From Saccostrea echinata (lineage: Eukaryota): a stretch of DNA of 64,000 nt. The notes below the pieces were generated by a model. It searched no databases and had not been told where the DNA came from. It was given only the letters and a program-made list of their open reading frames with translations. The stretch is taken from assembly GCF_033153115.1 (NCBI RefSeq), contig NW_026889777.1:13082001-13146000 (forward strand), in the 5' to 3' direction. Within the stretch, counting starts at the first letter, position 1, and every line of letters begins with the position of its first letter. Made by a program: the position numbers and the translations under genes. Positions 1 to 64,000 of this stretch are shown in pieces.

Positions 1-1229
1 AGATCATAGTACATTGATTTGAACCGAAAACGTCTTTTTTTTTCTTTTTTTTTAAATCATAATAGTTTACAACTGGAAGAGTATATTTATGTATACATTT
101 AACTTAGATGTTTAAAATATAGTGTTTATAGACAAGGGTCTTATTTCAAGATGTTTCAGTATTAGAATAATACACTTTTCATAGTGATATTTGTTTAAAT
201 TGATATCATATTCATATTAAAATTGTACAGTTTACAGCTGCATATTTGTATAGGAACTATTGTCCCTTGTTCATATATGTCTTTTACTGAGTTCTGCAGT
301 AGATTTGTTCATGAATTACAATCAGAAAAGAAAAAAATTGAACATCAGATATGTGTTTTTCAAAAACTAAAAGAAAGTGATAGTAAATAGATACATTTCA
401 TACAGGAATTTTTGACACAGAGCATAGGTGAGCTCACTGAAACATACCGATATGAAATACACTGGGTCATAATCCGAGTTAAACATAATGTACTTTTAAT
501 TCTGGTGTACACTTCCAAAACAGAAGTGAAGAGAGAATAATTTATTATACTGTGTATGTGATGCATAATCTTGTTAGATATAAATCATTTAAAGAAATTC
601 AGGGTTCATCATACCTGTGAAATCTGCAATTTTTTATTATTTATATTTATTTATTTATTTGATTTTGTGTCTATGTTATACAAATACGACCAATCTGTTT
701 AATTATTCCATTGTCTGTTGCTTAACAAATATACAACATGTAGAATACATTTTTGACTTGGAGTTAATTTAAGCAATGTACGATGTCAAAAAAAAATTCT
801 GTATGTACTAAAAGTGCATTTACAATGTAAGACAAACAAAGGCAGTTCAAGAAATATGCATAATTTTCTACCCCCAGATTGAACAGAAATTGCGATCACG
901 CGGAATTTAAACCCCGTGGAAAAAAACTTCTACATGTATAGTGCACTATCACAACTTGTTATGTACATGTGTACCGGGTATGCCTGTTTATTTTCAATAT
1001 AAAGCTTAAGGAATTGTATATTGTCATGCTTTTTTTCCTCTGTCATATGACATGGCCACATACATTTCCTTATTTGTTTATTGGATGCAATGGAAGTTTT
1101 CTTTTGTTCTTTTTTCCCTTGGGTTGATGTTTTATGGTTTTGTTCTGACCTAAGCGCAATATTGTTTGAGGCCATGTATATTTTTATATAAATAAATTAT
1201 ACACTGAAATTCGACTTGTTTTATGTATT

Positions 1230-1557
1230 ATTTAGAGAACGAGACAGGTACTGTATTAATCGTAGATACAAATTTGGGGTGGACGAGTGCGTAGCACGAG
1301 TCTCCACCCCCAAATTTGTATCTACGATACAGAACCTGTCGAGTTCTCTAAATGATTTGTGACACGATCAATCAAAAAAAAGCACCGCCCACTGTATACC
1401 TGTACAGCATCCAAACTTCTGCCAGTGTTCTATCCTTTCTGACATATTTCATTTTGTCAAATAAAATCTGCAACATGACTATTTTGTTCTCTCTGTAGAT
1501 GAGACCTCGACGTGTAGTATACATCCGCAGTATTAGCTGCAATAATGTAGCCCTCTC

Positions 1558-1593
<36 letters not shown>

Positions 1594-3206
1594 GGAGAGG
1601 GCTACAACTCCTTAGGATCTCCGTAATGGTGCAAGTGCGGGAGTGATTCACTACCGCACAGATTTCAGCTCAAATTATCAGTAAGTGGGTATTTTATTAA
1701 CATATCTTACCTGAACTCATAAAATGTAGTTATGCAGGACATGAATTGATCCAAAAATATACAGAACAATCCGTATATCGGTTATTTTTCGTGTATGTCA
1801 ACATCACAACTTGAATTTATCCGCCATGTTTACTGACCTTGATCGATTTTATTTTGGGACAACCAATGAGAATTTGGGATCTAGGGGAGCGGATCTGTAT
1901 GGAATTCCCTTATTATAAGCATAAATATCACTGTTTATGATAAAAAAAATCACGTGGAATGCTTTTATTTATCGATGTTTAGTTATATCATACTACACAA
2001 ACATTTATCAACACCGACATTTACATTATCAAGCAATTCTAAATTTCAAGCGCAAGTCTCAGTACATCACGCGAGAACTGTCATGGCTGCTGAGGTGAAC
2101 GACCGGAAAACACGCAGATTTATTTTACTTGGTTTTCGCGTATAAAGGGCTATGATGTTGATAGTGAATAAAAATTCCGTCTTATTGGAAGTAAGTTGAA
2201 TGCAAAAACAATTTATTTTGCCTGCAGTCGCCCGTATCTAAAAAATATATTTGCACCATTACGGAGATGCAGTGGAATTGTAGCCCTCTCCTGAAAATAT
2301 CAGATTAAAAAAATCGGAGAGGGCTACATTATTGCAGCTACCGCAGTATATATATTTCCACGGACGACGAAAGATTTAGTCAGATTAGTTTTTACAACGG
2401 GGTAGATGTGACAGACTTGAAGTCAGTCTTAATTGATAAGGTGGACGATTTAACCTTGTTGTAGATAGAGCTTGATCCTAATTTATTTTAAGGGTCTTAA
2501 AATCTTAGTTTAACTAGATACACATATAGGCGATACAGACAGTTTTTCGATGGACTTTGATGTTACGGATTTTATTTTCTTTTTGAAATGCAACATTAAA
2601 AACGAAGTGAAAGAGATGCGCGGCAGTCGTCAGCAATAAGGATTTAAGATGAAATTTAAAAAAAAAAAAAACCCTGATAGAATGGACTTGGTTGAGTTTG
2701 CACGAGAAGAGTGGAAAATGGGGGGAGGGGGAGTGCGAATTTCACGTAATGTATGCTGCATCCGCGAACCCATTGGCTTTACTATTTTGAAGGGGGCACA
2801 AAAAGCAGGGAAAGCAAACAGGTTTTCAGGAATTTATCCAACATAGGATGTTTTCATAATTGCGAATTTTCCTTTTCGTTTGGATCGAATTGACGTGTAG
2901 ATTCTGAGTGGAATAATTTTTTAAAAGTGATTAAGAAATTCTGACATTTTACATTCCTAAGGAAATATTTCTTCAAAATTTATAATTGGGAAAAATCAGC
3001 ATTTACTATTTGTACGTGCTTTTGATAAATTGAATCAGATTTATTTTTAGACCGTGCTGTATTTTAGATACAGTACAGTAGACTAATACAAGACAGTATA
3101 CAGGGCTAATCCAGAACGGAAAGTATCTCCGCCCACTGTTTTCCCGTTCTGTATTGCTAATACAGAACAGCAAACTTCAAAGAAAAAGACCGCAATCGTG
3201 TCACAA
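1230..3206 (+). mobile_element. Non-autonomous element with a terminal hairpin and short internal inverted repeat (Crypton-like, tentative)
   Basis: Hairpin 1230-1353 centred on GCGTAGC (1289-1295). The 12-bp ttgtgacacgat (1357-1368) is inverted at 3195-3206. Same layout as the elements at 51295, 59265 and 50561. The right boundary rests only on the 12-bp IR. Confidence 0.55.
1534..2340. mobile_element. Non-autonomous TIR DNA transposon with 9-bp TSD (AcademH- or MULE-like)
   Basis: Perfect 25-bp TIR tagctgcaataatgtagccctctcc, extending imperfectly to ~100 bp. Direct repeat ccgcagtat at 1525-1533 and 2341-2349. TAG...CTA termini. Confidence 0.85.
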
Positions 3207-3669
3207 TCGAATGGTAAGTTAAAATAGACCAATTCAGAAACTTTTGGAACATATATTAAAGAGGATCCTTTGATTTGATTATTGATATTTTCATATAGAA
3301 AAAAACCCAAATGTCTGTGTGTACACTCAACAAATGTATTTATGTTTTGAAAATTCAGTAAGAGTACCTGTTTATTTTCACCCAGGCTTATTTCTTATAC
3401 GCGTTTACTTTATTTGTTTGTATGTTGTTTAACGTCCCTCTCGAGAATTTTTCACTCATACGGAGACTTTTCATAGCACATCACCGTTATTTGTTGGGAA
3501 AATCGAATTTTACATTAAATAATCAAACATAATAAGCGCAAATAATAAATATTTCTACTTAAGTGAAATCGGAATATCACCTATTTTTTCCCCTGACCCT
3601 TAAAATGAAAAAATATTTTTCAAATAGAAGGTACAGATAAAAGCAGATTGCATTATACATCACCATATT

Positions 3670-3970
3670 AGATACAGATTTATGTTATAAATCACAATAG
3701 AGACAAATTCATGTTATAAACCAAAAGAAATACAGATCTGTGTTATAAACCACAATAGATACAGATTTGTGCTATAGAGCACAATATGTACAGATTTGTA
3801 TTATTTATAACAAGAAATACAGATCTATGTTATAAACCACAATATATACAGATTTGTGTTATAAAGCATAGTATATACAGATTTGTGTTATAAACCACAA
3901 GAAATACAGAGTTGTGTTATAAACCACAGACAGATATGTGTTATAAATCACAATAGATAGAGATCTGTAA
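3670..3970. repeat. Minisatellite, ~26-28 bp unit
   Basis: About 10 degenerate copies of tacagatttgtgttataaaccacaa(tag/gaa)a. Confidence 0.85.
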
Positions 3971-5262
3971 ATATGTATCTATTGTATTAAACAGAGATGT
4001 GCTGAAATTTCTAACAGACACATTTGTAGTTTTGCTCTTTCTTGCAACATAATTTGGGGTCACACGACTGTCACAGAAAATTGTTCGCTTATAGTCCGTA
4101 TATTGTGATATAGATATTTAACACATGAGAACGCGCTATCTCTCTTGATCTCAAATAATTTGACAAATAATGGCAGGTTGTTTATATACACAAATAGCTT
4201 AAGACCCAGATTCGGATACTATAATCTATCCTTCACAGTTTCAACAGAGATTCTAATCTCATTAAGTAATGTTTTATCTTCACTAACTCTGGTCTCTTCT
4301 TCCCGTTTATTCTCTGTCTGTACATCTTTGTTAGCGTCCTCCTTAGAGACACTTTAGTTTATTTATGTAAACGTAATATGTATTTCACTTGTATCAACAG
4401 TCCATTTTCCTTTCAATTTCCATTCCTTTTGGTATTTTTCCCTTTTTGCCATTTTTTCTTTAAACTATAGGACTAACATATAGAATTCAAACAGTAAACT
4501 TGCTATCTGTTATAAAGGCTTCTATGTTCATTGTCGTTCTCTCAGAGCTTATACTGGCCTGAGTTAGCTCTAATCAAATTGCCATCTGATATCCAATGGC
4601 AAAGATTCATTTGCTGCTGGTTATATGTCTAGCATATTTTTTTTTTTGGGGGGGGGGGGACTTGATAGCTTGTAAGAAAGTTCTGAGCGGGTAATTTCTT
4701 CTGACTGGAAATGGAATCCCCCTAAAAAAAATCCCCTGTAATCACTCCTTGAGTTTTCTATCCTTACCTTTATCTCTATAAGCTAGAAGTACTTTGTCAG
4801 CTTTCTGGTCTTATTTTCCCTTTAAAGTTTTCTGTGTTTGAATCTGTCCTTTTGACAGGAAATACCCCTCAATCTATACAGTGTACTATACTCCTTCTAT
4901 CTTAATTCTTATGCTTCCATGCTTCTCTATAATGCTGTTTTTGTTTTACAGTTTCTCGTGTTTTCCGTTTTTCATTTTCTTCACTTTCATAGGTGTCTCT
5001 CGTGGTATCTCTATTGCTAATCCGAATAAAACTGGTGACGATAACAAGCAGTAATCAATCTCATAATTCTTACACATATAGTCAATGTAAATGGAGAGCA
5101 GGGCAAATAATAGTATTGATTCGATCCATATAAGGTGTTCATACTTTCTTCAAATTATATTCTATATAGTGCAGGTTTCCCTTAAGTGTGTTTTAGCATA
5201 GGGGCTTGTCTTCCGGATTGTGAAATGTAAAATAAATTTTAAAAATTTTGAATCTTCTTTAA

Positions 5263-5645
5263 GGACCCTCTATACACTAGAGAAAAATATTTTTTGGACA
5301 TTGAGAAAATTATAGTGTGTAAAGGTGTAAGTATTGAGCTTGTCTATCACCTTTTCAGCATAGGGTGCCTTGCATTTACCCCAAGGAAAAATGTTCAAAG
5401 ACAATGAAGTACTGATGAGCATAAATCACTGTTGTTTAATTAAGTGGGCAAAATACCTGCAAATGAAGTGTTCTATCTATTCATCTTGGCCTATTAAAGT
5501 GTTATGAATGCTTGATTTGATCACAAATTAAGTAATAAACTGTACATTTCAATTTATTTTATTCTTGATCAAAGGGCAGATCACTCTATCAGCATAAAAA
5601 TACCACAAAATCAGAACTCTTCAGTGTGCAGTGTATAGAGGGCTC
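5263..5645. mobile_element. TTAA-flanked MITE (Kolobok-like)
   Basis: TTAA at 5259-5262 and 5646-5649. TIR ggaccctctatacact / agtgtatagagggctc. Confidence 0.75.
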
Positions 5646-7016
5646 TTAAATACACTTAAAAGTTGTTAAAATAGATATTCTGACACTTTCAGTCAAGAAA
5701 AACCACGTTTAAAATAGACGTACCACACCTATATACATAAACTTCAGATTTTCAATCCTCAACTTTTCTTATTCATGTAGTAATATTTCACTACCACCTG
5801 CAAATGGTATTTATGTCTCCCAACTTACGCATTTGGCAATGCTCCGAGAACGATCAATTTTTAAACCAAGGCAGGATACTGACAAATAAGTTGACGTTAC
5901 AGGAATTTTAACAAACTCCTTTAAAACCAGCATTTTCAGAAAATTCTTTGCTTGTTTTAATGTCCTTGTTTGCAAATACATCCTATCACTGAGTCGTATT
6001 TTGACTGACATTCATGTATTTCATACCAAATGTTTTGTCGATGACTACGGATTACTTCTATATATAGACGTAAGACACGTCGACAGGGGATGCATTCTCC
6101 TCTTAGGCACAGGTCTTATGTCTGGAATTTCCAGGAGTCTTTGATTAATTATGCCCTCTTCACATATTTGCATTGCATTTTTTTTAAATATTTGTTTTAT
6201 TAGATTCATCACAATTCCTTATCTTCGCCTTTCTACTTTTATATGTGGACGTATTACAAACATTGCCTTCCCAATACTTTCAATATCATTTTTTTAATCT
6301 GCAGTCTGATAATGCTGATGAAGTTTATTTTGACCATGCTGCTCGGATGCCACAGCAGGTGGTCTCATCTTTTGTAGCCAAGTTAATTCGGTCAGTTATG
6401 TCATTTACTTGCTGGGGAATGGATCGAGAAGGGCGAATAGATTGAAACAGAACGAACGAGACGTTGAAAAGATTTAACTGTAAGTGTGTATGTTAATTCT
6501 TCCCTAAATGAATATTCTTACATGTAAATCAATCAGCTGTTTTAGGCAATATAGTTATGAGAGCACACTTTAAAAAATTCGATGCATGACAGCAATGTCA
6601 GTTAATTATAGAAATTTTCCCATGCATGCACGCATACAAAAGGGTTAAGCTGTTTGGTTACCGAAAGTCATATATTTATTAGACTAAGTATATAACTTAA
6701 CGAAAGAGTATATGATAACCAAATAGACTTGTGCTTAACACACACGTCTGATCCATGTAGTCTGGAGCTATGATGAAAATTTGTCCAGATTCTATTTCCT
6801 GTTCTTATTTTTGGCATAAAATGCGACAAGCTAGGATTCTCTGAATTTTAAAGAAATCCTCGTGAACATACCAGGCCCCTAGAACGGGGGGAGGGGGGGG
6901 GGAGGGAGGAGGGGGGCTCCCCCCCAATTTTTGAGTATAATATTTTGTTATTGTAAATTTTCCTTTAGATGCTGCCCCCCCCCCAATTTTTTTGGTTTGA
7001 AGGTCGAGCACTAGCA

Positions 7017-7152
7017 NNNNNNNNNNNNNNNNNNNNNNNNNNNNNNNNNNNNNNNNNNNNNNNNNNNNNNNNNNNNNNNNNNNNNNNNNNNNNNNNNNNN
7101 NNNNNNNNNNNNNNNNNNNNNNNNNNNNNNNNNNNNNNNNNNNNNNNNNNNN
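7017..7152. other. Assembly gap
   Basis: Run of N, flanked by G/C-homopolymer-rich MITE-like sequence. Confidence 0.99.
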
Positions 7153-8090
7153 CCTCCCCCCCCCCTTTTAGGTCAATTTAGGGTTTTTTTGTTTTTGTTT
7201 TTTTTTTTTGTTGTTTTTTTTTTTTTTTTTTTTTTGGTTTTGGTTTTGGTTTTTTTGCTTGTCGGATTTTCTTTTTGGAAAGTTGCCCCCCTTTTTTTAA
7301 AACCATTGCTACGCATGTTGCATACAATTGATGTGGAAGCAAAATGAAAGTCGTTAAATGAAAAAAATTATGTAATCCCTGTAGATTCTATGTCGATCTT
7401 CAATGAATAATTTAATGATTAGTATATGAATGTAATTCTAATAAGTTTAAAAGGTCATGAGATATATGACCTGATATACTTTCCACCCCAGAAAATTAAA
7501 AAATCCCTAGGTTTACTTCAATTTTTTGCGGCCGAGAAGACTTCGATCTATTCATTGTTTAATTCAGATAAAAGTTCAGTAAAAATTATACAGAAGCATA
7601 AGTTTGCCATTATTGAAATTTCAGGCACTGAATCGTGGACTGTATGCACTTACATATGTGTGTGATACATGTACATGTTTGTACGTATGTATGCACATAC
7701 ATGTAGATAACAGGTATCGGGGAGGTGTCCTCCTTTTTTCCCAAACATTACTTTTTACTATTGAAAAGTTTCATTGAAATGGCAGTTGCCCCCCCCCCCC
7801 ACTTTCAATAGTACAACTCTTTCTTTCTTAAATTGTTTGTAAGTATATTATATGACATGTATATGACAATATAAGAGCCTGTACAATGTACTTTCTTTTT
7901 GTCCGTTGAGGGTCCATAACTGGTCAATAAACTGATTGAATTATTTCATTTAAAGCCTAATTAAAAAAAAATATACATATTTTGTTTTTTATTTATTTAA
8001 TTCAGGCGTTATTTAAATCTCCGTGTAGACTTACAATCCTTCATACACAAGTCGGTATATAAAGTTACTACATCTAAGGTCAACGATAAA

Positions 8091-8207
8091 GGAAATTCCA
8101 GTTCTATAAATAACTCCTTGATCAATGAATGCGAGTCTAGACTGGCGATATCTTTCTATATATACAGGGAAGAAAAAAGGTATACTTCACAATCGTCTTT
8201 CTCCGAG
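8091..8207 (+). promoter_or_regulatory. Candidate promoter and 5' UTR exon of the UBC gene
   Basis: GGAAATTCC at 8091-8099, TATAAATA at 8105-8112, donor GAG|GTAGGT at 8207/8208. The first coding exon has an acceptor (ttttgcag, 9797-9798) upstream of its ATG, implying an upstream UTR exon. Confidence 0.4.
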
Positions 8208-8655
8208 GTAGGTACTGGTGTGATGTAGCCTTTCACCATTTGCATTGTGTTTAATTTTAGACTTTCTATATCTGTATTTGAAATGTACATCGATGTTGGC
8301 TGTGAAGGTAAGAAGGGGCGTGTCAATCTGGAGCCATACATGTGTAGTGTATAGCTCAATGTTTCGTACACGTGCACTAACACTATTAGATTGTGTTTCT
8401 AATACGGCCTTTACTTAATAACATTAACAGTAGAGTAAAAAGTATTTGGGTAAAAGAAATATTTATTTATGATTATTGCTCCTCTTGAGAAATACAAGGA
8501 TAGGGTTAAAGGAAAACAGTACGTACATATATTTGTATAATACTGATACGAGTTAAGATACCCTGATAACTTCACGTACACGTCCCATAATCTAAAGCTA
8601 CAGTACTGAAACTTAACAGAGTGCAGTACGTATTTCACCATATCCATTGACACAT

Positions 8656-8834
8656 TACGGAAGCCGGTTGGTGCTAGGTAGAAAAAAATATTTTATCTGG
8701 CGGCCGCCAAATAAATAACTGGCGGCCGCCAGATAAATATTTGGCGGCCGTTTTTTAATGTGGCGGCCGCTAGATAATTATCTGGCGGCCGCCAGATAAA
8801 ATATTTTTTTGCCTGGCACCTACCGGCTTTCATA
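8656..8834. mobile_element. MITE with TAYGG-type termini and 6-bp TSD (IS3EU-like), with internal GGCGGCCGC repeats
   Basis: TSD acacat at 8650-8655 and 8835-8840. TIR tacggaagccggt / accggctttcata. Five tggcggccg units inside. Confidence 0.8.
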
Positions 8835-9325
8835 ACACATTGTGCAGGTACTGAAAAAAAATCAATATTTCTTTTTGTGCAGTTAAAAAGAAATAGTCAA
8901 AAGACTTCTTTAAATAACGTTCTGTATTTAAAATATGCCAGGCGTGCGTTTGGTTTATGCATTATTACATAACACATTTTTTTTCTGCACCTGGCAATTT
9001 TTTTGTCGAAGCATGAGGTTACATGCATAATATTATCATAATTAGCAAAACAAATCCACCTGTGATGCTGAAAATGGAGAAGTAGGAAAATAACTTTGTT
9101 TCATTTCCACGATCATTTTTTGAGTGAGTATATATGGAACACACACCCTCCACCCCCCCCCCCCCCACCCCTACTGGAACAAATACCTGTATCCGGACAT
9201 GACGATACATGCATTAAAAAACTCAACTCTTTTTTAATGTGGAATGCAATTGAATTTTTAAACAACACGCTTAATTGTAGATCTCTATTCTTCAAGATTT
9301 TCCTATAGCAACGAATATGTATGGA

Positions 9326-9598
9326 AAGCCAATTGGTTCAAAATTCCAACTTCGTAATTACCTGAAAGATTAATTTGTAGCCAGTCTAGTATTTTATCTT
9401 TTTATATTTTACAAATTTATTATAATTTTACAACATAACATGATAGGTGTTAAAAGTATATTATAAAAACGCATTGTGCAATTTGTACACATACAATTGC
9501 GATTTGTCTAATAAAACAATTGAAAAGCTCAGACTTTTCATTCAAACTTTGAACATGTAAGGAAGTACAGAGTTGAAATTTTGAACCATTTGGCTTTG
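9326..9598. mobile_element. MITE
   Basis: Inverted repeat aaagccaattggttcaaaattccaact / agttgaaattttgaaccatttggcttt. Confidence 0.6.
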
Positions 9599-9823
9599 TA
9601 TAATTATGAAGTGATTGAAGTAATATCCTTTAGTTATAATTTTTAAAGTAAGTCCACTACATAGTAATATGTTCCTTAGTCCCTTCGCACGCCCTCGACT
9701 CGGATCCAAACGATTGCAAGAGCACTCGGTCGTTATCCTTTATACATGTTCTGCAAAGTAAATAATACGCTTTATTTATCTAAAATCGATTTTTGCAGGT
9801 TTTGTAATTGAAAATTAAAAAAG

Positions 9824-12800
9824 ATGGCGGTAAATCAACAAAGAAAGCGAGCAATGAAGCGCCTTATGCAGGACTATGAAGAACTGCAGAGGGAACCCGT
9901 CGAGAACGTATCAGCCATGCCTCTAGACGCCAACGTATTTGAATGGCACTGCAACTTCAAGCACGATGACATCATATACCACCTCATTTTATTTTTCACC
10001 GAAAAATACCCGTATGACTCTCCAAGCGCAGAGTTTGTTCCCGTAGGTTTCCGCTACAACAGTGGCGCCACCATGCCGGGAAAGGTTGGAACTAAAGTGT
10101 GTTTGAATATCTTTTCTGACTTTGCTTATATTCACACTGAATGGAAAGATGAAAAATCTGTTGGCTGGTCTCCCGGATATACCGTACAGACCATTCTTCT
10201 TAATGTGGTGGCTTTCCTGGCGGAGACACAGTCGGGTGACTACGCTTGGATGAAGGACGCGTCGGACCATAACCGAAAGATTTCGAAAGGATTCAAATGT
10301 GATTGTGGTCACACTTATGCGAAACCACTTCCGGCATTTGACGCGGGTAAACCCGAAAAAAGCGGGAAGAAAACAGACAAAAAAGGCAAGCAAACTAAAG
10401 CGGCAGCAAGTGGCGAATCTGTGCCAGACATAATAGATTATGCTTCAAAGGAGCGTTTTGACAAATCAGTAAAACCAAAGTCGAACGATGATCTGTTTGG
10501 ATACGGTTTAATAGTATCAGGTCCCCCACATAGACCAGCTCTCACAACACCCTGCGAATTCATTAAACTGGAATCGTTCGAAGCAATGAAAAAAGCAATA
10601 GGCACTGTCAAAAGTGTTATGAAGGAAGATATCAAATTCTTCCTCCCAATGTATATCACTCCCAACCATGGCTCTATGATTAAAGAGACTTTTGAGAAAT
10701 GCTTAAACGAGGTGGCAGCTATTTTACCAAAATGTAAGCCAAACAAAACTCCCCTTAAGGACCTCATCATTAAGGTCATACCGAACTTGATGAGCGCCAC
10801 AGTGGTGGAATTTTCTAAAGGGACACAACACACAAGCGAAAACAGTCTTAACGGCTACTTTTCTCTACATAGATTGTTTCTGTGGGCACTGGACACGTAC
10901 CCTGAATTACAGGAGGAGATCGACTCCAGACTAAAGGTTTATTTAATCGCTATTTCTTAAGTTATCTGATCATTAACCAGTAAACATGTGTATTTACAAA
11001 CACATCTTTTCAAATCACTTGAAGTCTTACTACATGTATAAATACCTCTAGGTTTTTATCGATGACGTGAGTGAAAGAAGCAAAAAGGCATGTCCGCACA
11101 TTGGAGAATGGTTGATGCTTCTAGCAGCTTCATTCAAGTACAGGTTGGTATCCGATTTTGGAATATCCTTAATCAGGAACATTTTTGACGTACAAAATAT
11201 CAAGGAAAAAAGGTATAAATACAAATTAGTTCCAGTACGGGTATTAATTTGTCAATTCATTGTAGGTGGCAGGATGCTGCTTGGGCTTATCTGTCAGAAA
11301 GCTTCAAGAGAAACGTTATGTGGTACGTCAAAGAGGACGCTAAACTGGGCATGCTCGACACTGACAAAGACTATCGCATCCGGGAAACACTTCAGAGGAC
11401 TCTGGTTAGCCGGAAGCTGTTAGCCTTCCAGGTAAGTTGGCGGCTTCTAATAAGTCTTCGTAGTGGACAAATATATCATTTATTTGACATATATACTGGG
11501 AATTTAAACTATGTTAAAATGAAAGGTTATGTATGTTTTAATGACATTGTATACGAATCAACATTTTACCGTCTATTCGCTGGAAAGTTGTAATAAAATG
11601 CATATTATATTACTTTAAAGAGAAAATGGTGGGGGAGGGGACGGAATCTGGAAAATCTTAATGTTGTCCATCCTTTGGCGTTCTTTTAATCAGCAATTAA
11701 CTAAGACATTTAAAAATTCACAAAATAGCTCTCTCAATTTACCCATTGATGTATTAAAATTGAGAGACCTAAAGTGTTCCTTTTCATAATATTACAAAAA
11801 ATAATTCTGAGTAACGTTATAATATATAAATGTTAATTTGAAGAGTTATTGATCCTTGCTGAGGAAGTTACATCCTTGAATTAAATACTTTTTGTCCATT
11901 GCAGTTAATGTAGTGCAAATATAAAATAAATCACTTGTTTTAAATTTTGTTCTCATAGCCTTAAATAATACTGTTTATTTAACAGGTGCTCTTTCTGGAC
12001 ATTGCCATGCCCAAAGGAAAATCGAAAGCAGACCTGGTCAAGCGATACGATAATAACTTAGGCTTCCCTACGGAAGAAATGGTGAAACAGATGAAGGAAT
12101 CTGTCCAGCTCATCAATAACATGAAAACCTACTCTGATTGGTTTAACGTAAGTCATGTGACAATAATTCTTAGAAGTGAGATTTACCCTTATTAGTTAGG
12201 TAACTATGCCCAGGTTTCCAGTATACTATATTAATATGCAAAATCCACATACATGTCTTAAAAATAATTGAATACATTGATCCAATAAGAAGCTGTGAAG
12301 TATATCGAAAACTGGAATTAAATTGGTGCATACCAATGTGTTAAAGAATATTACATGTACATGTATATGGCTGAAAAAATTATTATGTATATTTTTTAAA
12401 GCTATATATGGCGTATCTGAGCTAAAAAATAAAAATAAGAGACTGAGTGTAGATAAACATGATATATGTTATTTACATTCAATTTAAATTTTCACCGATT
12501 TTGAACTTGAATAACCTCACGTTTCTATGGTCAAATTGACCTTAAACTATGGAACGCCGGGACTGTCTTATATGAGGATTAAACATTATATGCAGTGTTC
12601 TCTTCATTATATGTGGTATTATTTTAATTATATGAAGTAGTTTTTACAGTTTATCGTGTGCAACTTCCATTATATACAGTACTTCTTTCATTATATGATG
12701 TAGATGTGTCATTATATTATGTACATCTATCATTATATGAGGTGTTTTTATCATTATATGAGGTGCTTTTAACATTATATGCGGTAGATCTACCATTATA

Positions 12801-14025
12801 TGAAGTGAACACAACAATATATTATGTACTTCTCACATTTTATACAGTATATTCATCATGATATGTAGTATTTCTGTTATTATGATGATGCTGATCGTTA
12901 AATATTATGTCCGGTCCTGTTAGCATTCCGTGCGGTAGATTTTGCATTTCGTTATGATGTAGACACAGTATTATATGCGGTGCTTTCTTCTTTATGTGTA
13001 TGATCTTTCGGAAGCTACCTTTCGGAACTCTCTGTTAAAAATTCAGTACCTTGAGAACTCCGACCTTTCCTGTTGAATTCAGTACAATAAAAGCCTGCGT
13101 ATATAACAATTAATGCTCCGTGAACAGGTTAAAATGTTTTTTTAAAGATATGAAGTAGGGTAATAGAGTAAAATAAAATCCATTCTATTACATGGTATGA
13201 AGTAAAGAGAGAGAGGGGGGTTGATGATAGAAATATTTTCGGAGTGGAAAAAAATTTGAGGCATTTTCTATCTTTTTTGTGAACATTATGACTTTCAAAA
13301 AGAGTCATATCATATATAGGACAATCAATGTCAAAAAAGATAATAAAAAACAGGGGCGTCGGCAAGAATTTGACGTTGGGGAGGCGAACTGGATCGAAAA
13401 GGGGGGAGGGGTCCTAACCAACTAAAATAAGACTTCAGCCAAAATCTTGATATTTTTATTTTCTGATTAATAAAGAACAATTAAACATGCAACCAAAATA
13501 AAATGTTTTATGTGATTTAAGTTATATTTACTATAGATTTAAAAAACCGGAATATTTTTAATTAGCTAGGAGCTGGTGTTTGTTTGTTTGTTTGTTTGTT
13601 TTTTTTGTTTGTTTGTTTTTTTCGAAACGGCATAGAAAGAACTTTGAAGGGTTTATGAGGTAAAGATTAAAATACATATAATTTTCTATTATTGTATAAT
13701 ATTTTTTGTTACTCGCCGAAAGAATGCATAGTTATGAAATTAAAAATGAACAGGGTGATTAATCCTTCATAATCCCCCCATTTTTGAAATGCAGAAATGT
13801 GTATGACATTAAAAAAAATCATCTGAAGTTGTTTTAAATAGTATTTGTTACCCAGTATTTTAGTATATTGCTTTAATTTTAATAGCTTACAACTTCGATT
13901 CATCAAAGATTTCCAAACATCGATAGACCAGTTCATTAGACAATGAACAGGCCTGTTATACGCGGGGGGAAGGTGTCAGGAAGGGGTGCTCTAATTTTTG
14001 ACCTATTTCTCCACTTTTTCTGAGA

Positions 14026-14068
<43 letters not shown>

Positions 14069-16838
14069 TAAGTTTCGATATGTAAAAATTCACTAACTTA
14101 GACGCTGCTGCCCCCCCCCCCCTTTTCATCTTTCATACACACTTTCTGTTGCTGTCAGGTAGAAATCGGGTAAATTCGAAAAGAAAAAAATTCCGACAAC
14201 TTAGAGAGCCCCCCCCCCCCAAAAAAAATAGAATTTCCAAAAACGTTGCTAGCTGTGGGCCTGATGAAGAATTTGTAGCAAACTTGCACGTAGAGAGATG
14301 GATACCATGCTTATTGTTTACAAACGCCGGGTACAGGTATATACTAGTAATTATACACGTACATGTACATCCCAATTTGCGTCTGTGTAAACAATAATAT
14401 ATATATATAGATATAGATATAGATATATACGGTATGACTGGGTAATTTTATCACATATCATTTTAGAAATAAAATCTTGAAGTACAACCCACGACTCAAT
14501 ACATTTTCTGTTCTGAAAATCGTTTATCTTTTCCTGATACATTACATAACATTCACACAGTATTTAACTAAAGACAATTTCAGCAATTTTTTTTATACGC
14601 CATAGTTTAACAATTAATACTATGGAACAATAAAATTATTTCAGTAATAAGTGCATCTCTCTCTCTCTCTCTCGTTGTAAACTACAGAAGTATTGATATG
14701 ACTTCGAAATTCCTTTAATATAGGGATAAATATTGTGTGGTATGTGATTATTCCGCGATGCTTTGGCTGACGTGTGGTTGATTACCAATTATTAAAGAAA
14801 ACCCAAAATCATTAAGAATTTTTATATCTATAAGAACGAAAAAAGGTAGAACTTTCTAAATCTAACAAAGGGGGTTCCGAAAGGTAACTTCCGAAAGATC
14901 ATACACATAAAGAAGAAAGCACCGCATATAATACTGTGTCTACATCATAACGAAATGCAAAATCTACCGCACGGAATGCTAACAGGACCGGACATAATAT
15001 TTAACGATCAGCATCATCATAATAACAGAAATACTACATATCATGATGAATATACTGTATATAATGTGAGAAGTACATAATATATTTTTGTGTTTACTGC
15101 ATATAATGTTAGATCTACCGCATATAATGTTAAAAGCACCTCATATAATGATAAAAACACCTCATATAATGATAGATGTACATAATATAATGACACATCT
15201 ACATCATATAATGAAAGAAGTACTGTATATAATAGAAGTTGCACACGATAAACTGTAAAAACTACTTCATATAATTAAAATAATACCACATATAATGAAG
15301 AGAACACTGCATATAATGTTTAATCCTCATATAAGACAGTCCCGGCGTTCCATATTAAACTGTGTCAGTTATTTAAATGCGGAGTCGGTAAATAAATCGG
15401 TTATTGTTTTAAATTTCTAATATCTTTGAAACGTGATTGATTTTAATTGTGTAATTTACAGGAAAGTCCTTCCTTTATATAAAGTAATAAAACAAATAGA
15501 AAGATCTTTTTAATTTTAGTTAGTCTGAACTTATAAAAAAAAAATACGCCATATATGACTTTAATGCAAAGAGTTCTATGTATTGAAATTATTTTTTTAG
15601 GTCCTGAAGATAAAGCCCCTCCGAGATGATGAGGTATTTGATAAGCTGGTGTCCGCGGTCCAGTACGCTATCGATACGGACGGATACCACTGGACATTTT
15701 GGAAGACGGGGGGAGGCTGGGGGGAGGTCCTCCGTAGATATAAACCTTACAAAAAGAAAGAAGGTAAGTACAGGTTAGTCCGAAATATCTGACGTTTTCC
15801 AAGCTTTTTTCACGATTTTGATATTTTACGTGCCAAGAAAACGTCAGAACCGGTACCATTACGAAAACTGGAAAATTTCACCGTCTCCAACCGGAGCTGA
15901 TTTTCGATACTTGCGAACTGAATTAAATGCCGAACTTACAATTTATCAGTAGCACAATGTTTCTAGTACTCACCAATATCGATGAAAAGACAATATCACT
16001 CCACATTTCGATACAGATCTTTAAAAAAAATGCACGAAATGAAAAGAAAACTCGAGGGTCTGATAAAATGTTTTCACCAGAATGTATATTTCATTTATAA
16101 ACAAACCCATAAAAACGATCGATGTTGGTGAGTACTAAAGGCATTGTACTATTATATAAGTAACTGTTGTGAATTCAGCATTTAATTCGGTTCGCAAGTA
16201 TCGAAAATCAACCCGAGAATGCTGCATCCAGTTGGAGGCGGCGAATTTCCAGTTTTCGTAATGGCGCCGGTTCTGACGTTTTCCTGGCACTTAAAATATC
16301 AAAGTCGTGAAAAAAAGCCTGGAAAACGTCGGATATTTCGGACAGGTCAGCTAGGAGAGGTCCTCCGCAAATAAAAGTTATAAAAAGAAATATGGTAGTA
16401 AGTACAGGTCAGCTAGGCGCTTATTTTAAACAACTATTGAAGATATGCGTGGGGATTTGCATTTGCACATCGATGTGTTCGCTTCAACAAATCTTGAACA
16501 AGGCAATTAAAATTCGTCATTCTTCTGATTTCTTTATGTTTAATTGATATTTTTTATTAGACAAAGACACTGGGAAGAAAAAGGCTGACGATGACGATGT
16601 AGAGCCTAGCGCAAAGAAGAAGAAACCTGCCTTGAAAAAGGAAGATTCGAAGCCAAAAGGGCGCGGACGAGGGGGAAAAGCAGCCGCGGCGGCAGCTAAA
16701 CCCGCGGGTAGAGGGGCTAAGAAAGCCGAGGAAGAGCCGAAAGCACCTGTGGGTAGAGGTCGGGGGCGTGGGCAGAAACGAAAGGCCGAAGATCCTGCAC
16801 CTGTGGGCCGGGGACGTGGAGGAAAAAAGAAGAAATAA
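9824..16838 (+). CDS. Non-canonical ubiquitin-conjugating enzyme (UBC/E2) with a large C-terminal domain and GRG/Lys-rich tail, ~657 aa
   Basis: Exons 9824-10936, 11052-11143, 11266-11431, 11986-12147, 15601-15763, 16561-16838; all introns GT-AG with frame maintained. UBC hallmarks: KRLMQDYEEL, NVFEWH, YPYDSP, catalytic KVCLNIF, GWSPGYTVQTILL. Confidence 0.88.
12400..15560. mobile_element. TTAA-flanked MITE (Kolobok-like, ~350 bp) split by a nested 2.8-kb insertion
   Basis: TTAA at 12396-12399 and 15561-15564. Ends agctatatatggcgtat / atacgccatatatgact. An uninterrupted copy lies inverted at 20229-20576. Confidence 0.85.
12548..15354. mobile_element. Non-autonomous DNA transposon with ~480-bp TIRs containing 21-bp tandem repeats; TATGG termini and 6-bp TSD (IS3EU-like)
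   Basis: 12548-13027 is the near-perfect reverse complement of ~14875-15354. TSD ttaaac at 12542-12547 and 15355-15360. The empty site in the 20229-20576 copy has a single ttaaac. Confidence 0.88.
15778..16343. mobile_element. Foldback MITE with ~205-225 bp inverted arms
   Basis: gtccgaaatatctgacgttttcc... / ...ggaaaacgtcggatatttcggac. Flanked by aggtta/aggtca, a possible 6-bp TSD. Confidence 0.85.
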
Positions 16839-19800
16839 TATTTAACAATTAAAGTACATGTATACAGAGTTATGTATTTAGGTTATTATATACTAAGTAC
16901 TCATTCGTCTGAATATATAGATGAGCCTTTGAAATGTAAACTGCGATGGACGCCTAAGTTGAAAAAAAGAGGTTTCCTATAGGATGTAGTAGTTTTTAGT
17001 ATTCCTCTGCTATTAGTTTGACAATGTTGTTTTGTTTTTGTTTTTGTTTGGTTTTTTTTTTTTTTTTTTGTAGCAAATTTGGAGTATATTTGTATTTATT
17101 TTTATCACCAAGATAATAAAATGTACATGGTAGCTTATGACAGTTTTATTTACGTTTCAGCTTGTAATGAATATCATGCGAGTCTTGCACCCATATGCAC
17201 AATGATGTTTAACATGTGCCATTTTTTGTAGTTAACTAAATAAAAATAAGCTCGTATATGCCTTATATATTTTTTCCCGAAATTAAATTTAGGGATAGGT
17301 TGTTGTAAGTAATTTCAAAAAATAATTTTCCCGACACACTACATGCCATATGAAAAGATTATCCAAATCAATCACCGTGCCTTAATGTCTGTGTGTTAAT
17401 TATGTTCCCCAAACGAACTCTTCTTTTTCTTCTTCTTTTCCTTACTTTTTTCCGCGAGAATTCTTGAAAATTATTCATCCGATTGAGATGAAACCTTTTT
17501 AGGATTAATAAGCATGTTGTGTAGGTGTTTGGAATGAAGGTCATTTTGTGTGCACATGCTTTCACGTGCGCGCGATGTGTGAAATTAGTGATATATTTGA
17601 AATAGCTTTAACTTTCTTATTTTTGATGAAATACTTTGACACTCAGTATATATGTATATAATATATAAGTGCTGTTGACAAGATGACGTAGATGAATTGG
17701 CACATGCGCTTTGCTCTGGTCGGCTGATACAAAAATCTTAATGCTAGTAAGAAAATCCAAGAATTAGAAAATATACTGAAATCCGATTGGCTAATACTCA
17801 TATGTCTTTGTTGGCGTTGTTTTCCGAAAAATACTTCGGAAAATGAAATGTAAATCTATAATACTTCTGAATTGGCTTATTTTACGAAGCTTGTAGGGAA
17901 TGGAGAACCAAAAAATGAAGTTGGGGGAGGGGGTGTTTGGGAAACAATTACAGTTACAATTAGCACTAGGTTAAATGATGACAAAATTCATTTTTCATTT
18001 GTGATAAGAAAATGTTGCAATGTTCAGTGTTGAATTTTGCCAGTGATGTAATTAGCTCAAAGTTTGGTTCTGAGAGTTACCACTAGTCATGCTTGCAAGG
18101 GATTCATCGTCAGATTTCCACAAATCATGCGCGGATCCATGTAGTATTTTTTTTCTAGGGTAAGAGGGAGAGGTCCACACCAGCTCAAAAATATCGAACT
18201 CAAATTTTTTTTTGGATAAGTAAAAGAAAAATTAAAGTGCACCTCCAACGGAAGGCACATGATACGCCCGTCAAATGTTTATTAATTATTATAATCAGAA
18301 GAGTGTTCATTGAAGAAAAACATGTCAACCTTGGTACAAAGATTTCAATGATTTTTTTTTTCCCATACCTAATATTGATTAGCATCTCATATATATTCCA
18401 TATATTTCATGCTTTAGTTATTAATAAGAACAAAAAGTACGCTGTACATATCTCGACTGATTGTGTTAAAGTTACACAAATGCCCAATCTGCAGCTTTGT
18501 TTATTGTATTTTTCTGAATGATGAACAATGCCCCAGCATATTAAAACGTCAAAATGCTAATCATTATGGTCATTATTAGACATTAAGACTGGCTCTTAAG
18601 TGTATCAATCTGTCATCATCACGAGAAATAGCCCTCTGCATTTTTTTTTTTTTTTTTTTTGAGATATAGAAACTAAAATAAAAATATTAGATTTTACAAT
18701 ATCAAATTAATTTTGATAACTTTTTACCAAATTATTTTTTAAATAAAGGCTAGCCATCAAGAACTGTTTTAATTTGACAGACACTATCAATTGCAATTAA
18801 CCGGTCAGATCCCTCTGCCCAATTCCAAAGAGGTATAGAAAACATCTGCTTGCTTGATCAAAGATGCTCTAACATAAATGATTAAGACAGTCTTCTTACA
18901 TTGAACTCAAAAATTCATCTTTAACTTGACAGACTCTTATCAAAATGTCTCACCATGGCTTACTTTCATGGGAAAAGTAAAATTTCTCGTTATTCCTAGA
19001 AACAATAGAAATACTAGTATTATATTTCATATATAAAGCTTTACAGTACATCATGAATAAAAGTGTATTTTCTTGATGTAAAATTTATGAATAAGGTTAC
19101 TGCAATACTCTTACATGGTGCAACACACTTCTACATAACATGCATTAACTGGCTAAGTTTGCTGATTCTAAGTCTAATAGTTTTTCAGTTACGAGTCGGG
19201 CAGGGTTTTTGTCATATTTGGCCATCTCATATAATCTTCAATAAAAGTCACGGTGGCCTAGTTTTAATGCGCGACACACTTTCCTTCTACCCGAGATGTA
19301 TCAGCTTACAAAATTTGATTATGATATTCTAGGCCTCATAGTACACGTATTTAAGTTCGGAGCCAGATATGAAATAGTTAGCAGTCGGGCGAACAGGAAT
19401 TTCATACCATAAAACGACATGTCTTAAGACAGGTGTGTTAAAATTATAAGCGCACAAACAGCTTGCATAAACCCAATAATTTTTTTTTTCGGTGTGTGTG
19501 TTGGGGGGGGGGGGGGAGGGGGTCTCTTTACTTCATATGTACATATACTACATGTAATGTGTTGCTCTCGATCGATCCTTACCCCACTATTTTTAGGGAG
19601 GGTGTCCGTTCGTTTCCAAGTGTGTGTGTGTGGGGGGGGGGGGGGGTTAAGGTCATTTTTGGTTGCTTTGCATAGAAATTTAATAACTATTTTCATTCAT
19701 CACCCGGTAACGAGTGAGAAGAGACGAGATCCTACTATGTATAGGATCCTCTATCTCTCTGTTTTAATGTAATTCCTCAAGGAGGTATACCGCAATAAAT

Positions 19801-20228
19801 GTTTATTTTCAATTTCATGGATGAAAGGAATTTCTTTCGACATATGATTTCATCATTAAAGATATACATGTACTAAGCTCTTATTATTTTTAAATTATTT
19901 ATTTATTTATTTTTATTATGATTACTTTTAATTGTTTTTTTTTTTTAATTTTTTAAATTTTTTGTCTATTTTTTTTTTCGAGAAAATATTTTAAAAAAAG
20001 GGGTTTTTTTTGTTGCAAATAAGACATTTAGATGCTCAGGGCTAAGCCCGTTAAATGACTCCAAATTCTTCAATCGTACCCAGTTATGGATACGAAGAGT
20101 TTGGGGTCAAAACGGGCTTAGCCCCTGTGTTTAGGTGCTTAAAATTTGTTGCATATAAATGCATAATATCAACATCTCATAAAACATGCCAAGAAAAGTC
20201 AGGTAAACATTTTAATTTTTTTTCTTAA

Positions 20229-20576
20229 AGTCATATAATGCGTATTTTTGATAAGTTCAGACTAACTAAAATTAAAAAGATCTTTCTATTTGTTTTATTA
20301 CTTTGTATAAAGATAGGACTTTCCTGTAAATGACACAATTTAAATCAATCGCATTTCATAGATATTAGAAATTTAAAACAATAACCGATTTATTTACCGA
20401 CTCCGCATTTAAATATCATACACAGTTTAAAGTCAATTTAACAATAGAAACGTAGGGTTATTCAAGTTCAAAATCGGTGAAAATTTTTAATTTGAACGTA
20501 AATAACAAATATCATGTTCATCTACACTCAATCTCATATTTTTATTTTTTCTAGCTCAGATACGCAATATAAAGCT
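20229..20576. mobile_element. TTAA-flanked MITE (Kolobok-like), intact copy
   Basis: TTAA on both sides. Reverse complement of the split element at 12400-12547 plus 15361-15560. Confidence 0.85.
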
Positions 20577-20966
20577 TTAAACAATTTTCCCTACTATGAA
20601 AAGCGAAATAATTTTTTAATTTTTTTTCAATCTTCAAGAAACGTTTTATTTATAGGAAAGAAATATTAAGAAATCAAATTTTAAAAGGAATTGAAATGAA
20701 ATCAAATTGCAAAATAGAAGAAAAAATTGCTAGCCATTCATTTAAAGGTACGGTTTGTGCGTGTCTAACAAATGGAACACGGGAGGTAACTCCTTAGCGA
20801 AGTTATCTGGATCATCTAGAGTTACGTGGCATGTTTGATGACGTACTTCCTGGTTACATGTAACTACGGAACATATTTATACTGCTGCCGTGTTGTCAAC
20901 CAGTTGACAGGCAGAAAATAGGGACTGTTTTATTGTTTATATCACTTAAGCAGTATTCATATCACA

Positions 20967-22632
20967 ATGTTTGATGAAGCAAGCATCTATAACCTTATTC
21001 CTACAGAGGAAGAGAAGAAAATTAAACAGCCAAGGTAATACAAAGAAAAATATTTTTCGTTTCTGTAAATCTCATAGCTTTGTGCACCACGTAAACGGTA
21101 ATTGTGAGTTTTTCGTCGCATAAATGATAAAATGTATATAGGTAAAACTTGCGAATATATCTATACGAACCTATAGGTATTTTATTCAGAAAGAGCTTAA
21201 ATGTTAAAATATTGCATGTGTACCAACTGCTGAAAATGATTTCGACATGCAATTATCTCCGAGTTAGAATTTTTTTTTAAACATCTATTAATTTTATCTA
21301 TGCATACTTTGGGGAAACAAACCCTTCTAAGTTATCATGTGATTGTACAATCTGCATTCTAAATGACTCTTCAGTATTATTCAATTTAGAGAGTTCTGAA
21401 ATGCACAAACTCGCCTCAATAAAGTCAAATCAAACTTTTAATGTAACTAAGAATTGCCACTATAGATCCCAGTGCATAGTAATCATGTGAATATTGTTTA
21501 TCTTTATGAATCAGGTACAATTCAAAGTTCCGTGATACAGTGAAACAGGAATATGCCTCAGGTCGAGGAGACCATAAGACCATGGGTCAGGCCAAGGTAC
21601 CAGTCCCAACTACAGATGATTTCCTAAAGAAACGTTCCAAGGATATCATTCTACCTAAAGGTATACATGTATTTAATTCATATAGTGCGTCTTTATACAG
21701 GCTTGCAAATCAATTCATTAAAATAACAAGTTATAGACTAGGAATTAATGCATGTACACTTATGGGAAATTTACAGAAATCTTGTTCAATTTCTAATAAA
21801 TATACAGGTACTTGTAATATTATAATGATATAGAAAACTTTCAGTGCAGATGGAAATAAGAATATAATGCTAGTACCAAATACATGAATAATCGTAATAC
21901 TTTTGTTTCTGAACAGATCTTCCCCCAGATCAACAGTTCCATTATCCCGATGAAAATAGAAGGAGGCCCCCTGTTCCAAAGGTGGATGATAAGCCCCTCA
22001 TGGGTCTAAAAACCTCCAAAAACTTCATCACAACAAACGCTGTTCAAAACATAACATCCGTTCCCAAACAACCACAGAAGGTATATGTAGACACAAGAGG
22101 TGGTCACAAAAACTTGCTGGAGCCATCTGGCTTAGAACCTGTCTATACGAATAAGAAGGTAAGAACTAGGAAACATGTTTCTTTCAGTTTAGTTCTGTAT
22201 CAAAGGTGCTATGCTTTGTTCTCTTCTAAATATCATATTTTAATATACAATGTCTACAAAAATTTTCTGCTGTAAAATGAAGAAAATTTTTAATTTTGAT
22301 ATGATCCTAAATAGGACTTTGGAGAAACACCGAAATACCTGACCAAAAGAAAGGAAGAAATGAAGAAAGCACAAGAGGAATATGATGCTTATGTAGCCGA
22401 ACATTTCAGACGTGGGGCCATGAAATCTCTATCTCAAGAAGAGAGGGCAGCTATACTCAAGGGACTTAAACAAAACTGGGAAGAGATTCATGACCAGTAT
22501 CAAGGATTATCAGTGGTTCCCGACACAGCACCCAAGAAGAACAGGAAAGAACGAATGGAGGCAGAAATGAAACAGCTAGAAAGAGACATTGAAACAATTG
22601 AAAGGCACAAAATCATCTACATAGCTAACTAA
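20967..22632 (+). CDS. ENKUR: Enkurin (ciliary microtubule inner protein), ~257 aa
   Basis: Exons 20967-21034, 21515-21660, 21917-22158, 22315-22632. Motifs SIYNLIP, KTMGQAKVPVP, KNFITTNA, LEPSGLEPVY, GLKQNWEEIH and a C-terminal HKIIYIAN match enkurin. Confidence 0.95.
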
Positions 22633-24304
22633 AAAACAGTGTTCTGTGTCTTTTGATATCTGAAATTTTCTATATATATATTATTTTATTGAAGACTAAA
22701 TTTATCAATTGAGGAAAAACTGTGAAAACTTTAGTCAAACACCATATATACTTCATGCAGAAAATCTACAAAATGGATTACGTGTACTTTAATGCTTTAA
22801 ACTGGAAAATCTGAATTATGTTGAAAAGCAATTTTCTCCTCAATATATTTGAACATATATATAATACACTTGATATCAACTTCTCATCATAATTCAGGAT
22901 TTCCTTGAAAACAGAACACATGTGTATTGTTAATTTTATGAGATACTGAGTGCAGGAGAGAATTCATCATTATGTTCATGTTGAATGGATATAGTAAATA
23001 AATAAAATCAACAGTCTCATGGTTTAATTTTTGAGAGAGAAGAAATACTAAGTACAATTCCATCATTCATGTTTGTGCATGGTTATTATGTTATTATTCT
23101 AAACAAAATGTTCCGAGTATCCAAATTTTTAAGCAAATGTTATATGCTTGCCACCTCTGAAAAGTGTTGCTAAATTTTAACAAAGTGTATGACTTAGTTT
23201 GATCCCATTTCAAAATTATTGCAAACAAGCAGATCCACTTGTATAAAAAGTGCTATCTGCGTGACATAAGTGATTATTGGGCATTTTAAAATGAATCTGA
23301 AATTTTATCTCTCGATCTTTACATGTGGTAGCAGCATAAAATGGAGGACTGGAAAGCTTGTAACTTAAAGGACCAGCAATCAATAGGTCAGGTCATTAGT
23401 CCGCAATTCATGACAAGAGTAACACTTGATTCTGACAGCTTTTAAAATGAAGCAATTGGTCGACACTATTCAGAGATGTAAAATGGATATCCCCCCTTTT
23501 TTTTTGTCATCCGATTGAAAGAAGCAGCATTTAGTTCAATAGTATTTTGATAGAATATTTGTATCAATTTAATTTTTCATTCAAAGTTTCACAATAATGG
23601 GATTTTAAGTGACAAAAAGTTGTAGAATTTTGAATATCATAGAGAGTTTACAATTTCTTAGTATTTCAAAAATTTATTATTTGCATAATTTATAACCAAA
23701 ATAGTTCCAAAATTTATACCAATCCAGGCATCTATCGTTTGTTTATATCATATGTGCTTAATATTATTTCACACATAAACTGGATCAATTATAAATTCAA
23801 TCAAAATGAAATAGTCATACAGCTTAAATGCAAAGGTAAATGTCAGAAACCTACAGAAATCCATTTCTGCAGTAATTGTAGACACCTCAGAATACAAACT
23901 GGGAGCATATCAAATCATATTCTTCCACTCTTAGCTTTGCTTTTTTCAGATTTTGAAGAACTGTACAAAAAGATTTCTTTCTTTAGAAATATATGTTGTT
24001 AGTGATCATGGTAATTGGCATACCAGATCTTAGTAACTCTCAAGATGGAGAAATTTCTATCTACCGGTATTAATATTTATTGATTTTTCTACTGAGAAAT
24101 TTTGAAAAAACTCAACAGGATCTTTGATGTCTGTTTTTTATTGCACACGGTTTTTAACATGCAAAATTATTTTAATTACACATAAAAAATTTTATACACA
24201 CTATCAAATTCAATCTACAATTTATATTACAAATGTATTAAGAGTGTGAATGATTTACACCACCACTCAGATTATTGCATGACTTAATGGAAATAATGAC
24301 CAGG

Positions 24305-24307
<3 letters not shown>

Positions 24308-24371
<64 letters not shown>
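24308..24371. repeat. (TA)n microsatellite
   Basis: About 32 TA units. Confidence 0.97.
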
Positions 24372-24375
<4 letters not shown>

Positions 24376-24577
24376 ATTAAAAATAACAAGGCAACAATGT
24401 TAGTAAAACGTAAGCGCTTTCATTATACTTCTTCAGACGTTTTACAATGATGATCATCAGGTAGCGTTATAACGTCACATGTTTGAATTGTTTTGAATTG
24501 TAAAACGTCTGAAGAAGTATAATGAAAGCGCTTACGTTTTACTAACATTGTTGCCTTGTTATTTTTCATTTTCATAT
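24368..24577. mobile_element. Inverted repeat, probable Penelope-like element pLTR remnant
   Basis: About 80-bp near-perfect arms (24368-24448 / 24497-24577) next to (TA)n tracts. Each arm has a hammerhead core. Confidence 0.6.
24500..24542 (+). ncRNA. Minimal type I hammerhead ribozyme motif (mirror copy at 24403-24445 on -)
   Basis: gtaaaacgt-CTGAAGA-agtataat-GAA-AGCGCT-T-acgttttac: 9-bp stem I, CUGANGA and GAAA boxes, palindromic stem III. Confidence 0.6.
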
Positions 24578-25032
24578 TAATTACCGGACACTGTGATATT
24601 TCTTTTCATTTTTTGGATATATATATATATATATACATAACATGTACATCACATTTTGGCCCAATCAAGAGTAACTGCTTCCTAAAGTACTGTACTTCAG
24701 TACTTCAATTATTCCCTAAAATTATTGCACATTTCAGCTACATGATACCTTTTTACTAGATAACTATTCAGTTTTAAAGAAATTGTTAATAACCATAAAT
24801 ATAAACTAACACCCCCCCCCCCCCAATAGTTTTTAATCAAGTTCAATAAAATCAAATCTCACTTATACAAGTAATTTCATGTCTTGAGAGGATTTTCACC
24901 ACATTACAATATGAACCAGGTAGCAAACTCAAATAGTCAGAGTGTTATCTATAAATGTATTAAAGATCCTAAATTTAAAAGCTTGGCACCTACATGTAGT
25001 AATGATATACACAACACTTTAAAGAGTTTACA

Positions 25033-25820
25033 CAGGTCGAGACCACTAGATTTTCTGATGTCAGCATAAATCTGCATGTAAATTAGCTATCTGTTCACTT
25101 GACCGACTGTTGAATGAGTCGCAATGCATTATGGGCTACTACAAGTGTCAATATGAACTCAGTCGTGTTGAAAATAAAGGGCAACTTGAATTGTCCCTTG
25201 GAAACTCATTTTTAATTCTTTTTTGATATTTATGAAAGAAATATTGAAAATGATGTACAATTTTTCATTTCTATGCTCACATTTACAAAATTTGCTTTAT
25301 GAAGCCTTATATCAACTTGTAATACATCGGCATAAAGTATTGTTCAAAGTGACGTAGGTGCTATTGTGTCGATAACTGAGTGTGTTTTTTTTTTTTCATG
25401 TGATATACATGTACATAGTTTTAGACAGCAGTACAAGGTGTGCAATTATTATTTAATTCCTCAATATCATTGAAATGTTTTTATGTACAAACGTCAAAGC
25501 ACTTGTGCCGTATTTGAAGCAATATTAATCATCTAAAACAACTCCAATATTAAATGTGAGCATGGAACAGTGCCTTTGGAATACATGTATAATCTTTCAA
25601 TTTCAGTCTTATAAAGTAAAAAAGAAGCTGTACGGTGTTTCTGGTGACCAAGTAAATATTATACAGTAATCTGACGAAAACCAGATGTCGCTGTTGAATC
25701 GTAAACATATAGTAGACCGTCATGCTTTGCGATTCATTCAATCGATTGGAGAAAGGGTTTGACGAAAACATCATCACGTGTTGAAAAGTGCCTTCCATAA
25801 AAGGTAGTGTACCCGACCTG
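25033..25820. mobile_element. Non-autonomous DNA transposon with 5-bp TSD
   Basis: TSD ttaca at 25028-25032 and 25821-25825. TIR caggtcgagaccacta / tagtgtacccgacctg. Confidence 0.7.
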
Positions 25821-26439
25821 TTACATGATGCAAAAGCATAAATGCACGACTTTCATTTTATTGGCAAATATTTGGAAATACAGCCCACCTACCTCAGCTA
25901 TATTACTGTACCAGTTATATTGTAAAGTTACTAAAATTAGCCCACTTAAAATTAGAGCAGTATTCCTAGAGATCTGATAAGCACCATCATAAATTAGTAA
26001 ACTTGGAGCCAAACTTTTATATGTATTTGTTTTAGTCATCTTGAGGCATTAGCATGATTTTGATTAAGCAGCGAGAAGGAGCTAAATGTGATTACCACTA
26101 AATTAAGTTCATTTACAGTGTGTCCTTGTCTCTGATAACAAGTTTGTTGGGTACACCAGCCTTACTACTACAAGAATATCATTCCTGAGATTATTTTCTG
26201 CATTCAATAACATGTCTATACAAAATGGCTGAATTCTTCAATGAATATATATACCATTTATATTGTATATAACCTAATTATTTCAGATGTGGGTTTTTTT
26301 TTAAATTGCTTTTGCCACAGAACTTTCAGATAAGTAACAAATAAGATAAAGTCTGATGTACAGTTTCAGCAATCGTTGCTACCATGAAGCAGGACTTATA
26401 AAGCATTGAGAATGAACTGGATTTGATCCAGCTGAATTG

Positions 26440-40800: not shown

Positions 40801-43800
40801 GCCATGGGGGTCCCCACAGGAGGTAGAATGGACCGTCACCTGTACACAAGGTGTCAAAGCTGTCACACTTCACCAATTGAAGGGAAATGCTACAGGTAAC
40901 TACAGAATTGGTGGAAAAGGGACAAGATTTAAATAATATGAATTGATGTTATGGGATTCCATGAAGCTGCATGCATATGATCTTATTTATAAGTGTAACC
41001 ATAAATATGATATGTCATTTGTTCTATCAGAGGTTTTGAGGTCAACCAGTCAGAAGACTGAAGTAAGTGTTTCAGTTTTCTGTGTATGACTTTTGAATTC
41101 TTTGAATACTATAAATTATTTATTTGACAGGTGCACAGCATGTACAGATTTCCACTTGTGTCAGACATGTTTCAACACTTCAATTCACACAAGCCACCCA
41201 TTTGAATACAGACATGTAAGTACCAATTCAATAGAATTCAGAAAATATGTCAAATTCAGTTCTCAAATTCAATTCTCAAATAAAAATTAGAAATATTATT
41301 TTCAACTTTATAACTTTCCAAGATTTATGTAATTTTGTAGAAAATATGCAGAGAAATGCTTCAAAATTTAAAGAATTCTCTAAACATGCTAAACCATCCG
41401 TTATTTTTTTTGTTGCCTCTGTTTTGCAGAAGAGGAACCAGAGATGGAGGCCTGCCCAGAGAACATATGGTGCAGTTCTGCCAGAGGCTGTGGCTAATGA
41501 CCTGCTGAACAGAGAATTCACTGAGGGAGACTATGAACTACTGACTCAGCTGGACAGGTAATTACATGTAAAGTTTTGATGAACAACATAAAATTCTTCC
41601 TTACTCTAAGTTATGTATTTCGTAAAAAGCAATTTGAAGAAAGGGCTCTGTTGGTCACTATTTGGTCACTATTTCATTTGGGGGGGGGGGGGGGGGGGGA
41701 ATTAAGTATTTCAAAACTGAAAACATAAAAAGGAAAACCTTACATTAACAGCTAAGAGCATGGATTTTAAGAAACTGGATGCCAATGAAGCATTGAGAAC
41801 ATTTTATTTACTAGTTGATATCACAATAGGGTAAAATGAGGATAATTATTGCATGTTAGTCAAGAGTGAGGGTTAAATGGAGATTTATTCAACCCAGCAA
41901 AGTCATACAGGTTTTTCCTCCAAGACACTGCAAAAATATCAAATTTTGAAGGTGAATATATCCTAATATGCCCTTCATATCAGTAAAAATAAAACAGTCT
42001 CGTAACTTTGAGTTTATCTCTGACAATTTTGAATAAAAATTTCAAAAAGTGGGGGGGGGGGGGGATTAAAAGAAACATTTGCAAGGTTATCTGATAAGGT
42101 AATCTGGCTTATATTTTCAGTAATGCCAACCAGCAGCCCAGTGACATACCAGAGGCTGTAATCAACAAGTTTCCTCTTGAGAAAGTCAGAGAAAGGGGAC
42201 CGTTACTGGCTCCGGGAATGCAGTGCCGAATTTGTCTCCGGGGTTATGAGGTCAATCAATATGTCAGAAAGCTACCCAGATGCAAACACAAGGTAACAAC
42301 AAGTTCTTCAACTTCAGGTACATGTACTGAAATAAAAATGCATGGCCACTGTGTAAAAGCATCTCTCAAGAAGACTTTTGAATAACAGTTTTGCCAGAGG
42401 CATGTATGCAAGACTTCAGGGACTAATGCATGAAAATGAAATTTAGATAAAGTAACATTTAATACAAAAGATAAGAGAATTAAAAAAATTATCACAACTA
42501 TACATGTATAGCACTATTGGCCCTTGACATGAAAGTGCATTCAAGGTTCAATAATTTCATGATCGTAACATTGTCACATTAGATTTATCATAATTTGCAT
42601 ATTGTTACTTGAGAAATCACCCCTTTACTGGTGAACAACTATAGTTTTTTACACTGGGAATTAGATGGACTTTTGTTTCAATGTTGAGGAATCTTGAAAC
42701 ATGGTAAAAAACATAAGAAGTCTTGAGAGTTTAGATGGTGGATTGAGGATAATGCATACCATTAAATTCAAAAGAAATTTAACATATTAAGAGTACTTTT
42801 TTTTTATGTACAGATGTTTAATACAAAGAAATGTTTATAATATTTGCTTTACAATATTGTGTACATGAATTTTTTTAATCCTCTTTGTGCATTACTGCAG
42901 GAAAGGCCACAAGAATATATGACATTTTTATTAATAATTTATTAAAACGTGTCCAATTTTTTTTTTCTGACTCTTTGTTTGGTTAAATGAGCTTTACTTT
43001 CTTTTTCCCCAGTTTCACAAGGAATGTATAGACAGCTGGTTACTTCACTCGCATCCTACATGTCCAGTCGATGGTCAAGTGGTCTGGGACCCAGTCACTG
43101 CTCAGCTGGAGGCAGAGGAACAGGCCGAAAGAAATAGTCAAAGGTATCATTGACAACACACTGTATATTTATACCCCCCCCCTTAAAAACAAAATAATAA
43201 ATACCTTAATCTGATATAACAGGTCTTCTGCTGTTTCAAAGAAAACTAATTCCTCTGGTATACAAGGTAATGATGTGAGTGAACTCAGTATACCAGGGGT
43301 AGGGCTAGTGAGAGTGGACAATACACCTGTAGAGAAGTCCAGTAGTTTGCGAGGGAGGAAGATGGCACAGCAAGGTCGTTTACAGGGGAGGCCGACAGAA
43401 GATACAGCTGTTGATCCACTGAGAGCTAGCTTTACTCTGAATGGACTGTCTGTTGGTGCTAATGGGTAAGTATATCTTGATTATTTTATCAGAATAAGAT
43501 AGAATTTCAGTAGTTCATTGCTAATTCAGTGAGAAAATATCATGAAAGCCATGCTAAAGTTTTTATTGTTCTCTGGTTTGAATACAGTTTTGTAGTGAAT
43601 GTGTCAAATGTAAGTGTATGTATGTTGTAATTTAATCAATGAATAGGATTTACAAAGCTGTTAAGTTTCATTGTAAGAAAGTTGGACTTCATAGAGATAT
43701 GTTATATTTCTCTTTTCAGAGGTGATGGAACAGAAAATATGTCTACAACTACTTCTTTACCAGGTGGTCGTCTGCTGGGCCGCTTACAGCACAGAAAATC

Positions 43801-46341
43801 CTCCCTCAATCAGCGTCTGCAGGAAATCAGCGGCCAAACAGAGGAACAAAAACGCACAGAGGAGGCAGATTATCAATCCCAGTCCTCAGAGCACTTTGCA
43901 GGTCAGAATCTTCACAGACAAAATTCTCGTCGCAGACGAAATCTTTCAGATGAGCTATCTCACAATGAAGACTCACATGAGATTCAATCAGCTGTGATAG
44001 AATTACCTCTGGGTCATAAATATGACCGCGCGACTACCCATAATGCTATCAAAAACACTTTATCAATGTTACAAGCAGAAAATCTTACTAATTCAGTGTC
44101 TAAAACTCCAGACTCGAGTCGATCATCTCGCTCCCCTAGTGTGAGATCTTTACTACATAGTAGACCATCTGAACTACATTCTCCTAATAAGGAATTACCT
44201 CCACTATTTGAATCGGATGAGACTAATCCTAACGCTGACACTGATACAATGTCTACTGTAACAAGTCTCGGGGCGAGTAGTTATCGCAGTGGAAAACATC
44301 GTATTTTCCAGCGTGTTCCTAAAGAAAACACGCCAGCTGTTGTTAATGATTTTGATGTCTTGTTAACGTCTCTGCGTTCATCTCCAGATTCCAGAGCAAG
44401 TCTCGCAGGATCACACACTAGTCTCAGCAGTATTCGCTCAACTCGACTCGCAAATGGAATTATTCTTGCTGAGGCACAGGATGAGGGTGCTGAGGGTAGA
44501 TTATCTCGGGGTCACTCTGGTGGCCCCAGGACTGGTCTGCCTCCCAGGGCCCCACGACTGTCAGGTATTTCAAAGGGAGCTAACTCTGCATGCATTTCTT
44601 CTTTTAGGAAGTGTTTGTCTCAAGTCACAATAATTACTAACAGTGTGTTTGAAAAAATTTTTAGAAATGTTCAGAATCACTCGTTTAGCCAAAGTTGGAA
44701 ACAATGGACTTGAGACAAACAAAAACACCTAGGTTTATGTTTTAACCTTTCATTTTGTAGCTAATAGCCTGTATATTGCTGAATATCTACAATGTGATTC
44801 AGTAGTTATGTGTTGTAGATCCTTCATGCATGAATCCAAATCTTAATTAACTGTCATTTCTTTGCCTCTTCATCTTTCTTTCTTTATTGTCTGTTGATTT
44901 TCTCAATAGAACGGAACAGGGCACATTAATGATTTTATATTTGATTTTTAATCGAAAGAGTGGAAATATTTCACTAAGTACTGTACACAAAACTAATATG
45001 CTAAATGAGTCAATTTTTACATATACATTTTATAAATAAAAATGCAAAGAAATATTTGCTTTAGCTTTGAGTGTATAGATATATTTCTCTTTTTAACAGA
45101 TGCTTTAGCTTTTTAGATAAGTTAACTCAACTTTCAAAAGATTTATCTTGCATTGTTGTACATTTTATTATAATTATGTTGTAATATTCATGCATTTTTA
45201 GTTTTTAAGACTTGATATTCTATCATGTCATTAATGTGACATGGCTTAAACATGATTGTAATATCAGTAAAACAAAATTATGGGAGTTTGTTCATTAAAA
45301 CTGATAGCAGATATATGAACATTGGTGTAAATCATAGTAATTGCTGAACTTATTGGTTGATAAAAGCATTAGACACTCTGTCTGACATATTGCTTACTGA
45401 CTAAAGCTAAAATCATTTGTTAACGCTATATTTATTTAGAACATGAGCGACAGTTGAGGAGAGGATCAAATAGCCAGGAAGGTGACCAAGCGGGGAGCGA
45501 GAACCAACAAGGGGACCCATTAATGGAGAGATTACAGGCAAATATGACATAATTACTCATTTTTCAAAAAATGTCTTCAAAGTGTTATTGATTTCAAACT
45601 TTTGAAAGTTATGTAATGAGAATATCATTACACATTGAGGCTTTAAATATCTGTTAAGGAGTTGACAAACCATGAACCCTACTCTTTATAATAACAAGAT
45701 TTTATAGTGTGACAGTCTTCATTCCACCTTGATGTTTCAAGGCAATTGTTATATAGTAACGAATTTACATGTATTATAAGTACATGTAGTGTTCAACACA
45801 GATGAGTTTGATATAACAGTCAATTCAACTATATACTATTGAGAAGTACATATTTGAAGTCATACTCGTGCTAAATTTAAAAAACCTCCTTAGTATAGTT
45901 ATCAATGTATGAGTTGAATTATGGAAAGAAACAAACTGAAGGGGATTTAATCATGTTAAAATTGCTGATTTATTAATTGAGTTGATTTATGGAAAGAAAA
46001 CATTAACATAAGGAGATTTAATCAGGTTAAAATTGCTGATTTAATAATGAAATTTTGCATATTGTCACACATATTAAATTTTTGAAGCATGTTAGGACCA
46101 TGTAATTTTGATTATCTCCCTTCTACAGCTCTTCACGGACTTATATCTTGGCAATGGTTCAAGTGCTTCTCCAGACCACCAAGGGAGACCACCAAGACTT
46201 GTACGTCGTCAAATTAGTAATCCCACAGCTGTACGTCAGAGAAAACGAGAAAATGAAATCCGTAGGAGGAGGACAAATGAGTTTGGATTGGAGGGTACGA
46301 ACCCGTACAGCAATTTGACACTGCGAGACATTATACATTAG
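37866..46341 (+). CDS. ZSWIM2: E3 ubiquitin-protein ligase ZSWIM2 (SWIM, RING, ZZ, RING, long Ser/Arg-rich tail), ~882 aa
   Basis: Exons 37866-38015, 39766-39883, 40272-40497, 40656-40895, 41131-41215, 41430-41557, 42121-42292, 43013-43143, 43223-43465, 43720-44564, 45440-45537, 46129-46341. Domains: SWIM (CTC...CKH), RING (CPICQ...CPFC), ZZ (CQSC...CTAC...LCQTC), RING-H2 (CRICL...CKHKFHKECID...CPVD). The last two exons are less certain. Confidence 0.92.
38242..39135. mobile_element. Non-autonomous DNA transposon (15-bp TIR, possible 2-bp TSD) in ZSWIM2 intron 1
   Basis: cagagctccagataa / ttatctggagctctg, flanked by ag on both sides. Confidence 0.75.
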
Positions 46342-48955
46342 TTATAATTTATCTGATATAAAAGAAACTGTGATATGGATAATTAACTATGCAGGTGAAA
46401 TTGACAAGTATTGTTTTCAAATCAGAAAATTTAAAGATTTAATTTTCCTATCTAATAGGAATTATTATTGTATGTTTTATAGAGTTGTTATTATGGCATG
46501 CCCTGCTATGGAAAGTGTATTACAATTTTGATTATGTGTTGACAGATCTTGCTTTATATAAATTCAGACTTTCTTTGCTGTGATCCTTGATTAAAGTTAT
46601 GCTTAGCAGGTTGGGAGTGAAGGAATTGAAATTCCATGTCAGAATTTGTTTCGTATTCCAGAATCAGTATTCGAGAGAAGTTGCAATATAACGTGTAGCT
46701 TTTAGTGATGTCATGATATAATGTTATATGATGTTATGTGTAATTGTATTTTTGATTTATGAAAATGTTATCTAAAAACTGTGATACACATTTAAGAGTG
46801 TTTTTTTTTATATATATATACATAATGTACTGTGAAGATTCCATCCAACAGGAAATTTTATATTTTAATATCCATTGTGTGTTTTGCCTTTCACCAAGAG
46901 AGAGAGAAAGAAAGAATAAAATCACTATATTTAGGTTGCAAAAATACATACAAGTATATAATATGTTCTGCTGAAAAAGAGTTGGAATGCTTTCATTTGT
47001 GTAAATGTAAAAATCATAATCGTAATTCACATAACTATTTTGTATTAATTGCACCAGAACACTGATGTTTACATCTCATTCACAGTATTTGGTGAACGTT
47101 TTTCAGTATTACTTAAACATGAAATAGTCTAGTCAATCTAGCCAAAAAAATTGAGCTCAACCTCCAACTTCTTACAACAAAAATTATTACTTTTACGATT
47201 ATTAAGTTCAAGTATATTTGAAATATTTGTAGTAAAAAGTCTAGGAAAAAATCTAATGAGGGGAAAACATAATTTTGGCTTGTTGTAAATCTATCCATAT
47301 ATTAGAAGAGAAATGCTCATTTTGCAAAATAGTGTGATATGGTTTAAAGTGTTTGATATTACGATAGATCATTTGTTCAATAGATAATATCAATATTTAA
47401 TGAATGTTTTTAATACAGTTATATACTTTTTGGGTCATCATTTTTTTTTTTGAAAAAATAACTTTAAAAACAATGGTCGGTGAATGCAGTTGTTTTAGGG
47501 AGGGGGGGGGGGCACTATGTTTCCTGCATTCTGATGATTAGCCTCAGCCAAATATTTTATCATGAAGGGGAAAATGCAACAAAGACTCGAAAATGTTGAA
47601 AATGTCGAAAATGCTGAAGTATCTGTAATAATCTTTTTTGCCGGGTATAAAAATACCATTCTGTGGAGTATAATTCACTTCCTCTATCTCCATGATGGAA
47701 TAGTGCTCTAAGACACGAACTAAAATTCACTGTATGGGCAACAGCTATGCCCCCTTTTCATATTTATGTACCCAAAATAATGCTTTCCACTCTTCAAATT
47801 TTATTAGATTTTTTTCCACATATACCCGGTATTTTATGGTTACTTTCATTATTTATTTATTTTAACATTTTCTGTTACAATTAGTTTGATATTAATTGAT
47901 AAATTGACTTAACTAAAGTAAGTGTTTCACATTCATAATCAGTTTGAAGGAATTCTCCAGTTTGAGTTGGAAGTGATGTTTAATTAAACCTTTATCTTGA
48001 TCATGATCACAAAAATTTTACAAGAAAATAATGCATTCGTTTGAAGATGTTTTATATTTATTATCTGTTTGAATGGCCTGGACTATGTTTTATGTTTTTG
48101 TTGAGAAATAAAAATTTATAAACCATATTCTAACCAAATTCTTTTTGAATCCTTTAGTAACCTGACAATCATCAGATTTGGAAAAATGCCATTGTTGCTA
48201 AAAATGTCATCCTGGATAAATAAAGGCTTTATTTTAGTATAATTGGAAACAGGCCGGTACTTTATGTTTCTGACGACGTTTTTCTTTTTTTCTTTTCTTT
48301 TTTTTTTTTTTAATTTTTAACTTTTTAAGAAATGCTTGCTTTGTAGCACCCCATACAGAAAAAAAAATTGGTTGCCCCCCTCCCCTCGAACTGAAAATGC
48401 TTCCTAATGGCCTGTATTTCATGGAAAAATAAGAGAGATATTTATAGTATCATTAAAATTATTCTTACGGGCATGTATTTCATGGAAAAATAAGAGAAAT
48501 ATTTATAGTGCCATTAAAATTAAGGCAAGGTTATAAGCTTGCACATGCGCTGAATTCTGAATTGCTAATACTTTAAGGACTGTGTATAATGTAGAGATAT
48601 ATTACCTATATTCAAAATGAAGCCCCAGACATCTCAGTATAAGTATTACGTTATGTATGCATTATATATGTAGGTAAATTAGTCCTAGAGATTGGACATA
48701 TATGAGAGGCAATGAGATTATAAATTTAAAATATTCCAGGTTCCAAATCCAATTTTATATTTACAAGACATTTTCATCGATTATTGACTAATTAATCCTA
48801 AAGGGGGTAAAGCTCCTATTTTAAAAATTTCCGTAAGTACAATTTTTACTTTTTAAAGCAAAAGACGGTTCTTTTCTGATAAAACCGGTATTAAAGCACA
48901 AATATTAACGTAAAGTCTTTAATTATTATACTGTATTAATGTAATATAGACGTTT

Positions 48956-49493
48956 TTATTACATTTTCAACAGTGAAATACTGTAATTTATATATTGAAT
49001 AAAAATGGTATTCTGTCACAATGGGAAAGGATATCAAAATGATATCCTGTCACAGTGTGAAAGAATATCAAAAACTCGGCATTTACACTCTCGATTTTAA
49101 TTCCCTTCACAAAGAGTGTTGTAAAAAATACTCGCTGACCTTATAAGATAGAGAGAGAGAGAGTAAATAAAACATCCTAACAGAGACTAAAACTGCCAGT
49201 TTCTCTAGATATGCTGTTGAAGTCCATGTTTACGTTTTCAATCTCAATATTTTATGACGTCACGGCCTGTGATACGGCGTTACAAAGGGAAAAACAAAGA
49301 AAATGTGATTAACAGAAAATTCAATCTTTTGTGATTGATTATGGAATTTATTTCACTCGTGAGACATGTTTTTTTTAAAATATATATATTTTTTTCACTC
49401 GTGCTTCGCACCTGAGAAAATATAAAAAAAAAATCATGCCCCATGCGTGAAATAAATTCCATATGTAACTACAAAACATTAAATAACATCTAT
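48956..49493 (-). mobile_element. Hairpin-terminated non-autonomous element (same family as 51295-51813)
   Basis: Reverse-complement homology to 51295-51813, with gcttcgc at ~49403. Absent at the paralogous site (~61590). Confidence 0.8.
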
Positions 49494-49623
49494 TTATTCA
49501 TCTACATAATATAGCTCAGTAATATGTATAAAAAATTGTCTCGTTTAATATTAATAATTTATTTTATTTATAGAAACATGACAATGACAATGTCGGCGTA
49601 AACACTTTCATCCATTTAAGTTT

Positions 49624-50292
49624 TCAATAATATTCCTGAAAAATAAAAAAGAAAGATGAACCATTACATGCAGAAACCATCAAATTAGTGATATTCTGGA
49701 GGAAAAATAAAAAATGCAAATTTGCCACCATATGAACAGTTATCATTCTCCTTATTACCTTGTATCCTACACCAGATAAGATTCCTCCTTTACCACCGTA
49801 GTTACCGCCCATCCATCCTTTTCCTCCAACCATCACTCCTCCATATCCATAATTATCCAAGCTACTGCCCATTAATCCTTTTCCTCCAAGGATGATTCCT
49901 CCGAGTCCTTTACCACCGTATTTACTGCCCATCAATCCTTTTCCTCCAACCATCACTCCTCCATATCCATAATTATCCCAGCTACTGCCCATTAATCCTT
50001 TTCCTCCAAGGATGATTCCTCCGAGTCCTTTACCACCGTAGTTACCGCCCATCAATTCTTTTCCTCCAACCATCACTCCTCCATATCCATAATTATCCCA
50101 GCTACTGCCCATTAATCCTTTTCCTCCAAGGATGACTCCTCCGAGTCCTTTACCATGTCCTACAAGTCCTTTGCCACCATAGATGATTCCTCCATATTCT
50201 TGGCCGACATTTAATCCACCGTAGGAGGGATTATAGTAGTCATCACACACGGCTACAGAGAACAGAGCCAGACAACACAGCAGCTTGATCAT
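49624..50292 (-). CDS. Secreted Gly/Tyr/Lys/Met-rich repeat protein (shematrin/prisilkin-like structural protein), copy 1, ~181 aa
   Basis: Coding exons 50292-49759 and 49635-49624. Signal peptide MIKLLCCLALFSVAVC, three 40-aa repeats, C-terminus GYK-EYY. Non-coding exon 1 ends at 52134. Confidence 0.85.
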   Translation of the reverse strand: MIKLLCCLALFSVAVCDDYYNPSYGGLNVGQEYGGIIYGGKGLVGHGKGLGGVILGGKGLMGSSWDNYGYGGVMVGGKELMGGNYGGKGLGGIILGGKGLMGSSWDNYGYGGVMVGGKGLMGSKYGGKGLGGIILGGKGLMGSSLDNYGYGGVMVGGKGWMGGNYGGKGGILSGVGYKVIRRMITVHMVANLHFLFFLQNITNLMVSACNGSSFFFIFQEYY

Positions 50293-50560
50293 CCTTTGAA
50301 AAAATAAGTTTTTTTTTACAGGAAGCATACAAGCCAATATTGCAGGGTATTTAGAGTTAAGTTGGAAAATTCATGTTTTAGAGATACAATCCTCAATCGT
50401 CGGGAAATCATTTTTTTTTTAGAATGAACGTGATATAAGTTTTAAATCTTTTTATGAAGTATATATGATAATTGTTTCAAATTGACAAGAGGTTGAAACA
50501 CATGTGTACATAGGACAATTTCTCAAAATTAGTATCTTCAGCTCAGAAAATTATGCACAG

Positions 50561-50984
50561 ATATTTCCATTTCTATTTGTTTTCTCTGTGATAACTCTTT
50601 GAAAGTTAGGAGAGTTGATTTCTTGATCATTCTACCGAAATGCAAATTTCGCCAAGCAAAAGGTCAGGAGCTAAGAAGGCCTAATACCGGTATGCATGTA
50701 ATTCTCGTGCGGCTGTCTTTGTGTTTGACGTCAGTGGGCGGGGACTATTGAAATTGACATGTGAGGCCTCGTGTAATTTAAATCTATTAGTCTACATTTT
50801 TAAAATCTAAATTTACAATTTTATTTCACAGCGAAATGGAAATATAAGGAATCACTGTCTAGTTAGTAGAATATGCCAGGGACATCAACGATAACTGGAA
50901 ACGTGGGATATCATTTATGCATCCCACGTTTCCATCTATCTTTGATGCCCTGGCATACTCTACTAACTAGACAGTGATTCCTTA
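50561..50984 (-). mobile_element. Hairpin-terminated non-autonomous element
   Basis: Hairpin 50845-50984 and 13-bp IR at 50561-50573 / 50833-50845. Absent from paralogous intron (~62793). Confidence 0.8.
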
Positions 50985-51294
50985 AATAATTCAGATCCCT
51001 TGGATTCTCATTGAGGTTTATTGTGAGAACAAATTGTTGATATTTTCAAATAACTGAGAAGTTACTGATACAGGTAGGAATCATTTAATAAAAATAAAAA
51101 AAAAACTTTCGGAAAAAACTTCAAAACTAAATTATAATTTTGATACTAGTAAAATAAACAATTTTTTCAATGCATTATATAGTATACAAGAACATCTTTT
51201 AAAACAAGTAAAAGAAATTCTTAAAATGCGTGAGAAATCGAGAGAAGCTTGTGATATTTATATAATTTTAATTTCATGTTTATATATATATATA

Positions 51295-51813
51295 CCGTAG
51301 AGAGGATATTCAATGTTTTGTAGTTGGATATGGAATTTATTTCACGAGTGGGACAGGATTTTTGATATTTTCACGAGTGCGAAGCACGAGTGAAAATATC
51401 AAAAATCCTGTTTCACGAGTGAAATAAATTCCATATCCAACTGCAAAACATTGAATTTTCTGTTTATTACATTTTCTTTGATTTTTTCCCTTTGCCCTTC
51501 TCTTTTCTTAACACAGTGTCATATGCTGTGGCGTCATAGTTGTAGCAGTTAAGAAGTCATAGCTTGGCAGTTGAGATTGAAAACATTGTGACATAGATTT
51601 AGCAACATATTTGGGAAGAAATTGGCAGTTTTAATCTCTGTCAAGATGGTTTAGTTTCTATCTCAATCTTGTTACAGGCAAGAAATTATACTTACTTTGA
51701 TATCCTTTCACACTGTGACAGAATATCACTTTGGTATCCTTTCACACTGTGAGAGGATATCACTTTTATTCAATGAATAAATCACAGTATTTCACTGTTG
51801 AAAATGTAATAAA
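51295..51813 (+). mobile_element. Hairpin-terminated non-autonomous element (Crypton-like, tentative)
   Basis: Hairpin 51308-51456 centred on GCGAAGC (51379-51385). 13-bp IR at 51463-51475 / 51801-51813. Absent from paralogous intron (~63103). Confidence 0.82.
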
Positions 51814-52133
51814 CTAGTATATACATTTTATATTCCATGTTAAGCATTATATTCTTTCTGTTCCCTGAATAATATTTTTTTTGTATATAAAATATTGGTT
51901 CCTCAACTAGTGCTGAAATTTTTAACTTGGGCTTCTTCAAGTCGAGTTTCTTAATATTTAAATTGTCAAAAGACTGTAAACATGACAGGGAATCAAAAAC
52001 GGACTAGAAATTTAAAAAAAAAGTCCATGGTTCATTCAATAAAGGCAAGATCTCTTCAGGCTTCAGCTCGACATGTTTTACTATGCAGCATAATAAAGAT
52101 AGAGCAAGTACCGAATTAAAATTGACTTCTTAC

Positions 52134-52201
52134 CTTGTGTGATGTGACGGATCTGAGAGAAGATTCTGTGAGGACAGACTGATAAAGCTCTCCTATTTAT
52201 A
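52134..52201 (-). promoter_or_regulatory. TATA box and short non-coding exon 1 of Gly-rich gene copy 1
   Basis: TATAAATAG on - at 52201-52193 and donor AAG|GTAAG at 52134. Conserved in the paralogue. Confidence 0.7.
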
Positions 52202-52606
52202 CTGCTACTCCAACAAAATTTAAAGGTTAATTCTGTATTTTCAATACCCACACATCCAGGTGATTTATTGAGAAATTCGTTAGTGTTAAGAGGGAACTTA
52301 TCATTTTTTATATTTCAATGATACTTCCGGGTTTTAATTTATAAATGTTGAAATCTTACGATTCTCTTAATATAACCTGTTATATATACCTGTTGTCAAG
52401 CGAAAATTTACAAAATAAGAGGTCATAAAACATGTTAATTTATTGTAAACTCAATTAACACATGCTTTTGTAGCAGGTGCCACTTTTAACAAAAAATGAA
52501 GACGGAGTTGCAGATTCAATGATAACTTTTTTACAATTCGTTTCATTAATTTTAATTCACCAAGGAAACCATAGACTTATTTAAAAAAAAAAATCTTAAG
52601 GTATCC

Positions 52607-52920
52607 GAGGTTTTTGGATTGGAGGGTACCAACCCGTACAGCAACTTGACACTGTGGGACATTATGCATTGGTTATAACTTATCTGATATAAAAGTAATT
52701 GTGATATGGATAATTAACTATGCAGGTGAAATTGACAGGTATTGTTTTCAAATCAGAAAATTTAAAGATTTAATTTTCTTATATCTATTAGGAATTACTA
52801 TCATATGTTTTATAGAGTTGTTGCTTTTATGCCATGACCTGCTATGGAAAGTGTATTACAAATTTGATAATGTGTTGACAGATCTTGCTTTATATATTCA
52901 GACTTTCTTCGCTGTGATCC
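52607..52920 (+). pseudogene. Duplicated fragment of the ZSWIM2 last exon and 3' UTR
   Basis: Copy of 46279-46586. The stop context CATTAG has become CATTGG, and no acceptor was copied. Confidence 0.8.
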
Positions 52921-55900
52921 TGACAATGACAATGACTTTATTCTAATTAAACTGGTTACAGTTGTAGAGAATAATAATTAAAACAAATATAAATGACAAT
53001 GCGCATTGCGTGGTAAAATTAACCAGGAGAGCGAACTCTCTCGATAATCTTTTGTACAGATTTACATAGCTTCATCAACTGTTTCTTTTTTGTAATTTTA
53101 AACAGATTCTCAAATTTGTATACATTCGGATTCACCGAATAATAATTAGATAAGTATAATGCATGACCTTGCTTGTTTTAATATTGCGTCAGTACAACTG
53201 AATTATTTTTATAATAAAACTCATTACCAATTTCTTTACAATTACATAGATTACAGATTCTTTATTCTCTAGATATACCGTGCCAGCTCCCTGTTTCAAT
53301 AGGGAGCCTAGCGTTACCAGTTCTAAATTTACAAAAAATTCTCAGAAATTTCACTGGTAAAATGTCAAAATATTTCTCAAAAGACTCTTAAATAACCTAT
53401 AATTAAGTGCTTTTGGTGAATTGGACATTTCACTATACCATGACTGTTTAAATTGATCTATAAGAGTATGATATACTTTACTTTTTAACCACTTGACATT
53501 AATCGTATTAAACTATATGATAAACCACATTCATTTAGAATTTTTTGTACAAATTTACACCATGGTGTTTCGTTTTGATTCATATTTAATGTCAGGAGTT
53601 TTGAAGATATTTTGAATTGTTTGATGCAATCAACTTAGCCCAAAAAGTAATAATTCTTACCTAAATATTAATCAACAATAGAAATCTTCCCAGTTCACCG
53701 TATACCATTGAATTAGGAGTAGATGACTTCACATTTAAGATATGTTTACGAAATTTAAGATGTAGTGTTTCAATTAACAACGACTTATTAAAACCACATA
53801 CTTCACAACCGTATAACAAAATTGGTTTAACAACTTTATCAAAGAGGTCAAGCTTGCATTTAATTTCATAGATAAATTGTGTCTTCTACATTTGCTAACT
53901 ACTCTATACATTGCTCTTGTTGCTTTGTCATACAAATCGATCTTTTATATTCAAATGAAATGACGCACTTTAACAAAATGTAACACAAAGATATCGGTAC
54001 TCGCTAACAACTTCCAATGGTACTTCATTATCTAAAAAGTAAAACTATATTGTGGTTCACTTTACCTCTGCCAAAAATAATAATTTTAGTTTTGTTAAAA
54101 TTCACCTTTAAATTCCATTTTTCACAATATTTAGAAAAAATATCTAATTGATGCTAAAACCATGTTGGTCTTATGAGAGCGAAATAGTATCATCTGCATA
54201 TAACAAGACATACAGTTTCATATATATAAGTAATACTCTTTTCTGTTTTATCTGACAATGTTTATAAACCATTAACATCATTTACAACAAGAAATTCTTC
54301 TAAATCATTGAGATATAGTGAAAAAAGAATAGGTGACAGGTTTTCCACCTGTCTTACCCCAACAGTACAAGGGAAAAAATCAGAGCTTTGTCCATTACAA
54401 AACACTTTGGACTTAATATTTTTATACCTATCTTTAATTATTTTAAAACACTTTCCATCTATATTAATCAACAAAATCTTGTTCCAAAGGCCAATATGCC
54501 AGACAGATTCAAAAGCCTTTTCAAAGTCAATAAATGCACGATATAATTTCTTCTTCAATGATTTGTAAATTTCTATTATAGAATATAAAGAATATATATG
54601 ATCCTGAGTGGAAAAATATTTGCGGAAACCAGCTTGATTTTCCAGTATAACTTCATATAAGAGAAATGCTTTCTGTATATTTACTTATTCTTTCATTCAG
54701 AACAGAAGTAAACATTTTACTCAGACAACTAATTAAGGTAATTGGCCTATAATTCTTTGGATCAGTACCATCACCTTATTTTTATATATGGGCATTATAT
54801 TACCAACCAACCATTGTGATGGGAATATACCTGACTCAAAAATTTTGTTAGATAAACATACAAATAGTTTAAGTAGGCTTACTGTGGTATTTCTGTGGTA
54901 TTTTTAATATATTCATCAAATACTTTATCTTCACCACACGCATTATCATTTTTAAGCATGCGTATACATTTAGATACCTCTTCATATGTAAAAGGTTGAT
55001 TTATATCATGATTTAATTCTACATTTGAGAGAGTTTGAAGTTTCCTCTGTTAATACATAATCGCTTTCATTATCTGAAGTTAGATTACCACATTCCTTAA
55101 AAAATTTTAAAAAATTCTCAATGTGAGCATTACATTTTGATTTACTCTCATTAGTATTTAGAGTTTTCCAATATTCTTTAAGATTTGTTGTGCGTAAAAA
55201 ATTCAATTTCTTTGTCATTTCCGATCTGTGTTTATTTCTTGCACACTTAAAGCTGAACATGACTCGTAAATAGGCATACGCCATTTTCGATAATATAATC
55301 TTAGATATCAGCATCAGGATATACTCTTCGCATTCGTTACACCTGACTGCTCTATTGTCACGGGTATCGGCGTGGAATGGCGACCCGTGTTCGTGCTGGT
55401 TATCTTGCATTACTTTTTTTTTTTTTTTTTTTACATTTTATTGCAGTTACGTATATTTGTGTTTGTAGACTGCACTGACCTGTGCAACTGTTGTAAATCT
55501 CTTTGGTATCTTACTTTCCTGCATTAGAAGAAGTATTACAGTTATTTTTGTCGCTACCAAGTGCTATATAGCATACGCCCGTATACACCGGTGACGATTG
55601 ATTACACTGAACAGAGACCAAGTGAGCGGCTTTATATACAGGGGCCCTCAGATATAGCGCAAGTCCAATTGAATATGGCGGACAGATTCTTTTTACGAAG
55701 CGTGTTCAGCTTTAAGTTTATATTTATACTTTTTCCCAGGTTCATACAGATATACAACTTCCATATTTTTTATACATCCTTTTTGCTATTCTATAGTTTT
55801 GCCTTGCAATCTTACATTCAGTTGTAGACCATGGTTTTTTAAAACTACAGTGTTTCTTTCTTATACTTGTATTCACAACACAACAACTCTTTGAGTACCA

Positions 55901-58582
55901 AAAGTTTCTCTAGCACTTTCCACTAAGATTTCACAAGTTTGACTAACTATTTATTCAATAAATTCCTGTGATGTATTTTCTGTTTTTCAATTTTCTATTT
56001 CACATTCTAATTGTAAAATTTTGTCTGACTTTAAATCTACCGAAAGTTTATAAGATAATAAGCCTTCATTGTTCCATTTTCGTACAATTTCAAAATCTTG
56101 TTCTTTAAATGGCGAACTATTGCTTGAACAAAGAAAATTTCCAAATAATAGACACAACAAAATAAGGCTATGAATATCAGATAAAAAAGATGAAAATGGT
56201 AATACTTGCATATCTTGTTCATACTTTAAGAAATTTATATTGGCTATACAATAATCTACAACACTAGTCTGCTTACAGGTTAATTCTCCATTAATATCCC
56301 CCTTTGTTCTACCATTCAAGATATAACAATTTTTACATATATCATTGAGTTTTCTTCCATATTGATTAATTGTTTTATCTTTTGATTTTCTTTCTATTGA
56401 AAAACCATACTTTTCTAAATTAAACACATCTTGACTTTCTTCTAGTATTATGTCTCTTTCTAATGCAGTTAAATCATTTTCAGTAAAAGAAATACAATGT
56501 ATAGTCTTTCTCGATGGACGTTCTACTATTAAAATCACCTAATATACATACACAGCTATATTCAGTTAACATCATAATGACCTCTTTTTCAATTTCCTCA
56601 AAAAAAAGTTGTTGATGAAAAAACGTGAATTACATGGGGGTACGTGAACATTTCCAACTACAACATGTTTATCAATTCCCAATGAACTTTCATTAATTTT
56701 TAACCATAAGATTTGGTCACATTCATTTTCAATAATGGATACATTAGGTGCATAATTATTTTGGACATAAATAACTAATCCACCTGATTTTCGAAATGAT
56801 AACACAGATCTATGTTTACTAAAAGCTGTGTAATTTTCTAAATTAATTAAATCTGCACTATCTGTTTTTGTTTCCGAAAGACATATGATATCATATTTAT
56901 TGATGAAATTTGTAAATTCTTTATCCTGTAATTTTGAAGTAAGCCTACACACATTTAGACTGATTATTTTAAGTTTCTTTTCCTTTTCGAGAGAGATATT
57001 CTTGCTTGTTATGGTTCCTGGATGGATTGTAGACTGCTCTCCATGGTGATCCTAATAGCCGTTTCCTTCAGTAAGCCTTTCCATTGCCTGTGGTACAAGT
57101 GGAACAACGTTAGGGTTTGCTTGCCTGTTTTCTCTGGTTAGCCCCTCCATTAACTGTGGTGGTGATGATACAACATTGAATTTAGCTTGAGTTCTGTATC
57201 GTGGTGTTCTTCCATAGGTTGACATACTGCTATTACTTTCCATTTGAATTCCTGTATTATCACCCACTTTCATGATAAAGGCGGTAATTTCTTCTGCTTC
57301 TACTCGTTTCCCATCTACCACTAGTTTGGTTGGTATTTCATCAATTTCCACTCTTTTCCCGTCTATAATTAATTTATCCATCACAAGTTTGGCTTTTTTT
57401 CCCTTTTTTTTAATTTTATATTTTTATTATTTTTTTTTTTTTTTGCTTTCTTGTATTAAGGGTAAAGTTGTTTCCTTCTTTCTGCAACTTCTCTCGGGAA
57501 TTGCTCGTTTTTTTCTTATGGTTTTTCTCGTAACTTGTTCGGTGCGGCGTTTCTGACGGATTTTCGATCTTTGAAACGAACAAATTTCGCAACTATTGGC
57601 CGATGTTTAAATAATGATTTTCTACCAATTCTATGGACACGGTGAAACTCAATGTCTGACATAATTTCTAGTTCATTTTTTATGAAGGCTTTAATTACTT
57701 CTTCTGCGTTTTCTTCTGCTTCTTCTTTTATTCCGTCAAAAACCAAGTTGTCCCTCATTGAACTCATTTGTAAATCTAAATTGAGTTCTCTTAATTCACT
57801 GACTTCTGTTTTCAGTGCTTGAATCTCTTTAACTGACTTCTTGATTACATTTACCTCTTGTTGACAATCCTCGTGTAGTTTCCTATGAAGGTCAATCCGT
57901 TTTCTAGGTCGTTGACCTTGGCTTTCATTTCTTTCGCACAGTCTAATTCTACGTTAATAGTGTGCACATTTTTTTCTAGAACATCTAGCCTGTTCTCATT
58001 TATAGTAAGCTTATCTAGCTTTCGGTCGATTGTCTCTAATTTATCCACAAGGGTTTTCATAACGTCTTGCATATCACCCTGTGCTGGTTCCCGCGCACTA
58101 GCCGAATTGTTGATTTGACCTACATTTCCCATTCCCATGTTATTCGTAGTTGGGGAGACATAGCTAACAAATTGCCCGTGTGGGGGCCACATGAGCCCAT
58201 GAGGAGAATACGTAATAAATTGGGGGTTTCCCTGATAGCCCTGATAGCTTGGTGTAGACTGTTGTATTGGTATTAAGTTATTACTTACATTATTGCTATT
58301 ATGTACATTGTTTTCCATTGTGGGAGCTATAACTGGTGCTCTATTTGTTTTTCTTGGTATCGACACGGTTGAGTGACTTACATGAAATTTTTCCTCGCTT
58401 TCACCACTTATGTTACCATCTGAATTCTTCCTTTTCTTTGTTTCCTTTTTCTTCTTGGCTTTAGGCATTCTTTAGAACGTCTTCACTTATCTTTCTAATC
58501 ATATCCCGCCGGTGATTACACTTATATTTATCAAAATTCGGAGCAAAACTTGAAGTCCGACATTATTAACCCACGCATGCGC
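52921..58582 (-). mobile_element. Full-length degenerate non-LTR retrotransposon (CR1/L2-group LINE)
   Basis: ORF1 ~58468-57052: coiled coil plus RRM-like DNLVFDGIKE...HRIGR...RPIVAKF. ORF2 has APE motifs (DIICLSET, SVVDY, SDIH) and RT motifs (FIDFEKAF, GVRQ.ENLSP, YADD at ~54189-54200). AATAAA plus a (TTGTCA)n tail at 52921-52952. Absent at the paralogous site (46586). Confidence 0.92.
55251..55711. mobile_element. Kolobok-like MITE nested in LINE ORF2
   Basis: TTAA at 55247-55250 and 55712-55715. TIR agctgaacatgactcgtaaa / tttacgaagcgtgttcagct. Confidence 0.85.
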
Positions 58583-58757
58583 CTTGATTGAAATAATGCT
58601 TAGCAGGTTGGGAGTGAAGGAGTTGAAATTCAATGTTAGAATTTTGTTTTGTAATACAGAATTCGAGAGAAGTTGCGTGTAGGTTTTGGTGATTTCATGA
58701 TATAATGTTATATGATGTTATGTTTTATGGTATTCTTGATTTATGAAAATGTTCTCT

Positions 58758-58907
58758 NNNNNNNNNNNNNNNNNNNNNNNNNNNNNNNNNNNNNNNNNNN
58801 NNNNNNNNNNNNNNNNNNNNNNNNNNNNNNNNNNNNNNNNNNNNNNNNNNNNNNNNNNNNNNNNNNNNNNNNNNNNNNNNNNNNNNNNNNNNNNNNNNNN
58901 NNNNNNN
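58758..58907. other. Assembly gap
   Basis: Run of N. Confidence 0.99.
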
Positions 58908-59264
58908 AGGAAAATTTATATTTTAATATCCAATGTGTGTTTTGCCTTTCACCAAGCGAGAGAGAGAGAGAGAGAGAGAGTAAAATCACTATATTGAGGT
59001 TGCAAAAATACGTACAAGTATATGATATGTTCTGCTGGAAAAGAGTTGGAATGCTTTCATTTGATGTATATGTAAATGTAAAAATCATAATCGTAATCTA
59101 CATAACTATTTTGTATTAATTGCACCAGAATACTTATGTTTACATCTCATGTTTTATACAGTATTCCCAGTATTTTTTGAATGTTTTTCAGTATCACTTA
59201 AACATGAAATAGTCTAGTCAATCTATCAAAAAAAATTGAGCTCAACCTCCTACATCTTACAACA

Positions 59265-59817
59265 GTATACAATTATGGACTCTTTCGGTGGTGAATATGG
59301 TTTGTTATTCACCAGAAAAATATCAATATTGACCGAGGCGAAGCCGAGGTCAATATTGATATTTTTCTGGTGAATAACAAACTATATTCACCACCGAAAG
59401 AGTCCATAATTGTTTTGTTATATAGTCCGGATTTGAATAAATAAGACATTGAAGGCTGCATGATGATACCACTTCCATTTACGAACTTCTGTCGTAGAAA
59501 TTTTTTTCAAAAATGTCCAGATTACAAATTATAACTTCCGTGTTTTCCTTTTGCTGTTTGTAAGACCTCGTAATGTTTAGAAAATAACACTGCAATAGGC
59601 TTGGCTAATGTTTTTCCTGCTCAGACACACAGCTGGCTCCGGCCGTTGCAACCATTGTTTACAACGTTGTTTGAGGTGTTGATTGTGACGTCAAAATGCC
59701 GCTGCACACGCACCGACCCTCCGGTGAATACGGCTTCAAAACCAGTGAATATGTAGTGTTATGAACTGTTTGCGTTTGTATAGATTATATAGGGACTATA
59801 AATAGACTATATAATAA
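59265..59817 (+). mobile_element. Hairpin-terminated non-autonomous element (Crypton-like, tentative)
   Basis: Hairpin 59269-59413 centred on GCGAAGC (59338-59344). IR ttatatagtc / gactatataa at 59418-59427 / 59805-59814. Absent at the paralogous site (~47179). Confidence 0.82.
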
Positions 59818-61727
59818 TAAAAATTATTACTTTTACGATTATTAAGTTCGAGTTTATTTGAAATATTTGTAGAAAAAAGTCTAGAAAAAAATCTAATGAA
59901 AGGAAAGCATAAGTTTGGCATGATTTAATGATCTATGGAAATTACTACAGAAAAAGGGGCTTAACCTTGTAAATCTATCCATATAATAGAAGAGAAATGC
60001 TCATTTTACAAAATAGTGTGATATGGTTTAAAGTGTTTGATATTATCAAACGATCATTTGTTACATAGATAATATCAATATTTAATGAATGTTTTTAATA
60101 GAATTATATATTTGTTTTTTGGTCATGAATTTTTTTTGAATAATAACTTTAAAAACAATAGTCAGTGAATACCGTTTTTCTAAAGGGGGCTATAAGTTTC
60201 AATTTTCCTTGAGATTTTATTTTAGTGTGTAAAAATAATTTTATTCCTATATTTCTGTATCCTAATATTAAATGATGTTGAAAAACAAACACATTTAGAT
60301 TTTAAAGACAATATGTTTCCTATATTCTGAAGATTGGCCTCAGCAAAAAAAATTTATCATGAAGGGGAAAATGCAGCAGACTCAGAACTGGGCTGAAGTA
60401 TCTGTTATAATGTTTTTTGCCGAGTATAAAAGTACCATTCTGTGGAGTATAATTCACTTCCTCTTCTTCATGATGGAATAGTGCTCTAATAAGACATGAA
60501 CTACATGTAAAATTCACTGTATGGGCAAGAGTTATGCCCCCTTTTCGTGTTTATGTACCCCCAAATAATGCTTTCCACCTCTCAAATTTTATTAGAAATA
60601 TTTTGTGGTTACTTTCGTTTATTTATTAATTTTTTTAAACACTTTCTGTTACAATTAGTTTGATATTAAATGATAAATTGACTAGACTAAAATAAGTGTT
60701 TCACATGTGTAATCAGTTTGAAGGAATCCTCCAGTTTGAGTTGGAAGTGATGTTTAATTAAATCTTTTTATCTTGATCATAGATCACCTATTACAAGACA
60801 GTAATGCATTCGTTTGAAGATGTTTTATATTTATTATCTGTTTGAATGACCTGGGCTGTGTTTTATATTTTTGTTGAGAAATAAAAATTTATAAACCATA
60901 TTCTAACCATGTGACAATCATCAGATTTGAAAAATGGCATTGTCGCTAAATATGTCATCCTGGATAAATAAAGGCTTTATTTTAGTATTATTGGAAATGG
61001 GTGCTTTATGTTTTTGATGACCTTTTTCTTTCTTTCTTTTTTAATTTTTGGCTTTTTAAGAAATGCTTGCTTTGTAGCACACCCTACTGAAAAAAAAAAT
61101 TGGATGTCCCCCTCCCCTCGAACTGAAAATGCTTCCTACGGGACTGTTTTCGTGGGAAAATAAGAGAGATATTTATAGTAGCATTAAGATTAATGCAAGG
61201 CTATGCTTGCACATGCGCTTGATTCTGAATTGCTAATACTTTAAGGACTGTCTGTCTATAATGTAGGAATACATTACCTATATTCAAAATGAAGCTCCAG
61301 ACAGCTCAATATTACGTTATGTATGCATTATATGTAGGTAAACAAGTCCTAGAGAATTGGGAATATGAGAGGCAATGAGATTATAACATTAAAATATTCC
61401 AGATTCCAAATCCAATTTGATATTTATAAGACATTTTCATCGATTATTAATCCTAATGCATAGGGAAAAAGTTCCTATTTTAAAAATTTCATTTAAGTAC
61501 AAAGTTTATGCATGTACAGTTCTTTCCCGATAAGCAGACATACGTAAAGTCTATGATTATTTTACTGTAGTACTGCAATATAGACGTTTTTATCCATCTA
61601 CACGTACTTTATATATAGCTCAGTGATATATATAAGAAGTTTCTCGTTTAATATCAATAGTTTATTTTATTTACAGAATACATGACAATGACAATGTCGG
61701 CGTAAACACTTTCATCCATTTAAGTTT

Positions 61728-62517
61728 TCAATAATAATCCTGAAAAAAAAAGAAAGAAAGATGAACTGTTACATGCAGAAACCATCAAATTAGTAATATT
61801 CTGGAGGAAAAATAAAAAATGCAAATTTGCCACCATATGAACAGTTATCGTTCTCCTTATTACCTTGAATCCTACACCAGAATAGATTCCTCCTTTACCA
61901 CCATAGTTACCGCCCATCAATCCTTTTCCTCCAACCATCACTCCTCCATATCCATAATTATCCCAGCTACTACCCATTAATCCTTTGCCTCCAAGGATGA
62001 TTCCTCCGAGTCCTTTACCACCGTAGTTACCGCCCATCCATCCTTTTCCTCCAACCATCACTCCTCCATATCCATAATTATCCCAGCTACTACCCATTAA
62101 TCCTTTGCCTCCAAGGATGATTCCTCCGAGTCCTTTACCACCGTAGTTACCGCCAATCAAACCTTTTCCTCCAACCATCATTCCTCCATATCCATAACCA
62201 TCCCATCTACCGCCCATTAATCCTTTGCCTCCAAGGATGATTCCTCCGAGTCCTTTACCACCGTAGTTACCGCCCATCCATCCTTTTCCTCCAACCATCA
62301 CTCCTCCATATCCATAATTATCCCAGCTACTGCCCATTAATCCTTTTCCTCCAAGGATGACTCCTCCCAGTCCTTTACCATGTCCTACAAGTCCTTTGCC
62401 ACCATAGACGATTCCTCCATATCCTTGGCCGACATTTAATCCACCGTAGGAGGGATTATAGTAGTCATCACACACGGCTACAGAGAACAGAGCCAGACAA
62501 CACAGCAGCTTGATCAT
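61728..62517 (-). CDS. Secreted Gly/Tyr/Lys/Met-rich repeat protein, copy 2, ~221 aa
   Basis: Coding exons 62517-61864 and 61739-61728. Same signal peptide, four 40-aa repeats, C-terminus GFK-DYY. Non-coding exon 1 ends at 63414. Confidence 0.85.
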
Positions 62518-63413
62518 CCTTTGAAAAAATAAGTTTTTTTTTTACAGGAAGCACACAAGCCAATATTGCAGGGTATTAAGAGTGAAGTTGGAAAATTCAT
62601 GCTTTAGAGATACAATCCTCAATCGTCAGGAAATCATTTTTTTTTTAGAATTAACGTGATATTAAGTTTTAAATCTTTTCATGACGTATACATGTATATG
62701 ATGATTGTTTCAAATTGACAAGAGGTCGAAAACACATGTGTACATAGGACAATTTCTCAAAATTAGTATCTTCAGCTCAGAAAATTATACACAAATAATT
62801 CAGATCCCTTGGATTCTCATTAATTGAGGCTTATTGTAAGAACAAATTGTTGATATTTTCAAATAACTGAGAAGTTACTGATACAGGTAGGAATCATTTA
62901 ATAAAATTTAAAAAAAAAACTTTCGAAAAAAAAACTTCAAAACTAAATTATAATTTTGATACTAATAAAATAAACAATTTTCAATGCATTATATAGTATA
63001 CAAGAACATATTTTAAAACAAGTAAAAGAAATTCTTAAAATGCGTGAGAAATCGAGAGAAGCTTGTGATATTATATAACTTTAATTTCATGTTTATATAT
63101 ATACTAGTATGTACATTTTATATTCCACGTTTAGCATTATATTCTTTCTGTTCCCTGAATAATATTTTTTGTATATAAGGTTCCTCAACTAGAGCTGGAA
63201 TTTTTAACTGGAGCTTTTTCAAGTCAAGTTTTCTTAATATTTAATTTGTCAAAAGATTGTAAACATGCCAGGAAATCAAAAACGGACTAGAAATTAAAAA
63301 AAGTCCATGGTTCATTCAATAAAGGCAAGATCTCTTCAAGCTTCGGCTTGACATTTTTTACCATGCAGCATAATAAAGATAAAGCAAGTACCGAATTGAA
63401 ACTTACTTCTTAC

Positions 63414-63481
63414 CTTGTGTGATGTGACGGATCTGAGAGAAGATTCTGTGAGGACAGACTGATAAAGCTCTCCTATTTATA
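63414..63481 (-). promoter_or_regulatory. TATA box and non-coding exon 1 of Gly-rich gene copy 2
   Basis: Identical to 52134-52201. Confidence 0.7.
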
Positions 63482-64000
63482 CTGCTACTCCAACGAAATT
63501 TAAAGGTTAATTCTGTATTTTCAATACCCACACGTCCAGGTGATTTATTAAGAAATGCGTTAGTGTTTAGAGGAAACTTATCATTTTTTATATTTCAATG
63601 ATACTTCCGGTTTTTAATTTATAAATGTTGAAATCTTACGATTCTCTTAATATAATCTGTTATACCTGTTGTCAAGCGAAAATTTACAAAATAAGAGGTC
63701 ATAAAACATGTTAATTTATTGTAAACTCAATTAACATATGCTTTTGTAGCAGGTGCCACTTTTAACAAAAATTGTAACAGAGTTGCAGATTCAACGACAA
63801 CTTTTTTTTTTACAATTCGTTTCATTAATTTTAATTCACCAAGGAAACCATAGACCTATTTAAAAAAAAATCTTAAGGTATCCTACACTGTATACATAAA
63901 TAGCAAAAAATTTTTCTCCCTAACAAAGAGTCAATTCAAAGAAAATGTCTTATATTCCAAAGATCGGAGTAAAAGAAAAAGTTCTAACAAGAGAATTTTA

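What the first reader, a model, noticed from the sequence alone, without database searches (positions are those of the whole stretch)
1230..59817. Sequence-unrelated mobile elements share a strand-specific ssDNA hairpin signature (GNA triloop plus tandem G.A pairs)
Seen: five elements from four families (1230-3206, 51295-51813 with its copy 48956-49493, 59265-59817, 50561-50984) plus a truncated copy at 33061 share no sequence between families but have the same plan. Each has a 125-150 nt hairpin at one end, then a 10-13 bp motif inverted at the far end, and no TIR or clean TSD. In three families the apex is GCGNAGC, and 1-2 bp below it the stem has GA opposite GA (cGAgt-GCGTAGC-acGAg; cacGAgt-GCGAAGC-acGAgtg; accGAg-GCGAAGC-cGAggt). 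A second GA/GA lies further down the stem in two families (1241/1341; ~51346/~51417). The signature is always on the strand where the hairpin is 5'. Established: d(GCGNAGC) is an unusually stable DNA mini-hairpin and tandem sheared G.A pairs are stable, whereas the complementary strand would have TC/TC mismatches. Inference: selection acts on the fold of one DNA strand, suggesting mobilisation through a folded ssDNA substrate, analogous to integron attC (tyrosine recombinase) or HUH-type hairpins. The families may already be catalogued, probably as non-autonomous Cryptons; the shared structural code is the point of interest.
Basis: partly seen in the sequence, partly recalled or inferred. Interest (0 to 1): 0.8.

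Follow-up and report, generated by a model that had tools for sequence, protein, structure and literature searches.

The report
Capped giant hairpins on rolling-circle-type transposons
Four abundant non-coding mobile elements in this mollusc-like genome are built like Helentron-type (rolling-circle) transposons, and their oversized end hairpin carries the same strand-locked cap (GCGNAGC, usually with CGAG-over-CGAG pairs), which looks selected and gives a testable handle on how such elements read their ends.

Summary
All four families are high-copy and non-coding. Each has a 125-150 nt terminal hairpin, an 11-12 bp motif inverted 0-3 nt from the far end, head-to-tail tandem copies and no target duplication.

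Family consensuses keep the GCGNAGC apex and every CGAG/CGAG site. The fourth family also has a GCGAAGC apex on the same relative strand; the window copy lost it by deletion.

Two claims need correction:
- The families are not sequence-unrelated. Families 1 and 2 share a 19-nt apex, and families 2 and 3 align weakly over hairpin plus inverted motif.
- "Always on one strand" is about 89% genome-wide. About 11% of copies carry inverted ("flop") hairpins, which arose repeatedly and with different extents.

The layout matches Helentron/Helitron2 non-autonomous elements (HINEs), not Cryptons. No autonomous partner with these ends was found, so HUH mobilisation and the strand actually used remain inferred. 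By HINE convention the GA/GNA strand is the bottom strand.

This scan flagged the same cap in many other windows of this genome. I found no paper describing it.

Verdict: new variant of a known kind, with a polarity-selected hairpin cap of unproven function.

The parts
1225..3209 (+). Family 1 element (non-coding, about 2 kb because another element is nested inside it). It contains the hairpin at 1230-1353, apex GCGTAGC at 1289-1295, CGAG/CGAG sites at 1240-1243 with 1340-1343 and at 1284-1287 with 1297-1300, motif M at 1357-1368 and its inverse at 3195-3206.
   Evidence: The hairpin-side end is defined by 21 copies. The far end is taken from the window copy only. No ORF exceeds 75 aa.
1527..2345 (.). 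A different foldback/TIR-type element nested inside family 1. Each of its ends is itself a small hairpin (GTAGCCCTCTCC...GGAGAGGGCTAC).
   Evidence: Read directly. Not followed up.
33062..33191 (+). Truncated family 2 copy. It has the hairpin-side terminus and the hairpin up to just past the apex (consensus positions 1-131).
48955..49492 (-). Older full-length family 2 copy (410/474 aligned positions, about 86%, identical to the consensus). Its apex reads GCGAAGC on the minus strand (49403-49409), so it has the same relative polarity.
50561..50986 (-). Family 4 element; the GA/GNA-type strand is the minus strand. It contains the terminal motif at 50561-50572, its inverse at 50834-50845 and the hairpin at 50846-50983. 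This copy has lost the apex, which the family consensus keeps (GGGC-TTC-GCCC on the plus strand).
   Evidence: Loose ends of contigs from other runs fall at 50561 and 50988.
51298..51813 (+). Family 2 element. It contains the hairpin at 51309-51455, apex GCGAAGC at 51379-51385, CGAG/CGAG sites at 51374-51377 with 51387-51390 and at 51345-51348 with 51416-51419, motif M at 51466-51476 and its inverse at 51800-51810.
   Evidence: The two termini occur 1287 and 1279 times in the genome.
59266..59817 (+). Family 3 element. It contains the hairpin at 59269-59413, apex GCGAAGC at 59338-59344, CGAG/CGAG at 59334-59337 with 59345-59348, motif M at 59418-59428 and its inverse at 59805-59814.

Best explanation
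These are non-autonomous transposons of the Helitron2/Helentron (HINE) type with an oversized terminal hairpin module.

**Layout.** One terminus carries a short subterminal inverted repeat. Its partner sits just inside a 125-150 nt hairpin at the other terminus. On a single strand, the hairpin and the pairing of the two short repeats would bring the two ends side by side, where a Rep-helicase (HUH) transposase could cut and join them. This would give circles or tandem copies and insertions without target duplication.

**The cap.** The hairpin tip is a conserved core shared by related families. It consists of GCGNAGC, usually flanked by one or two CGAG-over-CGAG blocks.

**What is shown.** The tip is kept non-palindromic and in one polarity relative to the element body.

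**What is inferred.** The polarity matters because the two strands fold differently. One strand closes into a very stable capped hairpin: a GNA mini-hairpin plus sheared G.A pairs. The other is left with an open, mismatched tip. The transposition machinery, or second-strand priming on a single-stranded intermediate, would read one of these two forms.

**What is undecided.** Which strand is read. By the HINE convention the capped strand is the complement of the strand usually taken to move.
For: **Architecture.**
- The layout matches the published HINE definition in all four families.
- Precise head-to-tail tandem copies occur in L008, L056 and L060.
- A nested insertion shows no target duplication.
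- The base next to the hairpin-side end is almost always A on the capped strand, which is T on the other strand.

**Possible transposase source.** The genome holds at least 285 Helitron-type Rep hits, many with intact 2500-2900 aa frames.

**Cap conservation.**
- The cap is kept in the consensus of every family.
- The combined motif occurs 1039 times against 0 for the control.

**Polarity.**
- It is the same in 4 of 4 families and in 78 of 88 scored copies of families 2 and 3.
- Flop copies are scattered on the family 3 tree and have different inversion extents in family 2.
- Single-arm corrections to Watson-Crick occur in L026, L028, L054 and L080.
- So mutation pushes towards symmetry or inversion, yet the families keep the asymmetric form.

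**Stem pairing.**
- Stems stay 97% paired, with 5 compensated pairs in family 2 against 1.4 in shuffles.
- Subfamilies differ by double compensatory changes.

**Chemistry from papers.**
- GCGAAGC melts at 76.5 C and marks single-strand priming sites of phage G4 and plasmid ssiA (PMC13037366).
- CGAG opposite CGAG forms a C:G / sheared G:A / A:G / G:C block (PMC10085684).
- Fungal Helitron2 elements have terminal hairpins with C-GAA-G loops, and an inverted copy of that hairpin lies near the 3' end (PMC5148889).
Against: **No autonomous partner with these ends was found.**
- Ten Helentron 3' flanks, two longer loci and one mapped 3' end show no giant hairpin.
- None shows a GCGNAGC apex set in a palindrome. 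One lone GCGAAGC heptamer without such a context lies 1.6 kb beyond the ORF in L063.

**Strand tests gave nothing.**
- The folding model sees almost no energy difference between strands.
- Private substitutions show no strand bias (C>T 112 against G>A 93, p = 0.16).
- G.T against A.C mismatches in copies are not significantly skewed.
- The two ends of family 2 are equally frequent, so there is no one-ended signature that would give the direction.

**The cap is not uniform.** Family 4 has the GNA cap but no CGAG block.

**Polarity hints conflict.** In the one autonomous Helentron whose 3' end was mapped, the small terminal hairpin has a C-GACA-G loop on the ORF-sense strand. That is the opposite polarity to what the HINE convention implies for these four families.

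**Sampling bias.** The copies examined are those most similar to the window copies.
Confidence: 0.55

Rival explanations
1. The element class is the same, but the cap is read as sequence and not as the capped fold. There are two versions. In one, oriented double-strand binding sites are used: CGAG or CACGAGTG direct repeats all point one way inside a palindrome, like the Rep-binding repeats of parvoviral ends. In the other, the complementary strand is used, where TC/TC mismatches and a weak TTC loop leave an open 13-17 nt loop that displays a conserved sequence to the transposase.
For: - Families 1 and 2 share a 19-nt apex, and CGAG occurs 2-4 times per hairpin, always in one orientation.
- By HINE convention the conventional top strand is the TC strand.
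- The 3' copy of the fungal Helitron2 hairpin also reads TTC on the top strand.
- The folding model shows no energetic benefit for either strand.
Against: - The mismatch type is exactly the one known to be stable (the CGAG block) at 5 of 5 tandem-mismatch sites, and it always lies on the same strand as the GNA loop.
- Family 4 keeps the GNA cap without any CGAG site.
- Neither version can be separated from the main reading with sequence alone.
Confidence: 0.2
2. The cap has no function in transposition. It is an inherited centre of an old hairpin module. It survives because a non-palindromic centre protects long palindromes from deletion, and its polarity is a founder effect.
For: - Families 2 and 3 are weakly homologous over the module.
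- Palindrome centres do get deleted: the window copy and several other copies of family 4 have lost theirs.
Against: - Inversions arise repeatedly (about 11% of copies). A neutral polarity should therefore have drifted towards 1:1 over the divergence separating four families, yet all four keep the same polarity.
- Any spacer would protect a palindrome, but the same heptamer and the same mismatch block are kept.
- CpG-containing CGAG sites decay in dead copies but are intact in every consensus.
Confidence: 0.1
3. The elements are moved by a tyrosine recombinase (Crypton-like) or another enzyme through a double-stranded circle, with the hairpin as a recombination site.
For: - There is no target duplication, and tandem head-to-tail copies would also follow from circle integration.
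- The flank next to the hairpin end resembles the other end of the element.
- No Rep-encoding partner was found.
Against: - The layout matches the HINE definition feature by feature.
- Subterminal inverted repeats are not a Crypton feature.
- Helitron-type Rep genes are abundant and intact here.
Confidence: 0.07
4. The strand-specific features act at the RNA level: a transcribed long hairpin that serves, for example, as a small-RNA precursor. G.U pairs and tandem G.A pairs are also tolerated in RNA.
For: The family 2 consensus keeps one G.T pair on the capped strand.
Against: - No Rfam family matches anywhere in the window.
- No expression data were obtained.
- The position of the hairpin at the element end next to the inverted motif fits an end-recognition role.
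- The GCGNAGC heptamer is documented in the review read here as a DNA mini-hairpin.
Confidence: 0.03

Closest known systems
HINEs / DINE-1: non-autonomous Helentrons (Thomas et al. 2014, PMC4067079; oyster Cg_HINE, PMC7492417)
   Same: - A short inverted repeat lies 0-4 nt from one end.
- Its partner is followed by a palindrome at the other end.
- There is no target duplication.
- Insertion sites are A/T-rich and T-flanked.
- Tandem copies occur.
- Copy number is far above that of any coding partner.
   Different: - The palindrome is 125-150 nt instead of a 5-10 bp stem.
- A conserved, polarity-locked GCGNAGC/CGAG cap is not described for HINEs in the papers read.
- No coding partner with the same ends was found.
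Helitron2 elements of Fusarium (FoHeli1/2, PMC5148889)
   Same: - Terminal inverted repeats are asymmetric.
- The terminal hairpins have a C-GAA-G triloop, and the inverted copy near the 3' end reads TTC on the top strand.
- Joined ends (circles) were detected by PCR.
   Different: - The hairpins have 5-bp stems and lie at both ends.
- They have no CGAG blocks.
- They are coding elements of 5-6 kb.
d(GCGNAGC) mini-hairpins at single-strand replication signals (phage G4 origin, RSF1010 ssiA; PMC13037366)
   Same: The heptamer is identical, and the setting is DNA that is handled as a single strand by rolling-circle-type replicons.
   Different: Those are bacterial and phage priming sites. That 2026 review does not mention transposons. 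No fold or priming was measured here.
IS200/IS605 ends and integron attC sites
   Same: These are strand-specific imperfect hairpins whose non-Watson-Crick features tell the enzyme which strand to use.
   Different: They are bacterial, with short hairpins and different enzymes (a Y1 HUH transposase and a tyrosine recombinase). The comparison is an analogy only, with no sequence or protein link.
Parvovirus terminal hairpins (flip/flop)
   Same: A terminal hairpin of more than 100 nt with an asymmetric centre that exists in two orientations, processed by a HUH nickase.
   Different: - Here the hairpin is at one end only.
- The flip:flop ratio is about 89:11, not about 1:1.
- Inversions have variable extents.
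- There are thousands of non-coding genomic copies.

Membership tests
HINE / Helentron-type non-autonomous element | Short (11-15 bp) subterminal inverted repeats: one 2-4 nt from one terminus, the other tens of nt from the other terminus. | tested here: met
   11-12 bp pairs are present in all four families. The far copy lies 0-3 nt from the end. The near copy lies about 150-170 nt from the other end.
HINE / Helentron-type non-autonomous element | A palindrome or stem-loop between the 3' inverted repeat and the 3' terminus. | tested here: met
   The hairpin sits between motif M and the terminus, ending 3-11 nt from it. It is about ten times longer than described for HINEs.
HINE / Helentron-type non-autonomous element | Insertion without target-site duplication. 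| tested here: met
   In the nested family-4-in-family-4 copy L095, the flanks map to consensus positions 157 and 158 with no duplication or loss.
HINE / Helentron-type non-autonomous element | Insertion between T and T. | tested here: inconclusive
   The flank at the hairpin end is T on the conventional top strand in most copies of all families. The single reconstructed site is T|G. The other boundary cannot be placed to the nucleotide because the ends are A/T runs.
HINE / Helentron-type non-autonomous element | An autonomous partner with the same termini that encodes Rep-helicase (with or without an endonuclease). | tested here: inconclusive
   Rep genes are abundant. However, 10 sampled 3' flanks, two longer loci and one mapped 3' end show no giant hairpin and no GCGNAGC apex set in a palindrome. 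Only a small part of the genome could be fetched.
Crypton (tyrosine-recombinase DNA transposon), non-autonomous | A partner that encodes a tyrosine recombinase. | not tested
   No search for such a partner was run.
Crypton (tyrosine-recombinase DNA transposon), non-autonomous | Ends without inverted repeats (my own knowledge of the family). | tested here: not met
   Conserved subterminal inverted repeats are present in all four families.
Parvovirus-like rolling-hairpin replicon | Hairpins at both ends, with flip and flop forms in about equal amounts. | tested here: not met
   There is one hairpin per element. The counts are 34:6 and 44:4 flip:flop. Flops are partial or whole inversions.
d(GCGNAGC) mini-hairpin plus CGAG block (structural motifs) | Sequence criteria: GCGNAGC, and CGAG facing CGAG in a stem. 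| tested here: met
   The motif definitions come from PMC13037366 and PMC10085684.
d(GCGNAGC) mini-hairpin plus CGAG block (structural motifs) | The fold actually forms and is more stable than the fold of the complementary strand. | not testable with these tools
   The nearest-neighbour DNA model treats both strands nearly alike, with a difference of 0.4-0.5 kcal/mol on 31-34 nt tips.

The most novel reading that the evidence does not exclude
The GNA mini-hairpin, with CGAG blocks where present, is a general strand-marking signal of Helitron2/Helentron-type transposons from fungi to molluscs. It would be a eukaryotic counterpart of bacterial single-strand initiation or termination signals. It would tell the Rep-helicase, or the host priming machinery, which strand of the terminal palindrome to use. 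The giant stems would be a lineage-specific amplification of that signal.
Probability: 0.25. Interest if true: 0.75.

Novelty: new variant of a known kind. Interest (0 to 1): 0.58.

Why it matters
As far as I know, how Helentron/Helitron2 elements recognise their ends, and which strand they move, has not been worked out experimentally.

This genome offers thousands of natural copies in which one small, chemically well-understood motif is kept in one polarity. Alongside them are natural "mutants": flop copies, arm-corrected copies and apex-deleted copies.

That turns a vague question into simple experiments. One is to compare the top-strand and bottom-strand oligonucleotides. Another is to compare flip, flop and corrected donors in a transposition assay.

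It would also be, as far as I could find, the first place where the d(GCGNAGC) mini-hairpin is tied to a eukaryotic mobile element.

Tried and rejected
**1. Search for the autonomous partner.** None showed a giant hairpin or a GCGNAGC apex set in a palindrome; the only heptamer hit is a lone GCGAAGC 1.6 kb beyond the ORF in L063.
- I fetched 3' flanks of 10 Helentron ORF families.
- I examined an 18-kb locus with a 2899-aa ORF and a 9-kb locus with a 1418-aa Rep-helicase ORF.
- I mapped one true 3' end by comparing two copies.

**2. Direction of transposition from one-ended copies.** The two family 2 termini are equally frequent, 1287 against 1279. This gave no signal.

**3. Single-strand deamination signature in private substitutions.** None was found. 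The test of G.T against A.C mismatch bias in stems was not significant once the consensus G.T pair is set aside.

**4. Energy difference between strands.** The folding model lacks the relevant terms, so this test is uninformative.

**5. Reads.** Only contigs of three other coded organisms held parts of the stretch, and only the repeats. They confirm the element boundaries but show no empty sites or circle junctions that can be told from tandem copies.

**6. Rfam.** There were no matches.

**7. Supplementary table of oyster HINE palindromes.** It is illegible in the held copy.

**8. Parvovirus-like flip/flop replication.** Rejected on the flip:flop ratio and on the partial inversions.
Full report
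**What is there.**

The window is G000:C28:13082001-13146000 of a 923-Mb assembly.

An unbiased inverted-repeat scan of the window finds them among its longest pairs.

In each element the hairpin lies 3-11 nt from one terminus. It is followed after about 3-10 nt, or directly in family 4, by an 11-12 bp motif. The reverse complement of that motif lies 0-3 nt from the other terminus.

The two assembly gaps (7017-7152 and 58758-58907) lie outside every element, so no conclusion depends on them.

**They are mobile, high-copy and non-coding.**

- Whole-genome searches give at least 220, 3233, 1113 and 1525 first-look candidates for families 1-4. The scored copies are 86-97% identical to the window copies and end at the same nucleotides.
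- Exact 22-mers from the two ends of family 2 occur 1287 and 1279 times.
- Precise head-to-tail tandem copies exist in L008, L056 and L060.
- A family 4 copy inserted into another family 4 copy has flanks that map to adjacent consensus positions, so there is no target duplication.
- The 2-kb family 1 copy has no ORF above 75 aa and contains a nested foreign element.
- Contigs from runs of three other coded organisms hold the repeats but not the unique flanks. Their loose ends fall at the element boundaries.

**The cap is a family-level feature.**

- The family 3 consensus (30 copies) is a perfect palindrome except for CCGAG-GCGAAGC-CGAGG.
- The family 2 consensus (32 copies) keeps two CACGAGTG/CACGAGTG sites, the GCGAAGC apex and one G.T pair.
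- The family 1 consensus (21 copies) keeps both CGAG/CGAG sites, GCGTAGC, a bulged T and an A.A mismatch.
- The family 4 consensus (21 copies) has a longer hairpin than the window copy. Its apex is GGGC-TTC-GCCC on the plus strand, which is GCGAAGC on the strand where the hairpin is 5'. The window copy and several others have lost the centre by deletion.

So four of four families carry GCGNAGC in the same relative polarity. Three of the four carry CGAG blocks on that same strand.

The motif CGAGNGCGNAGCNCGAG occurs 1039 times in the genome, against 0 for the reversed control.

All five tandem mismatch sites are CGAG facing CGAG. This is the block shown by NMR to form C:G, two sheared G:A pairs and G:C (PMC10085684). 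GCGAAGC is the mini-hairpin with a Tm of 76.5 C (PMC13037366).

The families are not unrelated.
- Families 1 and 2 share ACGAGTGCG(T/A)AGCACGAGT.
- Families 2 and 3 align in the same orientation over hairpin plus inverted motif. The score is 29, against a shuffle mean of 16.4 and a maximum of 25 (z = 4.6). They share the apex, a GAATATGG/CCATATTC block and TTTATTAYAT.

The polarity is not absolute.
- Family 3 has 34 flip and 6 flop exact matches genome-wide.
- Family 2 has 44 flip and 4 flop on contigs C1 and C2. I obtained this by cross-referencing the strand of the apex with the strand of the terminus.

Flop copies are not a clade.
- They are scattered on the family 3 body tree.
- Four family 2 flops have different inversion extents: apex only, whole hairpin including the lower sites, or mosaic.
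- Single copies in which one arm was corrected to Watson-Crick also occur.

These look like recurrent intra-palindrome recombination or template-switch events.

Because such events recur, a neutral polarity should have drifted towards 1:1. That it has not, in four families, is the best evidence for selection on polarity in the transposing lineages.

Stems remain 97% paired, with compensated changes between subfamilies.

**What kind of element.**

The layout matches the published definition of Helentron-associated non-autonomous elements:
- a subterminal repeat 2-4 nt from the 5' end;
- its partner followed by a palindrome near the 3' end;
- T-rich, T-flanked insertion;
- no duplication;
- tandem copies.

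Fungal Helitron2 elements even have C-GAA-G triloop hairpins at the 5' end, with an inverted copy near the 3' end.

The genome has at least 285 Helitron-type Rep hits, many with intact 2500-2900 aa frames.

I could not find a coding element with these ends. I examined ten 3' flanks, two larger loci and one 3' end mapped by comparing two copies, which reads ...AAACCAG-tagagctac-AGTCTC-GACA-GAGACT-t-CTGGTT. None shows a giant hairpin or a GCGNAGC apex set in a palindrome. The only heptamer hit is a lone GCGAAGC 1.6 kb beyond the ORF in L063.

Membership in the HINE class therefore rests on architecture. It does not rest on a demonstrated partner.

**Which strand.**

By the HINE convention, the hairpin end is the 3' end. 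The capped GA/GNA strand is then the complement of the conventional top strand.

On the top strand the tip would be an open, mismatched loop of 13-17 nt.

Tests that could have settled the polarity gave nothing:
- the two termini are equally frequent;
- private substitutions show no strand bias;
- there is no significant G.T against A.C skew;
- the folding model cannot see the special motifs.

The mapped autonomous 3' hairpin has a C-GACA-G loop on the sense strand, which points the other way.

So the claim that one strand's fold is selected is plausible but unproven. A reading in which the other strand, or the duplex, is recognised remains open.

**Literature and the scan.**

- Full-text searches found no paper that links Helitron-type elements with mini-hairpins or sheared G.A pairs.
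- The 2026 mini-hairpin review does not mention transposons.
- Within this scan, many first-reader notes on other windows of this genome report the same cap, one reports flip/flop polarity, and two follow-ups classed giant-hairpin elements as Helentron-like.
- I treated these notes as leads. The flip/flop and Helentron-like readings were re-derived here. The wider generality was not tested.

Noticed in passing
window 49624-50337 (minus strand): An ORF of 237 aa with a signal-peptide-like start (MIKLLCCLALFSVAVC) and about 40-aa glycine-rich repeats (GGKGLGG.../YGYGG). It looks like a secreted structural protein and lies between a family 2 copy and a family 4 copy.
   Followed up: no
window 1527-2345: A different element nested inside family 1. 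Each of its inverted ends is itself a small hairpin (GTAGCCCTCTCC-loop-GGAGAGGGCTAC, one with a poly-T loop), followed by a shared 30-nt arm.
   Followed up: no
window 8682-8810: A cluster of nested palindromes built on GGCGGCCGCC (NotI-like) cores with AT-rich spacers.
   Followed up: no
window 24368-24577 and 33878-34237: Two other inverted-repeat elements without the GCGNAGC cap. The first has 81-nt arms with a 48-nt spacer, flanked by (TA)n. The second is a TIR element whose ends carry G/C homopolymer runs. So not every long palindrome here has the cap.
   Followed up: partly
L061+L062 (G000:C9:52655500-52673500), upstream of the 2899-aa Helentron ORF: A tandem array of units of roughly 130 bp, each holding an AGGTCAnnnTGACCT palindrome, lies upstream of the Rep-helicase ORF. 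Earlier scan notes describe the same satellite.
   Followed up: no
L119:1100-1151 (G000:C13, 3' end of a 2555-aa Helentron): The true 3' end, mapped by comparing two copies, is a small two-tier hairpin that ends ...CTGGTT, with a C-GACA-G loop on the ORF-sense strand. The element extends more than 3.7 kb beyond the ORF stop.
   Followed up: partly
G000:C15:15744738-15745569 and G000:C29:18433216-18433846: A family 4 copy is inserted into another family 4 copy at consensus position 157. A second locus shows a similar partial-copy-plus-full-copy arrangement, which may mark a self-insertion hot spot.
   Followed up: partly
G000:C1:52990915-52993678 and G000:C1:53075860-53078644: At two places the family 2 termini lie 2763 bp apart instead of about 495 bp. 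This suggests a longer variant or a cargo-carrying copy, possibly within a duplicated segment.
   Followed up: no
window 48800-52000 against runs X1, X2, X3 and X9: Contigs from runs of three other coded organisms hold families 2 and 4 at 90-99% identity but do not hold the unique DNA between them. The families are therefore shared beyond this assembly.
   Followed up: partly

What the first reader, a model, noticed from the sequence alone, without database searches (positions are those of the whole stretch)
9824..16838. HPN-less E2 fused to a large uncharacterised domain, unlike the standard animal E2 set
Seen: the UBC fold keeps the catalytic Cys but has no HPN motif; PVGFRYNSGATMPGKVGTKVCLNIFSDF reads more like the Ubc6/UBE2J CLSISDF region. 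It is followed by CDCGH and a ~370-aa domain with motifs LFGYGL, FFLPMYI...H, HTSENSLNGYFSLHRL, RSKKACPHIG, ESFKRNVMW and YRI..T....SRKLLAFQ. From memory, to be verified: this motif series occurs in extended UBC proteins of fungi, amoebae/protists and possibly giant viruses, and I do not recognise it from vertebrate, fly or worm E2s. The UBC domain sits in a single 1.1-kb exon, unusual for host E2 genes. Inference: a self-sufficient E2/E3-like enzyme, possibly acting on non-lysine acceptors, either retained patchily or acquired horizontally.
Basis: partly seen in the sequence, partly recalled or inferred. Interest (0 to 1): 0.75.

Follow-up and report, generated by a model that had tools for sequence, protein, structure and literature searches.

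The report
Oyster E2 enzyme fused to E3-like module
This is a real, expressed oyster gene for a ubiquitin-conjugating enzyme that lacks the usual HPN motif and is fused to a domain predicted to fold like the ligase module of the giant protein UBR4, so it may carry out both steps of ubiquitin attachment on its own.

Summary
Window 9824-16838 (+) is a six-exon, 657-codon gene. It is identical to NCBI's "uncharacterized protein LOC133194137 [Saccostrea echinata]". One spliced contig of about 2.2 kb carries it in each of 4 public runs.

The protein has these parts:
- A UBC fold with Cys93 and no HPN motif; the aligned triplet is Met84-Pro85-Gly86.
- A Ubc6/UBE2J-like CLxIxSDF...H stretch.
- A CxCGH knuckle and a disordered linker.
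- A roughly 330-residue module that no Pfam model covers.
- A K/RG-rich tail.

The family is large: 905 clusters at E<=1e-30. It occurs in Amoebozoa, a malawimonad, giant viruses and rotifers. Among animals, the close form is seen only in molluscs, a brachiopod and an annelid. The lophotrochozoan clade is sister to an Amoebozoa-containing clade (100/100).

Best reading: a single-chain E2-E3 hybrid of a new architecture. Activity, acceptor chemistry and origin (horizontal transfer or patchy retention) remain untested.

The parts
9824..10936 (+). Coding exon 1 (371 codons, ATG at 9824). It holds the UBC domain, the Zn-knuckle, the linker, the RING-like subdomain and the first helices of the UZI-like bundle.
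   Evidence: ORF and GT donor at 10937. The joint 10936>11052 is seen in 4 of 4 runs. The exon is 100% identical to P0228.
9824..10294 (+). UBC (E2) fold, residues 1-157.
10073..10081 (+). Met84-Pro85-Gly86, the positional equivalent of the HPN triad. The His and Asn are lost.
   Evidence: 22 of 197 aligned members read HPN in these columns. Gly86 is present in 53 of 53 members of the close subclade.
10100..10102 (+). Cys93, the presumed thioester-forming cysteine.
   Evidence: It aligns with the active-site Cys of UBE2J2 and is Cys in 190 of 197 members.
10133..10144 (+). His104-Thr-Glu-Trp107, 11 residues after Cys93. His104 aligns with the His of the UBE2J2 'DFHP' stretch.
   Evidence: The phmmer alignment to 2f4w_A shows the correspondence. 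H104, E106 and W107 are each present in 53 of 53 members of the close subclade.
10298..10312 (+). Cys159-Asp-Cys161-Gly-His163 knuckle directly after the last UBC helix. It is a presumed zinc site together with residue 205.
   Evidence: C159 occurs in 182, C161 in 174 and H163 in 182 of 197 members. The full set plus C or D at position 205 occurs in 155 of 197. Zinc binding is inferred, not shown.
10332..10426 (+). K-rich disordered linker, residues about 170-201.
   Evidence: Block-mean pLDDT is 74, 50 and 60 for residues 171-200, and residues 188-192 are under 50, in the P0228 model. The length varies among members.
10427..10678 (+). RING-like (hemiRING-like) beta-rich subdomain, residues about 202-285. 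Asp205 stands where UBR4 has Zn ligand Cys4838, if the first aligned residues carry no gap.
   Evidence: The alignments to 8btl_A start at model 202 = UBR4 4835 and at P0005 199 = 4835, which is the same register. 8v0d_A (an E2-RING fusion) aligns over model residues 8-277. Position 205 is C in 140 and D in 45 of 197 members.
10679..10936 (+). First helices of the UZI-like helical bundle, residues about 286-371. The bundle continues in exons 2-5.
   Evidence: AlphaFold helices H287-298, H311-331, H339-358 and H361-375, with pLDDT above 90. They lie within the 8btl_A alignment.
11052..11143 (+). Coding exon 2 (UZI-like bundle; motif RSKKACPHIGEW with Arg380 and Lys382).
   Evidence: AG/GT splice sites. 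Joints seen in 4 of 4 runs. R380 is present in 185 and K382 in 194 of 197 members.
11266..11431 (+). Coding exon 3 (UZI-like bundle; Glu413, Arg417, Trp421).
   Evidence: E413 is present in 195, R417 in 194 and W421 in 186 of 197 members.
11986..12147 (+). Coding exon 4 (UZI-like bundle).
15601..15763 (+). Coding exon 5 (end of the UZI-like bundle at about residue 560, then the start of the tail).
   Evidence: The 8btl_A alignment ends at model residue 535.
16561..16838 (+). Coding exon 6: disordered Lys- and Arg-Gly-rich tail (GRGRG repeats, KRK, KKKK) and the stop codon TAA at 16836-16838.
   Evidence: pLDDT is under 50 for residues 574-657. RG-rich tails occur in 60 of 185 members with a complete C-domain.

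Best explanation
The locus encodes a single-chain E2-E3 hybrid.

What is shown. It is a real, spliced, transcribed host gene. The protein has a UBC fold that keeps the active-site Cys93 and lacks HPN. It also has a C-terminal module of about 330 residues whose predicted fold is that of the UBR4 hemiRING-UZI E3 module. That module is modelled docked on the UBC domain where a RING binds its E2.

What is inferred.
- An E1 loads ubiquitin, or a ubiquitin-like protein, on Cys93.
- The in-cis RING-like/UZI-like module takes the place of a separate E3. It holds or activates the E2~Ub conjugate, as the hemiRING and UZI do for UBE2A in UBR4.
- The CxCGH knuckle, together with the Cys or Asp at position 205, forms a zinc site. 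This site ties the end of the UBC domain to the RING-like subdomain at the position of the hemiRING's zinc.
- The disordered RG/K-rich tail brings the enzyme to its targets, most likely RNA or ribonucleoprotein or other acidic partners.
- The Asn of HPN is replaced by an invariant Gly, and a His stands after the Cys as in Ubc6/UBE2J2. The acceptor chemistry may therefore differ from lysine-directed E2s.
For: Gene and expression.
- It equals P0228, 657 aa.
- One contig of 2150-2248 nt in each of 4 of 4 runs (2 studies) carries all five GT..AG joints at the predicted bounds.
- The gene is single copy in its genome.

E2 part.
- PF00179 matches over its cut-off.
- Cys93 is conserved in 190 of 197 members.
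- The WSP loop is conserved: W115 in 196 of 197.

E3-like part.
- Two independent models were made: P0005 with 20 rows (pLDDT 77, pTM 0.64) and P0228 with 94 rows (pLDDT 85.9, pTM 0.83).

Docking.
- The UbcH5B-MIB1 RING3 fusion 8v0d_A aligns over model residues 8-277 with 177 residues at 2.3 A. That is the E2 and the RING together.

Conserved ligands.
- C159, C161 and H163 together with C or D at 205 occur in 155 of 197 members.

Links to RNA-binding parts.
- RG-rich tails occur in 60 of 185 members.
- Other members carry CCCH fingers (3 of 76), an RRM, or a CLU domain.
Against: - No activity was tested.
- No sequence similarity to UBR4 was detected. PF13764 did not match the 13 proteins or pieces scanned at E<=1. 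It is not among the 25 families listed of 68 for 76 members. The C-domain HMM found nothing in the six-frame pieces of the oyster's own UBR4 and FBXO47 loci: best E 0.78 among 598 pieces.
- The hemiRING's own ligand set (C4838, C4841, H4887, C4890) is not kept as such. By register, position 205 is Asp in this oyster and position 208 is Ser or Thr. I could not read model coordinates, so the proposed zinc site and the docking rest on alignment ranges and secondary structure only.
- An inter-domain arrangement from AlphaFold can be wrong even at pTM 0.83.
- Loss of the HPN Asn may weaken isopeptide formation.
- A language-model feature search points to the FBXO47 'ARM' domain (scores 0.81-0.85, a lead only). 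That would fit a partner-binding role as well.
Confidence: 0.6

Rival explanations
1. An ordinary E2 with a partner- or substrate-binding scaffold. In this reading the C-terminal module does not act on the E2~Ub conjugate. It serves as a helical docking platform, as the 'ARM' domain of F-box protein FBXO47 may. The enzyme still needs separate E3s.
For: - 15 of 76 family members carry an F-box-like domain. Where I checked its position (P0071, P0074, P0087), it lies between the UBC domain and this module. F-box plus C-domain is the FBXO47 layout and implies work inside an SCF ligase.
- The language-model feature search puts FBXO47 clusters first among named clusters (0.81-0.85; 7 of the ten best share that family).
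- The hemiRING zinc ligands are not kept as such.
Against: - The RING-like part is modelled at the RING-binding face of the E2 (8v0d_A).
- PF24467 did not match the 13 proteins or pieces scanned at E<=1. The FBXO47 exons of the same genome found no match to the C-domain HMM.
- The feature scores are under 0.9, which the tool calls a lead only.
Confidence: 0.22
2. A catalytically impaired E2-like regulator. With the HPN Asn gone, the protein may carry or sequester ubiquitin, or block an E1 or E3, rather than transfer it.
For: HPN is absent, and Gly stands at the Asn position in 53 of 53 members of the close subclade. The Asn is described as stabilising the reaction intermediate in canonical E2s (PMC11649903, passages).
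Against: Cys93 is kept in 190 of 197 members, alongside a set of invariant neighbours: H104, E106 and W107 in 53 of 53, and W115 in 196 of 197. E2s that naturally lack HPN (UBE2J, UBE2Q) are active (PMC10971424 and PMC11649903, passages).
Confidence: 0.08
3. Origin by horizontal transfer. This rival concerns the history of the gene, not its mechanism. The lophotrochozoan gene would have been acquired once, before molluscs, brachiopods and annelids split, from an amoebozoan-like eukaryote or a giant virus. The alternative is inheritance from the common ancestor with Amoebozoa followed by many losses.
For: - Named close relatives (above 40% identity) are only 21 mollusc genera, Lingula, Dimorphilus, Physarum and Pelomyxa. 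No other animal, holozoan or fungus is named.
- The lophotrochozoan clade (18 rows, support 99/99) is sister to the clade holding Physarum and Pelomyxa (10 rows, 99/93). The two together have 100/100 support, and the next clade holds a giant-virus gene.
- Giant viruses carry the full architecture.
- Rotifer members sit in a different clade that holds a Homavirus gene.
Against: - The two clades are reciprocally monophyletic. The animals are not nested inside the sampled Amoebozoa, and this is also what vertical descent predicts.
- The gene has five GT-AG introns and is single copy.
- Within the clade, the order is roughly that of the species.
- Most relatives are unnamed records, so absence from other animals is not shown.
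- The tree has no independent root.
Confidence: 0.4

Closest known systems
UBR4 hemiRING-UZI E3 module (PDB 8btl; Barnsby-Greer et al. 2024, PMC10873205)
   Different: - There is no detectable sequence similarity.
- The C2HC zinc ligand set is not kept. Three likely ligands instead come from a CxCGH knuckle upstream of a disordered loop.
- The E2 is fused in cis, not recruited in trans.
- The protein has 657 residues, whereas UBR4 is a 574 kDa protein.
- The oyster has a separate true UBR4 gene.
Ubc6 / UBE2J1 / UBE2J2 (non-canonical E2s)
   Same: There is no HPN motif. The active-site stretch CL(S/N)I.SDF is followed by a His. UBE2J2 is the best match by sequence among solved structures (E 3e-08).
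   Different: - There is no C-terminal membrane anchor.
- The loop before the Cys is 8 residues longer, and there are 10 extra residues (3 + 7) between the SDF stretch and the WSP loop, in the alignment.
- UBE2G2 scores almost the same (E 1.3e-07) and is the best fold match.
- The C-terminal E3-like module is absent from the J family.
E2/E3 hybrid enzymes UBE2O and BIRC6
   Same: The concept is the same: one polypeptide holds a UBC domain together with parts that replace a separate E3.
Giant-virus 'E2 ubiquitin-conjugating enzymes' with long C-termini (Hyperionvirus A0A3G5A9Q2, Tetraselmis virus 1 A0A2P0VP69, Homavirus AYV82335.1, IMG/VR locus L001)
   Same: They share the two-domain architecture over the full length. 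The Hyperionvirus model gives E 2.2e-31 and TM 0.82 over 575 columns. L001 is 31% identical over residues 10-511 and also has an RG-rich tail.
   Different: They are 16-31% identical and lie in other clades of the tree. L001 lacks the CxCGH knuckle. Their records name them only as E2s and give no function.
FBXO47 (F-box plus the PF24467 'ARM_FBXO47' domain)
   Same: This is a lead only. It is the nearest named clusters by language-model features (0.81-0.85). Some protist family members have an F-box directly before the same C-domain.
   Different: PF24467 did not match the family members scanned individually. The oyster's own FBXO47 exons do not match the C-domain HMM. No structure comparison was possible.

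Membership tests
UBC / E2 superfamily (Pfam PF00179) | Match to the family model over its curated cut-off | tested here: met
   48.2 bits against a cut-off of 27, residues 13-157. 75 of 76 relatives also match.
UBC / E2 superfamily (Pfam PF00179) | Active-site cysteine at the conserved position | tested here: met
   Cys93 aligns with the Cys of UBE2J2 and is Cys in 190 of 197 members.
UBC / E2 superfamily (Pfam PF00179) | HPN triad before the cysteine (canonical E2s) | tested here: not met
   The aligned triplet is M84-P85-G86, while 22 of 197 members read HPN in these columns.
UBC / E2 superfamily (Pfam PF00179) | Thioester formation with ubiquitin or a ubiquitin-like protein | not testable with these tools
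   This needs an E1 charging assay.
UBE2J / Ubc6 family | HPN absent, with CLSI.DF followed by His after the cysteine | tested here: met
   CLNIFSDFAYIH aligns with LCLSI-TDF---H of UBE2J2.
UBE2J / Ubc6 family | C-terminal transmembrane anchor | tested here: not met
   The C-terminus is a K/RG-rich stretch with no hydrophobic segment (sequence). It is modelled as disordered.
UBE2J / Ubc6 family | Clearly closest E2 family by sequence | tested here: inconclusive
   UBE2J2 scores E 3e-08 and UBE2G2 scores E 1.3e-07. UBE2G2 is the best fold match.
UBR4-type hemiRING-UZI E3 module | Fold: RING-like beta subdomain packed on a bundle of about 11 helices | tested here: met
UBR4-type hemiRING-UZI E3 module | C2HC zinc site (Cys4838, Cys4841, His4887, Cys4890) | tested here: not met
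   By the register of both alignments, position 205 (Asp here; Cys in 140 and Asp in 45 of 197) stands at Cys4838. Position 208 (Ser or Thr) stands at Cys4841. The other two ligands could not be placed. A different ligand set (C159, C161, H163 and residue 205) is proposed but not shown.
UBR4-type hemiRING-UZI E3 module | Sequence membership (Pfam PF13764 / InterPro IPR025704) | tested here: not met
   No match at E<=1. The C-domain HMM scored the oyster UBR4 exon pieces at best E 0.78.
UBR4-type hemiRING-UZI E3 module | Binds an E2 and activates E2~Ub (di-glycine element of the UZI) | not testable with these tools
   Only the modelled docking is available (8v0d_A, 177 residues at 2.3 A). No residue-level alignment was available.
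UBE2O / BIRC6 E2-E3 hybrids | Orthology beyond the UBC domain | tested here: not met
FBXO47 (PF24467) | Match to the family model | tested here: not met
   No match at E<=1 in the proteins scanned individually and none at E<=0.001 in 8 long relatives. There are only feature-search leads at 0.81-0.85.

The most novel reading that the evidence does not exclude
This is a family of autonomous single-chain ubiquitin ligases: an E2 with a UBR-type RING-like/UZI module in cis. Its HPN-less, His-bearing active site would transfer ubiquitin to hydroxyl groups rather than lysines. The acceptors could be on RNA or other non-protein molecules brought in by the RG-rich tail. The family would have moved between giant viruses, amoebae and the ancestor of molluscs, brachiopods and annelids. 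The orphan C-terminal domain of the meiotic F-box protein FBXO47 would be a relative of the same module.
Probability: 0.07. Interest if true: 0.9.

Novelty: new variant of a known kind. Interest (0 to 1): 0.7.

Why it matters
The UBR4 hemiRING-UZI module was described in 2024 and is listed as a class with one member in a survey of the human system (PMC13015453, passages). Here the same fold turns up fused to an E2 in several hundred protein clusters from protists, giant viruses and one branch of animals.

That would give three things:
- A compact, 65-kDa natural E2-E3 fusion in which E2 activation by this module can be studied.
- A new architecture beside UBE2O and BIRC6.
- A third natural group of E2s without HPN in which to test what sets acceptor chemistry.

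It also gives a function to test for a conserved mollusc gene that every named record I saw calls uncharacterised or gives only a generic E2 name. Finally, it offers a clean case for asking whether giant viruses carried ubiquitin machinery between distant eukaryotes.

Tried and rejected
- **Pfam on every exon piece and on 15 full-length relatives.** Only UQ_con was significant, with F-box, VWA, LRR, RRM, CCCH or CLU in some long forms. No model covers the C-domain.
- **Foldseek of the whole model against the PDB.** The list filled with E2s and was useless for the C-domain. VIA-align over all cluster representatives solved this.
- **Sequence link to UBR4 and FBXO47.** I located both genes in the window's own genome. 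I then searched their six-frame pieces, piece by piece, with an HMM of the C-domain. The best E was 0.78 among 598 pieces, so nothing was found.
- **FBXO47.** It remains a lead from two feature searches, made with two proteins that are 74% identical and so not independent.
- **A C-domain-only model.** It was not made. The zinc site and the docking therefore rest on ranges, DSSP strings and conservation.
- **Orthology to UBE2O, BIRC6 or UBE2Q.** Rejected, because only UBC-level matches were found.
- **Contamination.** Rejected. The gene has five introns and lies at about 13.09 Mb on contig C28 of the genome (C28:13091824-13092936), among host repeats.
- **Literature.** Eight searches were run. 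Those aimed at this question found no paper describing an E2 fused to a UZI or hemiRING-like module, nor this mollusc gene. The two classical E2 surveys could not be read: Burroughs 2008 (PMC2701696) is not held, and the Michelle 2009 survey was not found. They may mention the family. Supplementary files were not consulted.
- **Joining exons.** The window was searched exon by exon and with exon 1 alone.

Full report
**What is there.** The + strand of 9824-16838 holds a gene of six coding exons:
- exon 1, 9824-10936
- exon 2, 11052-11143
- exon 3, 11266-11431
- exon 4, 11986-12147
- exon 5, 15601-15763
- exon 6, 16561-16838

All introns are GT-AG. The coding sequence is 1971 nt, or 657 codons, and ends in TAA at 16836-16838. 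The window was searched exon by exon and with exon 1 alone.

A database protein, P0228, is 657 residues long and is named by its source "uncharacterized protein LOC133194137 [Saccostrea echinata]". It is 100% identical to each exon piece within these bounds. My model is therefore the annotated one.

In each of 4 of 4 public runs laid on 10850-16849 (2 studies, at most 3 samples), one contig of 2150-2248 nt carries all five joints at exactly these positions. Three of the four contigs have no differing letters. The runs are listed only as "RNA?" by guess, but a spliced form shows a transcript. The gene is single copy in its 923-Mb genome.

All quoted motifs are present.
- Pfam UQ_con matches residues 13-157 (E 1.1e-12). 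No other Pfam model matches any exon piece at E<=1, nor the C-terminal domain of 8 full-length relatives.
- There is no HPN. In an HMM-based alignment of 197 family members of at least 450 residues, the columns that read HPN in 22 members read Met84-Pro85-Gly86 here. In the 53 members that share the oyster's "AEF" signature, Gly86 is invariant.
- Cys93 aligns with the active-site cysteine of UBE2J2 and is Cys in 190 of 197.
- The stretch after it, CLNIFSDFAYIH, aligns with LCLSI-TDF---H of UBE2J2. UBE2J2 is the best hit by sequence among solved structures (E 3e-08), with UBE2G2 close behind at 1.3e-07.
- His104, Glu106 and Trp107 are invariant in the 53-member subclade.

**The uncharacterised domain.** I made two AlphaFold models.
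- Model 1 was of orthologue P0005 (73% identical to exon 1), from a 20-row alignment: pLDDT 77.2, pTM 0.64.
- Model 2 was of P0228 itself, from a 94-row alignment: pLDDT 85.9, pTM 0.83, with most 10-residue blocks between residues 201 and 540 above 95.

Foldseek against the PDB returned only E2s. VIA-align 2 against 48,161 cluster representatives put 8btl_A first for both models. 8btl_A is the E3 module of human UBR4 crystallised with UBE2A.

According to the paper on that structure (PMC10873205; I read the passages returned):
- Residues 4835-4948 are a "hemiRING" that binds one zinc through Cys4838, Cys4841, His4887 and Cys4890 and docks UBE2A.
- Residues from there to 5183 are the "UZI" bundle of 11 helices.
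- Its relatives are predicted in UBR1-3.

That fusion protein was built to mimic the E2-RING complex (bioRxiv 10.1101/2024.03.01.582834, passages). I could not confirm from the text that the RING of a chain sits on the E2 of the same chain.

Taken at face value, the RING-like subdomain of the oyster protein is modelled on the UBC domain where a RING binds its E2. The WSP loop of the E2 is kept (W115 in 196 of 197 members); that this loop is used for RING contact is recalled from knowledge of UbcH5.

**Possible metal site.** Right after the last UBC helix stands F-x-C159-D-C161-G-H163. In most relatives this is C-x-x-C-G-H.
- Across 197 members, C159 is present in 182, C161 in 174 and H163 in 182.
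- Position 205 is Cys in 140 and Asp in 45; the oyster has Asp.
- The full set occurs in 155 of 197 members.
- 44 of the 45 members with Asp at 205 have the intact knuckle.

Both fold alignments begin three residues before position 205, at UBR4 4835. If there is no gap there, position 205 stands at Cys4838 and Ser/Thr208 stands at Cys4841. DSSP shows single bridges at residues 158 and 164 and at 204 and 211.

I propose a zinc site made of the knuckle and residue 205, at the place of the hemiRING's zinc, tying the two halves together across the disordered loop of residues 170-200. This is inference, because I had no coordinates. H42 and H53 on the UBC sheet are also conserved (180 and 185 of 197), and I have no explanation for that.

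**Family and distribution.**
- *Size.* A profile of 20 full-length members, scored against 1.84 billion representatives, found 5526 proteins at E<=0.001, 2233 at <=1e-10 and 905 at <=1e-30. The weaker hits are likely plain E2s.
- *Architectures.* Among the best 150 are many proteins of 520-680 residues with the same layout. There are also long forms with added parts. Of 8 long forms scanned, 3 have an F-box-like domain between the UBC and the C-domain, one of them also VWA. Others carry LRR plus RRM, or CLU plus LRR plus CCCH. Of 76 scanned, 15 have F-box-like and 3 have CCCH.
- *HPN.* A literal HPN occurs in 48 of 214 proteins held at that point. The motif was therefore lost within the family.
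- *Named records.* These are 21 mollusc genera (bivalves, gastropods, a chiton), Lingula, the annelid Dimorphilus, Rotaria, Physarum, Pelomyxa, Arcella, Pyxidicula, the malawimonad Gefionella and Homavirus.
- *Giant viruses.* IMG/VR gave one locus, on a 530-kb contig of 22-26% GC. Its neighbours include D5-like primase, ankyrin, RNase T and AAA genes, as in giant viruses. Foldseek against viral models gave full-length matches in Hyperionvirus (E 2.2e-31, TM 0.82), Terrestrivirus and Tetraselmis virus 1.
- *Not seen.* No fungal, vertebrate, arthropod, nematode or cnidarian record appeared among named hits. This held even with Physarum as the query. Most records are unnamed, however, and the word-based searches see only part of the family.

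**Tree.** A careful maximum-likelihood tree (48 rows, 547 columns) gives the following:
- The lophotrochozoan clade has 18 rows and support 99/99.
- A sister clade of 10 rows holds Physarum and Pelomyxa, with support 99/93.
- The two together have support 100/100.
- A clade of 16 rows with the IMG/VR virus gene comes next (100/100).
- Gefionella and the HPN/F-box forms lie outside.

A quick tree of 102 rows agrees. It puts the Rotaria genes in another clade that holds the Homavirus gene.

The animals are not nested inside the sampled Amoebozoa, and the order inside the animal clade is roughly that of the species. One old transfer and vertical descent with many losses both fit. I put transfer at about 0.4.

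**How it most likely works.**
- *Shown:* a transcribed gene; a UBC fold with the cysteine; a predicted hemiRING-UZI-like fold; a confident single-body model.
- *Inferred:* E1 loads Cys93. The cis module does for this E2 what hemiRING and UZI do for UBE2A. The zinc site locks the two halves together. The RG/K-rich tail targets the enzyme, perhaps to RNA or ribonucleoprotein.

On the tail: the oyster's has 16 RG/GR dipeptides in its last 70 residues, and such tails occur in 60 of 185 members. Other members carry CCCH, RRM or CLU parts instead.

E2s that lack HPN, namely UBE2J and UBE2Q, modify hydroxyl groups. In Ubc6 a His after the cysteine is proposed as a general base (PMC11649903 and PMC10971424, passages). 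The oyster protein shares both traits, so non-lysine acceptors are plausible but untested.

**What it is not.**
- It is not UBR4. The oyster has that gene elsewhere, with 12 exon matches to PF13764.
- It is not FBXO47, which is also elsewhere.
- It is not UBE2O, BIRC6 or UBE2Q.
- It fails sequence membership in PF13764 and PF24467.

The FBXO47 likeness from the feature search (0.81-0.85), together with the F-box forms, is a lead worth a structure comparison.

**Novelty.** Every named record I saw calls the protein uncharacterised or gives it only a generic E2-type name. My literature searches found no description of an E2 fused to this module (passages read). Two classical E2 surveys could not be read. 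I rate it a new variant of a known kind, the E2-E3 hybrid.

**Limits.**
- There was no assay and no model coordinates.
- The fold evidence comes from predicted models and an in-house aligner.
- Supplementary files were not seen.

Noticed in passing
window 12548-15354 (intron 4): A 2.8-kb foldback element lies here. Its arms, 12548-13046 and 14856-15354, are 499 nt long and 97% complementary. The left arm (12579-12890) holds an array of 12 copies of a 21-nt repeat; the right arm was not listed separately. Other, deeper contigs of the same runs cover parts of it. Two contigs of run X4 skip 12513>15369 and 12519>15358 with other letters between.
   Followed up: partly
window 15805-16315 (intron 5): Two nested inverted repeats lie here: 15805-15874 with 16246-16315 (93% complementary), and 15898-15941 with 16167-16210 (91%). 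This looks like a small MITE-like insert. By eye, the stretch near 16356-16410 resembles the 3' end of exon 5 with its donor.
   Followed up: partly
window 49624-50337 (-) and 61720-62517 (-): Two open reading frames encode near-identical glycine-rich repeat proteins (GGKGLMGSSWDNYGYGGVMVGGKG units). Both have the same hydrophobic N-terminus, MIKLLCCLALFSVAVC, which suggests a pair of secreted structural proteins.
   Followed up: no
window 55006-58468 (-): There is a row of open reading frames of 110-205 residues on the minus strand. From recall, one of them (56572-56952) looks like the endonuclease part of a non-LTR retrotransposon. This was not tested.
   Followed up: no
window about 58750-58950: There is a run of N (X in both strands' reading frames).
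   Followed up: no
L001 4956-6614 (IMG/VR contig of 530 kb): A giant-virus gene has the same E2 plus C-domain layout and an RG-rich tail, but no CxCGH knuckle. It lies beside D5-like primase, ankyrin, 2OG oxygenase, dsRNA-binding, S41 peptidase, RNase T and AAA genes.
   Followed up: partly
proteins P0061, P0062, P0067, P0069: The rotifer (Rotaria) members are only 24-26% identical to the oyster protein. In the quick tree they sit in a different 23-row clade that also holds a Homavirus gene, so rotifers may have obtained theirs separately.
   Followed up: partly
proteins P0071, P0074, P0087 and 15 of 76 members of alignment A2: Protist forms carry an F-box-like domain between the UBC domain and the UBR4-like module. 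Some also keep HPN (P0087, at residue 71). An E2 fused to an F-box would place an E2 inside an SCF-type ligase. The F-box plus C-domain part has the same layout as FBXO47.
   Followed up: partly
residues His42 and His53 of the protein (window 9947-9949 and 9980-9982): Two histidines on neighbouring strands of the UBC sheet are conserved in 180 and 185 of 197 members. They occur together with Cys93 in 174 members. Their role is unexplained. They could be a second metal site or a contact for the knuckle.
   Followed up: partly
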